Made by a program: the position numbers and the translations under genes. Below are positions 1-64,000 of a DNA stretch of 64,000 bases, piece by piece; the stretch's first letter is position 1; the number at the start of each line of letters is the position of its first letter. The notes beneath the pieces are model-generated. The model had not been told where the DNA came from. It saw only the letters and a program-made list of their open reading frames with translations, and made no database searches. Location of the stretch: assembly GCA_965116865.1 (NCBI GenBank), contig OZ220727.1, positions 2,372,798 to 2,436,797 of the forward strand, given 5' to 3'. The DNA is from Acidimicrobiales bacterium. GTDB lineage: Bacteria > Actinomycetota > Acidimicrobiia > Acidimicrobiales > Aldehydirespiratoraceae.

Positions 1-239
1 AGGGTCAGGGCCGGTGCGGCCTCCGCAAGACGGGCGGTGGTGTAGGCCGCGATCCCGAAGGGCAAGAGTTGGCCCAGCGAGAGGATCCCCGCGTGGCCCC
101 AGACCAGGTCGAGGCTCACCGCCAGCACGGCGAGGCTCAGGAATAGCGACAGCTGCCCGGCCCGGAAGTCCCCCAGGGTGACGCTGGCCACCGCGACGGC
201 CACCGCCGCAGTCGCGCCGTAGCCGAGCGGCCGCTTCAC
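1..239 (-). CDS. ABC transporter permease, LivM-like (N-terminal part; gene runs off the window)
   Basis: The minus-strand frame starts with GTG at 239-237, overlapping the livH stop (GTGA). It reads KRPLGYGATAAVAVAVASV...LDLVWGHAGILSLGQLLPFGIAAY, typical of a LivM permease N-terminus. It is absent from the ORF track because it is truncated. Confidence 0.6.
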   Translation of the reverse strand, partial: MKRPLGYGATAAVAVAVASVTLGDFRAGQLSLFLSLAVLAVSLDLVWGHAGILSLGQLLPFGIAAYTTARLAEAAPALT

Positions 240-1090
240 GCCACCGCCCCCGCCGGTGCGGGACGCCGGAACTGAAGGACCAGCACCGCCAGTGCCAGGG
301 ACGCGATCTGGGCCCACACCGCGTCGTAGAAGTGGATGACGCCCGTCTGGACCGCGGCCACGACCAGCGCGCCCGCTGCCACGCCCCAGAGCCGATTGTA
401 GCCCCCGACGATCACCACCAGGAAGGCGCCCGGGAGATAGGCGAGGCCGGTCTGCGGCTCGACGGCACCGAGCGGCGCCACCAGCGCTCCCGCTATCCCC
501 GCGGTGGCAGCACCGACACCGAACGCGCACAGATTGGTCACTCCGGTACGGATGCCCGCCGATTCGGCCAGGTCGCGATCGGCGACGATGGCCCGCACCA
601 CCAGACCGAAACGGGACCGGGTGAACGCCAGCAGGGTGACCGCCACGACCATGGCTGCGATCGCGATGAGCAGGTAGCGGTACGTGGGGAACAGGACGCC
701 GAAGGCCCTGGTGGCGCCCGGCACCGGGTTGGGGACGCTCTGGAAGTCTTTGCTGAACACCAGCTCCGCGATCTGCCGCAGGCACACCGACAGCCCGAAC
801 GTGGCCAGGATCGTCAACTCGGGTTGGCGATGGATGCGCCTGATCAGGCCCACCTCGATCACCACGCCCAACACGAACAGAACGACCGCGGCCAGCGGCA
901 CGCTCAGCCAGTGGTTGAGGCCGACGGTATGCACGACGTAGGCCACGTAGGCGCCGAGCATTACGAACTCGCCGTGGGCCAGGTTGATCACGCCCATGAG
1001 GCCGAAGACGATTCCGAGTCCGAGCGCGACGATGGCGAGGATCGCGAAGAGGCTGACGCCGTTGAGCAGTTGGAGTGTCAGCGCGTCCAA
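236..1090 (-). CDS. livH: Branched-chain amino acid-type ABC transporter permease (LivH family)
   Basis: A 284-aa polytopic membrane protein. The N-terminus LLNGVSLFAILAIVALGLGIVFGLMGVINLAHGEFVMLGAY is the LivH signature. It lies downstream of a solute-binding protein gene. Confidence 0.9.
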   Translation of the reverse strand: MDALTLQLLNGVSLFAILAIVALGLGIVFGLMGVINLAHGEFVMLGAYVAYVVHTVGLNHWLSVPLAAVVLFVLGVVIEVGLIRRIHRQPELTILATFGLSVCLRQIAELVFSKDFQSVPNPVPGATRAFGVLFPTYRYLLIAIAAMVVAVTLLAFTRSRFGLVVRAIVADRDLAESAGIRTGVTNLCAFGVGAATAGIAGALVAPLGAVEPQTGLAYLPGAFLVVIVGGYNRLWGVAAGALVVAAVQTGVIHFYDAVWAQIASLALAVLVLQFRRPAPAGAVA

Positions 1091-1188
1091 GTGCTCTCGC
1101 TCCGGTGTCTGGGGCGCTCAGGGTCTGAGTCGGTGCGGGCGCTGGAAGGACCAGTAGCCGGCCGACGGGGCTGGCAGCCCTGGAGTCT

Positions 1189-1232
1189 GAGTCGGTGCGG
1201 GCGCTGGAAGGACACTGCGCCCGCACCGACTC
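1189..1232. promoter_or_regulatory. Perfect 16-bp-stem hairpin in the SBP-livH intercistronic gap
   Basis: GAGTCGGTGCGGGCGC, a 12-nt loop, then GCGCCCGCACCGACTC. The left arm is also part of a 61-bp direct duplication (about 1124-1150 and 1185-1211). Confidence 0.5.
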
Positions 1233-1262
1233 TGTCAACCGGCTGGGAAGGGCCTGCTGGGG

Positions 1263-2651
1263 TCAGGCCGGGTTGCAGGTCTCGTCGGGCTCCACCGAGG
1301 GGAACGACTGCACGATCAACTGCGAGCCGTCGGCCTGGATCTCAGCCACGTAGATGGGCTGGGTCAGATGACGGCTGCCGGTGATCGCAATCTCGCCGGT
1401 CGGGGTGGTCAGCGACAGGCCCTCCATGGCGGCCGCCACCGCGGCGGTGTCTGTGGTTCCGGCCGCGTTGGCCGCGGCCGCGTACAGCAGCGCGGCGTCG
1501 TAGATGTGGGAGCTGAACGTCATGTGGGGCGGCGCATCGGCTCCGAAGCGCTCCAAGTATCGGCTGACGAACTCATTGTTGAGGGCGCTGTCCACTTCCT
1601 TGAAGTAGCCCAGCGTGACCCGCATACCTGCGGTTACCGCCGGACCCATGGCCCCCAGCACGTTCTCCTCGTAGATGTTGGCGAGACGCGGGATGGCGTC
1701 CTGGCCGATGCCGAAGTCCACCGCCTGGGTCTCGAAGGCGATGGCATCGCCGCCGACGAGCGCGGGGAAGATCAGGTCGGCGCCCGATCCCGCGATGATC
1801 TGGGCCACCGACGAGAAGTCCTGGGTGCCCAGCGGGACGTACTCCTCGCCGACCACCTCGCCGCCGGCGGCCTCGATGTACTGCCGGGCCAGCTCGAAAC
1901 TGCGGCGGGGCCACACGTAGTCGTTGCCCAGCAGGAACCAGGTCTGACCGCCCGTCTGCTCCATCATCCACGGGATCACCGGCGCCAGCTGCTGGCTGGG
2001 CACCTCGCCGGTGTTGAACATCACCGACGAGCACTCGCCGCCCTCGTACAGGGCCGTATAGATGTAGAGCACATCGGCGTCCTCCGCGAGGGGCTTGGCG
2101 GCCTGGCGTGTGGCGCTGGAATGCGTGCCGAGGACCACGTCGACGCTGTCGGAGTCGATCAGTTGCTCCATGGCCTGCCGGCCGACGGCCGGATCGGTGG
2201 CGTCGTCGGCCAGGTAGGTCTCAACAGGCCGGCCGTTGATGCCTCCAGCCGCGTTGATGTCCTCCTCGATGAACTCCGCGATGTTGGCTGTCGGGGGCCC
2301 GAACAAGCCCGCCGGTCCGCTGTTGGAGAACAGGATCCCGATGCGCACCGGCTCTCCCGAGGGCTCGGCCTGCTCCAGCGGCTCCGGCTCGGCGGGCGCC
2401 TCGGTGCTCTCAGGCTCAGGCGCCTCGGTCGTCTCCGGCTCATCGGGCGCCTCGGTGGTCTCAGGCTCGGGCATCTCCTCCGAGTCGTCCGGTTCGGCGA
2501 CGTCCGTGTCGGCCGCGGCCGGCTCAGAAGGAGTAGCCGGGGTCGCCTCGTCGTCATCCCCGCAGGCCGCGGCGATCAGAGCAAGGAGCGCGACGAACGC
2601 GGCCACAAACCACAAGCGAGACCGCGAGCGGGAGTCCGATACTGTTCTCAT
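1263..2651 (-). CDS. ABC transporter substrate-binding lipoprotein (LivJ/AmiC-type PBP1) with an acidic Pro/Glu-rich linker
   Basis: Has a signal peptide plus lipobox (LIAAACGDDDE), then a PE/TEAPE low-complexity tether and a type-1 periplasmic binding fold (IGILFSNSGPAG...LGNDYVWPRR). An AGGAGGG Shine-Dalgarno (SD) sequence precedes the ATG. Confidence 0.85.
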   Translation of the reverse strand: MRTVSDSRSRSRLWFVAAFVALLALIAAACGDDDEATPATPSEPAAADTDVAEPDDSEEMPEPETTEAPDEPETTEAPEPESTEAPAEPEPLEQAEPSGEPVRIGILFSNSGPAGLFGPPTANIAEFIEEDINAAGGINGRPVETYLADDATDPAVGRQAMEQLIDSDSVDVVLGTHSSATRQAAKPLAEDADVLYIYTALYEGGECSSVMFNTGEVPSQQLAPVIPWMMEQTGGQTWFLLGNDYVWPRRSFELARQYIEAAGGEVVGEEYVPLGTQDFSSVAQIIAGSGADLIFPALVGGDAIAFETQAVDFGIGQDAIPRLANIYEENVLGAMGPAVTAGMRVTLGYFKEVDSALNNEFVSRYLERFGADAPPHMTFSSHIYDAALLYAAAANAAGTTDTAAVAAAMEGLSLTTPTGEIAITGSRHLTQPIYVAEIQADGSQLIVQSFPSVEPDETCNPA

Positions 2652-2665
2652 GACAAAGCCCTCCT

Positions 2666-2686
2666 ATATGTGAGCAGTTATTGACA
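2666..2686. promoter_or_regulatory. Operator-like motif ATATGTGAGCAGTTATTGACA, directly upstream of the SBP SD
   Basis: A quasi-palindrome (ATATGT..ACATAT) sitting 15 nt from the SBP start. It is 18/21 identical to a motif upstream of arsR (5672-5692). Confidence 0.35.
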
Positions 2687-2866
2687 TATTGTCGGATAGG
2701 AGGGGCGCTGTCAAGTCCCGGAGGGTCGCTGCCAGACAGGAACTCGCCTTCAAGCAAGGCAAGATGCTCGAACCGCTAGGGAGACAGGGCAAGTGCTGAA
2801 CTGCGGTTCGGACGCTTACGCGGCAACGGGGCGCGACGATGACTGTCACACCCCCGTAGCATCCTT

Positions 2867-3151
2867 GTGACAACATCTGTTGGAAAAAATGGCGTTGACT
2901 CTCGAGTTATCGCGCCGAGTTATCGCGCCGAACCGGGCAAGGTGACAGCAATGGGCGACAGCTACTCCGACATCGAGATCGAGGTTCTGGACGACGTTGG
3001 CGTCCGCGAGGCCATCGACAACGCCCTCGCGCTAGCCGGGTGTAGCTGGGAGGAGTTGCAGGAGCAGGCGAGAGTCGGGCGATTCTCAACTGAAATCGCT
3101 CGGAGGACCTGGTTCGTGGTGTCGTCCCTTGTCGAACCGTCGGCGGCCTGA
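2867..3151 (+). CDS. Small hypothetical protein (the true start is probably ATG 2951, giving 66 aa)
   Basis: ORF track only. The acidic N-terminus is MGDSYSDIEIEVLDD, preceded by AAGGTGA. It overlaps the next ORF by 23 nt. No family recognised. Confidence 0.35.
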   Translation: MTTSVGKNGVDSRVIAPSYRAEPGKVTAMGDSYSDIEIEVLDDVGVREAIDNALALAGCSWEELQEQARVGRFSTEIARRTWFVVSSLVEPSAA

Positions 3152-3815
3152 CCTTCAACGTCAGGCCCGGGAGTTCGCAGGCGAGATCTCCACGGCTCTG
3201 AACGGCACCGTCACTGACGGTGTCCGCCTCTCGATCTTCATGAACGCGAGTGGTCGAGCTGTGATCGGCTACAGAGCCAGCAAGAAGAGGCCGCTGGGCG
3301 AGCCCATCACGCTCACAACCTCGCGCGCGCCGGGACAGCTGTGCCTGGACGTGCTGCACCCCCTCGATCTGAACGAATCCGGCCAATTTCTGACCACCAA
3401 CAAGAGCACCTACACCCTCAAGGAGATCGGCACAGGCGAACCAATCGTGACCTACGACTACACGAGGGACCCGCCGAACGAGTACCCCGCGGCCCACTTT
3501 CACCTTCACGGCGAGTCCGACGTCATCCGGGGCATGCTGCAACGCTGTGAGCGCGGGTCCGACAAGCCCTCCGACCTTCACTTCCCAGTGGGCGGGCGAA
3601 GGTTCCGTCCGAGTCTGGAAGACCTGATCGAGTTCTGCGTCCTCGAACGTCTGGTGACACCCCGCGGAGGTTGGCAAGAGGCGTTGGACCAGTCGAGAGA
3701 GCGCTATCGAGAACGCCAACTACAGGCTGCCGTTCGCCGCTATCAGACTCAGGCTGCTGAAGTCCTCGAGCGCGAGGGCTGGAAGGTGTCAAAGCCCGTC
3801 GAATCGAACTCGTAA
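3129..3815 (+). CDS. Hypothetical protein (contains AHFHLHGES)
   Basis: A 228-aa ORF overlapping the preceding small ORF. No family recognised by eye. GC is slightly lower than in the flanks. Confidence 0.4.
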   Translation: MSNRRRPDLQRQAREFAGEISTALNGTVTDGVRLSIFMNASGRAVIGYRASKKRPLGEPITLTTSRAPGQLCLDVLHPLDLNESGQFLTTNKSTYTLKEIGTGEPIVTYDYTRDPPNEYPAAHFHLHGESDVIRGMLQRCERGSDKPSDLHFPVGGRRFRPSLEDLIEFCVLERLVTPRGGWQEALDQSRERYRERQLQAAVRRYQTQAAEVLEREGWKVSKPVESNS

Positions 3816-3839
3816 CGCCGTCGAGTTCGGTGAGACGAA

Positions 3840-5279
3840 CTAGGAGGCTCGGGTGGCGGCGGGGAGTTCGTCCAGGACCCGTACGCCGGAACGGGTCGCT
3901 TCGCCCAGCAGCAGCGACTTGAGGGAGCCGCCCCGGGCGCAGCGCCGGGGACCGTCGAACCTGGATCTGCGCAGGCCGCTCAACAGTGCGGTCGGCTCCA
4001 CGCCCCCGCCGGCCCGGCAGGAGCGGGCCCAGGTGTGGATCGCTTCGTACACGCCCTCCGCGGCGGCCGAGACCGGTGGGGAGCACGACCCGAACCGGTC
4101 CGAGTAGCGCCGGAGGAACTCGCGGTTCTCCGAGGTGTCGAGCGCGACGAAGTAGCCCAGCGCATTCCAGGTGCCCTCACCGGACTCGCCGAGATGCTCG
4201 ACCACGGCGTCGTCCATGAGCGGGGCGAACGTCCGGATGCTGTCTCTGAGGCCGTATGCCGCGAAGTCGCGCTGGAAGCCGACATGGTCCTGGCCGACGA
4301 AGCTCGACACCACATGGTCGGCGCCGCTCCGCTGGATGGCGGCCAGCAGCGGTTCGAAGTTCTGCGATCCCAGCGGCAGGTAGCCCTCCCCGGCGACGTG
4401 GCCGTCCATGCGCTCGATGACGGCCCTCGCCGTCGCGCCGACCGCTCGGGGCCACGAGTAGTCGTTGCCGGCCAGGAACCAGCGCGACCCGCCCGTCTGT
4501 GCAGCCATGCGCGGCAGGGCCCGGTGGAGCTGGTCCATCGGCGTCTCGCCGAAACGGACGAGCAGCGGATGTTCTGCGGTCGGCTCACTCGTCGGCGTGT
4601 AGAGGTAGGGGATGCCCTCCGCTAGCGCCATGGGGGCGGTGACCGCGTAAGTGGCCGAGGAGTGCATCCCGATCACGGCGGCCAGACCCGGTGTGCGGGA
4701 CAGGCGGCGCATGGCGATCGCGCCCACGCCCGGGTCGGTGGCGTCATCGGCCACGACCAGCCTGACGGCCCGGCCCATCACACCACCGTCGGCGTTGATC
4801 TCCTCGACCGCGAGCTGCGCGCAGTTCGCAGTGGAGCGGCCCAGGATCCCCGCTGGGCCCGACAGGGAGATCAGGAGTCCCAGGGGCACCTCCCACCATC
4901 CCGTCTCGTAGCCGCCGAGCAGCCCCAACTCGGCGCCGAGGCGAGCCACCTCGAGGTGATCGATCGTCACACGGACCCGCAGCCGCGTGCCTCCGCTGTC
5001 CAACGGGTCGAAGCGGCAGACGACGCGGCCCGCCCAGGGTGTCTCGTGCATCAGGTCGATACGGCGGTTCGGCTGGCACGAGAGCACCCGGGCCGTGCCC
5101 GGCGACCGGGCCAGGCCGCCGAGGGGAAGCGCCAAGCGGACCAGCGCGCCGGGTGTGAGCAGGGGCGCCTCCGACCCGAACAGCCACCCGACGGCCCCGT
5201 CGCCCTGTCCGAAGAGTGCGAACAGCTCGCTGGGGCACGCCTCCAGCCGCAGTTCGTTGTTCAGGACGAGCTCACCCAT
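3840..5279 (-). CDS. Cytoplasmic fusion protein: SRPBCC/AHSA1-like domain joined to an AmiC/LivK-type ligand-binding (PBP1) domain
   Basis: The N-terminal ~120 aa look START/Aha1-like (the usual partner of ArsR regulators). The rest parallels the SBP at 1263-2651 (LAGNDYSWPRA, GMHSSATY, ADDATDPGVG). There is no signal peptide or lipobox. It lies 8 nt downstream of arsR. Confidence 0.7.
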   Translation of the reverse strand: MGELVLNNELRLEACPSELFALFGQGDGAVGWLFGSEAPLLTPGALVRLALPLGGLARSPGTARVLSCQPNRRIDLMHETPWAGRVVCRFDPLDSGGTRLRVRVTIDHLEVARLGAELGLLGGYETGWWEVPLGLLISLSGPAGILGRSTANCAQLAVEEINADGGVMGRAVRLVVADDATDPGVGAIAMRRLSRTPGLAAVIGMHSSATYAVTAPMALAEGIPYLYTPTSEPTAEHPLLVRFGETPMDQLHRALPRMAAQTGGSRWFLAGNDYSWPRAVGATARAVIERMDGHVAGEGYLPLGSQNFEPLLAAIQRSGADHVVSSFVGQDHVGFQRDFAAYGLRDSIRTFAPLMDDAVVEHLGESGEGTWNALGYFVALDTSENREFLRRYSDRFGSCSPPVSAAAEGVYEAIHTWARSCRAGGGVEPTALLSGLRRSRFDGPRRCARGGSLKSLLLGEATRSGVRVLDELPAATRAS

Positions 5280-5289
5280 GGGACCGCGG

Positions 5290-5652
5290 CTAGGCGCTGC
5301 GCTCTTCGACCCGGCCGACCGGGACGTCCTCCGATGCAGAGGCGTCCTGCACGGCCGACGCGAGCTGCTCCAAGGAGTTCTGGTACACGGAGGTCAGGAA
5401 GGCCACCACCGCGTCGGCCGGGGTGGAGGTGACCGAGTAGTGCCGGAACCGGCCGTCGCGCCGTTCCGCCACGAGCCCGGCCAAACGCAGGATTCGCAGG
5501 TGCGACGAGACCGCGGTGCGTCCCAGCGAATCGAAGTGCGCCGCAATCTCGCCTGCGGTCAATTCCTCGTGCTCGCCGATCAGGCTGAGGATGGCCCTTC
5601 GGGTGGGATCGGCAAGAGTTGAGAAGATGGCGTCACTGTCGGAGGGGGCCAT
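5290..5652 (-). CDS. ArsR/SmtB family transcriptional regulator
   Basis: LADPTRRAILSLIGEHEELTAGEIAAHFDSLGRTAVSSHLRILRLAGLV is the canonical ArsR wHTH. An AGGAGG SD is present. Confidence 0.9.
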   Translation of the reverse strand: MAPSDSDAIFSTLADPTRRAILSLIGEHEELTAGEIAAHFDSLGRTAVSSHLRILRLAGLVAERRDGRFRHYSVTSTPADAVVAFLTSVYQNSLEQLASAVQDASASEDVPVGRVEERSA

Positions 5653-5671
5653 CGCGCCTCCTGTGTCTGTT

Positions 5672-5692
5672 TGTCAATATTTGCGCACATAT
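5672..5692. promoter_or_regulatory. Operator-like motif TGTCAATATTTGCGCACATAT in the arsR/trpG divergent gap
   Basis: Matches 18/21 positions of the reverse complement of the motif at 2666-2686. Sits 20 nt upstream of the arsR start. Confidence 0.35.
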
Positions 5693-5759
5693 GATGCCAC
5701 ACCCGGCGGTCGTCTGTCCCTTCTAGGCGAGGTGGCACCCGACCGGTAGCGTTCCTCCG

Positions 5760-6338
5760 GTGGGACGCCGGATCGTCGTGGTCGACAACTACGACTCGTT
5801 CGTCTACATCCTGGTCCAGTACCTGGGAGAGCTCGGATCTGAGCCGCTGGTGTACCGACACGACGCGGTCACGGCCACCGAGGTCCGCGACCTCAACCCC
5901 GACGGGATCCTGATCAGTCCCGGGCCGGGCACACCCGACGACGCGGGCGTCAGCAACGACCTGCTGGCCACGCTGAGCGGCGAGGTGCCCATCCTCGGGG
6001 TGTGCCTGGGGATGCAGTGCATCGGCCAGGCGTTCGGGGGGACCGTGATCCGGGCTCCGGAGGTGATGCACGGCAAGACGTCGGTCATCGAACACGGCTC
6101 CTCAGGGGTGTTCGAGGGTCTGCCCAACCCCTTCACCGCAACCCGTTACCACTCGTTGATCGTCGAGCGGGCGTCGATCCCTTCCGTCTTGGAGGTCACC
6201 GCCACCTGCGATCAGGGCCTGGTGATGGGTCTGCGCCATCGGCACCACCCGACCGAGGGGGTGCAGTTCCATCCCGAGTCGGTGCTCACCGACGCGGGCC
6301 GGGACCTGCTCGACAACTTCCTGGCCCGCTGCCGCTAG
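5760..6338 (+). CDS. trpG: Anthranilate/aminodeoxychorismate synthase component II (class-I glutamine amidotransferase)
   Basis: VVDNYDSFVYILVQYLGELG, GPGTPDDAG, LGVCLGMQ, and HPTEGVQFHPES. Confidence 0.9.
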   Translation: MGRRIVVVDNYDSFVYILVQYLGELGSEPLVYRHDAVTATEVRDLNPDGILISPGPGTPDDAGVSNDLLATLSGEVPILGVCLGMQCIGQAFGGTVIRAPEVMHGKTSVIEHGSSGVFEGLPNPFTATRYHSLIVERASIPSVLEVTATCDQGLVMGLRHRHHPTEGVQFHPESVLTDAGRDLLDNFLARCR

Positions 6339-6403
6339 CGGAAATCAGGACGCGGCGGCAGCGTCTTCTTCGCCTTGGCCGGCGCCGGTCTGGTCGAGGC
6401 CTG

Positions 6404-6610
6404 ACGATCGGCGCCAAGGTCAACGACGAGCGGTCCCGGGAGCTTCTCGACACGGGCGCGTCGCGCATCGCCACCGCCTGCCCGTTCTGCTGCATCATGA
6501 TGGACGACGGGGTGCGGGCGGCCGGCGTGGAGGAGGACGAGGTTCAGGTCGCCGACATCGCCGTACACGTCCTGCAGGCAGTCGAAGCCCGCGACGCGGA
6601 CCGCGGCTAG
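6404..6610 (+). pseudogene. C-terminal fragment of a (Fe-S)-binding CCG-domain oxidoreductase (GlcF/LutA/HdrD-like)
   Basis: The tail of ORF 6002-6610 reads GAKVNDERSRELLDTGASRIATACPFCCIMMDDGVRAAG. Only about 65 aa of the family is present and there is no N-terminal part. Confidence 0.45.
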
Positions 6611-6661
6611 TGTCCCGGCCTGGCCGGCGCCTGCGCCGCCCTCCGGCCTCGCGCGATCCGG

Positions 6662-8389
6662 CTACTGGTAGACCGGTTCCATCGCGGCGTACCGGTCGGC
6701 AGGCTGGAAGATTCTGATGTAGTCGAGATGCATGTTGGTGACCGGGTCATCCGAGGACGGGGTACTGAAGCCCCACGCCCGAATCCTTACGTCCGCGGGC
6801 ATGTGGCTGACGCCGACTTTCTCCAGCCGCGACGACTCGTCGCCGGGGCGAAACAACTCGAAGAACCTGTCACGCCCCTCACCGGTGACGGTCCTCACGC
6901 CATCGAAACCCGTCACAACGCCGTTGGAGAGACGAGCACCAGGACTTTCCTGTATCTCTGTCTTCGCATGCGGATAGAGAGTGAAGTCGCTGTGCCAGCC
7001 GTCCACCTTCACATGGGTCTGAAAGCCTCGTGGAGTCCACTCGACACCCTTCGTCACTGTGACCTTGCCGTCTATGCCATCTTCACAGCTGGGATGAGTC
7101 CCCCCGATGCTGTAGGTGGGGAGATTCGATCTGCAATAGTAGACCTGCTTGTTGCTGCGCAGCGGAAGGCTCTCAGCGTTCTTGAAGGTAGTGAACCAGT
7201 TGAAGTACTGATGCCAAATGTCCCTGCGGGAGGATGCCACGTACTCGACGAAGTCCAGCTCGATCTCTGCGTACTTCAGGCTCTTCTCCTTACTCGTGAA
7301 GTTCAAGCCGTAGCGGTCGAACATGTATCGAGTCTCCATGGTTCCGCCCCCGTAAATCGCATAGTTCTTGTAACTGACATTGGGCGGCAGATTGACGGTG
7401 TACTTGAGTTCCAGGTACCCGTACTTGAAGGCCGTCTTGCCGAAAGTGTTTAACCCCGCTCCACAGACTGAGGTCCTAGAGATGCGATAGTGCCCGTCCT
7501 CCACGTTCTCGCAAGGCGCCTCGTACTGGCACGGATCTCCCTTGAAGCTCCAGAGGTCGACGCTCAACGTGAGGAAACCGTCCTGACACTCCTCGGAGTC
7601 GGCTGCGTTCTGGTTGCCGTTGAACTCCTCGGCGAACACCAGACTGTAGTTCTCTTTGTCCTGCACCAGCTTCGGCAGGGCGGCGCGCAGTTCCTGACTG
7701 GTCTCGGGCGCGTCGGCCGGGAGCAACTCCCCCAAGAACATGCAGACGTACCTGTCCTCGTTCATCTCGGGATAGTCGCCGCAGTCCGGCCTCCGACGAG
7801 GCGAAGCGACTCTGGACTGCTTGTAGATCTTCTGACCTGAACCGTCCTCAGCCTCCGCCGACAGTTCCGCCACCCAGGCGGGAACATCGTTGAGATAGGC
7901 AACCCAGCCGCCCCAGCCGGGGTCGTACAGATACAGCTCGCCGGTGTCCTCGACCACCCTCAACTCCACATCGAGACAATCCGACTCCGAATAGCAAGGC
8001 TCCCGAAACGGATGGCCCGCGGCATCCTCCACCGCGAACAGCACACCCGAAACCTCGTCGTTCTCGTCCATCACAACGGCCCTGTCCAAGTACAGATCGT
8101 CGCGCGCCGCGCCGTAATTCTTGTCGGCAAACTTCCCCCATACCCGGATCCTGGGCCGCATCGGGTACTCGTCCTCAACAAACCGCAAAGCCGGCAGCTG
8201 CCGGTCGACGACACCCCGCGGACCCTCGTAAGCGGACGGTCCGACGTCGGCAACCGCGGCCCCCGCCCCGTCTGGATCGAAAGCCGCGGCCGACGCACCC
8301 GAAGCCGTCAAAGCCACGACGCAGGCGAGCACCGCCCAACAGCGAAACTTGAGGCGCCTAGGCGGTGTCATTCCCGCCGAGGGGTTCAT
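6662..8389 (-). CDS. Secreted GH16/ConA-like glucanase-fold protein
   Basis: Signal peptide RRLKFRCWAVLACVVALTASGASAAA. GH16-like blocks LVFAEEFNG, FKYGYLELKYTVNLP, EIELDFVEY (ExDxxE) and MHLDYIRIFQ. The start is taken at ATG 8389 (see the uORF feature). GC is lower than in the neighbours. Confidence 0.6.
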   Translation of the reverse strand: MNPSAGMTPPRRLKFRCWAVLACVVALTASGASAAAFDPDGAGAAVADVGPSAYEGPRGVVDRQLPALRFVEDEYPMRPRIRVWGKFADKNYGAARDDLYLDRAVVMDENDEVSGVLFAVEDAAGHPFREPCYSESDCLDVELRVVEDTGELYLYDPGWGGWVAYLNDVPAWVAELSAEAEDGSGQKIYKQSRVASPRRRPDCGDYPEMNEDRYVCMFLGELLPADAPETSQELRAALPKLVQDKENYSLVFAEEFNGNQNAADSEECQDGFLTLSVDLWSFKGDPCQYEAPCENVEDGHYRISRTSVCGAGLNTFGKTAFKYGYLELKYTVNLPPNVSYKNYAIYGGGTMETRYMFDRYGLNFTSKEKSLKYAEIELDFVEYVASSRRDIWHQYFNWFTTFKNAESLPLRSNKQVYYCRSNLPTYSIGGTHPSCEDGIDGKVTVTKGVEWTPRGFQTHVKVDGWHSDFTLYPHAKTEIQESPGARLSNGVVTGFDGVRTVTGEGRDRFFELFRPGDESSRLEKVGVSHMPADVRIRAWGFSTPSSDDPVTNMHLDYIRIFQPADRYAAMEPVYQ

Positions 8390-8436
8390 CCCGATACCGC
8401 CCAGCAGCGAAACTTGAGGCGCCTGGGCGGTGTCAT
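8386..8436 (-). other. 16-codon uORF (MTPPRRLKFRCWAVSG) created by a 65-bp junction duplication
   Basis: Its ATG overlaps the pknB stop (ATGA) and its TGA overlaps ATG 8389 of the GH16-like gene (ATGA). Its first 13 residues copy the signal-peptide start at 8371. Confidence 0.3.
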
Positions 8437-10736
8437 TCCCGCCCGTGTGCACTGCGCTCACGGGCCGCTCGGGCCACGGCCTCGCCCGTATGGGCCGCGT
8501 CGCCCCCGGCGTCGTCTCCGGTCTGGTCGTCGTCTCCGGTCTGGTCGTCGTCTCCGGTCTGGTCGTCGTCTCCGGTCTCTTGGTCTTCGCCTTCCGCCGG
8601 CTCGGTCTCGATGCGGTCGCCTTCCGTCCCCAGCGACTCGCCCACCACCACGTCCACCTGCGTCTCGGACGACACTTCGAGATCGGGGGGAGGCGTCTGG
8701 GCCAGTATCCGGCCCACGTCCGACGAGCCCGGCTCGACCGGTTCGAACGTGACGATGCCGATGACGAGCCCGGCTCGCTCCACGGCCAGCTTCCCCGTGT
8801 CGAACAACAGGCCCTGCACGTCGGGGATCGCCACCAGCGGAGGACCGTCGGAGGTGATCACGAACACTTCCTGTCCGGCCGACACCGGGAAGCCGTTGGG
8901 CGGGTCGGTGCCGATGACCTGGCCCTCTTCGACCTCGGAAGAGGGCTCGCGCCTCTCGTCGACGCGGAACCCTCGCGCCGTCAAAGCCTGGAAGGCGTCG
9001 ATCAAGGACAGGCCCCGCACGTCCGGCACGAAGATCTGCCCCGGTCCGCTCGAGACGGTGATGGTAACCGCCTCGCCCGCGGCGAGCTCGGTGTTCGAGG
9101 AGGGCTCCTGCCCCACCACGATGCCTGCCTCAGCCTGGCTGGTGCCCTCGATGACGATCACCTCGTAGCCCGCGCTGCGGAGGATGCTCTCGGCGTCGAT
9201 GAGGTTGCGGCCCCGCACGGGCGGAACTCTCGGGATCTCGCTCTGGCTGACGGTGAGCGCCACCCTGGCGCCCTCCTCGATCCGTTGGCCTGCAAGCGGG
9301 CTCTGGGCGAACACCGTGTTCGCGGGCACCCCCGTGTTGACCTGGTAGCTGGGCTCCGGCTCCAGGCCGGCCGACCTCAGCAGAGCGTCCGCCTCGCCGT
9401 AGCTGATCCCAGCAACGTCGGGCACCTCGATCAGCCGGCCGATCTCGGACGCGGACGGCGGATCGGCCGGGTCGTCCTCGTCGATGACCAGCGACCGGTA
9501 GAAGGTCACGCCGAGGAAGCCGAGAGCGACCACGAGGACCACCAAGCCCAAGAACATGAGCACGGTCCGCTTCCAGCCGTCGGACCGGTGGACCTCCTCG
9601 TAGTAGTAGGCCGGCGGCATGTACTGGGGCGGAGGCGCCGGCCCCGGCACGGCGGGCGATTGAGCGCGGGTCCCGGTGGGCGGACCGCCGTCGTGCGGCG
9701 GAACGCCTGCGACCAGGCCGGTGTGCTGCCGGTCTGCCGCCGAGCCCGGCGACGCCTGCGACCCGCTCACAGGACGACGGCCCGACCCCACCACAGGCAA
9801 CTGGCCCGACCCCACCACAGGCAACTGGCCCGACCCCACCACAGGCAACTGGCCCGACCCCACCACAGGCGCCTGGCCGGTGCGGGCCGGTATTCGGTGG
9901 GCGCCGGCCAGGTAGCGCTGAAGATCGGCGCGCAGGTCCTCCGCTGCGGGATAGCGGTTGGCCGGGTTCTTGGCCAGGAGCTTGAGGATGATCGCCTCGA
10001 GGGACTCCACGATGCTCGCTCCCATCACAGAAGGCGCCAAAGGCCGCTCCTGCACATGCTTGACGGCCACCGCGGTCGAGGTGTCGGCGGTGAAGGGGGG
10101 CTTGCCTACGATCATCTCGTAGAGCACGACCCCGAGCGAGTACAGGTCGCTGCGACCGTCTAGGGCCTTGCCCTGGGCCTGCTCGGGCGAGAAGTAGGTG
10201 GCCGTGCCCATGACCGACCCGATATGGGTCAGGTTGTCGCCGGTCCTGCGGGCCAGAGCGGTGGCTATGCCGAAGTCGGCCACCTTCACTTGGCCGTCGT
10301 CGCTGACGATGATGTTGCCGAGCTTGATGTCGCGGTGCACGAGCCCGGCGTTGTGGGCGCTGCTGAGCGCTTCGGCCACGTCGGACGCGATCTCTGCCGC
10401 CCGGTCCGGGCTGAGACGCCCGGTGGAGCGCATCACGTCGGCCATGCTGCGTCCCACCACGTACTCCATGACGATGTAGTACGTGCCCTGCTCCTGGCCC
10501 CAGTCGTAGATGCCGACGATCTTGGGGTGGTTCAGATTGGCCGCGGACTTCGCCTCTCGGCGGAAGCGCTCCACGAAGCTCGGGTCGTCGGCGAACTCCG
10601 GGAACAGAACCTTCACCGCCACCTGCCGGTCGAGCGACGCGTCGTGGGCCAAGTAGACGTCGGCCATGCCGCCGCGGGCGATGCGGCGAAGCAGTTCGTA
10701 GCGACCGTTGAAGACGGTCAGCCCCTCATCTGACAC
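8433..10736 (-). CDS. pknB: Ser/Thr protein kinase with a transmembrane (TM) segment and four PASTA domains
   Basis: Kinase motifs VAVKVL, HRDIKLGNI, DFG and SPEQA. TM segment LMFLGLVVLVVALGFLGV. Repeated PASTA modules. GTG start. Contains two in-frame VNTRs. Confidence 0.9.
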   Translation of the reverse strand: MSDEGLTVFNGRYELLRRIARGGMADVYLAHDASLDRQVAVKVLFPEFADDPSFVERFRREAKSAANLNHPKIVGIYDWGQEQGTYYIVMEYVVGRSMADVMRSTGRLSPDRAAEIASDVAEALSSAHNAGLVHRDIKLGNIIVSDDGQVKVADFGIATALARRTGDNLTHIGSVMGTATYFSPEQAQGKALDGRSDLYSLGVVLYEMIVGKPPFTADTSTAVAVKHVQERPLAPSVMGASIVESLEAIILKLLAKNPANRYPAAEDLRADLQRYLAGAHRIPARTGQAPVVGSGQLPVVGSGQLPVVGSGQLPVVGSGRRPVSGSQASPGSAADRQHTGLVAGVPPHDGGPPTGTRAQSPAVPGPAPPPQYMPPAYYYEEVHRSDGWKRTVLMFLGLVVLVVALGFLGVTFYRSLVIDEDDPADPPSASEIGRLIEVPDVAGISYGEADALLRSAGLEPEPSYQVNTGVPANTVFAQSPLAGQRIEEGARVALTVSQSEIPRVPPVRGRNLIDAESILRSAGYEVIVIEGTSQAEAGIVVGQEPSSNTELAAGEAVTITVSSGPGQIFVPDVRGLSLIDAFQALTARGFRVDERREPSSEVEEGQVIGTDPPNGFPVSAGQEVFVITSDGPPLVAIPDVQGLLFDTGKLAVERAGLVIGIVTFEPVEPGSSDVGRILAQTPPPDLEVSSETQVDVVVGESLGTEGDRIETEPAEGEDQETGDDDQTGDDDQTGDDDQTGDDAGGDAAHTGEAVARAARERSAHGRE
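8511..8580. repeat. 18-bp x ~4 in-frame tandem repeat in the pknB 3' end (GDDDQT units)
   Basis: GTCGTCTCCGGTCTGGTC is repeated; the protein tail reads QTGDDDQTGDDDQTGDDDQTGDD. Confidence 0.9.
9781..9876. repeat. 24-bp x 4 in-frame tandem repeat in the pknB juxtamembrane linker
   Basis: CCCGACCCCACCACAGGCAACTGG is repeated; the protein reads VVGSGQLP x4. Confidence 0.9.
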
Positions 10737-11157
10737 TGCCGTCCATTGTAACGGGCACCCACAGGCCGAGATTCAAACCGGGAAGTCGTAACGGCATGGT
10801 TCGGGGAGGCTTGCGCGGCGGGCGAGCATCCCCGCCCCTCCCGGACGGATCGGCTGGTCGCAACGGCATGGTTCGGGGAGGCTTGCGCGGCGGGCGAGCA
10901 TCCCCGCCCCTCCCGGACGGATCGGCTGGTCGCAACGGCATGGTTCGGGGAGGCTTGCGCGGCGGGCGAGCATCCCCGCCCCTCCCGGACGGATCGGCTG
11001 GTCGCAACGGCATGGTTCGGGGAGGCTTGCGCGGCGGGCGAGCATCCCCGCCCCTCCCGGACGGATCGGCTGGTCGCAACGGCATGGTTCGGGGAGGCTT
11101 GCGCGGCGGGCGAGCATCCCCGCCCCTCCCGGACGGATCGGCTGGTCGCAACGGCAT
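10726..11157 (-). other. 143-codon ORF running in frame through the 72-bp array and ending 11 nt inside pknB
   Basis: Reads MPLRPADPSGRGGDARPPRKPPRT repeated. The stop at 10726 overlaps the pknB GTG at 10736. Confidence 0.2.
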
Positions 11158-11182
11158 GGTTCGGGGAGGCTTGCGCGGCGGG
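10786..11182. repeat. 72-bp x ~5.5 tandem array between the PP2C gene and pknB
   Basis: Unit: GGCATGGTTCGGGGAGGCTTGCGCGGCGGGCGAGCATCCCCGCCCCTCCCGGACGGATCGGCTGGTCGCAAC. Each unit has nested inverted repeats (GGGAGG/CCTCCC and GGCGGG/CCCGCC). Confidence 0.95.
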
Positions 11183-11227
11183 CCCGGCCGGCCGCGCTGC
11201 TGAGACCCCGGCCGGACGCCGCCTCTC

Positions 11228-12022
11228 TCAGATCGGCACCGCCTGCTGGAATTCGAGCACCAGCCGGTCCGATCGCGGCAAGCGGGATCGAGGCCCGGCC
11301 ATGACGTCGACGACGACGGCGGTGGCGTTGTCATGGCCGTGGCCGGGCCGCACCGCTCGCTCCACCAGGCTGCGGGCCGCGTCCCCGGCACCGGGGACGG
11401 ACCGCAGGATTGCGGCGATCTCGGAGTCGGGTGCCTCGTTGGTGAGCCCGTCACTGCACAACAGGAAGCGATCCCCGTCCACGACCGCGAGCTCCCAGCC
11501 GTCGACATGCACCGGGCGCTCGCATCCGACCGCTCGGGTGAGGGTGTGGCGGTCGGCACTGGTGGCCGCCTCGGCCGCGGAGATGACGCCGTCGCGGACG
11601 AGGTTCTCGGAGATGGTGTGATCGACGGTTACACGGCTGAAGCCGTCCGAAGTGAGCGCGTAGAGCCTGGAGTCTCCGACGTTGCAGGCAGCCAGCCGCG
11701 GCCGACCGCCTTCGACGTCGATGGCGGCCAGCACGCACAGCGTCGTCGACATCTCGAACAGGCTCGGATCGTTTCTGGCCGCTTCCAGGACGGCCTCGTT
11801 GGCCGATCCCATCCGGACGATCAGCTCGGTCAGGGACGCGACGCCGACGTCGGAGGCGCCACCGGACAGCACCTCGACGGCGATGCCTGCGGCAGCACCA
11901 CCGCCCGCGTAGCCGCCGAGCCCGTCCGCCACCGCGAAGACGGCACCTCCGGCGAGGTAGCGGTCCTGATTCTCGCGGCGGTGCAAGCCCGCATGGGTGG
12001 CGGCCCCGTAACCCAGGCGCAC
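11228..12022 (-). CDS. PP2C-family Ser/Thr protein phosphatase
   Basis: Taking the GTG at 12022, the protein begins VRLGYGAATHAGLHRRENQDRYL and contains FAVADGLGGYAGG and LLCSDGL. The long upstream extension of the ORF (to 12457) crosses repeats and reaches the tRNA. Confidence 0.85.
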   Translation of the reverse strand: MRLGYGAATHAGLHRRENQDRYLAGGAVFAVADGLGGYAGGGAAAGIAVEVLSGGASDVGVASLTELIVRMGSANEAVLEAARNDPSLFEMSTTLCVLAAIDVEGGRPRLAACNVGDSRLYALTSDGFSRVTVDHTISENLVRDGVISAAEAATSADRHTLTRAVGCERPVHVDGWELAVVDGDRFLLCSDGLTNEAPDSEIAAILRSVPGAGDAARSLVERAVRPGHGHDNATAVVVDVMAGPRSRLPRSDRLVLEFQQAVPI

Positions 12023-12029
12023 ACCGCCA

Positions 12030-12380
12030 ATGCTAACGGCCCGTCGGAGTCCCCCTCCCCTCCCACGGCATGCCTCTGCCGGGCGCGCCCGGCGACCACC
12101 AGACATGCTGACAGCCCGTCGGAGCCCCCCCGCGACCACTCCACAAACATGCAGGTGTCCAACCACCGTGACAGCTCCCGAGCCACAGCCGCGACCACTC
12201 CACAAACATGCGGACCAACCATCCAGCGGGCCACCAAACCCATGGACCCACAGCCACCCTCCTCGACATGGCCAACAGCAGCATCCAGCAGGCCACCAAA
12301 CCCATGGACCCACAGCCACCCTCCTCGACATGGCCAACAGCAGCATCCAGCAGGCCACCAAATCCATGGACCCACAGCCG
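12030..12380. repeat. Composite repeat region upstream of the PP2C gene (62-bp x ~2.5, plus 74-bp and 58-bp spaced duplications)
   Basis: CATGGACCCACAGCCACCCTCCTCGACATGGCCAACAGCAGCATCCAGCAGGCCACCAAACC recurs at 12241, 12303 and 12365. ATGCTrACrGCCCGTCGGAG occurs at 12030 and 12104. Confidence 0.85.
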
Positions 12381-12457
12381 CGAGCCGGCGGGCGGCGATT
12401 CGAGTGGCGAGCCGCTAGCCTCGTGGCCCCGAACCGCCCGAAGCGGTTCGGGCCCAC

Positions 12458-12541
<84 letters not shown>

Positions 12542-12547
12542 CATTGA

Positions 12548-12635
12548 GGCTGGCCTACGGTCCAGAGGATCTCGACCACGCGACCACGCCCGTGCTCGTT
12601 GAGGTCACAGTGCCCGCCGGACAGGCAGCCGACGC
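12548..12635 (+). pseudogene. 88-bp fragment of a RES-domain toxin gene abutting tRNA-Leu
   Basis: Reads AYGPEDLDHATTPVLVEVTVPAGQAAD. It is about 88% identical to the reverse complement of 36506-36592, which lies inside the RES toxin pseudogene. Confidence 0.6.
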
Positions 12636-12770
12636 ATACTGGTGCTTCGCGTTTGAGGTCGGAGTGGAGGTGGTAGAGGTCCGCGGCTGGACGCGAGGGA
12701 TCCTCCGGAATTCGGCGCTGACAGGCAGCTGAGCAACTGGAGGATCCCTGGGGAAGACGACCCTGCGCGC

Positions 12771-13128
12771 ATGTGCGAGCTGCTGGTGGGACTGGGCGAT
12801 GTCGAGGTGCTCGGCATCGACGACGAGGCGGGCGCGCCTCTGCGGGTGCATATCCGCCGACGGGTGCCGCGGCCGGTTCCGGGCCAAGGTCTGGGCCACC
12901 GGCATCGTCGCCGTCGGACGGGGCCAGCTTCTGGACAGAGTCCCAGGCCGCACCGCCCGAGCGCCCACACAGTGGCTGCTTGGCCGTCCCCGCCGCTGGC
13001 TCGCCGCCACCGAAGCCGCCAACAACTTCGTCAAACGCGCCGCGTTCGGGTTCACCAACTTCGCCAATCACCGAAGCCGCGCCCTGCTCTACGCCGAAAA
13101 ACCCAACTGGGCGCTGCTCGACACCTGA
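12771..13128 (+). pseudogene. ISL3-family transposase remnant (N- and C-terminal pieces; interior deleted)
   Basis: The 5' piece reads LLVGLGDVEVLGIDDEAGAPLRVHI. The 3' piece reads TEAANNFVKRAAFGFTNFANHRSRALLYAEKPNWALLDT, the typical ISL3 C-terminus. Confidence 0.65.
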
Positions 13129-13208
13129 AGCGGTCAAAACCCATTCTGAAGCTATCCTGAGTGTTCTGATAGACCGGTTGGCACAACGGGCCTACCCCTG
13201 CTCCGAGG

Positions 13209-15548
13209 TTAAGGCGGCGGCAAGTTGGATGAGTACGGGCGAGACTTAATGTACTCTTCCATGAACGCCAGGTCGAGTTCGTTGCCATCAGTGAGAGGCA
13301 GTCGAATACTCGATCGCCGCATGCGTGTTTGGCTGCATTTCCTGCCGTAGTTGTATCGGTACTGTTCTAGGTTGATTATCGTTACAAGAAACATAGCAAC
13401 ATAGGAGTTCATTGAGAACTTCGGAATCAGCTTCTCAACGTGATCGGATGCGGTAAACGGCTGCGCTTGGTAGCTACAATACCCTGCAACCGCACTGTCA
13501 ACCACAAGGACACCACCCCGTTCCGTGTATGTGCCGAAGAAGTGCCTTACTCCGTTATTCGTCGCCTGAGTCGTTACGAATGGGAATCTCAACTGAGTGC
13601 CATAGTCTCCTGCGTGTAGCTCTCTCAGTGGTGTCGTCTGACTGCCAGTTATCTTAAAGATATCGGCAATCTTAACTTCTTTCCACGTTGATACGTCAAG
13701 AGCGAGTGTGGCTTCACAGCTGGACGCATCGGAAACGTTTGGAACAATTCTGTTCGCAAACAAGTACGCCGAGTATTCGTGTAGCGTATTGTCAAACGGA
13801 TTATCAGTAAGCAGGCCGTAATCTGTCTCCATGTATGCCTCAGCGGCCCATTCATCTGCGCTAGTGAGTACCCGATTGACGCTCAACCCTGGAACAGTCC
13901 GTCGATTGAAGTAGAGGTCAAGCCACTGGCACCTGATTTCGTCCCACTTGCCGAAGGCATCGAAGCGTCCACCAACCTTACGTTTGACGAATCCATCGTC
14001 CTTGTAGTAGCCCAAAAAAACTTCTTGGGTCATTGGATGTTCGCGCCATGCTTCGAACACCATGATGCATGAAACAACGCCGACATCTGAGTTGAAGAAG
14101 AGTTCGTCAGGCATGGACAGAACTGCCCTAAGTGTATGCTTCTCCATCAATTGACGCTTCAGGTCACCAATTGTGCCCTTGACGGCAAGAGCGCATTGCA
14201 TTGGCACGATGGCCACACAGATAGAACCTTGAGTTAGGCATTCCAAGTTGTTGAGCACGAACTGGAGCTCTTCGATGTCCTCCTTCTTGTCAGACTTGTA
14301 AGGAGGGTTCAACATGCCGACCGTGGGTCTGTGTTCCTTCATGCTGTTCATTACGTTAGAATCAAAGCAACTGCCTAGTTCAATATTGGACTTACCATCC
14401 TGATGAATGAGCATGTTTGATACCGCCAGTGGGTATATGTCTGATTGAATCTCAACACCGTACAGATGGTCACTCTTTATTGAGTTCTCTGTTGAGGTGG
14501 AGCCCTTAGCATCATCAATCATCCTCTTCATTGCACTGATCAAAAAGCCGCCAGTCCCGGCACAGCTATCGTAGACCACGGATTCGGATCTGACCTGAGC
14601 AAGTTCGGCAAACAGCTCAGTAATGTGAGGAGGTGTCAAGACGATCCCTAGGCCCTTGTCGCTGTTTGCATGTCGTAGGAACTCGACATATATAGTACCG
14701 AGCACGTCTCGATACTGGTGTGTCTTAACGAAAGAGTTCACTTCACGATCAATCTCAGATACGATGCGTCGCAACTCATGCTGTGATCTGATTAGTTCAG
14801 TTTCAAGAGGCAAGAAACCGAACTTCTGTTCGAGCACGTTCAGACGCTTGCTGCCAATGTTTGCTGACTTGAGTTCAGTGATAACTGAATCCACGATGGA
14901 CTTAGCCAGCTGCGTTGAGTCTGTCTCGGACTGGTATGACTTTCGGAAGGCTCTTCGCTCTAGTGCAATCATCACAGCGCTTATCAATAGAGAGCGATTC
15001 TTCTCGGAGACCTTGTTCTTGTGTAGATCGATGTTCAATTGTCGAATGAACTTTTGAAGAGAGTGAAAGTCCTGTCTATACTTGATGGGGTCGTTACGGT
15101 ATCCTTGCAAGTAGTCGTCAACGGGTAGCAGAGCGTGCCCGAAGGCGTCCCTTGGTTCACGCTCTGACCTGAACTTGAAGAAATGAGATATTCTAGCTGA
15201 CTTGGCATCAGTTCCGCTCACCGCTAGGGCCAAGACATCGTAGTTCTCGGAGAGGTAGGACGCATAGTGTAGCGTGCCATCGACGGCATAGTCTCTCGGT
15301 CTAGCGCGAGTGGGACTCTCGTGTTTAGTGATGTCCTCCTTGCATTCGATGACAATCAACAGTTCGGCTTCCTCATTGAAGCGAACGATGAATTCAGGTT
15401 GACCATGTCCTAGACCTGATTTGGAAGCTTGACTTAGCAGTTTTCGAATTCTGGGTTCTGCAGACTGCTGCTCTTCGAGCACTATCTCATCGCGGAACTG
15501 TTTGAAGTGCTCTCGAACGATGTCTTCAGTGGTTCTTTCATTTGCCAT
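13209..15548 (-). CDS. Single-chain restriction-modification protein: PD-(D/E)xK-like N-domain, gamma-class N6-adenine DNA methyltransferase and one HsdS-type target-recognition domain (Type IIG/IIB-like)
   Basis: N-terminal domain GQPEFIVRF...LLIVIECKED. Methyltransferase motif I is VYDSCAGTGGFLISA and motif IV is MLNPPYKSD. C-terminal TRD: WKEVKIADIFKITGSQTTP...RSSIRLPL. The gene is visibly AT-rich (about mid-40s % GC by eye). Confidence 0.8.
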   Translation of the reverse strand: MANERTTEDIVREHFKQFRDEIVLEEQQSAEPRIRKLLSQASKSGLGHGQPEFIVRFNEEAELLIVIECKEDITKHESPTRARPRDYAVDGTLHYASYLSENYDVLALAVSGTDAKSARISHFFKFRSEREPRDAFGHALLPVDDYLQGYRNDPIKYRQDFHSLQKFIRQLNIDLHKNKVSEKNRSLLISAVMIALERRAFRKSYQSETDSTQLAKSIVDSVITELKSANIGSKRLNVLEQKFGFLPLETELIRSQHELRRIVSEIDREVNSFVKTHQYRDVLGTIYVEFLRHANSDKGLGIVLTPPHITELFAELAQVRSESVVYDSCAGTGGFLISAMKRMIDDAKGSTSTENSIKSDHLYGVEIQSDIYPLAVSNMLIHQDGKSNIELGSCFDSNVMNSMKEHRPTVGMLNPPYKSDKKEDIEELQFVLNNLECLTQGSICVAIVPMQCALAVKGTIGDLKRQLMEKHTLRAVLSMPDELFFNSDVGVVSCIMVFEAWREHPMTQEVFLGYYKDDGFVKRKVGGRFDAFGKWDEIRCQWLDLYFNRRTVPGLSVNRVLTSADEWAAEAYMETDYGLLTDNPFDNTLHEYSAYLFANRIVPNVSDASSCEATLALDVSTWKEVKIADIFKITGSQTTPLRELHAGDYGTQLRFPFVTTQATNNGVRHFFGTYTERGGVLVVDSAVAGYCSYQAQPFTASDHVEKLIPKFSMNSYVAMFLVTIINLEQYRYNYGRKCSQTRMRRSSIRLPLTDGNELDLAFMEEYIKSRPYSSNLPPP

Positions 15549-15952
15549 CAGTATATCTCCTTCCAGACAACTATAGTGTTTATGCCGATATGATGATGAA
15601 TCATGAAGCTACTACAGGCATGTGACACAGTGTTGTTGAAGGGCCGACGGCTGTCGCTCACAGATCGCGATTTCGCCTTGCGCTCGCCGACAATCTTGGT
15701 CATGGCCTTCCCAGTCTGTCACCTCCCGCCATGTCGGGCGCGGCAGTCGGGTCTGAAGTCTCCAAGGCTCGGACTTGGAGGGTCACGTCCAGTTCCTGCA
15801 CCGAGAGCCTGCTGCCCCGCGTCCTCGGTGCCGACGACGCTCTCCAACGCAAGCCAACTTCTCGACTTGCCGGGGCGGTGGCATCCGCTCCGCGCCGATC
15901 GAGCAGGACAGATGAGCGGCGACCTGGATCATCCCAGACGGCTCATCATCGA

Positions 15953-16171
15953 CGACGCACAAACTCTAAGTCCCGACACGCAAACCGAAAGCCGCGACGC
16001 TGACCGAGCGCGCCAGCCGCCACACCGACGCACAAACTCTAAGTCCCGACACGCAAACCGAAAGCCGCGACGCTGACCGAGCGCGCCGGCCGCCACACCG
16101 ACGCACAAACTCTAAGTCCCGACACGCAAACCGAAAGCCGCGACGCTGACCGAGCGCGCCAGCCGCCACAC
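15953..16171. repeat. 73-bp x 3 tandem repeat
   Basis: CGACGCACAAACTCTAAGTCCCGACACGCAAACCGAAAGCCGCGACGCTGACCGAGCGCGCCAGCCGCCACAC is repeated with a 73-bp period. Confidence 0.95.
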
Positions 16172-16289
16172 CCTTGCCGTCGCGCTGCCCGACGGCTACG
16201 ACGCCGCCAGCACCGCGGCCGCGGCCATCGCCGCTCCCGCCCGCCAACCGGCGCACCCGGCCAAGACCCCGACCCGGGACCAGGACCGC

Positions 16290-16550
16290 GAGACAGCCCG
16301 CTGGGCCGACATCGAGCAAGCGCTCGGAGCCGAGGTCTACTTCTGTGACCCGCACTCGCCGTGGCAGCACGGAACCAACGAGCACACCAACGGCCAGCTG
16401 CGACGCCGGCCGCCCAACAGCACCGACCTCAACATCGGCCAAGCCCGCCTCGCCGTCATCGAGGACAACCTCAACTCGATGCCCCGCAAGCTCCACGACT
16501 GGGACTCAGCCCACAGCGTCTATGCTGCCCTCTGTCGCAACGACCGGTGG
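16290..16550 (+). pseudogene. IS30-family transposase 3' fragment
   Basis: The frame reads RETARWADIEQALGAEVYFCDPHSPWQHGTNEHTNGQLRRRPPNSTDLNIGQARLAVIEDNLNSMPRKLHDW, the IS30 DDE C-terminal block. No N-terminal part is present. Confidence 0.65.
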
Positions 16551-16581
16551 AGTTCGCCCACCCACATCCTCCCTCAGGAGG

Positions 16582-18177
16582 TCACCCCGACCCGGCCATC
16601 CCCCATCCGTCGCGGCAGGGACAACGTCCGTCCCCCTGTCCGCGCTTGCTCTCGGCCAAGCGGCCGGTCACGGCCTCCACCGCGGGCACCAGGGCCTCGT
16701 CGATGAGCATCTGCTCGGCCGCCGCAAACTCGGGAGACAGCCAGCGGTCAGGCCCGGGCCCGGGCACCCGGGTCCGCAGCAGGGTCACGGCCGCCCCAGT
16801 TCCGGCTGCGGGCTGCAACGGAGCCCGCAGCTCGATGCCGCGGGCGGCCGCAACCCATTCGACGGCCAGGATGCGGCGCAGGTTGTCGATCACCCGGCGC
16901 AGCTTGCGGGCCGCGCCCCAGCCCATCGAGACGTGGTCCTCCTGCATGGCCGAGGTGGGAAGCGAGTCCACCGACGCCGGCGCGGCCAGGCGCCGGTTCT
17001 CAGCGCAGAGAGCCGCAGCCGTGTACTGGCCGATCATCAGGCCGCTGTCCACACCCGGATCGTCGGCCAGGAACGGGGGCAGCCCGTGTGAGCGGTTGTG
17101 GTCGAGCATCCGGTCGGTGCGACGCTCGGCGACCGCGCCGACCTCGGACGCGGCGATGGCCAGGTAGTCTGCCGCCAGCGCGACCGGCGCCCCGTGGAAG
17201 TTGCCGCACGACTCCACCCGGCCGCCGGGCAGCACCATCGGGTTGTCGATGGCGGAGGCCAGCTCCCGGTCGGCCACCGCGGCCACGAAATCGAGAGTGT
17301 CGCGGGCTGCACCGTGGACTTGGGGGGTGCATCTGACGGAGTAGGCGTCCTGCACCCGGTCGTCACCGGTGCGATGGCTGGCGACAATCGGGGAGTCCGC
17401 CAGCACGGCCCGGAGATTGGCCGCACTGGCCTGCTGCCCGGGATGGGGCCGCAACGCCACCAGGTCGGCGGCGAATGCCCGGTCGGTGGCCAGCAGAGCC
17501 TCCACGCTGCAGCCGGCCACGATGTCGGCCACGGCCAGCAGGTGGGCCAGATCGTGCACAGCCAGGCAGAGCATCCCGAGGATGCCGTCGGTGCCGTTGG
17601 TGAGGGCCAAGCCCTCCTTGTCAGCCAGCTCTACCGGCTCTAGCCCGGCCTGCTCGAGGGCTCCGGCAGCGTCCGCGACTCCTTGGTCGGACTGCACCTC
17701 GCCCTCGCCCGTCATCACCAGAGCGACGTGGGCCAGCGGCGCGAGGTCTCCGCTGGCACCGAGCGAGCCGTGCTCGGGCACGGCGGGGACCACACCCGCA
17801 TTGATCAGCCGCACCAGGGCCTCTGCCACTTCGGGCCGCGCTCCGGAAACACCGAAGGCGAGCGTCCGGGCCCGCAGCATCATCATGGCCCGCACCACCT
17901 CCGCCTCGACCGCCGGCCCCATCCCGGCGGCATGCGAGCGGATCAACGACTGCTGGAGCGCAGCCCGCCGGGCCGCGGGGATGACAGTGTTGGCCAGCGC
18001 GCCGAAGCCGGTGGAGACACCGTAGGCGGGATCCCCGTCCGCCAGTGCCTCGACGATGCGGCGGGCCGCGGCCATGCGAGCGACGGCGTCGGCGCTGAGC
18101 CGGAGCTCCTCGCAACGGCGAGCGACCGCGACGACATCGGACACGGTGACCCCGGCGCCGTCGAGCTGCACCGTCAT
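16582..18177 (-). CDS. hutH: Histidine ammonia-lyase
   Basis: Starts at MTVQLDG (ATG 18177). Contains GVSTGFGALA and the MIO-forming GSLGASGDLAPLAH motif. The N-terminal extension of the 854-aa ORF is rejected. Confidence 0.9.
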   Translation of the reverse strand: MTVQLDGAGVTVSDVVAVARRCEELRLSADAVARMAAARRIVEALADGDPAYGVSTGFGALANTVIPAARRAALQQSLIRSHAAGMGPAVEAEVVRAMMMLRARTLAFGVSGARPEVAEALVRLINAGVVPAVPEHGSLGASGDLAPLAHVALVMTGEGEVQSDQGVADAAGALEQAGLEPVELADKEGLALTNGTDGILGMLCLAVHDLAHLLAVADIVAGCSVEALLATDRAFAADLVALRPHPGQQASAANLRAVLADSPIVASHRTGDDRVQDAYSVRCTPQVHGAARDTLDFVAAVADRELASAIDNPMVLPGGRVESCGNFHGAPVALAADYLAIAASEVGAVAERRTDRMLDHNRSHGLPPFLADDPGVDSGLMIGQYTAAALCAENRRLAAPASVDSLPTSAMQEDHVSMGWGAARKLRRVIDNLRRILAVEWVAAARGIELRAPLQPAAGTGAAVTLLRTRVPGPGPDRWLSPEFAAAEQMLIDEALVPAVEAVTGRLAESKRGQGDGRCPCRDGWGMAGSG

Positions 18178-18668
18178 ACGCGCACAGCCCCCGACAGTCG
18201 ATCGCCGACCGGCTCGCACCGCTCGAACCCGCCGAGCACAGTCACGCGAGCACAGCCACCAGCGCAACGACCGCGCGCGACACAACCACCACAGAACCGA
18301 GCTGCCACCGAACACCCCGCCCAAAGCCCACCAGCGCAACAACCGCGCGCGACACAACCACCACAGAACCGAGCTGCCACCGAACACCCCGCCCAAGACC
18401 CAGCGGCGCAACAACCGCGCGCGACACAACCACCACAGAACCGAGCTGCCACCGAACACCCCGCCCAAAGCCCACCAGCGCAACAACCGCGCGCGACACA
18501 ACCACCACAGAACCGAGCTGCCACCGAACACCCCGCCCAAGACCCAGCGGCGCAACAACCGCGCGCGACACAACCACCACAGAACCGAGCTGCCACCGAA
18601 CACCCCGCCCAAGACCCAGCGGCGCAACAACCGCGCGCGACACAACCACCACAGAACCGAGCTGTCAC
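18174..18668 (-). other. 164-codon bridge ORF spanning the array, bounded by GTGA (iclR stop) and ATGA (hutH start)
   Basis: The GTG at 18668-18666 overlaps the iclR TGA at 18667-18665. Its TGA at 18176-18174 overlaps the hutH ATG at 18177-18175. It reads ARFCGGCVARGCCAAGSWAGCSVA repeated. Confidence 0.3.
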
Positions 18669-18712
18669 CGAACACCCCGCCCAAGACCCAGCGGCGCAAC
18701 GACCGCGCGCGA
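18256..18712. repeat. 72-bp x ~6.3 tandem array between iclR and hutH (two alternating unit variants)
   Basis: Unit: CACCAGCGCAACAACCGCGCGCGACACAACCACCACAGAACCGAGCTGCCACCGAACACCCCGCCCAAAGCC. Variants carry AAAGCCCACCAGCGC or AAGACCCAGCGGCGC. Confidence 0.95.
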
Positions 18713-19417
18713 CGCGGCCGTTGCGGCCTCGACCACTGCTGTGGCCGCTCTGTCGAGGCGCCTGCCGACCAGGCGGTCGGCCGGACCCAGCACCGACATG
18801 GCCGCGACGGGACCAGCCGATCCGTACACCGGCGCGCAGACCGCGGTGACGTCGGGCTCGATGCTGCCGGTGTTGAGGACATACGGGGGCCGGTCGCCGG
18901 CCGCCTGTCCGGCGGAGTGCAGCGCCTCGCCCACAGCGGTGCCGTGGATCGGCACGGAGCGGCCGACCCAGCCGACATGGCGAATGGCCCGGCGGCCCTC
19001 GACCGTGGCGATGTAGACCGCCTCGTCGCCGTCGCGCACAGCCAGGTAGGCGGACTCCTCTGTGAGCTCGACAATCCGTTCGAGCTCGGGCTGGGCCGCC
19101 GCCAGGAGCCTGGCGTAGGGGCCCGATTGCAACGAGGCCAAGGCAATGCGCACGAAGGAGGCGCCTACGGAGTACGTCCCGCCGTCGTTCTTCACCAGGT
19201 AGCCGCCGTCGGTCAGCACCCGCAGGTGGCGCAGGGCTGTGCTCGTCGGCATGCCGGTTCGGACCGCTGCCGCGGTCAGGCTGAGCGCGCCCTCGGTGAC
19301 GACGGTGTCCAAGAGCGCCAGCACACGCTCAGCAGAGCGCGACTTGTGCAGCGATGACTCGGGCGTAGCACGGCTGACAGCCGTAGACATTTCAGATTCT
19401 GAAATGATATGCCGCAT
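18665..19417 (-). CDS. IclR-family transcriptional regulator (divergent from hutU)
   Basis: wHTH LSLTAAAVRTGMPTSTALRHLRVLTDGGYLV followed by an IclR effector domain. The C-terminal ~15 aa are encoded by the first repeat unit. Confidence 0.85.
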   Translation of the reverse strand: MRHIISESEMSTAVSRATPESSLHKSRSAERVLALLDTVVTEGALSLTAAAVRTGMPTSTALRHLRVLTDGGYLVKNDGGTYSVGASFVRIALASLQSGPYARLLAAAQPELERIVELTEESAYLAVRDGDEAVYIATVEGRRAIRHVGWVGRSVPIHGTAVGEALHSAGQAAGDRPPYVLNTGSIEPDVTAVCAPVYGSAGPVAAMSVLGPADRLVGRRLDRAATAVVEAATAASRAVVAPLGLGRGVR

Positions 19418-19486
19418 ATTGGCAGAATATGTCGTCGGCGGCTACAGTGCAACCCGCTACCGAGCCGCTGGCACTGAAGGTCCGCG

Positions 19487-21214
19487 ATGCCCGCCAGATC
19501 ACAGCCCAGAGGGAACGCTCCCGCCCGCGGCGCGAGATCTCCGACCCGGGGCGCTCCAACCAGGGGCGTGAGGTCTCCCACCGGCACCGCGCTGACGTGC
19601 CGCGGCTGGCCTCAGGAAGCTGCCTTCCGGATGCTTCAGAACAACCTCGACCCCGACGTGGCCGAACGTCCCGACGATCTCGTGGTGTACGGCGGGACGG
19701 GACGGGCCGCCAGATCCTGGGACGCCTACCATGCCATGATCCGGGCCCTGACCGACCTCGCCGGCGACGAGACCCTGCTGGTGCAGTCGGGCAAGCCCGT
19801 CGGCGTGCTGCAAACCCACGAGTGGGCGCCCAGGGTCCTCATCGCCAACTCCAATCTCGTGGGCGAGTGGGCCACATGGGACGAGTTCCGGCGACTCGAA
19901 CAGCTCGGGTTGACCATGTTCGGGCAGATGACCGCGGGCTCGTGGATCTACATCGGCACGCAGGGAATCTTGCAGGGCACCTACGAGTGCTTCGCGGCCA
20001 TCGCCCGCAAGCGCTTCGGCGGATCGCTGGCGGGAACCCTCACCGTGACCGCCGGCCTGGGCGGCATGGGCGGCGCCCAGCCCCTGGCCATCACCATGAA
20101 CGACGGAGTCGCCTTGTGCATCGAGGTCGACGGCGAGCGGGCCGCCCGGCGGGTGGAGACCCGCTATCTCGACGTGGTCGCCGACGGCTACGCCGATGCA
20201 CTGCGCCGCTGCGAGGAGGCACGCTCCGCCCGTCGGCCGCTGTCGGTGGGGCTGGTCGGCAATGCGGCCGACGTAGTGCCGCGCCTGCTGGCCGACGGCG
20301 TGTCCGCCGACATCGTCACCGACCAGACCTCCGCCCACGACCCGTTGACCTACGTTCCCAACGACCTGCCGCCCGAAGCCGCCGACGAGCTGCGCCGGAA
20401 CCAGCCCGAGGAGCTCATCCGCCGGTCCCGTGTCGCCATGGCCGCCCATGTGGAGGCCATGGTCGGCTTCCTCGACGCGGGCGCCGAGGTGTTCGACTAC
20501 GGCAACAGCCTGCGAGCCGAGGCCCTCCTGGGGGGCTGCGAGCGGGCCTTCGACTATCCGGGCTTCCTGCCCGCCTACATCCGGCCGCTGTTCTGCGAGG
20601 GCAAGGGGCCGTTCCGATGGGTGGCGCTGTCGGGCGATCCGGCCGACATCGCGGCCACCGACCGGGCCGTGCTCGAGGAGTTCCCCCACGACGACGGCCT
20701 CAGGCGCTGGATCACCCTGGCCGCCGAGCGGGTCGAGTTTCAGGGCCTGCCCGCCCGGATCTGTTGGCTCGGATACGGGGAACGTCACCGACTGGGACTG
20801 AAATTCAACGAGATGGTCCGCTCCGGCGAATTGACCGCACCCGTAGTCATCGGGCGCGACCACCTCGACTCGGGCTCGGTGGCCTCGCCCTACCGTGAGA
20901 CCGAGGACATGCTCGACGGCAGCGACGCCATCGCCGACTGGCCCCTGCTCAACGCGCTGGTGAACACGTCGTCGGGAGCGTCGTGGGTGAGCATCCACCA
21001 CGGCGGCGGAGTGGGCATCGGCCGGTCGATCCACGCCGGGCAGGTGATCGTGGCCGACGGGACCGGCCTGGCGGCGCAGAAGCTGGAGCGGGTGCTGCTC
21101 AACGACCCGGCCACCGGCGTGATGCGCCACGCCGACGCCGGCTACGACCGGGCCTGGGAAGTGGCAGCCGAGCAAGGCGTGAACATACCGACAGACACAG
21201 CAGCCCCGCCATGA
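19487..21214 (+). CDS. hutU: Urocanate hydratase
   Basis: [43 protein letters not shown] and [22 protein letters not shown]. Confidence 0.9.
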
Positions 21215-21384
21215 CCGCCGAACACAGCAAGGCGAGCTCCTGGAACAGAGACACACACTGCGACGAGCACACGAACAACCCCGCCATGACCGCCGAACAC
21301 AGCGTTACCGGGCCCGTGGCCTCCTCGCCCAGGTGGCAGGATCCCCGGCCGAGCCGGATGTCCGCCCGGCCGTCGGCGCCATGA
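21211..21384 (+). other. 57-codon bridge ORF between hutU and def, containing a 75-bp duplication
   Basis: The ATG at 21211 overlaps the hutU TGA (21212-21214). The TGA at 21382-21384 overlaps the def ATG at 21381. CCCCGCCATGACCGCCGAACACAGC occurs at 21204 and 21279. Confidence 0.3.
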
Positions 21385-21950
21385 CGGTCCGCGACATACT
21401 CGCCATCGGCCATCCGGCGCTGCGGGTCCCGGCCGCGGCCGTGCCTCCGAGCGAGATCCGCAGCCGGCGGGTGCAGGACGTCGTCGACGACCTCATCGAC
21501 ACGATGCGCCACGCCGACGGAGCAGGGCTGGCCGCCAACCAGATCGGCGAGACAGCCCGGATCGTCGTCATCGAAGTGAACGACAACCCCCGCTACCCCT
21601 ACAAACCGCCGATCCCACTCACCGTCGCCATAAACCCCGAACTGGAGGCGCTCGACGACACGACCGTGATCATCAACGAAGGCTGCCTGTCGGTGCCGCT
21701 GCGAGGCGACGTGGCCCGCTCGGTGAACCTCCGGGTCCGCTACTTCGACCGTGACGGCGCCGAGCACCGCCTCGAGGCCCACGGCCTGGCCGCGGGCACC
21801 TGGCAGCACGAGTGCGACCACCTCGACGGCGTGCTGATCACCGACCGGGCCGACCCGGCGACCCTCGCCACTTGGGACGAGTTCGAGCGGCACCACCGAA
21901 ACGCATTCATCGAGCGCATCTCGAGGTTCGTGCAACTCGTCGGATCATGA
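21381..21950 (+). CDS. def: Peptide deformylase-family metallohydrolase embedded in the hut operon
   Basis: All three PDF motifs are present: GAGLAANQIG, EGCLSVP and QHECDHLDG. The protein is 189 aa, taking the MTVRD start. Confidence 0.85.
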   Translation: MTVRDILAIGHPALRVPAAAVPPSEIRSRRVQDVVDDLIDTMRHADGAGLAANQIGETARIVVIEVNDNPRYPYKPPIPLTVAINPELEALDDTTVIINEGCLSVPLRGDVARSVNLRVRYFDRDGAEHRLEAHGLAAGTWQHECDHLDGVLITDRADPATLATWDEFERHHRNAFIERISRFVQLVGS

Positions 21951-22450
21951 CGGCCCGGCACGTCGACATGTCCCACGGCCGACAATCTGTCAAGAAACCA
22001 CCGCACAGGCAGAAAAACCTGCAGAAGTTCAACAAATGCCCGTCCGGACGGCCTCCAACGACCGGGGCGGCACCAACGTTGACGTTCGGCGCCAGCGAAT
22101 TCAACAAATGCCCGTCCGGACGGCCTCCAACGACCGGGGCGGCACCAACGTTGACGTTCGGCGCCAGCGAATTCAACAAATGCCCGTCCGGACGGCCTCC
22201 AACGACCGGGGCGGCACCAACGTTGACGTTCGGCGCCAGCGAATTCAACAAATGCCCGTCCGGACGGCCTCCAACGACCGGGGCGGCACCAACGTTGACG
22301 TTCGGCGCCAGCGAATTCAACAAATGCCCGTCCGGACGGCCTCCAACGACCGGGGCGGCACCAACGTTGACGTTCGGCGCCAGCGAATTCAACAAATGCC
22401 TGTCCGGACGGCCTCCAACGACCCAGGACACCGGGGAGCCGCGAGCATGA
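21947..22450 (+). other. 167-codon bridge ORF through the array, with ATGA overlaps at both ends
   Basis: The ATG at 21947 overlaps the def TGA (21948-21950). The TGA at 22448-22450 overlaps the hutF ATG at 22447. Both junctions share ATGACGGCCCG (MTAR). Confidence 0.3.
22028..22422. repeat. 72-bp x ~5.5 tandem array between def and hutF
   Basis: Unit: TTCAACAAATGCCCGTCCGGACGGCCTCCAACGACCGGGGCGGCACCAACGTTGACGTTCGGCGCCAGCGAA. Each unit has a perfect 12-bp palindrome (CCGTCCGGACGG) plus AACGTT and GAATTC. Confidence 0.95.
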
Positions 22451-23847
22451 CGGCCCGCTACTGGTGCGAGCGGGCGTGGCTGGGAGGTCCCCGAGCCGAC
22501 ACCGGCGTGGTGATCGAAGTGGAAGGCGACCGCATCGGCCGAGTGGCTGCCGGGGTGCGCACCCGGCCCGAGGACGCCGAGCCTTTGGCAGGCCTCACTC
22601 TGCCGGCGCTGGCCAACGTCCACAGCCACGCCTTCCACCGGGCCCTGCGAGGCCGGACCCACCACGGGCGGGGCAACTTCTGGACTTGGCGCGAACTCAT
22701 GTACCGGGCGGCGTCCCGGCTCGACCCCGACCGCTGCCACCGGCTGGCTCGGGCGGTGTTCGCGGAGATGGCGCTGGCCGGCATCGGAGTGGTCGGCGAG
22801 TTCCACTACGTCCACCACCGGCCCGCGGGCGACGCCTACGAAGATCCCAACGCTATGAGCGCCGCGCTGGTCGCCGCCGCCCGCGACGCCGGAATCCGTC
22901 TGACCCTGCTCAACGCTCTGTACCTGCACGCCGGCCTGGACGCCGTCTCATCCGGCGGTCACAGCCGGCGACGCTCCGACTCAACCCGCGGCTACAGCCC
23001 GCTGCGGCCCGAGCAGGCCCGCTTCAGCGACGGCAGCGCCGCACGATGGGCCGAGCGGGCCTCCGACCTGGAAGCTGCCGTGTCCGGCCCGGCGGTGAGG
23101 GTGGGTGCAGCGGTGCATTCGGTGCGGGCCGTCGATCCGGCCTCCATGAAGGTGGCAGCCGCCTGGGCCCGGGACCGGGACGCGCCGCTGCACTTCCACG
23201 CCTCCGAGCAGCCGGCCGAGAACGAGCAGTGCCTCGCCGTGCACGGCCGAACCCCGGTAGAGGTCATCGCGGAGACCGGAGGGCTGGGACCCTCCACGAC
23301 GCTGGTGCATGCCACCCACGTCACCGAGCAGGACCGGGCGCTGATCGGCGAGACCGGCACCGGCTGCTGCCTGTGCCCGACCACCGAGCACGACCTCGCC
23401 GACGGCGTGGGCCCGGCCGAGGCGCTGGCCCGGACCGGTGCCCGGCTTTGCGTGGGATCGGACTCGCACGCCGTCGTCGACCTCTTCGCAGAAGTCAGGA
23501 CGGTAGAGCTCGACCAGCGCGCCGCCACCGGCGACCGGGGCGTGTTCGGTGTGGAGGAGTTGGCCTCCATGGCCACCGCCGCCGGTTACCGGTCCTTGGG
23601 CTGGCCCGACGGCGGCGTCCTGGAGGTGGGCGCGCTGGCCGACTTCGCCACCGTCGGCCTCGACTCGGTACGCCTGGCCGGCATCGACGACGACAGCGCG
23701 CTGGCCGCGGTGATCTTCGCGGCGACCGCCGACGATGTGCGTCACCTGGTGGTGGGAGGGAGGACCGTCGTGAAGGAGGGACGGCACACTTCCGTCGATG
23801 CCGCCGCAGAGCTCGCCACAGCCATCGCGGAAATGACTGCACCATGA
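22447..23847 (+). CDS. hutF: Formimidoylglutamate deiminase
   Basis: LPALANVHSHAFHRALRGRTHHGRGNFWTWRELMYR and GVVGEFHYVHH; amidohydrolase fold. Starts at MTARYW. Confidence 0.85.
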   Translation: MTARYWCERAWLGGPRADTGVVIEVEGDRIGRVAAGVRTRPEDAEPLAGLTLPALANVHSHAFHRALRGRTHHGRGNFWTWRELMYRAASRLDPDRCHRLARAVFAEMALAGIGVVGEFHYVHHRPAGDAYEDPNAMSAALVAAARDAGIRLTLLNALYLHAGLDAVSSGGHSRRRSDSTRGYSPLRPEQARFSDGSAARWAERASDLEAAVSGPAVRVGAAVHSVRAVDPASMKVAAAWARDRDAPLHFHASEQPAENEQCLAVHGRTPVEVIAETGGLGPSTTLVHATHVTEQDRALIGETGTGCCLCPTTEHDLADGVGPAEALARTGARLCVGSDSHAVVDLFAEVRTVELDQRAATGDRGVFGVEELASMATAAGYRSLGWPDGGVLEVGALADFATVGLDSVRLAGIDDDSALAAVIFAATADDVRHLVVGGRTVVKEGRHTSVDAAAELATAIAEMTAP

Positions 23848-24287
23848 CACCCACGACCGCGCCAGCCGAGGGCCCGCCACAGCCATCACGGAAATGACTG
23901 CACCATGACACCCACGACCGCGCCAGCCGAGGGCCCGCCACAGCCATCACGGAAATGACTGCACCATGACACCCACGACCGCGCCAGCCGAGGGCCCGCC
24001 ACAGCCATCACGGAAATGACTGCACCATGACACCCACGACCGCGCCAGCCGAGGGCCCGCCACAGCCATCACGGAAATGACTGCACCATGACACCCACGA
24101 CCGCGCCAGCCGAGGGCCCGCCACAGCCATCGCGGAAATGACTGCACCATGACACCCACGACCGCGCCAGCCGAGGGCCCGCCACAGCCATCGCGGAAAT
24201 GACTGCACCATGACACCCACGACCGCGCCAGCCGAGGGCCCGCACCGACCATCGCGGAAATGACTGCACCATGACACCCACGACCGC
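23815..24287. repeat. 61-bp x ~7.75 tandem array between hutF and hutI; it copies the hutF 3' end and stop
   Basis: Unit: GCCACAGCCATCrCGGAAATGACTGCACCATGACACCCACGACCGCGCCAGCCGAGGGCCCGCC. Each unit carries two ATGA tetranucleotides. Confidence 0.95.
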
Positions 24288-24534
24288 CTCCCCGGACCGC
24301 CCGCAGGCAGGCATTCGCGTCCCGCGCCGGGATGGGATCGCTCCCGCTGCCGCCCGCTGCAACGACGGACTGCTAGTCAGGATCCGCGTAGCCGGACTCG
24401 TCAACGGGGTCGCTGCCGCTGCCGCCCGCTGCAACCACGGACTGCTCAGACCGCGGCTGTGGCCGCATGGACCGGACTCGCCCAGTTCCTCGGCCGGCCA
24501 CCTACGGGCAGCCTCGGAGGTCGCTGCATCGTGA
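24271..24534 (+). other. 87-codon bridge ORF from the last repeat unit to hutI
   Basis: It starts at the ATGA of the last unit. The TGA at 24532-24534 overlaps GTG 24531, the predicted hutI start (GTGA). Confidence 0.3.
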
Positions 24535-25715
24535 CGCTGGTGGTCGACAACATCTCCGAGCTGGTCACCAACGACCCCACGCTCGGGAAAGGGCCGCTCG
24601 GGATCGTCGATGACGCTTCGGTGGTGGTGGACGGCGGCGCCGTGGTGGCAGTGGGCCCGGCAGGCGCCGCCGCCGACGAGCGCCTCGACGCGGACGGACG
24701 CTGCGTGCTGCCCGGGTTCGTGGACTCCCACACCCATCTGGTCTTCGCGGGCGACCGGGCCGAGGAGTTCAGCCGCCGGATGGCGGGAGAGCCCTACGAC
24801 GGGGGCGGCATCCGCGTCACCACCGAAGCCACACGCACGGCCGGGCGGGCCGCGCTGGGAGCCTCGCTCGACGGGCGGCTGGCCGAGATGCACCGGGCCG
24901 GCACCACCACGGTGGAGATCAAGACAGGCTACGGGCTGTCGGTGGACTCCGAAGCCGAACTTGCGTCGCTGGCCGCCGAGGTCACTCCGGAGGCCACCTT
25001 CCTCGGCGCTCACCTCGTGCCCGGCGAGTACCAGGGGCGCACCGACGACTACGTCGAACTGGTGTGCGGGCCGATGCTCGACGCGGTCCGCGGCCATGTC
25101 CGCTGGATGGACGTGTTCTGCGAGACCGGCGCCTTCGACGCCGACCAGTCCCGAGCGGTGCTCGCCGCCGGCCACCAGGCTGGGCTGGGCCTGCGGCTCC
25201 ACGGCAACCAGCTCGGCCACGGACCGGGAGTGCAACTCGCCGTCGAGATGGGCTGCGCGTCGGTGGACCACTGCACCTATCTCTCAGACGCCGACATCGA
25301 GGCCTTGGCGGCCAGCGGCACGGTGGCCACGTTCCTGCCGGCCACCGACTTCTCGACCCGCCAGCCCTATCCCGACGCCCGACGGGCGATAGACGCCGGC
25401 GTGAGGGTGGCCATCGCCTCGAACTGCAACCCCGGGTCGAGCTACACGAGCTCGCTGTCGTTCTGCGTGGCGCTGGCCGTGCGCGACATGGGCATGACCA
25501 TCGACGAGGCGGTGGCTGCGGTCACCATCGGAGGCGCGGCCGCGCTTCGCCGCACCGACGTGGGCCGGGTCACGCCCGGCGGCGCGGCCCACATGACCGT
25601 CCTCGACGCCCCCAGCCGCCACCACCTCGCCTACCGGCCGGGCGTCCCGTTGATCTGGCGGACCCTGGGATCCGACTACCGGCTCCCGCCCGCAGACGAC
25701 CAGGCTCAGGCATGA
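24531..25715 (+). CDS. hutI: Imidazolonepropionase
   Basis: [34 protein letters not shown]-like LHGNQLGH, and ASNCNPGSS. The GTG at 24531 is preferred over the ORF-track ATG at 24459. Confidence 0.85.
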
Positions 25716-25861
25716 ACCCACAGGAGTACGAACCGCCATCGCCATTCCCGACCCCCCGCGAACGCGCGATCCAGGGGCTTGTCCATGAGCCGCAGATTGC
25801 CAGAGAGCTTGTGCACGGGGCGGCTGCTGTCTCGATTGTGTGCTACAACAAAGTAACACTC

Positions 25862-25946
25862 TCGAGAGGATGCAAGAATCGAGAGGATGCAAGAATCGAG
25901 AGGATGCCAGACTCGAGAGGATGCCAGACTCGAGAGGATGCAAGAG
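25862..25946. repeat. 17-bp x 5 tandem repeat
   Basis: TCGAGAGGATGCAAGAA and TCGAGAGGATGCCAGAC units. Confidence 0.9.
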
Positions 25947-26013
25947 ATGTATGGCGACATCCTCAGGTGGACACAGCAACTGCCAGTCGGCGAGCTGGTC
26001 GACCTCGAGGCCG

Positions 26014-26125
26014 TTCCCGTCCGTGGGCTGAACCGTCTGCCGCAGTCACGGCACCGGAACCGCCGGCTTGGATGCTTCGCACCGTCCTGCACCCTGTCGC
26101 TGTCGCAGTGCGGACACTGTGCCCT
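26014..26125 (-). pseudogene. Zinc-ribbon fragment of an IS1595/IS1-type transposase
   Basis: CPHCDSDRVQDGAKHPSRRFRCRDCGRRFSPRTGT lies within ORF 25706-26245. No catalytic domain follows. Confidence 0.35.
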
Positions 26126-26223
26126 TGGAACTAACCATCTAGAGGCCGGGCTTGCGAGGCCGTGGCCCGAGCAGCCCGTGAGCGCAGCGAACAAGAACGG
26201 GAACCAGAGGCGCCCGGCCTGGC

Positions 26224-26934
26224 TCAGGCGAAGGCGGCCAGCCACTGCTCGCGGCTGGTGGGCCGGAACACGTAGTTGCGCTCGCGGGTGACGCCCATGG
26301 TGGCCGACGACTCCACCGAGTAGCGGTGCCCCGGGTAGAGCACCGCGTCGTCAGGCACCCGGGCCAGACGGGTGGTGAGGCTCTCGTACATCTGGGCCGG
26401 GTCGGAGCCGGGCAGGTCCATGCGCCCGCATCCCTCGAGGAAGAGCGTGTCGCCGGCCACCAGCCGGCCGTCCACCAGGAAGCACTGGCTTCCCGGGGTG
26501 TGGCCCGGCGTGGCGATGAGCTCGATTTCGACCGCGCCCACCGTCACCACGTCCCCTGAGGCGTGGCTGACCAGGCAGTCGCCGTCCACGCCGGTCACTT
26601 TCTTGACGAGATCGGCTTCGGCGGCCTGCACGTGGATCGGTACCGACACCCGCTCCAGCAGCCGGCTGACACCCTCGATGGTGATGCCCATCATCTCGCC
26701 CCCCACGTGGTCGGGGTGGTAGTGGGTGGCCAGCACGCCGGTGCAGGCCATGCCGTCCGCCTCCAGCAGATCAACGAGCCCGCAGGTGTCGTAGGCCGGG
26801 TCGACGAGCACGGCCTGGCCGCTCCGGCGGTCGCCGATGGCGTACACGAAGTTCACCATCTGGCGGGCCAGCCCGTCGCCGGCCGCGAAGTCGCGCCCCG
26901 ACAGCAGCTGCCGGAAGTAGAGCCGGTCGTCCAC
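26224..26934 (-). CDS. MBL-fold metallo-hydrolase (glyoxalase II-like)
   Basis: ATHYHPDHVGG, TPGHTPGS, and CGRMDLPGSD. Confidence 0.85.
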   Translation of the reverse strand: MDDRLYFRQLLSGRDFAAGDGLARQMVNFVYAIGDRRSGQAVLVDPAYDTCGLVDLLEADGMACTGVLATHYHPDHVGGEMMGITIEGVSRLLERVSVPIHVQAAEADLVKKVTGVDGDCLVSHASGDVVTVGAVEIELIATPGHTPGSQCFLVDGRLVAGDTLFLEGCGRMDLPGSDPAQMYESLTTRLARVPDDAVLYPGHRYSVESSATMGVTRERNYVFRPTSREQWLAAFA

Positions 26935-26940
26935 AGCCCA

Positions 26941-27195
26941 TCACCCTATTGCCCATTCCCCGTTCGCCGCCCCCGTTGCCCATTCCCCGTTGCCCATTCC
27001 CCGTTCGCCGCCCCCGTTGCCCATTCCCCGTTGCCCATTCCCCATTGCCCATTCCCCGTTCGCCGCCCCCGTTGCCCATTCCCCGTTGCCCATTCCCCGT
27101 TCGCCGCCCCCGTTGCCCATTCCCCGTTGCCCATTCCCCGTTCGCCGCCCCCGTGCGCCGCCCCCGTTCGCCGCCCCCGTTCGCCGCGACCTGAG
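26941..27195. repeat. Short-period (13-14 bp) compound tandem repeats filling the MBL/pheA divergent gap
   Basis: GCCCATTCCCCGTT and CGCCGCCCCCGTT units alternate. The minus strand carries regularly spaced GGGG/GGG tracts. Confidence 0.9.
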
Positions 27196-27285
27196 GCCCG
27201 CTCGGGCCACGGCCTCGCAAAGCTCGGCCTCCAACGGGCCGCCGGAACGGCACTGAACGGACAGATCGGCCGTATCCTGCAGTAG

Positions 27286-28230
27286 GTGGGGCAACCCGAG
27301 AGGTCGTGCAGTCCGACCGTCGGATACTTGGGCCCGCCGGGGACGTTCACCGAGCAGGCCGTCTATTCCCAGCCCGACCTGGCCGCCATGAACCACCAGC
27401 CCATCGACTCGATCGTCGACGTGCTGCGGGCGGTCGGCAGCGGCGTCGTCGATCTGGGTCTGGTGGCCATCGAGAACATGATCGAGGGGTCGGTGACGGC
27501 CACCCTCGACGCGCTGGCCTTCGACACCGACCTGTTCATCCAGCGCGAGGTGATCATCGACGTCAACCTGAACCTGCTGGGCCCTCCGGGCATGGCGCTG
27601 GACTCGGTGGAGCGGGTCCGCTCCTATCCGGTGGCTCACGCCCAATGCCGCGAGTACCTGGCCGCCAACCTCCCCGGCGCGGTGTTCGAGGCGGCCAACT
27701 CGACCGCCGAAGCGGCCCGCAGCCTGACCGATTCGGGCGACCGCACCACCGCGGCCATCGCGCCTCTGCGCTCGGCGGAGGTGTACGGGCTGGACGTGCT
27801 GGCCGCCGGCATCGCCGACCGTGCCGACAACCAGACCCGCTTCGTGCTGGTCGGAGCCGACGTCATCGCCGTACCGACCGGCCACGACAAGACGAGCATG
27901 GTCGTCTACCAGCGCACCGACATGCCGGGCTCGCTGATCGGCATCCTGGGCGAGTTCGCGGCCCGGGCCATCAACCTGACCAGCCTCCAGAGCCGCCCCA
28001 CCAAGGCCGGCCTGGGCCAGTACTGTTTTCTGCTGGACTGCGAGGGCCACATCGCCGACGAGGTGGTGGCCGACGCGCTGCGCAACCTCAAAATGAAGAC
28101 CTCCCGGGTGAAGTTCCTCGGCTCCTACCCGTCGGCCTCCGCCGACCACCACGACCACGCAACGAACCAGGCGGAGGCACGCAAGGCGGCCGCCTGGATA
28201 GACGACCTCAGGGGCCGGATCCTCGTTTGA
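27286..28230 (+). CDS. pheA: Prephenate dehydratase with a C-terminal ACT domain
   Basis: VGYLGPPGTFTEQA, ENMIEGSV, TRFVLV, and the ACT block DMPGSLIGILGEFAARAINLTSLQSRP. Confidence 0.9.
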   Translation: MGQPERSCSPTVGYLGPPGTFTEQAVYSQPDLAAMNHQPIDSIVDVLRAVGSGVVDLGLVAIENMIEGSVTATLDALAFDTDLFIQREVIIDVNLNLLGPPGMALDSVERVRSYPVAHAQCREYLAANLPGAVFEAANSTAEAARSLTDSGDRTTAAIAPLRSAEVYGLDVLAAGIADRADNQTRFVLVGADVIAVPTGHDKTSMVVYQRTDMPGSLIGILGEFAARAINLTSLQSRPTKAGLGQYCFLLDCEGHIADEVVADALRNLKMKTSRVKFLGSYPSASADHHDHATNQAEARKAAAWIDDLRGRILV

Positions 28231-28273
28231 GTCCGCCGCAGGGCAGGACTTTGCCCCGCCTATCCTTGGCACC

Positions 28274-28360
28274 GGAGGGATGGCAGAGTGGACGATTGCG
28301 ACGGTCTTGAAAACCGTTGGGCCTTCACAGGTCCCGGGGGTTCGAATCCCCCTCCCTCCG
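28274..28360 (+). tRNA. tRNA-Ser (anticodon TGA), class II
   Basis: Acceptor GGAGGGA/TCCCTCC. Anticodon stem ACGGT/ACCGT with loop CTTGAAA. Long variable arm. T-arm GGGGG-TTCGAAT-CCCCC. Confidence 0.9.
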
Positions 28361-28404
28361 CTACACGATTGTTCCACACGTCCTAGTGCTGTGTCGTCGA
28401 AATG

Positions 28405-28479
28405 GCTAGGGCAGCGCAGCAGGACCGCGACCCTGCTTGGGAGCGCTCCGGACGCCCCGATCATTTCAGCGACGGACCA
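28405..28479. mobile_element. Solo terminal fragment (~75 bp) matching the left end of the IS1182-type element in inverted orientation
   Basis: CTAGGGCAGCGC...GGAGCGCTCCGGACGCCCCGATCATTTCAGCGACGGACC aligns with the reverse complement of 29089-29165. Confidence 0.6.
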
Positions 28480-28480
28480 C

Positions 28481-28700
28481 TAGTGTCCCGAGTGGAGAAT
28501 GCGTTGCAGATATGCTGACGTGGTCTCGAAGATCTCGTCGACGGTCATGCTCCATACGGAGGGGTGCGGGTGCTCGTTGCGGTTGTCGATCCAATTGTCG
28601 GTCCAGCCGCGGAGGTCTGCGACGCCTGGGGGGTCCGGCCGTTCTTGATGTAGTTGTGCGTCTCACAGACGGTCAACTGCATCAAGAACGGTCAGGGGGT
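28481..28700 (-). pseudogene. IS630-family transposase 3' remnant including the terminal repeat
   Basis: The terminus is TAGTGTCCCGAG. The minus frame reads GWTDNWIDNRNEHPHPSVWSMTVDEIFETTSAYLQRILHSGH*. Confidence 0.6.
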
Positions 28701-28931
28701 GCGAGACGGTGACATGAGCATGCTCGGCAGCCGGGCGCTGTTCACCGACCGGCGAGCCGTCAGCGTCGCCCTCCACCGCAAAGGCACAAACACGAGGAAC
28801 TAGCCACTCGGGACACTGGAAGCCCGGTCCCTTAACGCCAAGCCCCAAGAGGGCAGGATCAGCATCGCAACTGTAGCAATAGTAGCGTCGTAACTGTAGC
28901 AGATTATGCGTCGTTATTGTAGTGTTAGGGC

Positions 28932-29089
28932 ATGGAGTACCTCCCTCGAGTAATCGACACCGAACTCGATGCGCTTGCCGAGGCGCCAGCGGTGTCAATC
29001 GAAGGGGCACGCGGTGTGGGGAAGACCGCTACCGCGATGCGGCGAGCGCGCACTGTTCATCGGCTCGACGATCCAGGCCAACTAGAGGT
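28932..29089 (+). pseudogene. AAA+ ATPase (DUF4143 family), 5' part, interrupted by the IS1182-type element
   Basis: MEYLPRVIDTELDALAEAPAVSIEGARGVGKTATAM...DDPGQLEV (Walker A). The reading frame resumes at 31163 after a repeat of CTAGAGGT. Confidence 0.7.
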
Positions 29090-31162
29090 CCGTCGCTGAA
29101 TTGATCGGGGCACCTGGAGCGCCTCCGAGCGAGGCTTCGGGCCTTCCGCGCTGCCCTAGGAGGCTGGTGTTTTTCTCGGGTGGGGTTGGGTGTGTGTGGT
29201 AGAGTTGCAGGGATGTTGTTCGGTCTCGTGGGGAGGTTCGTGTCGTGACGGTGGGTGTGGAGCCGTGTCGGGTGGATCTGTTCAAGGGTTCGCATTTCGT
29301 GGGGGAGCGGCTGGCGGCGGATTCGATTTTTTCGGTGTTGGCGCGTGAGGGGCGGCGGTTGTTTCCCGACGGGATGTTCGATGATCTCTTTAGTTCGCGG
29401 GGGCGGCGCAGTGTGCCGCCGCGGGTGGTTGCTGTGGTGATGGTGCTGCAGCGCTGGTTCGGGTTGTCTGAGTGTGAGGCGGTGGCCGCGTTCGAGTTCG
29501 ACGCGCGTTGGCGTTATGCGTGCGGGTGCCTCGACGTGGACGGCGGCGGGTTCGACCACACGGTGCTGGTGGGGATGCGGGCGCGGCTCGCGGCGTCGCA
29601 GCGGCCGCGGCGGATCTTCGAAGCGGTGCTGGGCGCGGCCCGCGAGGCGGGGGCGTTGTCTCGGCGGCGGGTGCTGGACTCGGTGCCGGTCTATGACGCG
29701 GTCGCGACCCAAGACACTGTCACGATGCTGCACCGCGCCATCGGCGCGGTGCTCGCAGCCGGCGGGGGCGACGCCGGCGCGGGCTTGCGTGGCGACTATC
29801 GGCGCGGCAGCAGGCCGGTGTGCGACTGGGACGACCCCGGCGAGCGCTCGGAGTTGGTGGACGCGCTGGGCGCGGACGCCGCGGCGGTGCTCGCCGGGTT
29901 GGAGGGCCGCGAGCTCAGCGGGGCTCTCAGCGAGGCTGCGGAGTTGTTGGCCGCGGTCTGCGGGCAGGACCTCTGCGAGGACCCCGACGGGCGGTTCATG
30001 ATCGCGCGGCGCGTCGCCGCGGACCGGGTCATCTCCACGGTGGACCCCGACGCCCGCCACGGCCACAAATCCACCGCACGGCGCTTCGACGGCTACAAGG
30101 GCCACGCCGCGGTGGACCCCGACTCCGAACTCGTCACCGACACCGCGGTCACCCCCGCTGACACCGCCGACGCCCAACCCGCCCCCCAACTCATACACGA
30201 CCTCCTCAACACCGCCGACACCAACACCAACACCGCCGACACCGACACCGCCGACACCGACACCGCCGACACCGACACCGCCGACACCGACACCGCCGAC
30301 ACCGACACCGCCGACACCGACGCCGACACCGCCGATACCGACACCGACACCGACACCGCCGACACCGCCGACACCGCCGACGCCGACACCGCCGACACCG
30401 CCGACACCGCCGACGGCGGCGGTGTGGTCGAGGAGTTCGAGGGCCGGCCGACGGTCTATGGCGACAGCGCGTACGGCAGCGGAGAGTTCCAAGGGCTGCT
30501 CGAGCGCAGCCGCATAAACTCGAGGTGCCGCACCCAGCCGGCGCGCGCTCCGGGGGGCCGCTTCGCCAAGGACCGCTTCGACGTCGATCTGCCCAACGGC
30601 ACAGTCACCTGCCCCGCGGGGGTCTGCGTCGCTGTCCGCTTCGGCCGCGACGGCTCGGGCGCGGCCCGCTTCGGGCCGGCGTGCGCGAGCTGCGAACTGC
30701 GCGACCGCTGCACCAGCGCAGCCGGCGGAAGGACTGTGCGCGTCGGACCCGACGAGGCCGTGCTCGCCGCGGCCCGCGAACGCCAACAAGACCCACAATG
30801 GCGCCGCGACTACCGCGCCGTGCGCCCCAAAGTCGAACGCAAGCTCGCGCACCTCGTGCACCGCAAAAACGGCGGCCGCCACGCCCGGGTGCGCGGCCGG
30901 CCCAAAGTCGACGCCGACTTCAACCTGCTCGCCGCAGCCGCCAACATCGCGCGCCTCGGCATGCTCGGACTGCGCTCCACACCAACAGGATGGACCCTCG
31001 ACTGACCCCGCCAAAGCCCCAACCCGCCCCCGACACGACCAACCAGCCGCCCCCGACACGACCAACCCTCGCCCAACCCGCCGACCCCGGCCACCACCCA
31101 CCACAACAGCCCACCGAACACCAATTTGGCACCAGCCACCTAGCAATTTGGACGACACACCA
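29090..31162 (+). mobile_element. IS1182/IS5-like insertion sequence (~2.07 kb)
   Basis: Flanked by the duplicated ACTAGAGG(T) at 29081-29089 and 31162-31170. Imperfect inverted repeats (IRs) are GGTCCGTCGCTGAATTG and CAATTTGGACGACACACC. Confidence 0.7.
29245..31005 (+). CDS. IS1182-family DDE transposase with an internal Asp/Thr/Ala tandem-repeat insert
   Basis: DUF772-type N-terminus (SVPPRVVAVVMVLQRWFGLSECEAV), then GYKGHAAVDPDSELV, VYGDSAYGSGEF and KVDADFNLLAAAANIARLG. The repeat lies at 30205-30415 (DTADTDTAD...). Confidence 0.85.
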   Translation: MTVGVEPCRVDLFKGSHFVGERLAADSIFSVLAREGRRLFPDGMFDDLFSSRGRRSVPPRVVAVVMVLQRWFGLSECEAVAAFEFDARWRYACGCLDVDGGGFDHTVLVGMRARLAASQRPRRIFEAVLGAAREAGALSRRRVLDSVPVYDAVATQDTVTMLHRAIGAVLAAGGGDAGAGLRGDYRRGSRPVCDWDDPGERSELVDALGADAAAVLAGLEGRELSGALSEAAELLAAVCGQDLCEDPDGRFMIARRVAADRVISTVDPDARHGHKSTARRFDGYKGHAAVDPDSELVTDTAVTPADTADAQPAPQLIHDLLNTADTNTNTADTDTADTDTADTDTADTDTADTDTADTDADTADTDTDTDTADTADTADADTADTADTADGGGVVEEFEGRPTVYGDSAYGSGEFQGLLERSRINSRCRTQPARAPGGRFAKDRFDVDLPNGTVTCPAGVCVAVRFGRDGSGAARFGPACASCELRDRCTSAAGGRTVRVGPDEAVLAAARERQQDPQWRRDYRAVRPKVERKLAHLVHRKNGGRHARVRGRPKVDADFNLLAAAANIARLGMLGLRSTPTGWTLD

Positions 31163-32272
31163 CTAGAGGTGATCGGGAGTGATCCGCGCCTGGTGACCGA
31201 CGGCGAGCCGCCGGTGCTGATCGACGAGTGGCAGCGGCTGCCTGCCTCATGGGATCTGGTGAGACGAGCGGTGGACGCCGACCCCCAGCCGGGCCGCTTC
31301 CTGCTCACCGGGTCGGCGACGCCAACTGAGACACCGGCCCATACAGGAGCAGGTCGCATCATCAGCATGCGGATGAGGCCCCTGTCGCTCGCTGAGCGCG
31401 GGCTTGCTGCTCCCACCGTCAGCCTCAGCGATCTGCTCACGGGCGACCGCCAACGACTCGACGGCGCGGCAGGAGTCGGTGTGGAGCAATACGCCGACGA
31501 GATCATCCGATCAGGCTTCCCCGGGATCAGGCCACACCCCGATCGGATCCGGCGCGGCCTGCTCGACGGCTATGTCGACCAGATCCTGCGCCACGATGTC
31601 TACCAGTTCGGCCACACCTTCAGAGACGAGGGGTCGTTGCGCAGATGGATCACCGCCTACGCGGCCGCGGTGTCGACTGCGACCCCGTTCGAGAAGATCC
31701 GCGACGCCGCAGCAGCAGGCGAAAGTGACAGGCCGGAGCGCACGACCACGATCCCATACCGATCAGCTCTCGAGGGTCTGCGGCTGATCGAAGAGGTACC
31801 AGCGTGGCTTCCGACCCTCAACCGGCTGCGCAGGGTGGCGTCGGTACCCGTGCATCAACTCACAGACCCAGCGCTAGCGGCTCGACTGCTCGGCGTCGGC
31901 ACCGACGCGCTGATCGCCGGAACTGAACGATGGGAAGGCGACGGGACGCTGCTCGGCGCGTTGTTCGAGTCGCTGATGACCCTCTCGGTGCGGGTGTACG
32001 CACAGGCCTGCGAGGCACGGGTGCACCACTTGCGAACCCAGGGCGGCGAACGCGAGGTCGATCTCATCGTCGAGCGCGCCGACGGCGCCATCGTGGCGCT
32101 GGAGGTGAAGCTCAAGTCGGTCATCAAAGACAGAGACGTCCGTCACCTGCAATGGCTGCGCAACCAGATCGGCTCCCGGATGCTCGACGCCGCGGTGTTG
32201 TCGACCGGCCAACAGGCCTACCGCAGAGCCGACGGTGTCGGAGTCATCCCCGCTGCGCTGCTCGGCCCCTGA
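31148..32272 (+). pseudogene. AAA+ ATPase (DUF4143 family), 3' part
   Basis: PLEVIGSDPRLVTDGEPPVLIDEWQRLP...REVDLIVERADGAIVALEVK. It continues the frame broken at 29089. Confidence 0.7.
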
Positions 32273-32801
32273 CCCGAACGCGGGCCACCTCGGGCGCTGA
32301 TTGAAGAATCAAAGGCTCCCCGTCGGTTGATCCGGCACCCGACACGGACCACACCGATGGCACCAACACTCACAAGACGTGCGAAATCCCCACCCTCGAA
32401 TACGGGAAGTCCCGCCAGAGCCCGTCGGGGTCAGCAAGCGCGGCCTGCAATGCCGCGGCGCGAAGGATGGTGGGAATGAGGCATCACTCGATCAATTTAG
32501 GGGACTTGACCTCATCTTTTGCAAATGGTTCGCATCCTGGCGTCGCTACCAAACCTTTCCGGCGCCATTTGTTGTGGACGCGGTGGCAGCGTAGGAGGGG
32601 TGTGGGACGAGATGTGGGGAAGCGCTAATGCACGCGTCCTTTACGGCCTCTGACCTCGGGGTTTCAGGTGTTCTGCCGCTGGCTCAAGACTGAATCCGTC
32701 GTCGTGCAGAAGTGCCCGCTTGTGCAGTTCGGTGGGCGCTTTCGTGGCAGAAGTGCCCGCTTGTGCAGTTCAGTGGGCAGCATGAACAGTAGCATGAACA
32801 T

Positions 32802-33290
32802 ATGGGGCAGTACCTCGACCGGACCCATGACGGTGTTCTGGGTCCGGAACCCTACAGGGCCTATGTCCCCCACGGCATCACCGGATGGAACCCCGAGATC
32901 AGTGAGCAGACAGCAGAACGCGTGAAGGCCGTCGGGGACCGGATCACGGGTCTGGCCGCTGATCTGCCTCAGCATCGCTCGCGGCCACAGTCGCTTGCGA
33001 CTACACCGAAGCGGTCGCAAAGGTCATCATCGACATGGATGCCAAGTGGCACGCCCTCGACCTGCGGCCCCACTCGGCGGCGGCGGCCACGCTGGAGGCG
33101 ATGTCGACGATGCCAGCGGCCACCATCGACTATCTCCGCGATGCGACAAGCCGTCGCGCCGACTCCGTGAGGCGGGGACTGCGCAGACTCGTCAAAGCCG
33201 GTGCCGTCGCAGAGACACACGACGAAAACACGGGACGCAGAGTGTTCGAGGCGCCCGAACTGCTGCAGATCGTGGACCACCGCCAGCAAC
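32802..33290 (+). pseudogene. Possible Fic/DOC-family gene remnant lacking the catalytic core
   Basis: N-terminal-like YRAYVPHGITGWNPEISEQTAERV and C-terminal wHTH-like IDYLRDATSRRADSVRRGLRRLVKAGAV lie in different frames. No HPFxxGNGR motif is present. Confidence 0.3.
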
Positions 33291-33624
33291 TGCTGAGACG
33301 CTGCTGGGAGACCTACCAGGCAGGCTTCGAGCGATCACCGGCCAAGCTTGTCGCCGAATGGCGCCGCAGCATCGCCATCGACGAAGCACAGAAGCAGCCG
33401 TCGAGACAACGACGACGATGCAGCCACATCGGGGAACGCAGCAAAGTCCAATGCACCCGACGAGCCGGGCACCCTCCGCCACACCGCTACACCTGAAACC
33501 TCTGCAGCCTTGCTGCGTTCCGCAGCAGTTGTTGAGCCACCCGGCCGAGCATCGGGCGCACCGGGCGATCATCTGAACGGCGCAGCACCCGACTCCCTCC
33601 GGTCTTTGCGCAGCGTCAGCCAAC

Positions 33625-33785
33625 TGCCGTGCCACACCAACGAGCCGCCTGGACACAACCGTGCCGCCAACAACGAGGCCACGCACGACCACGCCACACC
33701 AACGAACCGCCTGGACACAACCGTGCCGCCAACAACGAGGCCACGCACGACCACGCCACACCAACGAACCGCCTAGACGCAGCAC
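33625..33785. repeat. 62-bp x ~2.6 tandem repeat upstream of the esterase-like gene
   Basis: CACCAACGArCCGCCTGGACACAACCGTGCCGCCAACAACGAGGCCACGCACGACCACGCCA occurs at 33635, 33697 and 33759. Confidence 0.9.
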
Positions 33786-33832
33786 TTGACTCCCTCCGGT
33801 ATTCGCACAGCAGACGACTAGGCTCCCAAACT

Positions 33833-35149
33833 GTGACTGCCTCCCCCGTCCTCGAAGCGTTGACGAGCCGCGCCCGCCTGCTTGCCGTCCTAGTCCTTGC
33901 TTGTCTTGCGGCCGCCAGCTGCGGCGGCGATGAGGAGGCGGCCGCGCCCACGACGGCTCCCGCCGCCACCGAGGCGACCGCGGCCACGGCCGCGCCCACC
34001 ACGACGGCGGCCCCGACCACGACCGCCGCGCCGGCGACCACTGCGGCTCCCACCACCACGGCCGCGCCCGCCACGACAGCGGTCCCGACCACCACGGCGC
34101 CACCCGCCACGACAGCGGCTGAGACGATCACAGTCGTCGAGCCGTCCAGCTCCGAGCCGGTGGCGACCGCGGGGGAATGGCTGGCCTTCAACGGTGGCGA
34201 GGACTGCACCTGCGCCGACGAAAGCGACTACCACTACTGGGTGCGCGAGGGCGACCCGGAGAAGGTGGTCTTCTACCTGCAGGGCGGCGGGGCGTGCTTC
34301 AGCCGGGAGAACTGCGCGTTCACCAGCGACGCGAACTCGTACGACTTCACTACCGACATCACCGAGATCGGGGACAACCCCAGCGAGTGGAGCGGCATCT
34401 TCGACTTCGAGAACCCGCTCAACCCGGTGAAGGACCATTCGTTCGTGGTGGCGCTGTACTGCACCGGCGACGTGCATCTCGGCAACCGGATCAACGACTA
34501 CGGCGGTGGTCTGTTGGTGCACCACAAAGGCTTCGTCAACGCCACCGCCGCGCTGGACGCGGCGGTGGAACGATTCGGCGGCGCCGCCGAGGAGGTGGTG
34601 GTGGCCGGCTCGAGCGCCGGCTCGGCCTCGGCACCGCTGTACGCTGGTCTGGTCGCCGACCTTTTCGATGGCGCCAGCGTCGCGGTGGTGGCCGACGCCT
34701 CGGGCGCCTACCCGAGCGACCCGAGCATCAACACCTACATCGGCAGCCTGTGGGGGACCACCCGGTCGGTGCCGGACTGGCCCGTCAACGAGGGGGTCAC
34801 CATCGCCGAATACGGCCTGCCCGAATTGTTCATCCGTTCGGGTCTGCACGCGCCCCGCATTCGGTTCGCCCGCTACGACAACGCCTTCGACAGCACCCAG
34901 GAGTTCTTTGCGACTCTGGCCGGGTTCGACGCCGACAGCATCGACCAGCTCATGCACCACAACGAGGCCAGGATCGAGGATGCCGGGGTGAACCAGGCGA
35001 GCTACATGGCCCCCGGCCGCGACCACACGATCCTCGACCGGGACCTGCTCTACACCCAGGAGGTGGAGGGCGTCGCCTTCCTCGACTGGCTCACAGCCTT
35101 CCTGTCCGGCGCCGACGTGGACGACGTGCATTGCGTGGACTGCTCATAG
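33833..35149 (+). CDS. Secreted lipoprotein, pectin-acetylesterase-family alpha/beta hydrolase
   Basis: Lipobox LACLAAASCGG and an Ala/Thr/Pro-rich linker, then VVFYLQGGGACFSRENC and VVVAGSSAGSASAP. The GTG at 33833 is taken as the start. Confidence 0.6.
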   Translation: MTASPVLEALTSRARLLAVLVLACLAAASCGGDEEAAAPTTAPAATEATAATAAPTTTAAPTTTAAPATTAAPTTTAAPATTAVPTTTAPPATTAAETITVVEPSSSEPVATAGEWLAFNGGEDCTCADESDYHYWVREGDPEKVVFYLQGGGACFSRENCAFTSDANSYDFTTDITEIGDNPSEWSGIFDFENPLNPVKDHSFVVALYCTGDVHLGNRINDYGGGLLVHHKGFVNATAALDAAVERFGGAAEEVVVAGSSAGSASAPLYAGLVADLFDGASVAVVADASGAYPSDPSINTYIGSLWGTTRSVPDWPVNEGVTIAEYGLPELFIRSGLHAPRIRFARYDNAFDSTQEFFATLAGFDADSIDQLMHHNEARIEDAGVNQASYMAPGRDHTILDRDLLYTQEVEGVAFLDWLTAFLSGADVDDVHCVDCS

Positions 35150-35187
35150 CGCCGCCGCGTCGGCACACCGGTAGGCTCGGAAGCTCT

Positions 35188-35279
35188 GGAGACGTGGCCG
35201 AGTCCGGTTGAAGGCGCTTCCCTGCTAAGGAAGTAACGATGCAAGTCGTTCGTGGGTTCGAATCCCACCGTCTCCGCCA
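35188..35279 (+). tRNA. tRNA-Ser (anticodon GCT), class II, with encoded CCA
   Basis: Acceptor GGAGACG/CGTCTCC. Anticodon stem CTTCC/GGAAG with loop CTGCTAA. T-arm GTGGG-TTCGAAT-CCCAC. Confidence 0.9.
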
Positions 35280-35324
35280 AATTTGCTTCGTAAGTTTTGG
35301 GCGTTCGGGTTCGCTAGTTTCGCA

Positions 35325-36287
35325 TTAGAGGCCGCGCGGATTGACCATCCGCGGGTCGTCTGGTTGTCCCGACTGGAATATCGGGTGTCCTGTCAACGAG
35401 ACGACCGTGGAGGTCAGACACATCATGCGCGCGTTGGAGTCGGAAGTGGTGGATCCGGTGTGGGCGGCGATCGAGCCGCTTGTGCCGGTGCCTGTGGACA
35501 ACCATCCCACCGGCGGGCACCGGCGCCGGATACCGGACAAGATCGTGTTCTGGAGGATCTTGATCCGGTTGGTGACGGGCTGCTCGTGGGTCACCGCGGA
35601 GAGGCTGTTGGGCGGGCGCGTGTCTGACACGACTATGCGCGCCCGCCGCGACGAGTGGGTCGAGGCCGGAGTCTTTGAAGGCCTGGAGCCTGAGGCGCTG
35701 CGCGCCCATGACCGCATCGTGGGCCTCGACTTGTCCGAGGTGTCGGTGGACGGGTCGATCCACAAGGCGCCCTGCGGCGGCGAAGGCACCGCCAAAAGCC
35801 CTGTTGAGCGGGCCAAACTGGGCTGGAAATGGTCCATATTGGCCGAACGGGCCGGGATGCCGGTCGCGGCGGTCGCCGACGGCGCCAACCGACACGACAC
35901 CATCTTGTTCGAACCCACACTGCGAGCCGCCCCCGAAGGGCTGCTAGCCGACGTGGAGACCCAGCACCTCGACCGCGGATACGACAACGCGCCGGCGCGC
36001 GCGGTGTGCGCCGCGATGGGCATCGACGACGTCGTGTGAGCGAAGAAGCGCCCCCGCCACGCCAAGCGCCGCAAACCCAACACGGCTCCCCTCGGGCTGC
36101 GCTGGAGCGTCGAGCGCACCAACTCGTGGCTGTCGAACTTCGGACAGACACGCCGCAACACAGACCGCCGCCCCCAGCACCGACGAGCCCAACTCTCCCT
36201 CGCCATAACCCTCATTATCACAGCCAAACTCATCGACCACCGCGACCGATGGAACCCCCACCCATGATCAATCCGCGCTCGCTCTTA
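35325..36287 (+). mobile_element. IS5-family (IS427/IS1031-like) insertion sequence immediately 3' of tRNA-Ser
   Basis: Terminal IRs are AGAGGCCGCGCGGATTGACCAT and ATGATCAATCCGCGCTCGCTCT. TTAG-like flanks on both sides. Confidence 0.65.
35425..36267 (+). pseudogene. IS5-family transposase with a single in-frame TGA at 36037
   Basis: MRALESEVVDPVWAAIEPLVP...GANRHDTILFEP...HLDRGYD, then a stop, then LRWSVERTNSWLSNFGQ in the same frame. Confidence 0.65.
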
Positions 36288-36783
36288 GTGTTGCCACCAG
36301 TCGTCGAAGGTGCGTCGCGATCTCTGTTGCGCGGCGACGCCGCGGGGGAACCACGCCAGTTCGCGGTCGCCGCCAGCGGCCGCGGAACGGTAGTCGACAC
36401 CGTCGAGGACCGCTGTGCCGATGGGCTGGCAGGTGCTGTGGGGTATGAGGCTGCCGTCGGCGGTGTGGGGGTAGGTGTGGGGCAGCCCGAGAGATGCGAG
36501 TCCGTCATCGGAGTTTGCGTCGGCCGCCTGCCCGGCGGGCACGGTGACCTCTACAAGCACGGGCGCGGTCGCAGGGTCGAGATCCTCTGGACCGTAGGCC
36601 AGCCCCGCGAAGCGGCGCGACGTTGGCCCGGGCAGTGGCTTCGTCTCGGTTCAGGTACAGGCACTGCATCTGTGGCGGGTTCCAGCGCTGGCCCCGCGAG
36701 GCGGCATAGGACGGGTCCAGCGGATCGTCCCATTCGGGTTCGACGACGCGGCAGTAGATGCCGGCGATCGCGACAGTCAGCAC
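36285..36783 (-). pseudogene. RES-domain toxin, frameshifted near 36600
   Basis: The N-terminal frame reads YCRVVEPEWDDPLDPSYAASRGQRWNPPQMQCLYL. The C-terminal frame reads AYGPEDLDPATAPVLVEVTVP...IGTAVLDGVDYRSAAAGGDRELAWF. Confidence 0.65.
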
Positions 36784-36786
36784 GGC

Positions 36787-37164
36787 TCAGGCGACACGCG
36801 TGTAGTCGAAGCTGTCCTTGACGGATCGCAGCAGCCACTCATGGTCATCGTCGGCGATTACCTCGAGCATGCTGCGCCCGTCGTAGCCGTCGGCGCGGCG
36901 ACGCACGACCACCGCTGCGGTCCCGTCTCGAAGCCGGTAGCTGAGGATGTCCGCGATCTCTGCCAGAGCGCCGATCTTGGCGATGCGATCAGCAGGCGGC
37001 CCTGCCAGCAGCCACTTCTCGACGGCCTGGCGCTTCACGCCCATCAGCTCCGCGATGTCGCTGCTCGACAAGTCCAGCGTCGTCATAGCCCGACGCAGCG
37101 CAGAAGCGCTGCGAGCCGCGCTCAACGACGCTCTCCGAGAGACCGTCGCGCCTTCATCCATCAT
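36787..37164 (-). CDS. Xre-like antitoxin of the MbcA/ParS (DUF2384) type
   Basis: HTH DIAELMGVKRQAVEKWLL followed by the DUF2384-like tail GRSMLEVIADDDHEWLLRSVKDSF. Lies directly upstream of the RES gene. Confidence 0.75.
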   Translation of the reverse strand: MMDEGATVSRRASLSAARSASALRRAMTTLDLSSSDIAELMGVKRQAVEKWLLAGPPADRIAKIGALAEIADILSYRLRDGTAAVVVRRRADGYDGRSMLEVIADDDHEWLLRSVKDSFDYTRVA

Positions 37165-37210
37165 CTAGTGAATCCCATCGTGTCGTAGGGGTTCAGTATG
37201 GTGCGCTTCG

Positions 37211-38305
37211 GTGGCTGAGCGGGCTGGCAGCGGTGCGTTGAAGCGGCGAAGAACCCGCAACCAGACGCGCCCTACGACGCCAACAGCCACGGGCCGGCCG
37301 GTTCGCGGGGAACCTCGCCATGTCGCAGGGTTCGATGTCGCTGGCGCCCTCCAGCGAGGGCTGCCTGTTGATGAACTCGCGAAGCTCAAGGCCCAGAGCC
37401 GCTATCTAGGTTCTTATGCATGGGAGCTGGGCCTGGACCCCCATGATCTGTGCCCGTTGTGTGGGGAGATGTTCGGCGGGTGGTGCCTTCACGCTGATCA
37501 TGTGATGCCTGAGCACTTCGGGGCGCTATATCGCATCGACGGTGCGTGGCGGGCGGTGCGCGACGCCGAAGATGTCCCAGCGGGTGCCGGGGTCTTCCAC
37601 GCGGTGCAGTGCGCCGCCTACGCGCACGCGCCGTGCAACCTTCGAAAGGGCCGCACCGCCGACGTGTCTGCTTGGCGATTGACGGGGATGGCGCCGCTGA
37701 TAGTGGCGGAATCGGATGCGGGAGAGGCGGTGGCGGTCCCCGGTCCGGTGATCGTGGCCGCAGAGCCGCGAACACCCGAGCAGCGAGCCGCTGAGGCTCT
37801 GGGCCTGCAGCACGCCAAGACCGCCAGCGGCGGCGTGCGCGGCCGGCGTCTCAGCATCGAGGAACGCAACCGCGAGGCCCAGCTGGCCCAGCAGGCCCTC
37901 GCCGCGCACCAACAACGCCGTGTTAGCCAGCAGCGCGCATTGCCCGCACCCAGCACGACATGGGCCTTCTCACAACAACGTCGCAAGCTGGCGCGAGCTC
38001 GACGTCGAGGCGACCGGAGCATCTTGTGCAACTTCACCGGACAGGACCGCCCGAAGTTGTGTGTCGGCAACGGGCCCCGGGAGTGCTGGTGCGCCAGAGT
38101 GCGCCCCGAGGCAGCAGACCGCCTCATCGCCGCGTTCGGAGCTGAGAGGGCGCTCGAGATACTCGTCGAGGACCCGCCCAGGCCAATGCAGGCCCTAGCC
38201 GGCATCCGCGACAATGCCGCCAAGGTCGCGCCTGGCGGAGTGTTCCGGCCGTCGGAGTTCTGCAACAGCGCAAGGGAGCCTGCAGAAGCTGATCGAGGCA
38301 GATGA
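37211..38305 (+). CDS. HNH-motif nuclease domain protein with an uncharacterised C-terminal half
   Basis: CPLCGEMFGGWCLHADHVMPEH...HAPCNLRKG. The start codon is uncertain. Confidence 0.55.
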   Translation: MAERAGSGALKRRRTRNQTRPTTPTATGRPVRGEPRHVAGFDVAGALQRGLPVDELAKLKAQSRYLGSYAWELGLDPHDLCPLCGEMFGGWCLHADHVMPEHFGALYRIDGAWRAVRDAEDVPAGAGVFHAVQCAAYAHAPCNLRKGRTADVSAWRLTGMAPLIVAESDAGEAVAVPGPVIVAAEPRTPEQRAAEALGLQHAKTASGGVRGRRLSIEERNREAQLAQQALAAHQQRRVSQQRALPAPSTTWAFSQQRRKLARARRRGDRSILCNFTGQDRPKLCVGNGPRECWCARVRPEAADRLIAAFGAERALEILVEDPPRPMQALAGIRDNAAKVAPGGVFRPSEFCNSAREPAEADRGR

Positions 38306-38464
38306 GTGATCAGGATTCGTGGGCCGCTAGGAGACCTTGCTCCCCTGGGTCGCGGGCTAGCGGGCTGTTTCCCCGCGATGGGAGTCGCTGCTTGCGACCC
38401 GTTTCGGGTGCCGCCGGTAGGTTGCACCGGGCGCATGCCATGGGTGCACCTCGTGGCTGCGCTG

Positions 38465-41400
38465 TCACCTCGGTACGGCTCCGCCTCTTGGCACGGTGTC
38501 GGACAGCACTACGTCGGCGAGTTGATCGATCGTGCAGAAGGGAACTTCCGCGCTCTGTACGTACGCGGCTGGCTCGGGGGTAACGGTCACCATCAGGCCG
38601 ATGACGGTCCATGATCGTGTAGGCCTGTCAGCACCAAGGCGAGCCGCGATGTCGGCGGCGTTTCGGTGGACATCGTTCACCTTGTGGATGAGCTTGTCGA
38701 CGAAGGCTCCTTCATGCATGAACTTGTTGATGTTGCGGCGCAGAGACCGCGACGAGAACGGCATCGCAAGGTCCTTGGCCTCGATGACCCAGATTCGGGA
38801 GGTCTGAGGGTCGACGCAGAGCACGTCGATCTCGCCGTACAGTTCGTCGATGCCGTATTGGTGCGCCTTCAACGGCTCGATGTTGCTGCGGGTGATCAGC
38901 CTGGATTCTGAGAGCACCCTCACGCATTCGTCCTCGAACGCTTTGGCGACCCCTTGGCGGTATCGGTTCAGAGCCTTACAGACCTCGCTCGGCAGTACCC
39001 GATCTGGCCAAGGCAGTCGCCCCTCAACCAGATAGTTGCGCAAGATTCTCGCCGAGAACTGCGAGGTCCACGGCAAGATATAGATCCCGGTCGCGCCTTC
39101 TATGAACGGTCTTGTGATCACTCTTGCCGCTCGATGTTCGAGTTCCCAATGTTCGATCATGCCGTTGCGGGCATCAGCTAGCAGGCCGGCCCTGTGCAGG
39201 GTCAACCACTCCAACGCCCTCGCATGCTCGTCTCGTGACGCAAGAGGAAATGATGGCGCCAGTCTGTCGAGGAACGCTTCGGCGCTCACGTGAGCGATGT
39301 AGGTCGAAGTGGAGACCTCCCACTCGCACGCCATGTTGAGCACGCCTCGCAGCGCATCAAGGCCGAATCCCAGTGTTGCGTTGAGTTCTCGGTCGACATC
39401 GGCCAAGTCAGGCACCTGGTCGATCAGCGGCAGCGGCTGGATGTCTTCTGGTTCAGGCAGATGCGCCTCTGAGGATCCCATAGGCACCGCTTCGGGAAGC
39501 ATCACCGCTTTGCGCGCTTCCTGGTATGCATGAATGTCGACCTCAGGGAACCTGGCATCTAGGTCGATGCGGTAGTGGTCACTGATCGTCATCGTTGGAT
39601 CGGCCAGATGCAAGTAGATCGACTCGCTGCGCAGGCTCGACTCGACACATAGCTGGGCGACGCTGAGGAGTTCGATCCATCCGAGCCTGTCGGGCGACGA
39701 TTCGCCTTGCGGGGTTTGGGCGAGTGCCTCTTCGACGATGAGCGTGACGCACTTTGTCAGGATCGTCAGCCGGTCTTCTTCTGAACGCTCCTCGTGCGCG
39801 TCGCTGTCGAAGGTGCCCCGTCGCCATGCGATCCGATGCTGGTTGACCAGCCGGTGGTGGTTGGCGCGTTCCAGCTGAGACAACGCGTACTCGATCATCT
39901 CCTCATGTCGGTAACGCGCCAGCAGGGTGTGGAGCTCCTCGAGCAGCCACGGATATATGACGTCGGACTCGATGCGAACCGTCTCGCGGCGACCGTAGCT
40001 CCCCGGCTCGACCCACCCAGCCAGGTATCTGCTCAAGCGGCGCCGGACATCGTTCAATTGCGAGTCATGCGGTTCGATGGCAGGAGGCAGCTCAAAGGCG
40101 TCCTGCACGTATGGCATGCCGTCCACTCGAACAGCCGGCGGAGCGGTGTCCCAGTCCTGTTTGAAGCGCGTCGTAGCGTCAGATTGGGCCAGAGCATCAG
40201 CGACCATGTGACCGATGGCTGATTCCACCTCGACTGAGTCCTGCAGCAGCGCTGGCAGCAGGAGTTCGCTGCATGAGAGCCGAATGACAGAATCAGGGAA
40301 CAGTTCGAGGACCAAGGCGTCATCTGTGTCGCTGGTGTGCCCAATTTCGAAGATCAGGTGTGTAAGGCCCGCAGCGTGTCCCATGGCCAGAAAGGAACGC
40401 TTCGTGTCCTTGAGCTTCGCCGACAGGATCTTCGATAATGCCCACAACGGATCGGTCTCGCGAAATGGCCCGCGCTGGTCACACATCGACACAGCCACCG
40501 GAAGCTCCCAGGCCAGAATTCGATACATCCGTGATTCCGCGGCGTCGCCCACGACGGACTCTTCGGGGTAGTGCCACACGATCGGCAAGTCGGACAGTCC
40601 GGGGAATCCCAGCCGCAGCAGCGCCCGTTCCAGCACCGAGGCGTCGGCTGCGTCGGTCCATTCGGATCTTGTGATGCGAGGATCGACCGATATCAGACCT
40701 AGAGCGACCGCAGCGGTAGGGAAGGACCTGCCACGACCAGTCCAGATCATCCACAGAGGAGCCAGGTTCAATGACCATATGGCGCTGGAGCTCCTGAGAT
40801 GCGAATAGTCTCGCAAGAAGAACCAAAGGTCCGGCGGGCGAGAAGACGTGGACCTGGCGATGTTTTTGAGGTCCGTCAGCGTTGCTCTCGGGTACTTGCT
40901 GATAGGGCCGAGCCCAGCCACCCCCGGCGCGGCAGCGACCTGCAACATGACAATGTCAGCGTCGTCGTCGACTCGATCCAGACCGTCAGCCGCCGTCACT
41001 GCGGCACCGGGCACAACAGTGTCGAGACTGGCGTCGCTGGAATCGAGCGCCCTGTCGAGACCTTCCTGGGTCAACGCTGCGGCGACATCTGTCACGAGAA
41101 GCTGAGTAGGCGAGTACTGCGTCACCGAGTGAACTTTGCACGTCGGGGATACCGCTACGGGCCCGGTGATCGGATGAGCCGAACCCGCGAGCATGTGGCC
41201 GACATGGTCACTCACAAGTGACCGCCAACGCGTCTCGGCGTCGCTGCTGAGCTGCGCTGCGAGTTCGGCGAGACGCACACCGCAAGCGACCAGCGCCTCC
41301 AACAGCAGCCCTCCCGGTACTGGCGCCCACTCCTCGGCGCCCGGCCGCACGCAGATCGTGTCGGCGAACACAGACACCGGATCATCAAGCCCGCAAGCCA

Positions 41401-42061
41401 GTTCGCCGGGAGACACCGAATGCGCCAGCAACGCCTCGCGTACCCTATCTGGCGCCTCGCACGCATCGACCTGGGCGAAGATGCCCTCGATTCGGCTGGC
41501 GGCCTCGAATTCGTCGTTGGTGATGTAGGCGGGCGAGCCCGGTTCAGGCATCTCGTCGTCGGGCCAAGAAGCCGACAGCACACCGGCAATGTGGTTCATC
41601 CGTCGCAAGGCCAACTCGATCAGGTCACCGAGTCCGTAGCCCTGGTGATCCACGAGCACCGGATCTATCGCATCCGCCAACAGGCTGAGTTCGTCGATCG
41701 CCGCGATAGGGCGGTCCAAGAACCCGGGCAGCAGCCGGTGCAGCTCTCCGTTCCATCGCACCACAGCACCCGCTCGAACATCGCACGGCTGGTCTTCCTC
41801 CAGCGTCTGCAGTTGCGGCTCCGACTCGTGAGCTGCAGCCACCAACACCGGAAGCAGCGGAGGATCGGCTGGCCGGCCCTCAACGCTGGCGCGGTTGGCC
41901 ACGGCATGGAACACCACCGCGAGGCTCGGGATGCGGTGACTCGCCGTCGGCGATGAACACGCAGCCTCAAGCAACGCCAACAGCGAGGCCCGTGACACGC
42001 CGGTCATCGCACGCTCAACAGGTTTCAGACGCCGCCTTCGTCGACTCCTTCTCCAATTCAT
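38465..42061 (-). CDS. Large (1198 aa) uncharacterised protein with a C-terminal PD-(D/E)xK nuclease-like motif
   Basis: The start is taken at MNWRR (ATG 42061); an alternative is MTGVS at 42007. The C-terminus has FEDECV...GEIDVLCVDPQTSRIWVIEAKDL. No Walker A was seen. GC is lower than the flanks by eye. Confidence 0.7.
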   Translation of the reverse strand: MNWRRSRRRRRLKPVERAMTGVSRASLLALLEAACSSPTASHRIPSLAVVFHAVANRASVEGRPADPPLLPVLVAAAHESEPQLQTLEEDQPCDVRAGAVVRWNGELHRLLPGFLDRPIAAIDELSLLADAIDPVLVDHQGYGLGDLIELALRRMNHIAGVLSASWPDDEMPEPGSPAYITNDEFEAASRIEGIFAQVDACEAPDRVREALLAHSVSPGELACGLDDPVSVFADTICVRPGAEEWAPVPGGLLLEALVACGVRLAELAAQLSSDAETRWRSLVSDHVGHMLAGSAHPITGPVAVSPTCKVHSVTQYSPTQLLVTDVAAALTQEGLDRALDSSDASLDTVVPGAAVTAADGLDRVDDDADIVMLQVAAAPGVAGLGPISKYPRATLTDLKNIARSTSSRPPDLWFFLRDYSHLRSSSAIWSLNLAPLWMIWTGRGRSFPTAAVALGLISVDPRITRSEWTDAADASVLERALLRLGFPGLSDLPIVWHYPEESVVGDAAESRMYRILAWELPVAVSMCDQRGPFRETDPLWALSKILSAKLKDTKRSFLAMGHAAGLTHLIFEIGHTSDTDDALVLELFPDSVIRLSCSELLLPALLQDSVEVESAIGHMVADALAQSDATTRFKQDWDTAPPAVRVDGMPYVQDAFELPPAIEPHDSQLNDVRRRLSRYLAGWVEPGSYGRRETVRIESDVIYPWLLEELHTLLARYRHEEMIEYALSQLERANHHRLVNQHRIAWRRGTFDSDAHEERSEEDRLTILTKCVTLIVEEALAQTPQGESSPDRLGWIELLSVAQLCVESSLRSESIYLHLADPTMTISDHYRIDLDARFPEVDIHAYQEARKAVMLPEAVPMGSSEAHLPEPEDIQPLPLIDQVPDLADVDRELNATLGFGLDALRGVLNMACEWEVSTSTYIAHVSAEAFLDRLAPSFPLASRDEHARALEWLTLHRAGLLADARNGMIEHWELEHRAARVITRPFIEGATGIYILPWTSQFSARILRNYLVEGRLPWPDRVLPSEVCKALNRYRQGVAKAFEDECVRVLSESRLITRSNIEPLKAHQYGIDELYGEIDVLCVDPQTSRIWVIEAKDLAMPFSSRSLRRNINKFMHEGAFVDKLIHKVNDVHRNAADIAARLGADRPTRSWTVIGLMVTVTPEPAAYVQSAEVPFCTIDQLADVVLSDTVPRGGAVPR

Positions 42062-42337
42062 GTCCTCAACCCTCGAACCAAACGAAGCCCCCCGAAGCCA
42101 ACCCACAGCGTAGACAGCCCCTGTGACCCCACAGGCAGCGCCCATACTTGATCGCCGCGCAGGTGGGCGTTCACAACCTATGACCCGGATCGGCCCACCC
42201 CCGTGGAGGAGTGCGCCGCTTCCGGACGGCGCGTGCACCGACCACCGCCCGTCGATCCTCAAGCCGTGCCGTACCTGCAAGCACCCACGGGGCCTCATCC
42301 CCGCCGACGGCCGCCATATGGATAACGTCACCCGGTC

Positions 42338-42799
42338 GTGAACCCCGTCGACGTCTACACCGACGGCGCGTGCCGCAAGAACCCTGGCCCCGGCGGATGG
42401 GCGTGGCTGGTTCCCGGCGGCCGCTGGGCTACCGGATGCAAACAGCACACCACCAACCAACAGATGGAACTCGCCGCGGTCCTCGAAGCGGTCAGGACCC
42501 ATCCCGATGACCCGCTGCGCATCCATTCCGACTCGCAGTACGTCGTTCACGGCATCAACCACGGCCGGTACAAGCGCTGGCTCAAACAGAACTGGCACAA
42601 CAGCAAACGCAAGCCCGTAGCGAACCGCGACCTGTGGGAACCGCTGATCGAGCTGTGGCTGCCCCGCCGCAGCGAGGTGGCCTTCGTGTGGATACCGGGC
42701 CACGCCGGGAACCGTCACAACGAACTCGCCGACAAGCTGGCCTGCCGGGCAGCCGACACCCAACAGCCCGCCACCGGGATGAACAGCACAACCGCCTAG
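42338..42799 (+). CDS. rnhA: Ribonuclease HI
   Basis: VYTDGAC, TNQQMELAAV, IHSDSQYV and HNELADKLA supply the DEDD residues. The stop codon lies at the IS630 junction. Confidence 0.85.
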   Translation: MNPVDVYTDGACRKNPGPGGWAWLVPGGRWATGCKQHTTNQQMELAAVLEAVRTHPDDPLRIHSDSQYVVHGINHGRYKRWLKQNWHNSKRKPVANRDLWEPLIELWLPRRSEVAFVWIPGHAGNRHNELADKLACRAADTQQPATGMNSTTA

Positions 42800-43955
42800 T
42801 GCATGCTCGCGGTAGTCGTATGGCTGTGTTGGGGTCGGGTTATGACTGTTCCTAGGACTTTGAAGGTGTGCGAGGCTGATCGGGCGGTGCTGGAGGCGCG
42901 GGTGGCTGCGTCGACGACGCCGCGGCGGGATTGGCAGCGTGCCAAGGTGGTGCTGATGGCCGCTGAGGGGCTGTCGTCTCCGGTGATCGGCAAGGCGGTG
43001 GGCCTGAACCGCAACCAGGTGGACGTGTGGCGGCGCCGCTACGGCGAGGCGGGCCTGGGCGGGCTCGCGGACCGGCCGCGCTCGGGCCGGCCGCGTGTGT
43101 ATGGGCCCGCGGAGAGGCTGGCTTTGGTCAAGACGATCACGACGCGGCCCCCCGAGGCGGGCCAGCTCGGCGGGCGGCGGCTCAAGGCCCGCATGTCGAT
43201 GCCCGAGGTCGGCCGGATCATGCGCGAGGACCTCGCCATCGCGATCTCGGACTCGCAGGTGTGGCGGATCTGCACCTCGATGGGCCTCAAGCCGCAGCAG
43301 GCGCGCTCGTGGACGGCCTCCCATGACGCAGACTTCGACGCCGAGGCCGCCGACGTCTGCGGGCTGTGCCTCGACCCGCGGGACAACTGGGCGGTGTTCA
43401 GCGTCGACGAGAAGACCGCCATACAGGCCAAGAGCCGCGTCGGCGCGGCCCGCCCGGCGCGGCCCGCCGACGGCGCCGCCGCCGGGCGGGTCGCCCGACA
43501 GGAGTTCGAGTACCGCCGCCACGGCACCAAGGCACTGTTCGCCGCGTTCGAGTGCGCCACCGGCGAAGTCGTCGCCGCGCCCACAGACTCGGTCCGCTCG
43601 GACAACTTCGTGGCGTTCCTCGCCGAGCTGGACTCCATGGTGCCCGCCCACCTCGAGCTGCGCTGCATCGTCGACAACCCCGCCACCCACTGCACCGCCG
43701 CCGTCGAGGAGTTCCTCGACGGCCACCACCGCGTGTTCCTGCACCGCACCCCCACCCACGCATCCTGGCTCAACCAGATCGAGATGTGGTTCTCCATCCT
43801 CACCCGACAACTCCCCGACACAGCCGAGTTCGCCCACACCAGCGACCTCGCCGGAGCCATCCTCGACCACATCGACGACTACAACAACCGGGCCAAACCC
43901 TTCAAATGGACCTACCACCCAAACCAACAGCCACAGAACTTACGCGCGTGACCAC
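42799..43955 (+). mobile_element. IS630-family element, type A, copy 1
   Basis: Bounded by TA at 42797-42798 and 43956-43957. The ends are GTGCATGCTCGCGGTA and TACGCGCGTGACCAC. It is near-identical to 45121 onward. Confidence 0.8.
42803..43951 (+). CDS. IS630-family DDE transposase (type A)
   Basis: HTH region followed by SVDEKTAIQA, CIVDNPATH and ASWLNQIEMWF. The probable start is MTVPRTL at 42842. Confidence 0.85.
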   Translation: MLAVVVWLCWGRVMTVPRTLKVCEADRAVLEARVAASTTPRRDWQRAKVVLMAAEGLSSPVIGKAVGLNRNQVDVWRRRYGEAGLGGLADRPRSGRPRVYGPAERLALVKTITTRPPEAGQLGGRRLKARMSMPEVGRIMREDLAIAISDSQVWRICTSMGLKPQQARSWTASHDADFDAEAADVCGLCLDPRDNWAVFSVDEKTAIQAKSRVGAARPARPADGAAAGRVARQEFEYRRHGTKALFAAFECATGEVVAAPTDSVRSDNFVAFLAELDSMVPAHLELRCIVDNPATHCTAAVEEFLDGHHRVFLHRTPTHASWLNQIEMWFSILTRQLPDTAEFAHTSDLAGAILDHIDDYNNRAKPFKWTYHPNQQPQNLRA

Positions 43956-45055
43956 TAGTGTCCCGAGTCAGGAATTCGTTGGAGATATGTTGCCGGGTTG
44001 TGGAGTATCTCGTCGGCGCTCTTGTGCCATGTGAACGGGCGAGGGTTGTGGTTCCGGTGGTCGATCCGGTGCTGGATGGAGCCGGTGAGTTCTTTGGTGC
44101 TGGTGTGGGTGCCGCGGCGGATCCATTTGGTGGTGGGCTCGGCGAACCAGCGCTCGACGAGGTTCGTCCACGAGCTGTGGGTGGGGGTGAGGTGGAAGCT
44201 GAAGCGGGGGTGGCGCAGCAGCCGGCGCTGTATGGCGGGGGTCTTGTGGGTGGAGGAGTTGTCCAGCACGACATGTGCCTTGGGGCCCTCGGGGGCTTCG
44301 CTGTCGATGAGGTCCAGGAACTTGCGGAACTCGATGGCGCGGCGGCGCGCGGTCATCGAGGAGATGGCTTTGCCCGAGGCGGCGTCGAGCGCCGCGTGGA
44401 GGTTGGTGGTGCCGAAGCGGCGGTAGTCGTGGGTTCGGCGCTGGGGCACACCCGGCATCAAGGCAAGCACCGGCGCGGCGCGGTCGAGAGCCTGGATCCG
44501 GGTCTTGTCGTCCGCGCAGAGCACCACCGCTGCCTCCGGCGGGTTCAAGCACAGCCCGGCGACGTCGCGCGCCTTGTCGATGAACTGGGGGTCCGGCGAC
44601 ACCTTGAACTCCTCCACGCCATGGGGCCTGAGCCCGAAGGCCCGCCACATCCTCGAGACCGTCGACTGCGACAGCGCCACCTGCGCGGCCATCGAGCGCG
44701 TCGACCAGTGCGTCGCGCCCTCAGGAGCCGACTCCAGCGTCTTGACGATCACCTCCTGCACCTTGTCGTCGCTCACCGTGCGCGGCGCGCCCGGACGCGG
44801 CTCGTCGCAGAGCCCGCCCAACCCGCGCCCCGCGAACCGGCGCCGCCACTTCGACACCGTCGCCTCGCTGCACCCCAGCGACACCGCGATCGACTCGTTC
44901 GTCTCCCCCGCGGCCGCGCCCAGCACTATCCGGCACCGCAGCGCCAGAGCCTGCGACGACTTCGGGCGCCGCGCCCACCGCTCCAGCGTCTCGCGCTGCT
45001 CATCGGCGAGCACCACCTCCACCCCACGACGGCCCCTAGCCACCACTGCCTCCAA
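43955..45055 (-). CDS. IS630-family DDE transposase (type B)
   Basis: 366 aa; CADDKTRIQALDR, VVLDNSSTHK, and SSWTNLVERWF. Confidence 0.85.
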   Translation of the reverse strand: MEAVVARGRRGVEVVLADEQRETLERWARRPKSSQALALRCRIVLGAAAGETNESIAVSLGCSEATVSKWRRRFAGRGLGGLCDEPRPGAPRTVSDDKVQEVIVKTLESAPEGATHWSTRSMAAQVALSQSTVSRMWRAFGLRPHGVEEFKVSPDPQFIDKARDVAGLCLNPPEAAVVLCADDKTRIQALDRAAPVLALMPGVPQRRTHDYRRFGTTNLHAALDAASGKAISSMTARRRAIEFRKFLDLIDSEAPEGPKAHVVLDNSSTHKTPAIQRRLLRHPRFSFHLTPTHSSWTNLVERWFAEPTTKWIRRGTHTSTKELTGSIQHRIDHRNHNPRPFTWHKSADEILHNPATYLQRIPDSGH

Positions 45056-45118
45056 TCACCGCCCGCATCCACACCAACCATACCACAACCAACCCCAATA
45101 ACTAAAGACTCAGGACAC
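43958..45118 (-). mobile_element. IS630-family element, type B, copy 1
   Basis: IRs are GTGTCCCGAGTC and GACTCAGGACAC. It shares single TA dinucleotides with both flanking type-A copies. Confidence 0.8.
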
Positions 45119-46092
45119 TAGTGCATGCTCGCGGTAGTCATATGGCTGTGTTAGGGTCGGGTTATGACTGTTCCTAGGACTTTGAAGGTGTGCGAGGCTG
45201 ATCGGGCGGTGCTGGAGGCGCGGGTGGCTGCGTCGACGACGCCGCGGCGGGATTGGCAGCGTGCCAAGGTGGTGCTGATGGCCGCTGAGGGGCTGTCGTC
45301 TCCGGTGATCGGCAAGGCGGTGGGCCTGAACCGCAACCAGGTGGACGTGTGGCGGCGCCGCTACGGCGAGGCGGGCCTGGGCGGGCTCGCGGACCGGCCG
45401 CGCTCGGGCCGGCCGCGTGTGTATGGGCCCGCGGAGAGGCTGGCTTTGGTCAAGACGATCACGACGCGGCCCCCCGAGGCGGGCCAGCTCGGCGGGCGGC
45501 GGCTCAAGGCCCGCATGTCGATGCCCGAGGTCGGCCGGATCATGCGCGAGGACCTCGCCATCGCGATCTCGGACTCGCAGGTGTGGCGGATCTGCACCTC
45601 GATGGGCCTCAAGCCGCAGCAGGCGCGCTCGTGGACGGCCTCCCATGACGCAGACTTCGACGCCGAGGCCGCCGACGTCTGCGGGCTGTGCCTCGACCCG
45701 CGGGACAACTGGGCGGTGTTCAGCGTCGACGAGAAGACCGCCATACAGGCCAAGAGCCGCGTCGGCGCGACCCGCCCGGCGCGGCCCGCCGACGGCGCCG
45801 CCGCCGGGCGGGTCGCCCGACAGGAGTTCGAGTACCGCCGCCACGGCACCAAGGCACTGTTCGCCGCGTTCGAGTGCGCCACCGGCGAAGTCGTCGCCGC
45901 GCCCACAGACTCGGTCCGCTCGGACAACTTCGTGGCGTTCCTCGCCGAGCTGGACTCCATGGTGCCCGCCCACCTCGAGCTGCGCTGCATCGTCGACAAC
46001 CTCGCCACCCACTGCACCGCCGCCGTCGAGGAGTTCCTCGACGGCCACCACCGCGTGTTCCTGCACCGCACCCCCACCCACGCATCCTGGCT

Positions 46093-47485
46093 GGCAGCGT
46101 CCCACCGGGTGGTGGAAATTGAGGTAGCTGGGAGGGTCCACCTGTAGGGGGGCCATCGGCGTGATCCTCGGTGAGAAGACATCACCGACTCATCGAGGAG
46201 GACACACCGATGACCCTGTCTGATACTGCCACAGCGCAGCTGTTGGAGACCTTCCGCGCCTCAGGTGGCGCGGAGCTGATCCGTGAGGCGGTGGAGCTGG
46301 TGCTCCAGGAGCTGATCGAGGCCGAGGCGACCGCGGCGATCGGAGCGGGCCGCTATGAGCGCAGCGAGACCCGCACGACGGCGCGCAACGGGCACCGCGG
46401 CCGCCTGTTGGCCACCCAGGCGGGGGATCTGGAGCTGAAGATCCCCAAGCTGCGCAAGGGCAGCTTCATGCCGTCGGTGCTCGAGCCGCGCCGGCGCATC
46501 GACCGGGCGCTGTATGCGGTGATCATGGAGGCCTACGTCGCTGGGGTGTCCACCCGCTCGGTGGACGACCTGGTGGCCGCGCTGGGAGCGGAGTCGGGCA
46601 TCTCCAAGTCGGAGGTGTCGCGGATCTGTGCGGGCCTCGACGAGGGCGTGGAGGCCTTCCGCAGCCGGCGCCTGGACCACATCGAGTTCCCCTACGTCTA
46701 CTTGGACGCCACCTACCTCAATGTGCGCAACAGCGTCGCCCAGCCAGCGTCAATGGCGACGGTGGTGGCCACCGGGATCACCTCAGACGGCAATCGTGAG
46801 GTCCTGGGCTGTGACGTCGGCGACAGCGAGAGCGAAGCCTTCTGGCAGCAGTTCATGGGGTCTTTGCGCGACCGGGGCCTCACCGGGGTGCGCCTGGTGA
46901 TCTCCGACGCTCACCGCGGGCTCGCCGCAGCCGCCGACCGCTGGTTCCAGGGCGCCGCCAGACAGCGTTGCCGGGTGCATTTCATCCGGAACCTGCTGGC
47001 GGTGGTGCCCCGCAGCCACCAGCACATGGCCGCCGCCTTGTTCCGCACGATCTTCGCTCAACCCGACACCGACGCCGTCACCGCCGCCTGGGACCAAGTC
47101 ACCACCCAACTCGCCGCCAGCTTCCCCAAAGCGGGCCCGCTGATGGACACAGCCAGAGCCGAGGTGCTGGCCTTCGCCGCGTTCCCCAAGGCCCACCGGC
47201 AAAAGATCCGGTCCACCAACCCCCTCGAACGCATCAACAAGGAGATCAAGAGACGATCACGCGTCGTGGGGATCTTCCCCAACGAGGCCTCCGCCATCCG
47301 ATTGGTCGGAGCCATCCTCGCCGACCTCCACGACGAGTGGCAGGCCAGCGACCGGCGCTACCTCTCAGAGGACTCCATGAGCCTGCTCTACCCCGAGCGC
47401 GATAGTCTCGCCACAGCCGAACTCACAGCCGGCAACTAACCACCGAGGCTCAACCCCAAAGTCCACCACGCCACGGGACGCCCCC
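46093..47485 (+). mobile_element. IS256-family insertion sequence
   Basis: IRs are GGCAGCGTCCCACCGGGTGGTGGAAATTGAGG and the reverse complement of GGGGGCGTCCCGTGGCGTGGTGGACTTTGGGG. The flanking duplication is TCCTGGCT / TCCTGGGCT. Confidence 0.8.
46171..47439 (+). CDS. IS256-family (mutator-type) transposase
   Basis: RNGHRGRLLATQAGDLELKIPKLRKGSFMPSVLE, YLDATYLNVR, and ISDAHRGL. The likely start is MTLSD at 46210. Confidence 0.9.
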   Translation: MRRHHRLIEEDTPMTLSDTATAQLLETFRASGGAELIREAVELVLQELIEAEATAAIGAGRYERSETRTTARNGHRGRLLATQAGDLELKIPKLRKGSFMPSVLEPRRRIDRALYAVIMEAYVAGVSTRSVDDLVAALGAESGISKSEVSRICAGLDEGVEAFRSRRLDHIEFPYVYLDATYLNVRNSVAQPASMATVVATGITSDGNREVLGCDVGDSESEAFWQQFMGSLRDRGLTGVRLVISDAHRGLAAAADRWFQGAARQRCRVHFIRNLLAVVPRSHQHMAAALFRTIFAQPDTDAVTAAWDQVTTQLAASFPKAGPLMDTARAEVLAFAAFPKAHRQKIRSTNPLERINKEIKRRSRVVGIFPNEASAIRLVGAILADLHDEWQASDRRYLSEDSMSLLYPERDSLATAELTAGN

Positions 47486-47681
47486 TCCTGGGCTCAACCA
47501 GATCGAGATGTGGTTCTCCATCCTCACCCGACAACTCCTCGACACAGCCGAGTTCGCCCACACCAGCGACCTCGCCGGAGCCATCCTCGACTACATCGAC
47601 GACTACAACAACCGGGCCACACCCTTCAAATGGACCTACCACCCAAACCAACAGCCACAGAACTCACGCGCGTGACCACTA

Positions 47682-48851
47682 GTGTCCTGAGTCTTTAGTT
47701 ATTGGGGTTGGTTGTGGTATGGTTGGTGTGGATGCAGGCGGTGATTGGAGGCAGTCGTGGCTAGGGGCCGTCGTGGGGTGGAGGTGGTGCTCGCCGATGA
47801 GCAGCGCGAGACGCTGGAGCGGTGGGCGCGGCGCCAGAAGTCGTCGCAGGCTCTGGCGCTGCGGTGCCGGATAGTGCTGGGCGCGGCCGCGGGGGAGACG
47901 AACAAGTCGATCGCGGCGTCGCTGGGGTGCAGCGAGGCGACGGTGTCGAAGTGGCGGCGCCGGTTCGCGGGGCGCGGGTTGGACGGGCTCTGCGACGAGC
48001 CGCGTCCGGGCGCGCCGCGCACGGTGAGCGACGACAAGGCGCAGGAGGTGATCGTCAAGACGCTGGAGTCGGCTCCTGAGGGCGCGACGCACTGGTCGAC
48101 GCGCTCGATGGCCGCGCAGGTGGGGCTGTCGCAGTCGACGATCTCGAGGATGTGGCGGGCCTTCGGGCTCAGGCCCCATGGCGTGGAGGAGTTCAAGGTG
48201 TCGCCGGACCCCCAGTTCATCGACAAGGCGCGCGACGTCGCCGGGCTGTACTTGAACCCGCCGGAGGCAGCGGTGGTGCTCTGCGCGGACGACAAGACCC
48301 GGATCCAGGCTCTCGACCGCACCGCGCCGGTGCTTGCCTTGATGCCGGGTGTGCCCCAGCGCCGAACCCACGACTACCGCCGCTTCGGCACCACCAACCT
48401 CCACGCGGCGCTCGACGCCGCCTCGGGCAAAGCCATCTCCTCGATGACCGCGCGCCACCGCGCCATCGAGTCCCGCAAGTTCCTGGACCTCATCGACAGC
48501 GAAGCCCCCGAGGGCCCCAAGGCGCACGTCGTGCTGGACAACTCCTCCACCCACAAGACCCCCGCCATACAGCGCCGGCTGCTGCGCCACCCCCGCTTCA
48601 GCTTCCACCTCACCCCCACCCACAGCTCGTGGACGAACCTCGTCGAGCGCTGGTTCGCCGAGCCCACCACCAAACGGATCCGCCGCGGCACCCACACCAG
48701 CACCAAAGAGCCCACCGGCTCCATCCAGCACCGGATCGACCACCGGAACCACAACCCCCGCCCGTTCACATGGCACAAGAGCGCCGACGAGATACTCCAC
48801 AACCCGGCAACATATCTCCAACGAATTCCTGACTCAGAACACTAGACATCG
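47682..48851 (+). mobile_element. IS630-family element, type B, copy 2 (inverted relative to copy 1)
   Basis: It has the same IRs as copy 1. TA dinucleotides lie at 47680-47681 and 48852-48853. Confidence 0.8.
47745..48845 (+). CDS. IS630-family DDE transposase (type B, copy 2)
   Basis: 366 aa; differs from the copy at 43955-45055 at a handful of residues. Confidence 0.85.
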   Translation: MEAVVARGRRGVEVVLADEQRETLERWARRQKSSQALALRCRIVLGAAAGETNKSIAASLGCSEATVSKWRRRFAGRGLDGLCDEPRPGAPRTVSDDKAQEVIVKTLESAPEGATHWSTRSMAAQVGLSQSTISRMWRAFGLRPHGVEEFKVSPDPQFIDKARDVAGLYLNPPEAAVVLCADDKTRIQALDRTAPVLALMPGVPQRRTHDYRRFGTTNLHAALDAASGKAISSMTARHRAIESRKFLDLIDSEAPEGPKAHVVLDNSSTHKTPAIQRRLLRHPRFSFHLTPTHSSWTNLVERWFAEPTTKRIRRGTHTSTKEPTGSIQHRIDHRNHNPRPFTWHKSADEILHNPATYLQRIPDSEH

Positions 48852-49257
48852 GCGGCACAACCTTCGACCTCGACCGCTGCGAGGTCACACCGTGCGGGAC
48901 CACATGGCACTACGTCGATGTACGAGCACACACTGACACCTTGGTTTATCAGCGGGTTGTGGAGGCCCTCGCGGCTGCCGCACGGCACCGCTCCTAAGGT
49001 GTCGGACAACGACAGCCCACCGTGACTTTCTTCTGGCCCATTCGATACAACCCGGCATGACACGGCGGCAGGGTCCGCAGGGCTGCGGTATGCTTGCAAT
49101 CGCAAGGGCAACTGAGATTGAAGAGGTGTCCGTGGATGCAGCCGGGCTAGCAGCGAAGGTGGTGCCATCCATGCTGAGACGGCCCGCCGGCGTCCGATCT
49201 GGCCCACCCGTGTCGGAGTTGTCCCTGTCGGGCGATGACGGGAGAATCCGCGACTGG

Positions 49258-49464
49258 GTGACCCAGGCCCATGAGCGCACCGCCGTGGAGGCCATCGAGT
49301 CGCCGCCTGGGTTCGTCGCAGAATGCGACGCGGCCCCCGGCGCGCTGGCCTTCGCTAGCACCGCAGAAGCAGCGATCGAGGAAATGCGCTCAGTCCTGCT
49401 CGGCTGGGCAAGCCTCAGACTCGAACGCGGCCACGACCTCCCGGCCTTGCCGGCGCAGCCGTAG
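49258..49464 (+). CDS. hicB: HicB-family antitoxin-like protein, copy 1
   Basis: AVEAIESPPGFVAECDAAPGALAFASTAEAAIEEMRSVLLGWASLRLERGHDLP (HicB N-domain pattern). The GTG at 49258 is a proposed start; the ORF track gives 49057. Confidence 0.5.
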   Translation: MTQAHERTAVEAIESPPGFVAECDAAPGALAFASTAEAAIEEMRSVLLGWASLRLERGHDLPALPAQP

Positions 49465-49665
49465 CCTCGCCCCGCCCCCCGGCGGGCGACGGGTGCAATC
49501 GTCGCACGCCGCTACTGTGGGGATGTGGCCCCATCTTCTAGACTTGACGCGTCCAAACACCGCCGTGACCGCAGGGGACGTTTCACGCGCAAGAACCGGT
49601 CCGAGCCCAAGACTCCCGACTTGCGCCTGAAGTCCTCTGGCGACAGTCATAGAATCCGCGAGTGG

Positions 49666-49878
49666 GTGGCCCAGGCCCATGAGCGCACCGCCGTGGAGGC
49701 CATCGAGTCGCCGCCTGGGTTCGTCGCAGAATGCGACGCGGCCCCCGGCGCGCTGGCCTTCGCTAGCACCGCAGAAGCAGCGATCGAGGAAATGCGCTCA
49801 GTCCTGCTCGGCTGGGCAAGCCTCAGAGTCGAACGCGGCCACGACCTCCCGCATCTGCACGACACTGTCGCTCGCTAG
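49666..49878 (+). CDS. hicB: HicB-family antitoxin-like protein, copy 2 (directly precedes hicA)
   Basis: A near-identical 201-bp duplicate of 49243-49443, lying 408 bp downstream. Its stop is 2 nt before the hicA GTG. Confidence 0.55.
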   Translation: MAQAHERTAVEAIESPPGFVAECDAAPGALAFASTAEAAIEEMRSVLLGWASLRVERGHDLPHLHDTVAR

Positions 49879-49880
49879 CG

Positions 49881-50105
49881 GTGGCGGCTCGGCTCACCCC
49901 GATCTCGCGTCGGCGACTCATCAAGCGGCTGCGGCGGCTCGGGTGGGATGGCCCACACGCCAGGAGCTCACACGACTACATGACCAAGGACGAGCAAACG
50001 CTCACAATCCCCAACCCCCACCGCGGCGACATCGGCGTTGACCTGCTCGCCAAGATACTGCAACAGGCTGGCATCTCCCGTGAAGACTGGACCAAGTCGA
50101 AGTAA
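49881..50105 (+). CDS. hicA: HicA-family mRNA interferase toxin
   Basis: ISRRRLIKRLRRLGWDGPHARSSHDYMTKDEQTLTIPNPHRGDIGVDLLAKILQQAGIS. Confidence 0.8.
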   Translation: MAARLTPISRRRLIKRLRRLGWDGPHARSSHDYMTKDEQTLTIPNPHRGDIGVDLLAKILQQAGISREDWTKSK

Positions 50106-50295
50106 CTGCGCCGTCAGCTGAGACGGTCGGCTTGTCGGCCGAGACGAGCAGTCTTCGGCCGAGCGACTCCAACTCGTATCCGGCCGTGCGCAGGACCGGT
50201 CGCACAGCGACGATCTTGGGGAGGTCCTCGAGCGCCCACAGCAGGACGTTGAGTTGGAATACGGGATCGGAGACGAGATCGGCGTCTGAGGTCAT
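50002..50295 (-). CDS. Hypothetical 97-aa ORF translationally coupled to the upstream 407-aa gene
   Basis: The ATG at 50295 overlaps the stop of the upstream gene (ATGA). Its 3' end overlaps hicA convergently by about 100 nt, so its true extent is doubtful. Confidence 0.25.
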   Translation of the reverse strand: MTSDADLVSDPVFQLNVLLWALEDLPKIVAVRPVLRTAGYELESLGRRLLVSADKPTVSADGAVTSTWSSLHGRCQPVAVSWRAGQRRCRRGGGWGL

Positions 50296-51515
50296 GCGGC
50301 GATGCCGGCGGCATCGGCCACCGCCTGTTCGTAGGGCTCGCTGCCGAGCCAGGCTCTCGCGGTCGGAGCCAGTTCTCGTTGCACGTTGGTGACAAGCCGA
50401 TGGACTGTGTTCCCGCAGGTGCCGTGGGGCAGTACAGCGAGGAGATGCTGGCTGGTGGCCTCCAGCAGGAACGGTTGCCACAGGTGCCGGTCCACGGCAA
50501 CGACATGTGCCTTGGTGGGCCCCCGGCGCGTGACGAAGCCTCCGATACGGAAGCGACTCGTCCGTCGTTCGAGCGCAAGCTCAACGAAGCGGTTGAACAA
50601 CGGCTCGCTTAGGGGCTCGCCGAACTCGATGACCAGGGGGCTGCCGCGAATCTTGTACCCGTCTTGGCCAGCGTCGGTGGTGTCGACCCAGAGGCGGGCT
50701 TCGGCATGCTCGGTGACGCTGCGGTATAGCGCGAGCACGCGCCGGACCGTCGCCCGGTGGTCGGCAAACGAGTCGCTTCGGTTCGTGGCGCGGCCGTCGT
50801 AGTTGAGGCGGTGGCCACCACGGCCGGCCGCGGGCATCTGCAGGTGCACCAGCGAGCGCAGCGGGTCGTAGGAGTCGATTAGCCGCTGCAGCTTCTCCTC
50901 CAGCACCGACAGGCTCTCGGTGAGCGTCACCACCGAACGTCGGCGCTCAGCAAAGGCGTGCGGCGTCTCGTAGTCGGCATCGTCGGCGCTGTCGTCCTCG
51001 GTACTCGCATCGAGACCGTCGATCGGCTCATAGCGGGCCTCGTGCTCGAATCCGAGCCGCGCGTAGCGCTGCGACGGCGTGGTCGCTTGCACCTGCCTCC
51101 ACAACTCGAACAGGATCGGTGACGACAACCAGAGTCGGTCAAGCCACGGGCTGGTGTCCACCGTCTGGCGCACCCATCGGTCGCTGTGTTCGACAGCCAT
51201 CTTCGTGTAGAAGACAGGATGCCGGTCGTCGAGTTCCTCGACTAGGCCGACCACTCGGCCGCCGTGGCCAGCGTCCTCGACACGGAACAACGTGTCGTCG
51301 AGACGGTGAAGATGCACACGCCCAGCGAACCTGCCGGCCAGGTCAGGCATCTGTTGGTTACTGCCTGCGGTCTCCAGCATGTAGGTCTTGACCAGTTTGC
51401 GACCCGCGTCGGGGTGTTCGATGTCCGCCGCGGCGGGCACGGGGTGGCCCTCCAGGTAGTCGACGAACTCGCTGCGCCTCTCCAGCCGCGGCAGGTATCC
51501 GACATTGTCGGTCAT
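50292..51515 (-). CDS. Hypothetical protein (407 aa), no recognisable family
   Basis: A long ORF with the start taken at MTDNVGYLPRLE. It has an acidic central segment DGLDASTEDDSADDADYE. Confidence 0.55.
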   Translation of the reverse strand: MTDNVGYLPRLERRSEFVDYLEGHPVPAAADIEHPDAGRKLVKTYMLETAGSNQQMPDLAGRFAGRVHLHRLDDTLFRVEDAGHGGRVVGLVEELDDRHPVFYTKMAVEHSDRWVRQTVDTSPWLDRLWLSSPILFELWRQVQATTPSQRYARLGFEHEARYEPIDGLDASTEDDSADDADYETPHAFAERRRSVVTLTESLSVLEEKLQRLIDSYDPLRSLVHLQMPAAGRGGHRLNYDGRATNRSDSFADHRATVRRVLALYRSVTEHAEARLWVDTTDAGQDGYKIRGSPLVIEFGEPLSEPLFNRFVELALERRTSRFRIGGFVTRRGPTKAHVVAVDRHLWQPFLLEATSQHLLAVLPHGTCGNTVHRLVTNVQRELAPTARAWLGSEPYEQAVADAAGIAA

Positions 51516-51765
51516 GGCCGATAGCGTAGGCCGTGCCTCGCCCCCGGCCCCCGCTGAGACGTTGACGGGGTTCTTAGCGCAGATCCCGGCCTGCGAACAA
51601 CTCACCGAGCGATCGCGCCACCGCGCCGACTGCTATTCTGCCGCTATTGCTCCCGCCTTCCCGGCCAAGTCGGGAATGGCGGGGACTTATCGTCTTGGAG
51701 GCAGAAGTCACCGTGACTCGCGTTTCGGTCTTCATCGACTACGCCTACCACTGTGCCCGCGAAGC

Positions 51766-51900
51766 CCTAGTGTCCCGTCTGGGGAATGTGTTGAAGATAT
51801 GAGGCCATGGTCTCGAAGATGTCGTCGGCGGATTTGTGCCATGTGAATGGGCGGGGGTTCTGGTTCCAGTTGCGGAGGTGACGAACACGCTGGTGCCGAT
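51766..51900 (-). pseudogene. IS630-family transposase 3' remnant with terminus
   Basis: Terminus TAGTGTCCCGTC. The minus frame reads NWNQNPRPFTWHKSADDIFETMASYLQHIPQTGH*. Confidence 0.6.
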
Positions 51901-51947
51901 GCGCGCCCCGGTGGGGGCCGCCACCACGAACGGGGCGGCCAGTTGCC

Positions 51948-52184
51948 TCACTCGACCCCCGCGCCGCAGCGCTCCGCGCAGGCCACCGCCCACAGCGCCC
52001 GGCTGCGCGCCGAGCGCCGCCCGTACAGCCGAACGCAGAACGAAGTCAGCACCTCGGTCATGTCGCGCACCAGGTCGTCGTCCACCTCAGAGTCGTCCAC
52101 CACCACCAGACGGCGACCGTGCGCGGCCAGAGCCCGAATAGGGTATAGACGGTGCAGATCAGCAGCAGAAATGCTGATTTGCAA
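51948..52184 (-). pseudogene. IS607-type serine recombinase C-terminal fragment
   Basis: GRRLVVVDDSEVDDDLVRDMTEVLTSFCVRLYGRRSARSRA. Confidence 0.55.
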
Positions 52185-52201
52185 GGTGGTGGGGGTAGCG
52201 T

Positions 52202-53416
52202 GTGGGCATGATCGAGAGGGAGATCACGCCGCATCTGCTCCGTCTGATCGACCAGTACCCGGTCCTGACGATCACCGGCCCGCGCCAGTCCGGCAAGACG
52301 ACCCTGTGTCGCAGGGCCTTTGGGAATCTGCCTTACGCCAACCTGGAGGACCCCGACGTGCGCGAGTTCGCGACGTCGGACTCGCGGGCGTTTCTGGCGC
52401 AGTTCCCCGATGGGGCTGTGCTCGATGAGATCCAGCGCGCCCCGGATCTGCCGTCGTACCTCCAAGGCCTCGTCGACGAGGACCCCCAGCGGTTCCGGTT
52501 CGTCCTCACCGGCAGCGAGCAGTTCGGCTGGACCGACTCGATCAGCCAGTCGCTCGCGGGCCGCACCGCGGTGTTGCGCCTGTTGCCGTTCACGCTGGCG
52601 GAGTGTGCGCTTGCCGGCGCGTCCGGCGATCTCAACGAGGTCCTGTTCGCCGGCGGCTACCCCAGCATCCACGCCCAGGGCCGCTCCCCCGCCGAGGCGC
52701 TCGGCGACTACGTCACGACCTACGTAGAGCGCGACGTGCGCCGGATCGGCGCAATCCAGGACCTCGCCGTATTCGCTCGCTTCATGCGCCTCGCAGCTGG
52801 CCGCGTCGGCCAACTGCTGAACGTGACCAACCTCGCCAACGACACCGGCGTGGCTCCCGGCACCGCCCGGTCATGGCTGTCGGTCCTGCAAGCGAGCAAC
52901 ATCGTGTTCCTCCTGGAGCCCCACCTGCCGAACATCCGCAAGCGCCTCACCAAAGCGCCGAAGCTCTACTTCGTCGACGTCGGCCTCGCCGGCTACCTCA
53001 TCGGGATCCGCACCGCCGAGCAGGTCGCCACTCACCCTCTGCGGGGAAACCTGTTCGAGAACGCCGCAGTCGGCGAGGCCCTCAAGCATGCCTACAACAA
53101 CGCTGTCCGGCACCCGAGACTGTCCTTCTACCGGACCTCGGCGGGCCTCGAATGCGGCCTGCTGCACCCGACCGCCTCGGGCCTGGCCGCAGTAGAGATC
53201 AAGTCCGGCCAGACACTCCACACATCCTGGTTCTCGCGCCTGGCGCGCCTCAAGACAGACCTCCCCGACATCTCGGCGGCCGCCGTCGTCTACGGCGGCT
53301 CGCAGCGCCAACACCGCACCGCCGGCGAGGCCGTGCCACTCACACACTTCGCCGAGTACCTGACCACCCTCGACACCCCGCCACCGGCCCTCAGACCAGG
53401 CGGCCTCGACACCTAA
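52202..53416 (+). CDS. AAA+ ATPase, DUF4143 family
   Basis: Walker A ITGPRQSGKTTL, AVLDEIQRAPDL, and the DUF4143-like YRTSAGLECGLL...EIKSGQT. Confidence 0.8.
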   Translation: MGMIEREITPHLLRLIDQYPVLTITGPRQSGKTTLCRRAFGNLPYANLEDPDVREFATSDSRAFLAQFPDGAVLDEIQRAPDLPSYLQGLVDEDPQRFRFVLTGSEQFGWTDSISQSLAGRTAVLRLLPFTLAECALAGASGDLNEVLFAGGYPSIHAQGRSPAEALGDYVTTYVERDVRRIGAIQDLAVFARFMRLAAGRVGQLLNVTNLANDTGVAPGTARSWLSVLQASNIVFLLEPHLPNIRKRLTKAPKLYFVDVGLAGYLIGIRTAEQVATHPLRGNLFENAAVGEALKHAYNNAVRHPRLSFYRTSAGLECGLLHPTASGLAAVEIKSGQTLHTSWFSRLARLKTDLPDISAAAVVYGGSQRQHRTAGEAVPLTHFAEYLTTLDTPPPALRPGGLDT

Positions 53417-53590
53417 ACGGCCCGACACCCCGCCACCGGCCCTCAGACCAAGCGGCCTCGACACCTAAACGGCCCGACACCCCGCCACCGGCCCTCAGAC
53501 CAGACGGCCTCGACACCTAAACGGCCCGACACCCCGCCACCGGCCCTCAGACCAAGCGGCCTCGACACCTAAACGGCCCGACACCCCGCC
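53371..53590. repeat. 52-bp x ~4.2 tandem array that copies the last codons and stop of the ATPase gene
   Basis: The unit CGACACCCCGCCACCGGCCCTCAGACCAGGCGGCCTCGACACCTAAACGGCC occurs at 53371, 53423, 53475, 53527 and 53579. Confidence 0.95.
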
Positions 53591-53621
53591 GGCGGCGGAG
53601 GCGGCGGGGGCGGGGACGCGT

Positions 53622-54488
53622 TTACTGCGGCAGGCTGGTGCCGCGGTGTCCGAGCCGCTGGCTGATCTGGGTTGTGATCATGCACAGCTGACGCGCCGTC
53701 TCAGCGACTTCGAGAACCTGCGAACCCGCGGTGACCGACACCGCCCCGAGGACCCTGCCCCGGACCTCGAACAGAGGCGCCGCCACCGAATTGAAACCGA
53801 CCACGAACTCTTCTCGCTCGATCGAGTAGCCCCGCCGCCTGGTCAGGGCGAGATCGGCCGCGAGCGCAGTGGAGTCAACGATGGTGTTCGGAGTGACCGC
53901 CTCCAGCGGTCTGGCCAGTATCTCCAGAGTCCTGCCCGGATCCCCGAAGGCGAGCACTGCCTTTCCTGTGGCCGACGCGTGCAGCACGACACGCTCGCCC
54001 ACCTGCGTGGGTGTCGGCGTCGTCGACTGCATCTCGAGCTTCTCGAGGTAGAGGTTCGACTCCCCGCGATGCACGACAAGGTGGATGGTGTGACCCGTCG
54101 AGATGAGCAGCCGCTGAAGATAGGGAAGGGCCAGATCGCGGATGCGACGCTGGCTCGGTACGTGGGCCCCAAGTTCGAAGAGTTTCGGTCCGAGCCGAAA
54201 ACCATCGCCGATGCGCTCCACCACCCCCCACTCGACCAACTCGCCGCACAGCCGGTGAACGCTGGATTTCGCCACCCCGCTGCGACGCGCCAACTCCGAC
54301 AATCCCAGCGTTCCGTCGGCAGCGCTCAAAGCGTCCAGAATGAGCGCCACCTTCGCAAGCACCGACGCCGGATTCACGGCCGGGGTCTCAGTGTCCGCGA
54401 TCTTGCCGGCACCTCCCTGTGGGCTGCTGCCACACTCTGCCCTGACATGCGGCGCACAAGCTACTGCAAACAAGTGCTCCATCAACAA
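53622..54488 (-). CDS. IclR-family transcriptional regulator
   Basis: LGLSELARRSGVAKSSVHRLCGELVEWGVV followed by an IclR effector domain. The start may lie downstream of 54488. Confidence 0.85.
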   Translation of the reverse strand: MLMEHLFAVACAPHVRAECGSSPQGGAGKIADTETPAVNPASVLAKVALILDALSAADGTLGLSELARRSGVAKSSVHRLCGELVEWGVVERIGDGFRLGPKLFELGAHVPSQRRIRDLALPYLQRLLISTGHTIHLVVHRGESNLYLEKLEMQSTTPTPTQVGERVVLHASATGKAVLAFGDPGRTLEILARPLEAVTPNTIVDSTALAADLALTRRRGYSIEREEFVVGFNSVAAPLFEVRGRVLGAVSVTAGSQVLEVAETARQLCMITTQISQRLGHRGTSLPQ

Positions 54489-54833
54489 ACGCTCGTCAGG
54501 GCGCCGCTCCTCGAGGCAGCGGTCAGCTGAAAGCGAACACGGCGCGGCTGGGAGTGAGTCAGTCGTGGCGCAGCGGCGGCGTCACTGCCGTTCCTCCTGC
54601 TGCGCTCACAAGCCGGGCCAGCTACGGCCACCCTCGTCGTATGGGCGGCGTCGCTCCGTCTAGTCGCTCGACCTCTGGCCTATTGAAGTGCGAGTGCCGC
54701 CGACGCTTGAATCCGGCCACACGCGACACACATCCGAACACCCGGAAGAGCCGCTGAGCACGCCGGGCGCGGCTGTGGGGTGCAGGACCGACGGTCCCGC
54801 ACCCCACAGTGCCGGTAACAGTGCTACGAAGTG

Positions 54834-56309
54834 CTACGAAGCTGCAGCGAAGTCGAACACGACGTTGGCCTTGCTGGCGTCGAGGTTCTCCTCGCCGCCA
54901 AGGTTCTTGATGACAGAGATGCGCGCTGCGCCGCAGTCTCCGAAGTTGTCGCAGTTGATCGTGCCGATGATGCCGCTATAGCCCTTGACACTGTTGAGGT
55001 GCTCGCGGACGCCTTGGCGATCGATGTGCAGGTTGCCGCCATCGAGCCAGGACGCGGCCTTGATGGCCTCGAGCAGGAGCGCGGTGCCATCGTAGCTGTG
55101 AGCCCAGAACGCTGCTTCCGGGCTCTCGCCGTAGCGCTCCTCGTAGACGGCCAAGAAGTCGCCGGCGGTCTTGCCGGTGCTCTGGTTGGTGTTGGCGCCG
55201 AAGCGGACGTCCGGACCGGACAGGTACATTCCCGCGGTCTGCGGCAGCTTCAAGTAGCTGTCGACCATCAGACCGTCGCCGGCCAGCAGGACTGTGTCCT
55301 CGAGCCCTGACACCCCGGGCGCCTGGGCGGCCACGAAGTCGCCGGCGGGCTGGAAGATCGGGAAGAACAGCGCTTCCGGGCTGCCCGCGGCGATCTCGGT
55401 CAGCACCGGAACCATGTCGGTGTCTTCCTTGTTGACTGCGGTGAAGCCGGTGACCGTGCCGCCCAAGACCTCGAAGGCGTCGGTGAATGCCTTCGCGAGC
55501 CCCTGGGTGTAGGGGTCGCCGTCATGGATGGCGGCCGCAGTGCTGAGGCCCAACTCCGAGAACACGAACTCGGCCATCGCCCAGCCCTGGTACAGGTCGT
55601 TGTGCGCCGTGCGGTAGTAGCCCTCGCTGTAGTTATCCCCGGGGTTGCCGAGCAGGTCGGACGTCAGCGCAGGCGAGGTGTTGCTCGGCGAGATCATCAC
55701 CATTCCGGCGTTGGTGATCAACGGCGCTGCGGCGGTGGCCGCGCCAGAGCACGACGTGCCGATCACACCGATCACATCCTCGTCGGCGACAATGATCTGG
55801 GCCGCTGCCTGCCCGCCGTCAGCGGAGCACAAGTCGTCGAGCCCGGTTCCCAGATCCACGTCGAAACCGTGGATCGTTCCGTAGTCCTCGATGGCCAGTT
55901 CACTGGCCCGCAGGTTGGGCAGGCCCAAGAAGGACACGTCGCCGGAGATCGCCTGCAGCGAGCGGATCTGGATCGCGTCGCCCGCCTCGACCTCGACGAT
56001 GCCCAACGAACCGTCGCCGAGATGGTCCATCATCGGCTGGTCCTCAGACTCGTCCTGGTGATCGTCGTGAGTATCGTCCATCGGATCATCGGTCATCTCG
56101 CCGGACGGATCCTCCTCGGACCCTGGCGAGTCGTCATCGGACGAAGACGTGTCCTCCCCCGTGTCCGTATCCTCCGAACTCAGCGGCGCTACGGTGCTGG
56201 GGCCGTCGTCACTGTCATCGTCGCTGCAAGCAGCGGCAATGAGCGTGAGCGACGCCAACACTCCAAGAGCGGCCAACATTCGGCCGGATGTACGCCATCG
56301 TGTATTCAT
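54834..56309 (-). CDS. ABC transporter substrate-binding lipoprotein (LivJ-type PBP1) with an acidic linker
   Basis: Lipobox LIAAACSDDDSDD. PBP1 blocks VIGTSCSGAA and ISPSNTSPALT. Confidence 0.85.
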   Translation of the reverse strand: MNTRWRTSGRMLAALGVLASLTLIAAACSDDDSDDGPSTVAPLSSEDTDTGEDTSSSDDDSPGSEEDPSGEMTDDPMDDTHDDHQDESEDQPMMDHLGDGSLGIVEVEAGDAIQIRSLQAISGDVSFLGLPNLRASELAIEDYGTIHGFDVDLGTGLDDLCSADGGQAAAQIIVADEDVIGVIGTSCSGAATAAAPLITNAGMVMISPSNTSPALTSDLLGNPGDNYSEGYYRTAHNDLYQGWAMAEFVFSELGLSTAAAIHDGDPYTQGLAKAFTDAFEVLGGTVTGFTAVNKEDTDMVPVLTEIAAGSPEALFFPIFQPAGDFVAAQAPGVSGLEDTVLLAGDGLMVDSYLKLPQTAGMYLSGPDVRFGANTNQSTGKTAGDFLAVYEERYGESPEAAFWAHSYDGTALLLEAIKAASWLDGGNLHIDRQGVREHLNSVKGYSGIIGTINCDNFGDCGAARISVIKNLGGEENLDASKANVVFDFAAAS

Positions 56310-56565
56310 GGTCCCCCCTCTCTAGGGCTGCGACCCACTGCTTGGGCCGCATCAGCGCGACACCATAGGTCGGATGCCCGGACGCGTGCAGCCCGTTCGG
56401 GCCAATTCGGTCCACTGAGCGGACCGAACCGGCAGGCTGTCGGCGGCGGCCGTGGCGCCGACATCGGACGAGTGCAGCCTCGAAGTCAGGCTCGAACACT
56501 TGCGCGCAACTCTTGAAAATCACGCGCGGCTCTTGAAAGTCGTGCAGCTAGGGTGGCAGTCCCCG

Positions 56566-56640
56566 GCGCTCGTAGCTCAATTTGGATAGAGCATCTGACT
56601 ACGGATCAGAAGGTTGGGGGTTCGAGTCCCTCCGAGCGCG
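56566..56640 (+). tRNA. tRNA-Arg (anticodon ACG)
   Basis: Acceptor GCGCTCG/CGAGCGC. D-arm GCTC..GAGC. Anticodon stem TCTGA/TCAGA with loop CTACGGA. T-loop TTCGAGT. Confidence 0.9.
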
Positions 56641-56686
56641 CTGGATCCCTCCAGTCCCGTCCCGGCGCGGCGTGAGCGGCCGACAA

Positions 56687-58729
56687 TCAGTCGTCGACCT
56701 TGACCTTGGACAGAAGGGCCTGGGGCAACGGCTGGTAGTCGTGGTGCTCGGCGCTGAACGTGCCGGTACCGCCGGTCATCGACCGCAGGTCGATCACGTA
56801 GCTCAAGATCTCCGACGTCGGCACATGGGCCCGGATCACGCTGGTCCCCGCCGACGAGCCCGGCTCGGTGCCGAACACCTGCCCCCGGCGAGAGTTCAGG
56901 TCGCCGAGCACATCGCCCTGGTAGCTGTCGGGAACCTCGACACTGATCTCGCTGATCGGTTCGAGCACCGCGCTGCCCGCCTGCTCCACCGCCTGCCTGA
57001 GAGCCAAGGAGCCCGCGATCTTGAAGCTCATCTCCGACGAGTCCACCGAATGGTGCTTGCCGTCGTAGCACACCGCCCGCAAGTCCACCATCGGGAACCC
57101 GTGCCGGCCGCCGTTGGCCATCGCCTCCTCGATGCCGGCCCCCACCGCCGGGATCAGATTGCGGGGAATGGCGCCCCCGCTCACCTCGGTGTCGAACTCG
57201 TAGCCGCCGCCCCGCGGCAGCGGCTCGAAACGCACCATAGCCACCGCGAACTGCCCATGGCCGCCGCTCTGCTTCTTGTGCTTGGCCTCCACATCGGCCG
57301 GGCGGGCCAGCGTCTCGAGATACGCCACCCGCATGTCCTCGACCTCGAAGTCGATCCCCATGCGCTCCAGCCTCGAGCGCACCACACGGATGTGGGCCTC
57401 GCCGGCGCCCGACAGCACCGTCTGGCGGGTGGTGGGATCCTGGCGGATCACGAGGCTGGGATCCTCGACGGCGAAACGGCGCAGCGCCGAGGCCAGCTTG
57501 TCCTCCTGGGCCGGAGCTGAAGCGTGGACAGCCACGCCGTACACCGGAACCGGCGGAGGGGTGATCGGCACCGACAGCCCGGCGTCGTTGGACAGCGTGT
57601 CCCCGGTGCGCACGTCGCCGAGCTTGGTGACGGCCACGATGTCGCCGGCGGTGACCTGGTCCACTCCCTGATGGTCGGCGCCGGCGAACGACATCAGGTT
57701 GTGGAGCCGCTCCTTGTCGCCGGTGCGGCTGTCGACGAGCGTGTCGTTGGAGCGGACCGTGCCCGACAGCACCTTCATGAACGAGATCTGGCCCAGGAAA
57801 TCATCGATGCGGGTGTTGAACACCAGCACCACCGACGGACCAGCATCGTCGATGTCCAACTCGACCGACTCGCCTCCCCGCACCGCGGCAACCGGACCGG
57901 TGGCGCCGGGGGAAGGACCCACACTGCAGATGAAATCGAGCAGGTGGTCGACACCTATGGGCTTGGCCGCCGAACCGCACAGCACCGGGAACACGCTGCG
58001 ATCGCCGATGGCGTCGCGAATGAGCCGCTGCAGCTGCTCCTGGGTCGGCTCGACCCCCTCCAAGTACTGCTCCAGAAGGTCGTCGTCGCCCTCCACGACA
58101 TCCTCCAACAGCTGGGTGTGGCCGTCGGAAGCGGCCGGGGCCACGTCGCCGGGAATCGGAGCGGACGCCGACTGCCCGCTGCTGTAGTCGAGGGCACTGT
58201 CGCCCACCAGGTCGGCGATGCCGAAGAACGACGCCTCCGCGCCCAGCGGGAGCTCCACCGCCTCGACATGGGAGCCGAAGTGCGACCGCAGGTCGTCCAG
58301 TGTGCGCCCGAACGACGAGCGCTCCCGGTCGAGCCCGTTCACGAACACCATCCGGGGCAGGCCCAACCGCACCGCGTGGCGCCACATCACCTGGTCCTGG
58401 GCCTGGACCCCCGACACGGCGTCCACCACCAGCACAGCCAGGTCGGCGGCGTGCATGCCGTTGACGGCCTCGCCCACGAAATCGGTGTATCCCGGGGTGT
58501 CGATGAGGTTGATCCGGTGATCTCGCCAGTCGAACGACGCCACCGCCACGCTCAGGCTCTGGCGGCGGGCCCTCTCCTCGGGGTCGTGGTCGCAGTGGGC
58601 GGTGCCGTCGTCGACGCGGCCCATCCGGCCCACCACACCGGCCCGGTACAGCATGGCCTCGGCCAGGGTGGTCTTGCCGTTGCCGTTGTGGCCGACGAGG
58701 ACGACATTTCTGATGGATTGCGACGACAC
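56687..58729 (-). CDS. Elongation factor G-like GTPase (EF-G paralogue)
   Basis: G1 GHNGNGKTTL, G3 DTPGYTDF, and EF-G domains II-V (680 aa). Confidence 0.85.
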   Translation of the reverse strand: MSSQSIRNVVLVGHNGNGKTTLAEAMLYRAGVVGRMGRVDDGTAHCDHDPEERARRQSLSVAVASFDWRDHRINLIDTPGYTDFVGEAVNGMHAADLAVLVVDAVSGVQAQDQVMWRHAVRLGLPRMVFVNGLDRERSSFGRTLDDLRSHFGSHVEAVELPLGAEASFFGIADLVGDSALDYSSGQSASAPIPGDVAPAASDGHTQLLEDVVEGDDDLLEQYLEGVEPTQEQLQRLIRDAIGDRSVFPVLCGSAAKPIGVDHLLDFICSVGPSPGATGPVAAVRGGESVELDIDDAGPSVVLVFNTRIDDFLGQISFMKVLSGTVRSNDTLVDSRTGDKERLHNLMSFAGADHQGVDQVTAGDIVAVTKLGDVRTGDTLSNDAGLSVPITPPPVPVYGVAVHASAPAQEDKLASALRRFAVEDPSLVIRQDPTTRQTVLSGAGEAHIRVVRSRLERMGIDFEVEDMRVAYLETLARPADVEAKHKKQSGGHGQFAVAMVRFEPLPRGGGYEFDTEVSGGAIPRNLIPAVGAGIEEAMANGGRHGFPMVDLRAVCYDGKHHSVDSSEMSFKIAGSLALRQAVEQAGSAVLEPISEISVEVPDSYQGDVLGDLNSRRGQVFGTEPGSSAGTSVIRAHVPTSEILSYVIDLRSMTGGTGTFSAEHHDYQPLPQALLSKVKVDD

Positions 58730-58850
58730 GCTGACTATCCCTCCCGTTCGTAGGCCTGCACACGCACAGCGACGCCGACACTAACCGGGTCCGCCGCCAA
58801 CGGCTAGCGGGGTCGCGGGTTGCGATGCGCCGACCCCGCCGACGCGCAGA

Positions 58851-60401
58851 TTACGGCAGGCGGATGGGGAAAGCAGCCCGGATGCGGGCGTCGACGTCGG
58901 CGCTGATGTGGGACGGGCGGTGCTCGGCCAAAACCCGCTGCACGTACTCGTGGGCACGCGTCCGCGAGTCCTTGCCTCCGGCGTCGAGCCAGTTGTCGGG
59001 AGTGTCGCGGTCGCCGATCTCGGGGTAGACGTAATCCCGCTGCATCAGGTCCAGGGTCTGGGGCGCACCCAGGAAGTGGCCCGGCCCCGACACCACATCG
59101 GCGATCAGCTGGGCCGAAAGGGTCTCCTCGTTGACCTCGATGCCCCTGACGGTGCGGTTGATCGAGCCGAGCATGTCGTTGTCGATCACCAGCGCCTCCA
59201 GCGAGCAGCTCAGGATGCTGGCCAGCATGCCGGCTGACTCGTACACCAGGTTGGCGCCGGCCTGGCCGGCCAGCGTGATGTTCATGCCCTTCTCGTAGCC
59301 GGCCTGGTTGTCGGGGACCTTCGAATCGGCCATGCCCGCGGCCACCCCCGACGGCAGGCCCATCCAGTTGACCAGCTGGGCCGCGGCCGCGTTCAAAACG
59401 CCCTCCTCGCCGGAGCCGCCGCTCATCGCTCCTGTGCGCAGATCCGACACGAAAGGCCACATGCCCATCACGCACGGATGGCCCGGGCTCAGCAGGTTCA
59501 CCCCGGTGAGCGCGGCCAGGCACTCGGCCAAGGCCTGGGCCAGCGACCCGGCCAGAGCCGCCGGCGAGGTCGCCCCGGCCTGCCCGGCCGACAGCAGGTT
59601 TATCGGCATACCGGTGGACACCTGAGCCACCAGAGCCTTGGCCGACTCCTCCGCGAAGCGCAGCGGCGGCACCACGAACGTGTTGTTGGCCGCCACGAAC
59701 GGGCGCTTGCGGAACTCGCCGGGCCCGCCGAGAGCCATGTCGAACATGTCCACCGTCTCGTAAACGTGCTCGCGCTCGAACCATGACGTGCCGATCGGCT
59801 TGGCGGTGCCGACCATGGCCGCGTAGGCGGTATTGAGGTCGAGCAGCCGGGCGTCCTCCAAGTCGCGTGCCACCACCGTGCGCACGAAGAAGTGGATGTT
59901 GTCGAGGACGTCCACCAGCCGGGCGCAGTCGTAGACGTCCACCGCGGTGGACGGCCGGAACACGCCGGTCGCATGGTCGTGCATCAGCACGGCGGCGCCG
60001 GCGGTGCCGAAATGGACCCGGTCGGCGCCCACGATGATCGACTGGTCGTCGTCGAAACCGTGCCACACCCACTCCTTCGCCGCGGCGGCGATCGCGCCCT
60101 CCACCACACTCTTCGGGTAGCGCAGCCGGCCGGCGTCGTCGACACGGCCGCCCGCGGCGGTCACCACATCGACGAACTCCTCGATGGGCGAGCCCATCCC
60201 GACGTCTTCGAGCAACGCCAGCGCAGTGTCGTACACCTGCTGCATGTCGGTCTCGCTCAAGGGAGCGAGCTTTCCGCCGGGCATCCCAGGGCGCACCGGC
60301 CGCACATCGGCCTCCAGCGGCGCCTGGCGAGCCGCTATGCGCCCGGCCCGACCGCCGCCACGGCGCCGGCCTCCTCCTCGGCCTCGGTCGCGATCAGTCA
60401 T
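58851..60401 (-). CDS. MttB-superfamily (trimethylamine methyltransferase-like, non-pyrrolysine) methyltransferase
   Basis: Arg/Gly-rich N-terminus, then LSETDMQQVYDTALALLEDVGM and a TIM-barrel length of 516 aa. The frame is continuous with no amber codon. Confidence 0.75.
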   Translation of the reverse strand: MTDRDRGRGGGRRRGGGRAGRIAARQAPLEADVRPVRPGMPGGKLAPLSETDMQQVYDTALALLEDVGMGSPIEEFVDVVTAAGGRVDDAGRLRYPKSVVEGAIAAAAKEWVWHGFDDDQSIIVGADRVHFGTAGAAVLMHDHATGVFRPSTAVDVYDCARLVDVLDNIHFFVRTVVARDLEDARLLDLNTAYAAMVGTAKPIGTSWFEREHVYETVDMFDMALGGPGEFRKRPFVAANNTFVVPPLRFAEESAKALVAQVSTGMPINLLSAGQAGATSPAALAGSLAQALAECLAALTGVNLLSPGHPCVMGMWPFVSDLRTGAMSGGSGEEGVLNAAAAQLVNWMGLPSGVAAGMADSKVPDNQAGYEKGMNITLAGQAGANLVYESAGMLASILSCSLEALVIDNDMLGSINRTVRGIEVNEETLSAQLIADVVSGPGHFLGAPQTLDLMQRDYVYPEIGDRDTPDNWLDAGGKDSRTRAHEYVQRVLAEHRPSHISADVDARIRAAFPIRLP

Positions 60402-60594
60402 CGGCGTCTCCCTCGGCCTCGGTCGCGATCAGTCATCGGCGTCTCCTCCTTCCTGCGAACTGGCTGCATTCGTCCACCGCTGCAGTGGGCAACCGGCAGA
60501 AGTTCGGGAGGCGGCGCCGTCGGTCATGCACGGGGGCCAGATTGGCCGCGCAAGGCGCCTCGTGCTTGCAGCCCCTGGCGGCGCCGTCGGTCAT
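60398..60594 (-). other. Two chained mini-ORFs (53 and 12 codons) linking the DMGDH-like gene to the mttB-like gene through ATGA overlaps
   Basis: The ATG at 60594 overlaps the upstream TGA. The 53-codon ORF ends in an ATGA at 60436-60433. The 12-codon ORF MTDRDRGRGRRR ends in the ATGA at the mttB-like start, 60401. These arise from 67-bp and 35-bp junction duplications. Confidence 0.3.
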
Positions 60595-63263
60595 GCACGG
60601 GGGGCCAGGTTGGCCGGGTCGTAGACAGGGTCGGCCAGAACGGTGGCCGTGCGCCGCTGCCCCAGCAGGTCGAGCTCGAACGTCGATCCGGGCGCCTCAA
60701 ACTCCGGGGCCACATACACGAACGCCAGGCTGCGGCCCACGGTATGGCTCCAGGCGCCGCTCGTGGCGATGCCCATGACGTCGCCGGCGGCGTCGAAAGC
60801 GGGCTCGTTGCCCCGCACGTCGTTGTCGGTGGCGTCCACCTCGCAGTACACCAGCACCATCGACAGGGGCTCGGCCTGTTCTTGCCGGGCCACGGTGGCG
60901 TCGCGGCCGATGAAGGGCCGGCTGAGGTCGACGAAACGCTCGAGGCGGGCCTCTACCGGCGTGATCTCGGTAGTGAGCTCCGAGCCCCACGCCTTGTAGC
61001 CCTTCTCGATGCGCATCACGTTCATGGCGTAGCTGCCGAAGTGGACCATGCCGTGCGGCCCGCCCGCGTCCACCACAGCGTCGTACAGCTCGGCCAGCCG
61101 GTCCATGCCGCAGTGCATCTCCCAGCCCAGCTCGCCCACGTACGACACCCGCAGGGCCAGGCACGGCACGCCCGCCACCGTGATCTCGGCCGCGGTCAGC
61201 CACGGGAACCCCTCGTTGCCGAGGTCGGCGCCGGTGAGCGGCGCCAGCACGTCTCGGGCCCGGGGACCGGTCACGGCCAGCAGGCCGGTGGAGTCGGTGA
61301 CATCCACCACCCTCACGTCTTCGGTGTCAGCGATGTGCTGCACCAGCCAGTCGTGGTCGTGGCTCTGGCCCATGATGGCCGAGGTGAGGTAGAAGCGGTC
61401 GGACGCCAGGCGGGCGATGGTCATCTCGCACTCGATGCCGCCCTGGACGGTGAGCATGTGGGTCAACCGGATGCCGCCGTCGCGAGCCGGCAGCCGGTTG
61501 GCCGACAGCCGGTCGAGGAACACGCCCGCGTCGGCCCCGGTCACCTCGAAGGAGGCGAAGGCGGTGATGTCGGCGATCCCGACCCGCTCACGCACCCCCC
61601 GCACCTCCTCGGCCACCGGGTCGAAGGCATTGGAGCGGCGGAACGAGTGCCGCTCGCCGGTCCCGTCAGGCGAGAAGTACTGAGGCCGCTCCCAGCCGTA
61701 AACCTCCTGCCACTGCGCGCCCAGACGGTCGAGACGGCCATGGATCGGGTCGACCTTCTGGGGCCGCCCCGCGGCCCGGTGCTCACCCGGCAAGCGCACC
61801 TGATACATCTCGTGGTACTCGTCACGGGCCTTGGTTATGGCGAAAGCCGAACGCGGCCCGGTGTGGTCGCCGAAGCGGCGGGGATCCATGCCCCGGACGT
61901 TGATCTCGGTCTGGCCGTGGACCATCCACTGGGCCAGGTACTTTCCCGCGCCGGGGCCCTGGGTGATGCCGATGGAGGCGCCGTTGCAGTGCCAGTAGTT
62001 GCGCAGCCCCGGCGCAGGCCCCATCAAGTACCCGGAGTCGGGGGTGTGGGTTATCGGACCGGACACGATCTGCTTGATGCCGGCCTCGGCGAAAGCGGGG
62101 ATGCGCATGGCGGTGTGCTCCAGGCACTCCTCGAGCACGTCGACGTTCTCGCCGGTGAGGTGGAAGTCGTGGGCCCAGTCGATGCCCTCCACGCCGTACA
62201 CCCTGGAGCCGGACGTCTCGTAGGGGCCGACCAGCAGGCCGTCGATCTCCCGGCGGTAGTAGCACGACGACCGCGGGTCCCGAGTGACCGGCGGCTCGAA
62301 GCCGAGGTCGATCATGGCCTGCAGCGGCTCCGTGACCAGGTACTGGTGGATCACCGACACGATCGGCACGTCCAACCCGACCATGGCCCCGAGCTGCGGC
62401 GCGTAGTGGCCGGCGGCGTTCACGACGTGCTCGCACACGATCCGGTAGCTGTCGCCGACGCCCGAACCCGAACCGACGCCCGAACCCGAACCGACGCCCG
62501 AACCCGAACCGCCGCCCGAGCCCGAACCCGAACCCACGGAGCCCGAACCGCCGCCCGAGCCCGAACCCGAACCCACGGAGCCCGAACCGCCGCCCGAGCC
62601 CGAGCCCGTACCCGCGTCCACGGAGCCCGCGCCCGAGCCCATGCCGCCTGCGCTCATGCCGCCGGGGGTGGCGACGATCTCCCAGCGCCCGTCGGGCAGC
62701 CGGCACATGCCGGTGACCAGCGTGTGGCGCCTGATGTCGCAGCCCAGGTTGCGGGCGCCTCGGGCCATGGCATTGGTGCAGCTCGACGGGTCGGTCCAGC
62801 CGTCGGCGGGGGTGAAGAACCCGAGCTGTACGTCGCTGAGGTCCTCCAGCAGCGGATGCCGCTCACGAATCTCGGCCGGTGAGATCAGGTGCGACTCCAC
62901 ACCGATCTGGGTGAGCATCGCATGCACGTAGCGGTGCCAGTCGACCTCTTCGTCGGTGCGGGCCAGCCGGATCGCGCCGCAGCCGTGCCAGCCGGCCGAC
63001 AGCCCGGTCTCCTCCTCGATGCGGGGATACAGCGCCACCGCCTCCTGGTGGACCTTGGCCATGTTCAAGTCGCCGATGAAGTTGGGGACCAGACCCGCCG
63101 CGTGCCAGGTCGAGCCCGACGTCAGCTCGCCCTTCTCGAGCAGCACGGTGTCGGTCCAGCCCTCATGGGCCAGGTAGTACAGCAGGCCGACCCCCATCGC
63201 CCCGCCTCCGATGATCACGCACCGCGCCTCTTGTGTCAAGGCCCCTCCCGAAGGTGTGCGCAC
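60591..63263 (-). CDS. FAD-dependent dimethylglycine/sarcosine dehydrogenase-like oxidoreductase with a GcvT-type C-terminal domain
   Basis: Dinucleotide fold IIGGGAMGVGLLYYLA, then STWHAAGL, VVNAAGHYA, and a C-terminal aminomethyltransferase-like half. A Gly/Ser repeat insert is present. Confidence 0.85.
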   Translation of the reverse strand: MRTPSGGALTQEARCVIIGGGAMGVGLLYYLAHEGWTDTVLLEKGELTSGSTWHAAGLVPNFIGDLNMAKVHQEAVALYPRIEEETGLSAGWHGCGAIRLARTDEEVDWHRYVHAMLTQIGVESHLISPAEIRERHPLLEDLSDVQLGFFTPADGWTDPSSCTNAMARGARNLGCDIRRHTLVTGMCRLPDGRWEIVATPGGMSAGGMGSGAGSVDAGTGSGSGGGSGSVGSGSGSGGGSGSVGSGSGSGGGSGSGVGSGSGVGSGSGVGDSYRIVCEHVVNAAGHYAPQLGAMVGLDVPIVSVIHQYLVTEPLQAMIDLGFEPPVTRDPRSSCYYRREIDGLLVGPYETSGSRVYGVEGIDWAHDFHLTGENVDVLEECLEHTAMRIPAFAEAGIKQIVSGPITHTPDSGYLMGPAPGLRNYWHCNGASIGITQGPGAGKYLAQWMVHGQTEINVRGMDPRRFGDHTGPRSAFAITKARDEYHEMYQVRLPGEHRAAGRPQKVDPIHGRLDRLGAQWQEVYGWERPQYFSPDGTGERHSFRRSNAFDPVAEEVRGVRERVGIADITAFASFEVTGADAGVFLDRLSANRLPARDGGIRLTHMLTVQGGIECEMTIARLASDRFYLTSAIMGQSHDHDWLVQHIADTEDVRVVDVTDSTGLLAVTGPRARDVLAPLTGADLGNEGFPWLTAAEITVAGVPCLALRVSYVGELGWEMHCGMDRLAELYDAVVDAGGPHGMVHFGSYAMNVMRIEKGYKAWGSELTTEITPVEARLERFVDLSRPFIGRDATVARQEQAEPLSMVLVYCEVDATDNDVRGNEPAFDAAGDVMGIATSGAWSHTVGRSLAFVYVAPEFEAPGSTFELDLLGQRRTATVLADPVYDPANLAPRA
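62455..62640. repeat. In-frame 18/36-bp tandem repeats encoding a ~65-aa Gly/Ser tract inside the flavoprotein
   Basis: GACGCCCGAACCCGAACC and GCCGCCCGAGCCCGAACCCGAACCCACGGAGCCCGAACC units. The protein reads GSGSGGGSGSVGSGSGSGGG...GSGVGSGSGVG. Confidence 0.9.
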
Positions 63264-63455
63264 CTGCGCCGCGCCTGCAGGCCGCAGAGGGCCGAGTGTA
63301 GTTGCGGCGCGGCACGGGCGGGCGCTGGCCGGGCGCCGGGACTCGCCTCGGCGCCGGACCTCAGGGCCGGACCTCGACGAAGCCGGCCGCGCTGAAGTCG
63401 CCGTCGAACGCCCGAGCCTCGACTATCCGCTCGCGCCGCATGATCTCGAAGCTGA

Positions 63456-63712
63456 CAGCAGCGACGTAGGAGGACGCACGCTCGTCATGGAGGTATCTGG
63501 GCGAACTTCGCCATGGTCAGCCACTCGCCTCACGAGTTCACCCTCGATTTCGCCCGGCTGGACTACAACACCCGCCCATTCAGGGCGTCATCGTGCAGAG
63601 GGTGAATATGTCGCCGCTCTTCGTCAAACAACTCATCGACGCTCTAGCAGCGAATCTGGCCGACTACGCTAGAAGCATGCCAGACGGCATGATCACTGAG
63701 GAGGACCAGTGA
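63456..63712 (+). pseudogene. Possible DUF3467-like gene remnant (frameshifted, no start codon)
   Basis: WANFAMVSHSPHEFTLDFARLDY is followed, in another frame, by VIVQRVNMSPLFVKQLIDALAANLADYA. Confidence 0.25.
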
Positions 63713-64000
63713 CCAACCCCGATAACCCCATCGAAATCCGGGAGACGGAGATCGTCATGCATCCCGATAAGCGCCCGGTGCAAGCGCGCGCCCTCATCGA
63801 ATGGGTAAACCCGGCTCCCCCTCCCGGAGAGTCCATGCCCCTATCGCCAGCGTGACAGACCCCGAGCCTAAGCCCGATCCGGCCGATGAGCCGGTGGTGG
63901 ACTGGGAGGATTTCGAGCGGACCTCGGCCCTTCTCATCAAGGATCAGCGGCCCCCCGAGGAGCAGCCGGTGAGTTCTCGCCAGGAGAGGCGCCGCCCCTC

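Follow-up and report, generated by a model that had tools for sequence, protein, structure and literature searches.

Overlapping NTGA junctions are the commonest spacing between prokaryotic genes, and the extent to which cells depend on the resulting coupling is debated. In Mycobacterium tuberculosis, the ETR and QUB VNTRs are intergenic arrays of near-identical units of ~50-80 bp, private to their locus and expanded by slippage or recombination; these locus-specific minisatellites were reportedly described by Frothingham and Meeker-O'Connell in 1998. We know of no described rule that ties the period of ETR or QUB VNTRs to the preservation of start/stop overlaps.

MIRUs are direct tandem repeats of 40-100 bp that lack palindromes and lie between the genes of operons (Supply et al. 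1997, 2000; PMC5056196, PMC12548453). Small frames in MIRUs overlap the flanking stop and start codons with a -4 spacing, an arrangement considered to keep the impact on downstream expression small, and MIRUs form one related, dispersed family of 41 loci that is regarded as mobile (PMC5056196, PMC12548453). Termination-reinitiation is linked to NTGA -4 overlaps of co-oriented genes, and short 'delivery' ORFs are described whose sole role is to pass ribosomes on to the gene that follows (PMC12548453; Huber et al. 2019, 2023 cited there).

Here, we describe tandem arrays in a 64-kb stretch of DNA, referred to as the window, from a sponge-associated host whose nearest genomes are MAGs of the Acidimicrobiia, Ca. 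Aldehydirespirator and Ca. Poriferisodalis. Pfam supports the identities of pknB, PP2C, IclR, HutH, HutU, Def and the DMGDH-like and MttB-like genes, and the hutF and hutI positions hold two amidohydrolases; the label 'GH16-like', given in the first-pass annotation to the gene after pknB, was not confirmed, its protein having no Pfam match. The hutI start, GTG 24531, aligns with residue 1 of relatives, and the database copy of HutF begins at ATG 22447, outside the array.

TRF was run on the 64-kb window, and near-perfect arrays with periods of 35-75 bp, two-copy repeats included, are present there. The TRF arrays have periods of 52-73 bp, with one 35-bp case, and 96-100% matches. Junction arrays of 72, 61 and 35 bp that had been claimed earlier were recovered, and the repeats claimed with 65, 67 and 75 bp spacing are real two-copy repeats. 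The arrays at 12220, 15953, 33631, 53371 and 1123-1213 are absent from the earlier list and lie outside coupled junctions. The repeats are:

1123 to 1213, minus strand: direct repeat of ~29 nt in two copies at 62-nt spacing, located between livH and the binding-protein gene (read from the sequence)
8331 to 8443, minus strand: 65-bp two-copy duplication covering the pknB stop (ATGA, 8436-8433)
10785 to 11183, minus strand: A1, 72 bp x 5.5, 99% matches, in the PP2C>pknB spacer, no relay (TRF and relay test)
12220 to 12379, no strand assigned: A2, 62 bp x 2.6, with a tRNA gene (12458-12541) on one side and the PP2C start on the other (TRF)
15953 to 16172, no strand assigned: A3, 73 bp x 3.0, between a restriction-modification methylase and the hutH 3' end (TRF)
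18262 to 18713, minus strand: A4, 72 bp x 6.3, including the iclR stop (GTGA, 18668-18665) (TRF)
21201 to 21228 and 21276 to 21303: 75-bp two-copy repeat, in frame, in the hutU>def bridge
22028 to 22423, plus strand: A5, 72 bp x 5.5, within the def>hutF bridge frame (TRF)
23814 to 24287, plus strand: A6, 61 bp x 7.8, at the hutF>hutI junction (TRF)
24334 to 24374 and 24406 to 24446: decayed two-copy repeat, 72-bp spacing, in the 87-aa bridge before hutI
33631 to 33778, plus strand: A7, 62 bp x 2.4, 5' region of a PAE-like gene (TRF)
53371 to 53590, plus strand: A8, 52 bp x 4.2, spanning the TAA stop of a DUF4143 ATPase gene (TRF)
60367 to 60603, minus strand: DMGDH>mttB junction, with the 35-bp x 2 unit and repeats 67 bp apart carrying the DMGDH stop
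60376 to 60446: 35 bp x 2 array, carrying the mttB start (TRF)

Coupled same-strand boundaries hold four of the arrays and three of the two-copy repeats; A1, A2, A3, A7, A8 and the 1123-1213 repeat lie elsewhere. The A6 unit joins the terminal 34 nt of hutF to a further 27 nt and contains two ATGA, so that 17-aa and 4-aa mini-frames alternate. A8 occupies a convergent spacer, the opposing gene being of the IclR family. A7 is bounded by an imperfect 37-nt direct repeat, and we read a putative lipoprotein signal in the PAE-like gene beside it. A3 has no stop-free frame and adjoins what looks, in our own reading of the translation, like an IS30-like transposase remnant, for which a Pfam search gave no match. 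The 1123-1213 repeat lies in an ordinary spacer with the upstream stop CTGA and no relay. Six of nine arrays are A+C rich on the plus strand, regardless of gene strand.

A strict relay was scored when each frame began on an NTG overlapping the preceding TGA by 4 nt and the last ended on the downstream start as defined by homology. Bridging frames had been claimed at six of seven junctions: five pass strictly, the one between pknB and the next gene is conditional and PP2C>pknB fails. The bridges are:

8436 to 8386, minus strand: pknB>next gene, 16-aa mini-frame ending on ATGA at ATG 8389
18174 to 18668, minus strand: iclR>hutH, one 164-aa frame from GTG on the iclR stop to TGA on hutH ATG 18177
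21211 to 21384, plus strand: hutU>def, a single 57-aa frame that opens on the hutU stop (ATGA) and closes on def ATG 21381 (ATGA)
21947 to 22450, plus strand: def>hutF, a single 167-aa frame that opens on the def stop (ATGA) and closes on hutF ATG 22447 (ATGA)
24271 to 24534, plus strand: 87-aa frame that opens on the final ATGA of A6 and closes on hutI GTG 24531 (GTGA)
60594 to 60433 and 60436 to 60398, minus strand: DMGDH>mttB, a 53-aa frame and a 12-aa frame leading to mttB ATG 60401

The whole hutF>hutI relay consists of 15 mini-frames and then the 87-aa frame, ending on GTG 24531. ATG 8389 is in frame with the gene after pknB, and that relay holds only with ATG 8389 as start; another assembly calls GTG 8461. 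All steps in the five relays are 4-nt NTGA overlaps, and the relay is intact at 5/5 window junctions whose ancestral state is an overlap or a gap of 2-4 nt. The chance of a relay per junction is 0.02-0.27 in composition-matched shuffles with a random length class and 0.10-0.35 when arrays are kept as arrays, and the joint probability for the five junctions under the null is ~1e-4.

The repeat periods at these junctions follow a rule. Within bridge frames, the periods of NTGA-free repeats (72, 72, 75 and 72 bp) are all multiples of 3. In units that bear NTGA, successive ATGs are spaced by 11+50, 35 and 65 nt, each leaving a remainder of 2 on division by 3. Uncoupled arrays, with periods of 72, 62, 73, 62, 52 and 62 bp, obey no frame rule; high-scoring arrays inside coding genes have periods of 18, 24, 27 and 36 bp, divisible by 3. 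Gain or loss of units in silico never breaks the relay at A4, A5, A6 or DMGDH>mttB.

In most of ~80 relatives, the genes at def/hutF, hutF/hutI and iclR/hutH meet in a -4 overlap. These genomes show that the expanded junctions began as 4-nt overlaps or 2-4 nt gaps, and they bear out the earlier reading that former 4-nt overlap junctions have been expanded. The closest relatives, L113 and L114, have compact junctions without the window's arrays at 84% HutF identity, and the arrays are therefore recent; 12 arrays per 64 kb in the window compare with 0-1 per 21 kb in these two. Among relatives, 19 of 38 junction expansions (5-300 nt) relay to the downstream start, against 6.2 expected, and 0 of 200,000 simulations reached 19, the relatives not being independent samples: L008, L011 and L012 share one expansion and L009 and L010 another. 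Where NTGA is kept at both ends, the relay passes in 17/22 of the relatives' expansions, ~28% being expected for each. Expansions thus keep start/stop overlaps far above chance, as had been proposed from the window. PP2C>pknB serves as an internal control: it is the sole arrayed junction without a relay and has no ancestral overlap, its spacer in relatives being 73-180 nt without overlap. The left 77 nt of the def>hutF bridge are homologous to the L003 spacer and, judged by this homology, A5 is an amplification within an older bridge spacer common to L003 rather than a new junction event.

The anatomy and the ancestral state of the junctions, together with the surplus of intact relays, the rule on periods and the neutrality of copy number, probably reflect local tandem duplication at a high rate, followed by selection for intact proteins and continuous translation. 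The lineage would frequently generate local tandem duplications of ~35-75 bp and go on to amplify them, presumably via slipped-strand mispairing or unequal recombination, and selection would purge most of them. Only a short duplication within a spacer or across a gene boundary would leave both neighbouring proteins intact, and one straddling a former NTGA overlap would copy the NTGA too. Survivors would mostly be those in which each small frame starts on the preceding stop, so that ribosomes could pass from gene to gene by termination-reinitiation with no untranslated stretch of mRNA. Later growth of a bridge spacer would be tolerated only for units that have no stop and a length divisible by 3, or that carry NTGA resets, and copy number could thus drift with the relay unbroken. 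We infer the mutational mechanism, the translation of the bridge frames, and coupling or polarity as the selected trait. Shine-Dalgarno-like motifs lie upstream of the hutF, hutI and mttB starts (def is without one), so reinitiation may be dispensable there and the selected trait is uncertain; selection may instead have favoured protection from Rho-dependent polarity.

The first-pass annotation also proposed a process acting on junctions. This part is not supported, since equally good arrays occur in uncoupled same-strand, convergent, divergent and 5' spacers, arrays within genes have 3n periods, and relatives L006 and L007 carry duplications in the convergent spacer after pknB. Arrays that also occur outside junctions, with a frame rule at junctions only, are the pattern expected of untargeted duplication plus selection.

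It is unlikely that the arrays instead belong to a dispersed, MIRU-like mobile family that brings its own coupled frame, enters at start codons and has further copies outside the window. MIRUs insert at start codons with -4 coupling (PMC12548453), and a separate dispersed element of ~55 nt, found across the clade and MIRU-like in behaviour, does sit in coupled bridge frames (iclR>hutH in L005, L015 and L113; hutU>def in L003), in some cases as a tandem pair. Its copies in the window are:

8432 to 8486, minus strand: inside the 3' end of the pknB frame
26151 to 26206, plus strand: second copy, between hutI and a lactamase_B-family gene

The array units, however, are unlike this element and, as claimed earlier, unlike one another: common words are at most 11 nt, no unit has a further copy in the 64-kb window, and the 114 fetched loci gave a single weak, short match, at a homologous position, between A6 and the hutF end in L003 (35 nt, 83%, E 4e-4). 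A comparison by eye only found no likeness between A4 and the dispersed element occupying iclR>hutH in L005, L015 and L113. Flanking gene ends make up A8 and, together with NTGA, are contained in A6, the 35-bp and 67-bp repeats (DMGDH/mttB) and the 65-bp repeat (pknB), a composition that argues against mobility, as do the origin of A5 from a spacer already in L003 and the closest relatives' lack of any of the arrays. A search of the protein database with joined stop-free translations of A1, A2, A4 and A7 found no match, even to an ORF annotated on A1 in another assembly, and is therefore uninformative on dispersal.

We give little credence to the arrays as adaptive tuners of expression, in which ribosomes are lost at each reinitiation and copy number sets downstream output in the manner of a contingency locus. 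The relay of 15 mini-frames before hutI and the freedom of copy number to change without loss of the relay would suit such a role. Strain comparison cuts both ways: a JGI contig from another sample, at 99.3% identity, ends inside A4 and A5 and has at least 3.4 units of A4, with 13 of its 26 mismatches in 242 nt of A4, but a second ENA-assembly contig, 100% identical over 15.3 kb including A1-A4, has the same A1-A4 copy numbers. A metagenome scan with Def found no strain closer than 81% identity, and exact-protein look-ups of HutU, HutF (P0001) and the PDT-family protein gave no match. Similar arrays also occur without a tunable downstream gene (A8 in its convergent spacer, A3 beside the apparent IS remnant), no conserved design is seen between loci, and neutral drift under a frame filter accounts for the same facts. 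It is similarly doubtful that the arrays are a lineage-specific, heritable dial of operon protein ratios (hutI, hutF), which frame-neutral gain or loss of units would turn quickly and reversibly, or that a dedicated process preferentially duplicates coupled boundaries. A process such as a strand-biased replication or repair defect is hinted at by the A+C-rich polarity and by clustering at ~52, 62 and 72 bp; the shared strand composition is not predicted by a pure selection filter.

There is very little likelihood that the bridge frames encode genuine repeat proteins or form N-terminal extensions, or that the units are REP-type structured RNA. The frames are long and open (57-167 aa), the 57-aa hutU>def frame is annotated as a gene in the independent contig L001, and the hutF frame is also open across A5; against this, the HutF database copy starts downstream of A5 and the units are missing from close relatives. 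As genes, the bridge frames were rejected on a GC1/GC2/GC3 pattern unlike that of real genes and on their absence from relatives, and structured RNA on folding z-scores of -2.1 to +1.5 with no consistent structure and no Rfam family matching the arrays. That the arrays are assembly artefacts is barely conceivable: although the window comes from a metagenome assembly, where copy numbers of long arrays are error-prone, the identical ENA contig and the JGI contig of a different sample both carry arrays.

Dozens of NTGA junction expansions, in the window and in relatives, keep the relay ~3x more often than chance. This comparison is evidence for selection on unbroken translation from gene to gene within operons in Actinomycetota, and the junctions amount to a natural experiment on translational coupling. 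A simple rule, that units be stop-free and 3n or carry their own NTGA, predicts which minisatellites can grow within operons. Gene callers will yield spurious repeat 'proteins' and wrong starts at such loci. Our literature search found no account of such arrays in Acidimicrobiia, nor, MIRUs aside, a general description of coupling-preserving junction expansions.

The junctions described here resemble those of termination-reinitiation coupling in their NTGA overlaps between co-oriented frames and in short frames that would serve only to pass ribosomes on, but the hand-over appears to have been stretched by duplication into relays of up to 16 consecutive frames. REP and MITE elements, which are palindromic or have terminal inverted repeats and occur in many copies, differ in that the window arrays have no consistent structure, Rfam match or extra window copies. 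With the mycobacterial VNTRs the arrays share private, near-identical tandem units in actinobacterial intergenic DNA. The likeness to MIRUs drawn in the first-pass annotation is apt with respect to 40-100 bp-type tandem repeats and small frames that overlap the flanking stop and start: the window arrays are direct repeats without palindromes, their units fold no better than shuffled ones, the junction frames overlap at -4 spacing, and the host is also an actinobacterium. The host, however, belongs to the Acidimicrobiia and not the mycobacteria, each array has its own unit, several of them derived from flanking gene ends, and no unit recurs in the 64 kb and 114 loci, whereas MIRUs form one dispersed family, to which the clade's ~55-nt element is the closer analogue. 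The arrays thus resemble MIRUs yet have units of their own at each locus.

The window has a G+C content of about 67%, and TRF detected nine near-perfect tandem arrays with periods of 35-73 bp across its 64 kb, together with many shorter repeats. Four of the two-copy repeats are listed after the arrays (A1 to A9).

10785-11183, A1, 72 bp x 5.5, same-strand PP2C>pknB spacer without coupling
12220-12379, A2, 62 bp x 2.6, interval between a tRNA gene and PP2C
15953-16172, A3, 73 bp x 3.0, adjoining an apparent IS remnant
18262-18713, A4, 72 bp x 6.3, iclR>hutH junction
22028-22423, A5, 72 bp x 5.5, def>hutF junction
23814-24287, A6, 61 bp x 7.8, hutF>hutI junction
33631-33778, A7, 62 bp x 2.4, 5' region of a gene
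53371-53590, A8, 52 bp x 4.2, convergent spacer
60376-60446, A9, 35 bp x 2, DMGDH>mttB junction
8331/8396, two-copy repeat, 65 bp spacing, pknB end
21201/21276, two-copy repeat, 75 bp spacing, hutU>def
60510/60577, two-copy repeat, 67 bp spacing, DMGDH end
24334/24406, decayed two-copy repeat, 72 bp apart, hutF>hutI

The 65, 75 and 67 bp repeats reported in the first-pass annotation are genuine, and its gene names agree with Pfam except for the "GH16-like" gene 3' of pknB, which has no Pfam match. Window-wide, the array periods fall into groups some 10 bp apart (52 bp; 61-62 bp, four cases; 72-73 bp, five cases), a spacing that could reflect a helical-phase constraint or chance. On the plus strand, six of the nine arrays (A2, A3, A4, A6, A7 and A8) show a strong excess of A+C and little T regardless of the strand of the flanking genes, a composition that leaves their units almost without stop codons on either strand. 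C exceeds G on the plus strand of the entire window, and the polarity of the arrays may be a replication-strand effect.

An assembly artefact was rejected, since over 15.3 kb, A1-A4 included, the window is 100% identical to a contig of another ENA assembly, and a JGI contig from another sample (99.3% identical) ends inside A4 and A5, the behavior of short-read assemblies at true repeats. Within A4, 242 nt (window 18472-18713, against positions 1-242 of the homologous locus L001) hold 13 of the 26 differences from the 99.3%-identical strain, a cluster due either to rapid turnover among repeat variants or to short-read assembly collapse.

The first-pass annotation had described small frames bridging the upstream stop and the downstream start at six of seven junctions. 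We applied a strict relay, in which the next frame must start on an NTG that overlaps the preceding stop by 4 nt (or 1 nt), and downstream starts were set independently by aligning residue 1 to relatives. The true downstream start is reached at five junctions:

21211-21384, plus strand, hutU>def, single 57-aa frame
21947-22450, plus strand, def>hutF, single 167-aa frame
plus strand, hutF>hutI, fifteen frames alternating between 17 and 4 aa, followed by one of 87 aa that ends on GTG 24531
18668-18174, minus strand, iclR>hutH, single 164-aa frame
minus strand, DMGDH>mttB, a 53-aa and then a 12-aa frame

These five are firm. Between pknB and the next gene the relay holds only with ATG 8389 as the start, and the gene call in another assembly is GTG 8461. 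PP2C>pknB shows no relay under the strict test; because this junction in relatives is a 73-180 nt spacer without overlap, it serves as an internal control. When the end tetranucleotides were kept, the interior shuffled and the length class drawn at random, the per-junction probabilities were 0.18, 0.02, 0.03, 0.17, 0.14 and 0.27; a more conservative null, in which one unit was shuffled and the array rebuilt from it, gave 0.15, 0.10 and 0.35 for the three large arrays. For the five firm junctions jointly, the probability is approximately 1e-4.

In bridge-frame repeats lacking an NTGA (the 4-nt start/stop overlap), every period is a multiple of 3 (72, 72, 75 and 72 bp), and in NTGA-carrying units each ATG-to-ATG step (11+50, 35 and 65 nt) is 2 mod 3. 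Arrays at non-coupled sites have periods of 72, 62, 73, 62, 52 and 62 bp, and high-scoring arrays within genes have periods of 18, 24, 27 and 36 bp. In-silico gain or loss of a unit at A4, A5, A6 or the 35-bp repeat never broke the relay.

A HutU search identified Acidimicrobiia MAGs, including Ca. Aldehydirespirator and Ca. Poriferisodalis, as the nearest genomes (92-93% identity). Several derive from sponge metagenome projects, and the clade has been placed among sponge-associated Actinomycetota (PMC11706023), in agreement with a taxonomy look-up. Relatives keep the gene order iclR<hutH< >hutU>def>hutF>hutI; most of them have -4 overlaps at def/hutF, hutF/hutI and iclR/hutH, and at hutU/def either such an overlap or a gap of 2-4 nt. 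In the closest relatives found, L113 and L114 (84% HutF identity, contigs of 3.9 Mb), the junctions are compact and arrays number 0-1 per 21 kb. Arrays with periods of at least 30 bp number 12 in the 64-kb window and three per 21 kb in each of the homologous loci L006 and L007, with none in most other loci. Since the closest relatives are compact and array-poor and most other loci array-free, the large arrays are recent and species-specific.

Relay-keeping extends to smaller expansions in the relatives. Thirty-eight of their hut-operon junctions, not all independent because some are common to sister genomes, are expanded by 5-300 nt, and the strict relay is kept in 19, against 6.2 expected; none of 200,000 simulations reached 19. 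Among expansions with an NTGA at both ends, the relay is intact in 17 of 22, where the expectation for each was about 28%. Examples include bridges of 25 aa and 31 aa in L113 and of 12 aa in L114.

Several units are plainly of local origin. The A6 unit consists of the final 34 nt of hutF, its ATGA included, plus 27 nt; the mttB start and its Shine-Dalgarno-like motif belong to the 35-bp unit; the DMGDH stop is part of the 67-bp-spaced repeats, and the pknB stop of the 65-bp repeat; the TAA stop of an ATPase gene falls within A8; and the iclR stop lies within A4, only in the iclR-proximal copy (TCA; CCA in the other copies). A5 is an amplification within an older spacer, of which the 77 nt that follow the def stop, and the terminal portion, can be aligned to the def>hutF spacer of L003 (136 nt, itself a 45-aa bridge). 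A 20-nt block of this spacer, TCTGTCAAGAAACCACCGCA (window 21986-22005, L003 12467-12486), is perfectly conserved in surroundings only about 75% identical, and may be a regulatory site. As the first-pass annotation had stated, units of different arrays show no similarity to one another; no further unit copies were found in the 64-kb window, and the 114 fetched loci yielded one weak match, at a homologous position.

The first-pass annotation had attributed the arrays to a process acting on junctions. This reading is not supported, given comparable arrays at uncoupled same-strand (A1), tRNA/PP2C (A2), IS-adjacent (A3), 5' (A7) and convergent (A8) sites. L006 and L007 carry duplications (38 and 66 bp) 3' of the pknB stop, where the spacer is convergent. 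The lactamase_B-family and PDT-family genes diverge from a spacer of 351 nt in the window versus 66 nt in L113; the window spacer is full of 13-14 nt repeats (CCCCGTTGCCCATT-like; 26936-27187). The bridge frames were rejected as real genes, as they lack gene-like codon-position composition, and structured RNA was rejected because the units fold no better than shuffles and match no Rfam family.

Frequent local tandem duplication and amplification, followed by a selective filter, would account for the arrays, the relays, the period rule and the non-junction sites. A short duplication would spare both proteins only within a spacer or straddling a boundary, and at boundaries that once overlapped the survivors would be duplications keeping translation continuous. 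The selected trait is most likely termination-reinitiation coupling (reviewed in PMC12548453) or the avoidance of untranslated mRNA with its ensuing polarity. Shine-Dalgarno-like motifs are present at hutF, hutI and mttB, genes that may not depend on reinitiation.

Many insertions occupy 13209-15548, 29245-31005 and 42803-48845, including a low-GC N6_Mtase/Methylase_S gene (approximately 48-54% GC), one IS256-family and one IS4/IS5-like transposase, and IS630-like transposases, of which Pfam confirms those at 42803-43951 and 43955-45055, while 45164-46147 and 47745-48845 are probable additional copies. A DAO gene lies 3' of hutI in L113 and L114 and is absent from the window; the insertions and this absence fit a genome in flux. 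An 1820-aa open frame (38465-43927, minus strand) has no Pfam match, and the surrounding GC is lower (about 60-66%). The Rfam model PYLIS_3 (pyrrolysine insertion sequence of mttB) matches the MttB-like gene with 47.9 bits (59234-59333, minus strand), probably through mere coding-sequence homology, because this gene is an uninterrupted 516-aa frame.

Several species of the clade have in common a dispersed element of about 55 nt, with the core GGCCCGAGCGGCCCGTGAGCGCAG, often followed by CGAACAAGAGCGGGAG:

window 8432-8486, minus strand
window 26151-26206, plus strand
L003 11707-11805
L005 9099-9194
L007 4046-4168, 7516-7569 and 16290-16343
L015 9090-9142
L113 6832-6884

The element is found in both orientations and at times as two tandem copies. 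It often sits at an operon junction within a coupled bridge frame, as it does at iclR>hutH or hutU>def in L003, L005, L015 and L113.

MIRUs, direct repeats of 40-100 bp, lie between the genes of operons and hold small frames with -4 coupling to the neighboring genes (PMC5056196; PMC12548453). The likeness to MIRUs drawn in the first-pass annotation holds insofar as the window arrays work in a MIRU-like manner. However, the defining feature of MIRUs is a single dispersed family, whereas the window arrays are private among the 64 kb and 114 loci, and MIRUs are mycobacterial whereas these arrays are not in mycobacteria. The arrays are closer to private minisatellites under a MIRU-like frame rule; it is the dispersed element of about 55 nt that resembles MIRUs more closely.

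Follow-up and report, generated by a model that had tools for sequence, protein, structure and literature searches.

In Pseudomonas aeruginosa, AmiC senses amide and controls an amidase operon via protein-protein contact. In Rhodococcus rhodochrous, nhlD and nhlC are said to have been described by Komeda, Kobayashi and Shimizu in 1996 as regulators of the low-molecular-mass nitrile hydratase, and the ArsR-type gene is reported to act negatively and the AmiC-like gene positively. Many bacterial arsR genes also adjoin genes for stand-alone SRPBCC proteins. For the acetamidase of Mycobacterium smegmatis, a review names AmiC and AmiD as positive regulators and AmiA as a negative regulator (PMC12719403). 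Furthermore, a preprint describes the MeAmi operon, a proteobacterial amidase/ABC operon that also encodes an ANTAR protein and a cytosolic protein of the Peripla_BP_5 family (bioRxiv 10.1101/2024.02.22.581678).

The locus described here lies in a stretch of 64,000 nucleotides from an Acidimicrobiales bacterium (contig OZ220727.1), hereafter the window. We consider it reasonably likely that this locus encodes an amide-responsive repressor/sensor switch like that found before the Rhodococcus nitrile hydratase genes, and this judgment covers the whole reading, including the mechanism proposed below. Judged from sequences and structural models, it would add a new member to a class of amide-responsive switches that is already known but little understood, with an operator and a domain logic that appear clearer than before. 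A preliminary description of this DNA had proposed one ArsR regulator, a cytoplasmic AmiC-like sensor and an operator common to two operons, and this proposal gains support from the uniqueness and conservation of the operator sites, their transfer together with the regulatory genes, and a predicted protein complex.

The operon thought to be regulated is encoded on the minus strand and begins with an exported binding protein of 462 amino acids (1263..2651; Peripla_BP_6, 313.5 bits) with a lipoprotein-type N-terminus, in which a basic-hydrophobic segment ends in AAAC and is followed by a low-complexity linker. A permease gene (236-1090) follows on the same strand, and after it comes a permease/ATPase fusion gene of which the window contains the start (1 to about 242). 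Beyond the window, an ATPase (L014 8541-9248, minus strand) and an amidase (L014 7146-8510, minus strand; Amidase PF01425, 328.6 bits) complete the set, whose other Pfam matches are BPD_transp_2 and ABC_tran. As the operon ends in an amidase, the imported solute is probably an amide.

Upstream, and also on the minus strand, lies a gene for a 120-aa winged-helix regulator of the ArsR/SmtB family (5290..5652), whose family membership is clear from HTH_20 (46.8 bits, cut-off 27), HTH_5 (39.4 bits, cut-off 22) and NF033788 (73.9 bits, cut-off 55). The protein contains no cysteine among its 120 residues; thus it lacks an alpha-3 type cysteine metal/metalloid site and has no thiol-based site of its own. 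None of the metal-sensor equivalog models reached its cut-off against this protein, and its sequence marks it as a non-metal member of the family.

The gene that follows arsR encodes a fusion protein of 479 amino acids in a single open frame (3840-5279, minus strand). A search of 25 same-genus genomes turned up stop-free, full-length copies in 12, this genome included, and such copies also occur at 50-100% identity in 52 loci of other species genomes; the fusion is therefore real, as had been claimed, and a frameshift or misassembly as its source was ruled out. By the record titles of its relatives, the lineage falls within Candidatus Aldehydirespirator and Candidatus Poriferisodalis. The protein had also been described as lacking a signal peptide, and this is borne out because residue 3 already opens the first strand of the N-terminal domain.

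The N-terminal domain (residues 1-117; 4929..5279, minus strand) had been described as the usual SRPBCC partner of ArsR proteins. Its SRPBCC fold is supported by structural models, whereas the usual type is not, as the domain belongs to a divergent, fusion-associated subfamily distinct from standard AHSA1 or Polyketide_cyc2. With the N-terminal 132 residues as query, Pfam returned no SRPBCC match even at E = 10, so that neither of the clan models AHSA1 (PF08327) and Polyketide_cyc2 (PF10604) includes the window's domain, and AHSA1 had no match anywhere in this genome. Among 17 diverse members of the fusion family, six match AHSA1 (best E 8.4e-4) and three match Polyketide_cyc2 (best E 1.1e-6), and the copy in G421 reaches 22.5 bits with a Pfam model of the clan, under the cut-off of 27.4. 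The domain model (pLDDT 83.1) gave 144 Foldseek matches at E <= 0.001, and all those listed are SRPBCC structures with the helix-grip fold; VIA-align found 21 chains at Z >= 8, and the best 50 entries are of the SRPBCC type (SRPBCC/AHSA1/Bet v 1). An atlas look-up with residues 1-130 gave a weak lead to clusters of the SRPBCC type (0.90; 163-166 shared features). In the models, the last helix of the domain comprises 10 residues (108-117) ahead of the linker. When 1.84 billion representatives were searched with a profile of the domain, only 75 proteins matched, and judging by their lengths these do not include generic AHSA1 proteins.

The remainder of the fusion (residues 130-473; 3861..4892, minus strand) is a two-lobed class I binding-protein domain of the AmiC/UrtA type, predicted to be cytoplasmic, with matches to Peripla_BP_6 (252.5 bits over residues 131-445) and Peripla_BP_5 (151 bits). 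Against solved structures, its sequence matches 8tg1 (2.8e-31), UrtA (about 1e-24) and AmiC (1pea, 3.6e-17), and its best solved relatives by fold are UrtA and AmiC. The AmiC-type likeness noted earlier is supported, with the urea-binding UrtA and the amide receptor AmiC nearest by both sequence and fold. In an alignment with AmiC, the pocket motif HSSAT is common to the fusion and the exported protein, with YMSHT in AmiC and WTSAS in UrtA. Both proteins stay below the cut-off of 492.75 bits of the UrtA model TIGR03407 (133.6 bits for the fusion, 250.9 bits for the exported protein), and their sequences place them as related to UrtA without being UrtA. The fusion had further been called a paralogue of the exported protein; the relatedness holds, at 39% identity between its binding domain and the exported protein, but the fusion is an old lineage and not a recent copy of its neighbour.

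Two 21-mers drew attention to the regulatory regions, namely ATATGTGAGCAGTTATTGACA near the binding-protein start (2666-2686, plus strand) and ATATGTGCGCAAATATTGACA near arsR (5672-5692, minus strand). Reading of the sequence reproduced the identity of 18/21 positions that had been given for the pair. The spacings of 15 and 20 nt to the respective starts are corrected to 14 nt (binding-protein ATG at 2651) and 19 nt (arsR ATG at 5652), and the proximity itself stands. A pattern search allowing up to 3 mismatches to the 21-mer found exactly 2 sites in the window, compared with a mean of 0.01 in 100 shuffles, of which 0/100 reached 2. In the whole genome of 3,324,494 bases, the number of sites is 2 when up to 3 mismatches are allowed, 3 when up to 4 are allowed and 24 when up to 5 are allowed; the motif is therefore not common, and at the strictest of these limits it is confined to the two locus sites.

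Each 21-mer falls inside an imperfect palindrome of 24 bp, ATATGTSA-N8-TSACATAT, and the inverted orientation ascribed to the second site therefore carries no meaning. The candidate operator before the binding-protein/ABC/amidase operon (2666..2689) reads ATATGTCA-ataactgc-TCACATAT towards the gene and is the sole 16/16 match to the consensus in the genome. The weaker candidate operator before arsR (5669..5692) reads ATATGTGC-gcaaatat-TGACAAAC towards arsR, with a palindrome score of 13/16 that is reached by 3 sites in the genome against 1 in a simulated genome. As the arsR site is near chance on palindrome score alone, the case for it rests on conservation and position. The other two matches at 13/16 (genome positions 181795 and 2596844) were dropped after inspection of neighbouring ORFs, as chance matches are expected at that score. 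The asymmetry of the two operators is oppositely oriented relative to their own genes.

Conservation was assessed in related loci. Both sites are present in 12/12 same-genus loci, and palindromes scoring at least 11/16 precede arsR in 48 of 51 stretches and the binding-protein gene in 48 of 49. Across 41 distinct upstream sequences, the information content at the binding-protein operator is 1.88 and 1.75 bits in the half-sites and 1.02 bits in the 8-nt spacer. At the arsR operator, the half-sites reach 1.48 and 1.44 bits, compared with 0.61 in the 30 nt upstream. The half-sites are the best-kept bases, exceeding the spacer and the flanks. In related loci the arsR-side site lies about 40 nt ahead of the arsR ATG. 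Perfect palindromes are found in more distant loci, namely ATATGTGA-N8-TCACATAT in L060 and ACATGTCA-N8-TGACATGT in L057, and no palindrome site was seen near arsR in L053 and L056.

The position of the binding-protein operator suggests how it may act. A putative promoter on the minus strand (2686..2714) consists of a -35 element TTGACA (2714..2709), a 17-nt spacer and a -10 element CAATAT (2691..2686), the last of which overlaps the left operator half, so that the palindrome likely covers the -10/start region of the operon. The pattern TTGAC(C/A)-N17-CAATAT is kept in the aligned upstream regions, and the sequence further upstream is not. A sigma-70 promoter scan of 2500-5900 gave no call because CAATAT matches TATAAT at only 3/6 positions. 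Directly upstream of the arsR operator, at about 5691-5699, the motif TGGCAnCAT is conserved and could represent an extended -10. It could be argued that the conserved bases are promoter or 5'-leader elements, or a leader RNA hairpin, and no operator at all, as the left half overlaps the putative -10 and the inverted repeat could pair at 7/8 positions as RNA. We regard this as very improbable: the right half-site is as conserved as the left, yet lies outside any promoter hexamer, and the opposite asymmetry of the two sites does not suit such elements. Moreover, the stem would be short and AU-rich, and if the -10 is correctly placed, transcription would start inside the left half and the hairpin could not form.

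Between the fusion stop codon and the binding-protein promoter lies an inserted cassette of about 1.12 kb (2718..3841, plus strand) that we place outside the switch. It carries two frames, orf94 (2867-3151) and orf228 (3129-3815), neither of which matched Pfam or NCBIfam. In most related loci the gap between the fusion and binding-protein genes is about 110-160 nt, and contigs in runs X1 and X3 join 2717/2720 straight to 3840/3842, skipping the cassette. RNA libraries X1 and X2 contain related-strain contigs over the binding-protein, fusion and arsR genes, which give no starts, strands or levels and may include DNA carry-over; these two runs showed no cover over 2783-3638.

The regulatory genes and sites are also linked across genomes. 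The arsR gene stands directly upstream of the fusion gene in 52 of 52 loci. Of these loci, 49 also contain the binding-protein gene within the stretch that was fetched, and 43 have all five transporter-amidase genes. The genes run in tandem or divergently, or are separated by insertions, and every palindrome site stays with its own gene. Moreover, three other lineages with different target genes also have the arsR-fusion pair together with a palindrome of this type. On the R. rhodochrous plasmid pNit, ATATGTCA-N8-TGACTCGA precedes arsR and ACATGTCA-N8-TGACGTGT precedes nthB, and in G421 the pair and the palindrome type adjoin an aldoxime dehydratase gene. A paralogue in G013 has the perfect palindrome ATATGTCA-N8-TGACATAT, which precedes a histidine kinase/LuxR pair and not the ABC-amidase genes; this counts against the proposed switch, and no shared motif was seen upstream of the amidase gene or arsR in G013, where the only strong palindrome is elsewhere in the locus. 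The G013 arrangement, together with an AraC-type regulator encoded in the G421 locus, would fit a palindrome that serves another transcription factor encoded elsewhere (e.g., a nitrogen or carbon regulator), with the ArsR-fusion pair acting in some other way. We find this improbable, as palindromes of this type are found with the arsR-fusion pair in four separate lineages whose neighbouring genes differ, and in this genome only at this locus. Moreover, the one DNA-binding gene that all these loci have in common is that for ArsR.

The two regulatory proteins are also predicted to interact. The repressor-fusion complex scored 0.70, whereas the best of 3 controls scored 0.00; of 157 solved complexes 116 attain this mark, and of 215 mismatched pairs 2 do. 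The model contained a single repressor chain, and its interface covers the surface by which ArsR proteins canonically dimerise; the fusion may just fill this surface, which is exposed in such a one-chain model. At least 85% of contacts agreed among runs, with a partner pLDDT of at least 73. The predicted interface joins fusion residues 4-122 and 180-195 (nearly all within 4-122) to repressor residues 13-27 and 74-105, and sets the repressor's terminal helices on the SRPBCC domain, which would thus be the docking surface. Invariant residues were not enriched at the interface, with 8/21 against 6 expected in the fusion N-terminal domain and 11/31 against 9.6 expected in the repressor.

The proposed amide-responsive switch would work as follows. 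A dimer of the cysteine-free ArsR protein would bind the palindrome, and because the operator overlaps the -10 element and the likely start, the bound repressor would block transcription of the binding protein, the two permease/ATPase genes, the ATPase and the amidase. The weaker arsR-side operator would allow for autoregulation of the arsR-fusion operon. The fusion would stay in the cytoplasm, where its AmiC/UrtA-type domain may bind the imported amide or a close product, while its SRPBCC domain would grip the repressor at the elements by which ArsR proteins canonically dimerise, helix 1 and the C-terminal helix. Binding of the ligand would then alter this grip such that the repressor leaves the DNA, making the fusion an anti-repressor. 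Reversed logic, in which the fusion is a co-repressor without which ArsR would not stay on the DNA and amide dissolves the complex, or in which the ligand-bound fusion strengthens repression (e.g., as product feedback), would resemble the silencing of AmiR by AmiC until amide is present. The predicted complex is silent on which state binds DNA, and the weaker arsR operator fits either logic. Nevertheless, we consider the reversal unlikely, since an interface over the repressor's dimerisation helices fits inactivation more easily than aid to DNA binding, and since the Rhodococcus genetics are reported to make the AmiC-like gene positive and the ArsR-like gene negative.

We tentatively suggest, as a possibility we would not rate highly, that the SRPBCC domain is a dedicated repressor-gripping module in which the C-terminal helix and helix 1 of ArsR occupy the place taken in ordinary SRPBCC proteins by their own long terminal helix, and that ligand in the AmiC-type domain opens or closes the grip. 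If true, such a module could explain the many ArsR genes beside stand-alone SRPBCC genes, with the SRPBCC protein as a small-molecule sensor and anti-repressor of a signal-blind ArsR.

If the switch operates as proposed, it would provide a defined operator and a testable protein-protein mechanism for a class of amide and nitrile regulators in use in industrial Rhodococcus strains, and would show how an ArsR protein with neither metal nor thiol site could receive a signal. Amide scavenging would then be a regulated trait in an uncultured Acidimicrobiia lineage, and the arsR-fusion pair could serve as a compact amide-inducible expression switch.

Compared with known systems, the N-terminal domain shares the helix-grip fold with stand-alone bacterial SRPBCC/AHSA1 proteins (e.g., PDB 3q63, 3pu2 and 2m89), with structure alignments at Z 9.6 (rmsd 3.0 over 96 residues) and Z 9.4 (rmsd 3.5 over 106 residues), and differs from them in lacking a Pfam match and in its short last helix. 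The M. smegmatis acetamidase system is likewise actinobacterial and amide-inducible, with an AmiC homologue that works alongside DNA-binding regulators. The MeAmi locus similarly has an amidase, an ABC importer with its exported binding protein, and a further binding-protein paralogue that is cytosolic and has been proposed to be the sensor; however, its exported protein is of the SBP_bac_5 type, its output is an ANTAR protein, and neither an SRPBCC domain nor ArsR is described there. AmiC-AmiR of P. aeruginosa (PDB 1pea, 1qnl and 1qo0) also pairs a cytoplasmic, signal-less class I binding protein with an amidase operon, and the fusion binding domain superimposes on AmiC with a TM of 0.84 on the target. 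The output there is an ANTAR RNA-binding antiterminator, whereas here it would be a DNA-binding ArsR repressor, with an extra SRPBCC domain predicted to make the partner contact; no ANTAR domain was found among the genes of the locus or its relatives, and the partner gene is arsR in all 52 loci.

The closest counterpart is the Rhodococcus pair. The order on pNit is ArsR, a 471-aa protein, nthB, nthA, an accessory protein, a HoxN-type transporter and an amidase, and we take the pair upstream of these low-molecular-mass nitrile hydratase genes to be probably nhlD and nhlC, going by gene order. The window fusion shares 39% identity with the 471-aa protein (E 2e-93, residues 1-445, N-terminal domain included), and the window ArsR shares 45% identity (E 7e-29) with the ArsR gene product encoded upstream of nthBA; databases label the two Rhodococcus proteins only as 'substrate-binding protein' and 'ArsR/SmtB family'. 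The present locus differs in its regulated genes, which encode an ABC importer and an amidase but neither a nitrile hydratase nor a cobalt transporter, and in its host, an uncultured member of the Acidimicrobiia. Both systems nevertheless consist of arsR followed by a gene for a protein of about 470 amino acids, with an 8-N8-8 palindrome before arsR and before the regulated genes, and with an amidase in the regulated set.

A 120-aa ArsR-family repressor gene (5290-5652, minus strand) lies upstream of a 479-aa frame (3840-5279, minus strand) encoding a fusion protein, residues 131-445 of which match Peripla_BP_6 and Peripla_BP_5. The exported binding protein of 462 aa (1263-2651, minus strand) heads a second operon, which extends leftward past the window edge and also encodes a permease, a permease/ATPase fusion, an ATPase, and an amidase-signature enzyme. 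The amidase could not be placed in a specific family: its top hit, indoleacetamide hydrolase, scored 282 bits where the cut-off is 532. Neither binding protein, fusion or exported, reached the UrtA cut-off. In the exported protein, a linker of about 70 residues leads from the lipobox cysteine to the folded domain. PEPETTEAP-like units recur along it, and its composition is biased toward acidic residues, Pro, Thr, and Glu.

The preliminary description had proposed that both operons share a 21-bp operator-like motif and form one regulon; the finding is genuine and, after the corrections reported here, that reading holds. Both 21-mers are present, ATATGTGAGCAGTTATTGACA at 2666-2686 on the plus strand and ATATGTGCGCAAATATTGACA at 5672-5692 on the minus strand, and our count of identical positions was likewise 18 of 21. 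Their closeness to the downstream genes was also borne out, with exact distances of 14 nt to the ATG of the binding-protein gene and 19 nt to that of the ArsR-family gene instead of 15 and 20. When up to three mismatches were allowed, a pattern search of the window returned only these two sites, where 0.01 were expected from shuffles. The same two sites alone were found in the whole genome (3.32 Mb, a single contig, 68.5% G+C), so the motif is not common there.

An upstream alignment of 12 same-genus loci contains a conserved block with an abrupt upstream edge, and more distant loci reveal the shape of the motif: a palindrome of two 8-nt halves flanking an 8-nt spacer, as in ATATGTGA-atacttac-TCACATAT (L060) and ACATGTCA-gcacacat-TGACATGT (L057). 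In the window, the palindrome occupies 2666-2689 before the binding-protein gene (gene-ward reading ATATGTCA-ataactgc-TCACATAT) and 5669-5692 before arsR (ATATGTGC-gcaaatat-TGACAAAC). The second 21-mer, described earlier as inverted, does read in the opposite direction, but this reflects small asymmetries between the palindrome halves and carries no significance. Conservation computed from 41 distinct upstream sequences for the binding-protein site and 46 for the arsR site reached 1.88 and 1.48 bits, respectively, in the left half, 1.02 and 1.15 bits in the spacer, 1.75 and 1.44 bits in the right half, and 0.94 and 0.61 bits in the 30 nt upstream. The palindrome matches at 11 or more of 16 positions in 48 of 49 binding-protein stretches and 48 of 51 arsR stretches. 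The binding-protein site is the sole 16/16 match in the genome; the arsR site scores 13/16, a level that two further positions in the genome and one in a simulated genome also attain, and its case thus depends on position and conservation and not on score. One of those two genomic positions, an intergenic-looking stretch (contig C1, 181795-181818), carries ATCTGTGA-caagaatg-TGACAAAC, a 13/16 match that is within chance expectation and whose right half is identical to that of the arsR site.

Upstream of the binding-protein gene, TTGAC(C/A)-N17-CAATAT is kept in nearly all loci, and its final four bases are the first four of the palindrome. A protein bound to the palindrome would therefore cover the presumed -10 element and the likely start. 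A conserved TGGCAnCAT immediately 5' of the arsR palindrome may act as an extended -10. Because an automated promoter scan of both upstream regions made no call, we infer the binding-protein and arsR promoters from these patterns.

Of 25 same-genus genomes searched, 12, the window's own included, carry a full-length, stop-free copy of the fusion, as do 52 loci from genomes of other species (50-100% identity), whose record titles all denote Acidimicrobiia MAGs. So many intact copies in related genomes establish the architecture as genuine and not the product of a frameshift or misassembly, and its N-terminal part always occurs within proteins of about 479 aa (58 protein clusters). The arsR gene stands directly 5' of the fusion in all 52 loci, the binding-protein gene shares the locus in 49, and the complete set of binding protein, permease, permease/ATPase, ATPase, and amidase is present in 43. 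The two operons are mostly in tandem, are divergent in three loci (L030, L032, and L059), and are parted by insertions in at least five; in all arrangements, each palindrome keeps with its own gene.

In the window, a cassette of 1.12 kb (2718-3841) precisely separates the fusion stop codon from the binding-protein -35, and contigs from two public runs lack it, joining 2717/2720 to 3840/3842. Its two frames, orf94 (2867-3151) and orf228 (3129-3815), are unassigned in function and had no match in Pfam or NCBIfam; the nearest atlas clusters of orf228 are Actinomycetota hypothetical proteins, one of them automatically named an AbiEi-like antitoxin. Insertions of 0.5 to 5.5 kb occupy the same slot in several related genomes (L015 9437-14963, L052 9437-12381, and also L023, L024, and L029), and some bear orf94 homologues on the opposite strand. 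This slot, 3' of the fusion and 5' of the binding-protein promoter, looks like an insertion hot spot.

The model of the whole fusion (pLDDT 85.5, pTM 0.86) consists of a small domain at residues 3-117 (strand, helix, five strands, and a short helix) followed by a two-lobed binding-protein domain. By sequence and by fold, the latter is nearest to the urea-binding UrtA and the amide receptor AmiC (sequence matches to solved structures 8tg1, 2.8e-31, and 1pea, 3.6e-17). The SRPBCC assignment of the N-terminal domain stands as far as the fold is concerned, although Pfam returned no match for it. Folded alone (pLDDT 83.1), the domain matched exclusively SRPBCC structures, with 144 Foldseek matches at E <= 0.001 headed by bacterial AHSA1-type proteins. 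In VIA-align, 21 chains reached Z >= 8, among them 3q63 at Z 9.6 (96 residues aligned, rmsd 3.0). Among 17 diverse relatives, AHSA1 was matched weakly in six and Polyketide_cyc2 in three. A profile of the domain retrieved just 75 proteins among 1.84 billion representatives, 28 of them at least 425 aa long; shorter hits could represent either fragments or stand-alone forms. The predicted fold is that of SRPBCC proteins, yet the subfamily is narrow and divergent.

The repressor contains no cysteine and thus has no thiol-based sensing site. Binding between repressor and fusion is supported by complex prediction, which used alignments of 16 and 47 rows, respectively, and one repressor chain: the pair scored 0.70, whereas none of the three controls exceeded 0.00. 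The mark set by the pair was attained by 116 of 157 solved complexes, compared with 2 of 215 mismatched pairs. Contact agreement between runs was 85% or better, with a partner pLDDT of 73 or more. On the fusion side, the predicted interface is nearly all SRPBCC domain (residues 4-122) plus binding-domain residues 180-195, with the invariant G31-W32-L33 loop among the tightest contacts. The repressor contributes helix 1 and the C-terminal helix (residues 13-27 and 74-105), the latter holding the invariant S93, L94, and L97. In ArsR proteins, these two helices are the canonical dimerization elements, and for this reason the model suggests that the fusion could act as an anti-repressor that perturbs the repressor dimer. 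For the same reason, a single-chain model may have put the fusion on a repressor surface that was artificially free.

A search with the binding domain recovered the same 470-490 aa architecture in Streptomyces, Actinomadura, Pseudonocardia, Microbacterium, and Aeromicrobium at 36-46% identity, and full-length relatives were found on Rhodococcus plasmids by plasmid protein search. In a quick tree of binding domains, all fusions, including that of Rhodococcus, form a single group (support 93-98), and this lineage's exported proteins fall outside it (support 100). The sensor is thus an old lineage and, by this tree, not a recent duplicate of the neighboring binding protein. Among 400 other Actinomycetota genomes drawn evenly, one (G421) has the N-terminal domain; its arsR-fusion pair (L069 7354-9502) adjoins genes for a haem-containing aldoxime dehydratase, an AraC regulator, an acyl-CoA ligase, and an acyl-CoA dehydrogenase, a neighborhood that ties the sensor family to aldoxime-nitrile-amide catabolism.

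Plasmid pNit of R. rhodochrous ATCC BAA-870 encodes, in this order, ArsR, a protein of 471 aa annotated as "substrate-binding protein", the nitrile hydratase beta and alpha subunits with their accessory protein, a HoxN-type transporter, and an amidase. The fusion shares 39% identity with the 471-aa protein (E 2e-93, residues 1-445), and the repressor 45% with the pNit ArsR (E 7e-29). We looked for the best palindrome matches in pNit, in G421, and in a paralogous locus of a third genome (L013). In pNit, they are ACATGTCA-tcaggtca-TGACGTGT, 60 nt 5' of nthB, and ATATGTCA-ttgactgt-TGACTCGA, immediately 5' of arsR; in G421, they are ATATGTCA-cgaactat-TGACATGA, between the fusion and the acyl-CoA ligase gene, and TCATGTCA-gcgcacac-TGACAGAG, 30 nt 5' of arsR. 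Since this type of site and the regulator pair recur with different regulated genes, the ArsR protein would be what reads the palindrome, and we regard this recurrence, seen at the sequence level, as the strongest argument for it. In L013, the perfect palindrome ATATGTCA-agtgtcgt-TGACATAT (14141-14164) follows a promoter-like TTGACG-N17-TACATT. The genes it precedes are not amidase or ABC genes but encode a histidine kinase and a LuxR-type response regulator, which hints at a regulatory cascade.

The nhl names are absent from the database entries of the Rhodococcus pair; we take the pNit layout to be that of the nhlD-nhlC-nhlBA-nhlE-nhlF-amdA cluster of R. rhodochrous J1, in which the ArsR-like gene reportedly acts negatively and the AmiC-like gene positively in amide induction. 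The system is of a known, mechanistically obscure kind of amide-responsive switch; in this uncultured Acidimicrobiia lineage, it probably governs an amide importer together with an amidase. To this known kind, the present analysis adds a 24-bp candidate operator whose conservation spans Acidimicrobiia and Rhodococcus, an SRPBCC identification for the N-terminal domain of the sensor, and a testable predicted docking of the repressor on the fusion.

Follow-up and report, generated by a model that had tools for sequence, protein, structure and literature searches.

A gene for a peptide deformylase (PDF) homolog, lodged in a histidine utilization (hut) cluster of an Acidimicrobiales bacterium, probably encodes the N-formyl-L-glutamate deformylase of that pathway. 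Comparative sequence evidence points to a metal-dependent deformylase of the PDF fold recruited to histidine catabolism, converting N-formyl-L-glutamate to L-glutamate plus formate. An earlier note on this DNA had proposed this role in place of that of housekeeping Def, and the proposal draws support from synteny in 24 of 24 relatives, from linkage that persists through operon rearrangements, and from recurrent protein fusions. We also consider it fairly likely that PDFs of this subtype, designated AGT for its residue signature, are widespread, unrecognized metabolic deformylases: the first clear case of the PDF fold working on a small-molecule intermediate rather than on nascent proteins. They would complete the HutF branch by catalyzing its final, missing step, in Acidimicrobiia and other bacteria as well as in stramenopile protists, where they would do so as fusions to HutF. 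A literature search on PDF with N-formylglutamate, hutF, histidine degradation, or fusion returned no description of such a role.

In the proposed scheme, HutH, HutU, and HutI would carry histidine to N-formimino-L-glutamate, HutF would deiminate this to N-formyl-L-glutamate, and the PDF-like enzyme would hydrolyze the formamide bond to release L-glutamate and formate (EC 3.5.1.68), a step that usually belongs to HutG. Its gene would belong to a hutU-PDF-hutF-hutI transcript that starts in the hutU promoter region, presumably under control of the divergent IclR-type regulator. HutG, the FGase family enzyme of the Pseudomonas-type five-step Hut pathway, is a requirement of any pathway that uses HutF, and its gene accompanies hutF, hutI, hutU, and hutH, as the PDF gene does here. 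The predicted reaction and the pathway logic are the same, but the two protein families are unrelated, so the case would be one of non-orthologous gene displacement if the proposed function is right.

The hut cluster and the absence of hutG from the window

The window, the whole stretch of 64,000 nucleotides that was analyzed, contains the features collected in Table 1. The genes of the HutF-type branch, hutH, hutU, hutI, and hutF, are all present and intact in the cluster, each product passing an NCBIfam equivalog cutoff, and the PDF gene lies between hutU and hutF as the earlier note had read it. That note had also reported hutG to be absent from the window, and the absence holds: a Pfam scan of about 49 window ORFs, each either GC3-supported or long, found no HutG/FGase, no arginase-type formiminoglutamase, and no M20 hydrolase. 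Nor are FGase, arginase-type, or M20 genes found within 8 kb to either side of the locus in three relatives (L001-L003).

Table 1. Features of the hut cluster and its surroundings, in window coordinates.
Feature	Position	Strand	Remarks
hutH, histidine ammonia-lyase	16582-18177	-	TIGR01225 647.5 bits, cutoff 539
Tandem array, 72-bp x6.3, at hutH/iclR junction	18262-18713		TRF score 827, 96% matches
IclR-family regulator, divergent from hutU	18665-19417	-	Pfam HTH_IclR + IclR_C
Sigma-70-like promoter match upstream of hutU	19419-19448	+	TTGGCA-18-TACAGT, 9/12 positions; consensus match only
hutU, urocanate hydratase	19487-21214	+	TIGR01228 889 bits, cutoff 375
Bridging ORF, 57 codons	21211-21384	+	ATG overlaps hutU stop; TGA overlaps PDF start
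PDF-family gene, AGT subtype	21381 (ATG)-21950 (TGA)	+	189 aa; proposed N-formyl-L-glutamate deformylase
Bridging ORF, 167 codons, running through 500-bp insertion	21947-22450	+	
Tandem array, 72-bp x5.5, near-perfect, inside 500-bp insertion	22028-22423		TRF score 785, 99% matches
hutF, formimidoylglutamate deiminase	22447-23847	+	NF006681 578.6 bits (cutoff 362); TIGR02022 446 (cutoff 413)
Tandem array, 61-bp x7.8	23814-24287		TRF score 897; unit includes hutF-stop/hutI-start ATGA junction
hutI, imidazolonepropionase	24531-25715	+	TIGR01224 347 bits, cutoff 298

Previously, a single protein had been put forward as an alternative to HutG for deformylating N-formylglutamate: a COG0624/M20 protein of a different fold. 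It, too, is a hydrolase that accompanies HutF, in its case in genomes that lack HutG, and it is likewise found fused to HutF; in Streptomyces the M20 gene presumably takes the place that the PDF gene has here, flanked by hutU and hutF. For the Streptomyces candidate (S. avermitilis), no deformylase activity was reported (PMC3223725, Table 3, case 20). The N-formylglutamate step is therefore still without a gene in such organisms; by the same token, the failed assay means that position in a hut operon does not by itself prove deformylase activity.

Family assignment and closest solved relative

The window protein is a member of the peptide deformylase superfamily by profile, motifs, and alpha+beta fold. 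PF01327 is matched with E=9.5e-43 (145.9 bits, cutoff 22.8) and is the sole Pfam family matched at E<=1e-3, the HutG (FGase) family giving no match at that threshold. NCBIfam models NF001159 and TIGR00079 score 136.6 bits (cutoff 125) and 111.9 bits (cutoff 103.95), and it is because these equivalog cutoffs are passed that public records name such proteins peptide deformylase. The three motifs from which the earlier note had deduced an intact enzyme are all located in the ORF, as G47-A-G-L-A-A-N-Q54, E100-G-C-L-S104, and H143-E-C-D-H147. They preserve the complete catalytic set, with metal ligands Cys102, His143, and His147 plus Glu144 and Gln54, and they are invariant in the relatives (119 proteins of clade A, 118 of clade B, and 11 fusions). 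An AF2 model of the protein has a pLDDT of 96.2, and the top matches in a PDB fold search with that model are all PDFs.

The best of these matches, 1sv2 (TM 0.86/0.95, rmsd 1.1 A, 40% identity in the fold alignment), belongs to the PDF of Leptospira interrogans (LiPDF; 1SV2, 1Y6H, 1SZZ), the closest solved relative, which is matched in sequence at 120 bits. We take LiPDF to be an active peptide deformylase. All three catalytic motifs recur in it, HECDH among them, and so does the enlarged CD-loop insertion (N-x-R-Y-P), an enlargement seen also in Arabidopsis PDF1A (1ZXZ) and in Burkholderia PDFs (5KOB, 5HGW). The enlarged loop opens and closes over the active site (PMC3101196). LiPDF differs, however, in being a translation enzyme without hut linkage, in having Val, Ile, and Val at the positions of Ala48, Gly139, and Thr140 of the hut-linked proteins, in having Gly-Thr for Tyr74-Lys75 and Trp for the Asn99 of clades A and B, and in lacking a C-terminal T-W-x-x-F...F segment conserved in hut-linked proteins. 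E. coli Def, a type 1B PDF, is 41% identical over 161 residues (tblastn), and its ligands Cys90, His132, and His136, together with Glu133 and Gln50, are all conserved in the window protein; its C-terminal region does not align, it lacks the CD-loop insertion, and it carries Ile44, Ile128, and Cys129 in place of Ala, Gly, and Thr. Two observations count against a metabolic role: every PDF catalytic residue is kept in a protein that passes the NCBIfam cutoff, and the closest solved relative was deposited as a peptide deformylase.

A residue signature at positions aligned to the S1' pocket

We take the hydrophobic S1' pocket that receives the methionine side chain in E. coli PDF to be formed by Ile44, Ile86, Leu125, Ile128, and Cys129. 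Partial support for these pocket residues is found in PMC4964514. The window residues aligned to the five are Ala48, Ile98, Leu136, Gly139, and Thr140. The S1' pocket was one of two places where the earlier note had suggested looking for a distinction from housekeeping PDFs, and by alignment the positions of Ile44, Ile128, and Cys129 are indeed substituted; in E. coli numbering, the window protein appears to be without the hydrophobic pocket of the housekeeping type. Across hut-linked groups, the three positions are Ala in 85-100%, Gly in 98-100%, and Thr in 98-100%, and Tyr74-Lys75 of the CD loop is conserved in 97-100%, the counts being taken over the 119 clade-A proteins, 118 clade-B proteins, and 11 fusions and set against 56 other PDF representatives. 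The latter show Val/Ala/Ile at position 44, Arg/Val/Ala at 128, Val/Ile at 129, and Asp/Ala at the CD-loop position. A pocket widened and made more polar by Ala48, Gly139, Thr140, and Asn99 might take the side chain and carboxylates of glutamate rather than a methionyl peptide, and Tyr74-Lys75, on the mobile CD loop, may help to accommodate them. We infer both the substrate and this role of the pocket from aligned residues.

The other place, phylogeny, does not set AGT-type PDFs apart as one clade. Neighbor-joining (NJ) bootstrap recovers the fusion clade in 55 of 60 replicates, but the exact bipartition for the whole AGT group in only 3 of 60, or 17 of 60 when up to three intruders are allowed. 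Given this weak NJ support, the argument rests on the residue signature and not on the tree. Among the hits listed in the search of representatives, scores run down from 200 to 105 bits without a break. A Thiohalobacter protein (L028, 45% identity) considered as a possible AGT-type member was rejected, being an ordinary LiPDF-like "ARV" PDF.

Linkage and fusion to HutF

All 24 Acidimicrobiia relatives (62-87% identity) carry the PDF gene with hutU on one side and hutF on the other, the set being made up of three close relatives and 21 species representatives from a genome collection (62-83% identity). For 15 of 23 related loci, the PDF stop directly overlaps the hutF start by 4 nt (ATGA, GTGA, or TTGA). 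Relatives at about 50% identity show other arrangements: the order gntR-hutU-hutF-hutI-PDF-hutH in four loci (L042, L033-35), and a hutF-hutI-PDF module with 4-nt overlaps and TonB-receptor neighbors in genomes of 5-6.3 Mb (L045-47). Linkage of PDF to hut genes thus outlasts both operon rearrangement and change of regulator, with three architectures and two regulator types observed. An apparently split PDF gene at one locus (L021) was considered as a pseudogene and rejected, since the break is a scaffold gap of Ns.

Single-chain fusions of 640-736 residues, with PDF at the N-terminus and HutF at the C-terminus, make up 16 or more clusters at 90% identity. One of them, P0135, scores 377 bits to NF006681 and 130 bits to NF001159. 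Some are eukaryotic (Paraphysomonas transcriptome, EukProt), while others lie on contigs with eukaryote-type neighbors, namely EF-hand, ankyrin/LRR, Oscp1, and Na/Ca exchanger genes; most eukaryotic fusions are missing a long N-terminal presequence. Fusion counts include clean examples only (P0135, P0271-P0284). Three apparent long "fusions" (P0133, P0142, and P0157) were set aside because their Arg/Ala-rich, out-of-frame stretches mark them as frameshifted calls of high-GC genes. Oomycetes (Phytophthora, Pythium, Lagenidium) carry M20-HutF fusions, which, by analogy with PDF-HutF, suggest that fusion of HutF with a partnering hydrolase is a recurrent event. They also suggest that the 2011 report of an inactive M20 protein may have been a false negative.

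Other substrates and other roles

Not every AGT-type member is found with hut genes. Those of L022, L026, and L043/44 have no adjoining hut genes in the available flanks of up to 10 kb; one member outside a hut operon adjoins genes for NAD-formate dehydrogenase and formate-THF ligase, neighbors that fit a formate-releasing catabolic enzyme, and another adjoins an M24 aminopeptidase gene. Such members suggest that the subfamily may have a broader or different substrate, and the signature residues, common to hut-linked and non-hut proteins, do not separate the two. In six Acidimicrobiia operons, a gene for a PhyH dioxygenase sits directly upstream of the PDF gene with a 4-nt overlap. It is possible, then, if unlikely, that the PDF-like enzyme has some other substrate, in the histidine pathway or close to it, or that it is a general N-formyl-amino-acid deformylase for which N-formylglutamate is one substrate among others. 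Another N-formyl or N-formimino amino acid and the formylated product of a PhyH-type dioxygenase are candidates. The PhyH gene, however, is missing from the window and from most related loci, and HutF, whose product is N-formylglutamate, is alone in being a constant, overlapping, or fused partner.

A dual role, in which the organism's only peptide deformylase also deformylates N-formylglutamate, seems to us quite improbable. The intact catalytic motifs and the passing NCBIfam score agree with it, as does a tblastn search of the window and some 0.6 Mb of related loci with E. coli and M. tuberculosis Def as queries, which turned up no further PDF. But every species would then have an essential translation enzyme encoded in the middle of an operon, under a catabolic promoter and regulator, with the residues aligned to the hydrophobic Ile44, Ile128, and Cys129 replaced. 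Eukaryotic cytosolic translation, moreover, does not use fMet, which leaves the eukaryotic PDF-HutF fusions, mostly without a long presequence, unable to serve it.

That an ordinary housekeeping peptide deformylase has come to lie in the hut cluster by chance, as its canonical fold and motifs and its public annotation might suggest, is highly improbable, since 24 of 24 linkage, overlap with hutF, three architectures, two regulator types, and eukaryotic fusion to HutF are unexpected for a passenger, and since fmt, with which E. coli def is co-transcribed, was seen beside the PDF gene in none of about 40 contexts. The observation on fmt draws on the loci with gene tables and on the scanned neighbors of L022 and L026; the other loci of the genome-collection set were compared with Hut proteins only.

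Consequences for annotation and pathway reconstruction

If the AGT-type proteins are N-formylglutamate deformylases, a pathway hole is closed in organisms that use HutF without HutG, for which no N-formylglutamate deformylase has been assigned. The PDF fold, an antibiotic target, is regarded as devoted to co-translational N-terminal processing. A metabolic branch of it would alter how def paralogs in genomes are read, would bear on the off-target spectrum of actinonin-type inhibitors, and would account for a eukaryotic PDF domain with no obvious tie to organellar translation. The name peptide deformylase would be wrong for thousands of database entries. An annotation rule that combines the residue signature with hutF linkage could be used, in contrast to pipelines that label by the equivalog cutoff of TIGR00079.

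Gene junctions and repeats in the window

The earlier note had described the PDF gene as overlap-coupled into the operon. The ATGA overlaps do exist at both ends of the ORF, but in this strain they couple the gene only by way of two bridging ORFs, not straight to hutU and hutF: the hutU-PDF junction is split by a 75-bp duplication and the PDF-hutF junction by a 500-bp insertion with a 72-bp array. The duplicated segment, which comes from around the hutU stop (21201-21228 and 21276-21303), is contained in the 57-codon ORF, which was not found in relatives, where hutU-PDF spacers measure 16-60 nt. Direct repeats GA[T/G]CATGACGGCCCG at 21943-21957 and 22443-22457 bound the insertion; the 72-bp unit of its array has no further copy in the window. 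For its start codon the 167-codon ORF uses what was ancestrally the hutF ATG, which overlaps the PDF stop; its end overlaps the hutF ATG now in use.

Two starts in Table 1 differ from those of the listed ORFs. For hutH, the listed ORF (16582-19146) is over-extended and the true ATG is at 18177; for hutI, listed from 24459, the GTG at 24531 is the likely start. The iclR gene is found at the same position in 18 related loci.

Gene content of the hut cluster

The peptide deformylase (PDF)-family protein encoded between hutU and hutF is probably an N-formyl-L-glutamate deformylase standing in for HutG, a role for which the comparative-genomic evidence is convergent and strong. HutF produces N-formyl-L-glutamate, and the PDF-like enzyme would hydrolyze it to glutamate and formate in place of the unrelated HutG, by way of metal-activated water, as PDFs employ on N-formyl peptides.

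The cluster described in the earlier note is borne out, since hutH, hutU, hutI and hutF all score above NCBIfam equivalog cutoffs. The intervening protein, which that note called catalytically intact, matches Pfam model PF01327 (E=9.5e-43), exceeds the cutoffs of the NCBIfam "peptide deformylase" models NF001159 (136.6 bits vs 125) and TIGR00079 (111.9 vs 103.95), and contains all three quoted motifs, GAGLAANQ, EGCLS and HECDH. A Pfam scan of ~49 ORFs of the window found no FGase/HutG, as that note had claimed, and no arginase-type formiminoglutamase or M20 hydrolase.

Coordinates of features in the window and in related genomic loci (L numbers)
Feature	Sequence	Coordinates	Strand	Remarks
hutH	window	16582-18177	-	start refined
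IclR-family regulator	window	18665-19417	-	
hutU	window	19487-21214	+	
Bridging ORF, predicted	window	21211-21384	+	57 aa; starts on hutU stop, ends on PDF start
PDF-family ORF	window	21381-21950	+	189 aa; ATG to TGA
Bridging ORF, predicted	window	21947-22450	+	167 aa; starts on PDF stop, ends on present hutF start
hutF	window	22447-23847	+	
hutI	window	24531-25715	+	start refined
Metallo-beta-lactamase-fold gene	window	26224-26934	-	
Prephenate dehydratase	window	27286-28230		
MTTB-family methyltransferase and DAO/GCV_T genes	window	58851-60401, 60591-63263	-, -	
Tandem arrays	window	10785-11183, 12220-12379, 15953-16172, 18262-18713, 22028-22423, 23814-24287, 33631-33778, 53371-53590		
Low-GC island and transposase genes; region rich in mobile elements	window	13209-15548, 29245-31005, 35341-36039, 42803-48845		
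FAD-dependent oxidoreductase	L001	11143-12606		485 aa, PF01266
FAD-dependent oxidoreductase	L002	11127-12584		485 aa, PF01266
MTTB-family gene	L002	5772-7313		
PhyH gene	L010	9171-10004		
PhyH gene	L011	2415-3236		
PhyH gene	L017	9071-10000		
PhyH gene	L018	8610-9428		
PhyH gene	L019	9207-10004		
PhyH gene	L020	8770-9675		
AMP_N/Peptidase_M24 and PDF genes	L022	8615-10576		
P0438 locus	L043/L044	4149-9615		

Linkage to hut genes among close relatives

Searching with the window protein returned more than 120 protein clusters at 66-100% identity, every one 177-194 residues in length, and for the three looked up (79, 69 and 66% identity) the arrangement is in every case hutH-(iclR)-hutU-(x)-PDF-hutF-hutI. 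A scan of a genome collection, taking one genome per species, gave 26 loci. In all 21 of those from Acidimicrobiia or Actinomycetes (62-83% identity), hutU lies upstream of the PDF gene and hutF downstream, so that with the three looked-up relatives the flanking pair is found in 24 of 24 cases; the strand of hutH varies. No hut genes occur in the available flanks of the five proteobacterial matches (45-55% identity), and one of these, L028, considered as a hut-type PDF, was rejected as an ordinary PDF resembling that of Leptospira interrogans (LiPDF).

The operon admits additional genes. In six Acidimicrobiia hut operons, hutU and the PDF gene are separated by a gene for a PhyH-family Fe/2OG dioxygenase, the PhyH stop overlapping the PDF start in most of them; L020 has a glyoxalase-fold gene between the PhyH and PDF genes. 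In L002 an MTTB-family gene and an unknown gene are inserted between hutU and the PDF gene. An FAD-dependent oxidoreductase gene directly follows hutI in L001 and L002 and is absent at that place from the window, whose hutI is followed by a metallo-beta-lactamase-fold gene and then a prephenate dehydratase gene.

Fold and residue signature

The AlphaFold model (pLDDT 96.2, from an 84-sequence alignment) predicts a canonical PDF fold. Its best PDB match, which is also the best by sequence, is LiPDF (TM 0.86/0.95, rmsd 1.1 A, 40% identity), an enzyme whose enlarged CD loop is mobile, with open and closed forms (PMC3101196).

Columns were compared between the hut-linked groups (119 close relatives of the window protein, or clade A; 118 members of the clade of cluster representative P0125, or clade B; and 11 PDF-HutF fusions) and 56 other PDF representatives. 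Catalytic residues are invariant throughout. At positions aligned to E. coli Ile44, Ile128 and Cys129, the hut-linked groups have Ala (85-100%), Gly (98-100%) and Thr (98-100%), where other PDFs have Val/Ala/Ile, Arg/Val/Ala and Val/Ile, respectively. The position of E. coli Glu87 is Asn in clades A and B and mostly Trp in other PDFs, and the CD loop (window Tyr74-Lys75) reads Tyr-Lys in 97-100% of proteins of the hut-linked groups and Asp/Ala and others elsewhere. A C-terminal T-W-x-x-F...F segment is conserved in groups with hut-linked members. Positions 44, 128 and 129 line the S1' methionine pocket of E. coli PDF, a pocket that the earlier note proposed to compare with housekeeping PDFs. 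From these residues we infer a wider and more polar S1' pocket, and a CD-loop Lys and Tyr that may bind the carboxylates of N-formylglutamate. Reported active-site contacts include Ile44, Leu125, Cys129 and Arg97 (PMC4964514).

Fusions to HutF

In cluster representative P0135 (659 residues), PDF (1-195) and HutF (211-657) form a clean fusion. A search with P0135 identified at least 16 clusters of such fusions, 640-736 residues in length and 55-70% identical to it. The fusions form the sole robust clade in neighbor-joining bootstrap analysis (55 of 60 replicates), whereas the whole group carrying the Ala-Gly-Thr and Tyr-Lys signature (AGT-type) is recovered exactly in 3 of 60. Several of the fusions are eukaryotic, among them EukProt entries, one of which is from the chrysophyte Paraphysomonas. 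Contigs encoding P0271 and P0280, with GC of 35-48%, carry eukaryote-type neighbors: EF-hand, ankyrin/LRR, Oscp1, an Na/Ca exchanger and a 1541-residue ABC transporter. Cytosolic translation in eukaryotes is initiated without formyl-methionine, and most fusions start directly at the PDF N-terminus; a PDF domain joined to HutF is therefore best explained if it acts on what HutF makes.

Oomycetes (Phytophthora, Pythium, Lagenidium, Globisporangium) encode proteins of 827-861 residues that join Peptidase_M20 to HutF (P0291, P0303, P0327, P0340, P0346, P0381, P0385 and P0387). Taken with the PDF-HutF proteins, these show HutF repeatedly fusing with a hydrolase, and they suggest a fresh look at the M20 protein proposed as an "alternative N-formylglutamate deformylase," for which a 2011 report found no activity.

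Distant relatives and alternative roles

Exhaustive searching of representatives gave scores continuous from 200 to 105 bits, grading into other PDFs. P0125 (50% identity) occurs on short contigs in the order hutF-hutI-PDF-hutH, and P0390, 87% identical to it, on a 70-kb contig as gntR-hutU-hutF-hutI-PDF-hutH, where the genes are ordered differently and the regulator is of the HutC type. P0412, which shares 52% identity with the window protein, belongs to a hutF-hutI-PDF module with 4-nt overlaps, on contigs of 5-6.3 Mb with TonB-dependent receptors among the neighbors; HutF and HutI there score above equivalog cutoffs.

Some members without hut linkage carry the identical signature, which favors a different or broader N-formyl substrate, an alternative we consider unlikely; several non-hut contexts lie on contigs too short to judge. 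AGT-type P0438, from an Acidimicrobiia MAG, lacks hut neighbors, and its gene is adjacent to and divergent from genes for molybdopterin NAD-dependent formate dehydrogenase subunits, fdhD and formate-THF ligase, a context that suits a formate-releasing enzyme. A Peptidase_M24 gene lies 4 kb from the PDF gene in this locus (L043/L044). In L022, a "delta proteobacterium" MAG, the AGT-type PDF gene comes after an AMP_N/Peptidase_M24 (aminopeptidase P-like) gene.

The window protein is a PDF superfamily member by profile, motifs and fold. It departs from housekeeping Def in two features, the hydrophobic S1' residues (by alignment) and the genomic context. That it might serve also as the sole Def of the organism seems quite improbable, although tblastn detected no second PDF within the window; that it is a housekeeping passenger and nothing else is very improbable. 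N-formylglutamate deformylation remains the preferred reading. Though outside the HutG/FGase family, the protein is proposed to fill the place of HutG in the pathway.

In the general view, the PDF fold is given over to the processing of nascent chains. What would be new is the pairing of a known fold with a known reaction. No description of a PDF homolog in the Hut pathway was found in the literature searched, and public names are "peptide deformylase" for these proteins and "formimidoylglutamate deiminase" for the fusions. The closest earlier proposal is the SEED "alternative N-formylglutamate deformylase" (COG0624/M20) of Streptomyces hut clusters, a protein reported to be without deformylase activity (PMC3223725, Table 3). 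With the present proposal, a gap that has long existed in the HutF branch can be tested directly.

Unusual PDF architectures among the representatives (P0265, P0163, P0204, P0223, P0258, P0259) include one 590-residue fusion of PDF to ankyrin repeats and several proteins of ~335 residues in which two stretches match PDF, as tandem domains.

Gene junctions, tandem arrays and mobile elements

The PDF gene had been described as overlap-coupled into the operon. ATGA stop/start overlaps are indeed present at both of its ends, but the partners are two bridging ORFs rather than hutU and hutF. Within the shorter, the hutU-stop region has undergone a 75-bp duplication. The longer crosses a 500-bp insertion that includes a tandem array (72 bp, 5.5 copies); on either side of the insertion stands the ancestral PDF-stop/hutF-start junction, as a direct repeat of 13-15 nt. 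Among relatives, 15 of 23 loci have a direct overlap of the PDF stop with the hutF start. Because the duplications and insertion created ORFs with ATGA at both ends, the coupling chain hutU-ORF-PDF-ORF-hutF is formally preserved.

The window contains eight such arrays, near-perfect (96-99%), each built from 2.4-7.8 copies of its own unit, with a period between 52 and 73 bp. In the hut cluster and its surroundings they sit at gene junctions, and within the operon the ATGA junctions themselves are duplicated; where the hut operon has arrays, the genes of relatives overlap tightly, by 4 nt. The arrays could stem from slippage at the junctions, from a mobile process or from an artifact of long-read assembly.

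The closest protein relatives of the window are named Candidatus Poriferisodalis and Acidimicrobiia, and its GC is ~65-70% outside a single low-GC (~51%) island that contains an N6-methylase/specificity-subunit fusion gene. The region is also rich in mobile elements, its many transposases comprising four IS630-like DDE_3, one of the Mutator family, IS4/5-like and DDE_Tnp_1_6. The window also encodes an MTTB-family methyltransferase and a DAO/GCV_T protein resembling dimethylglycine or sarcosine dehydrogenase.
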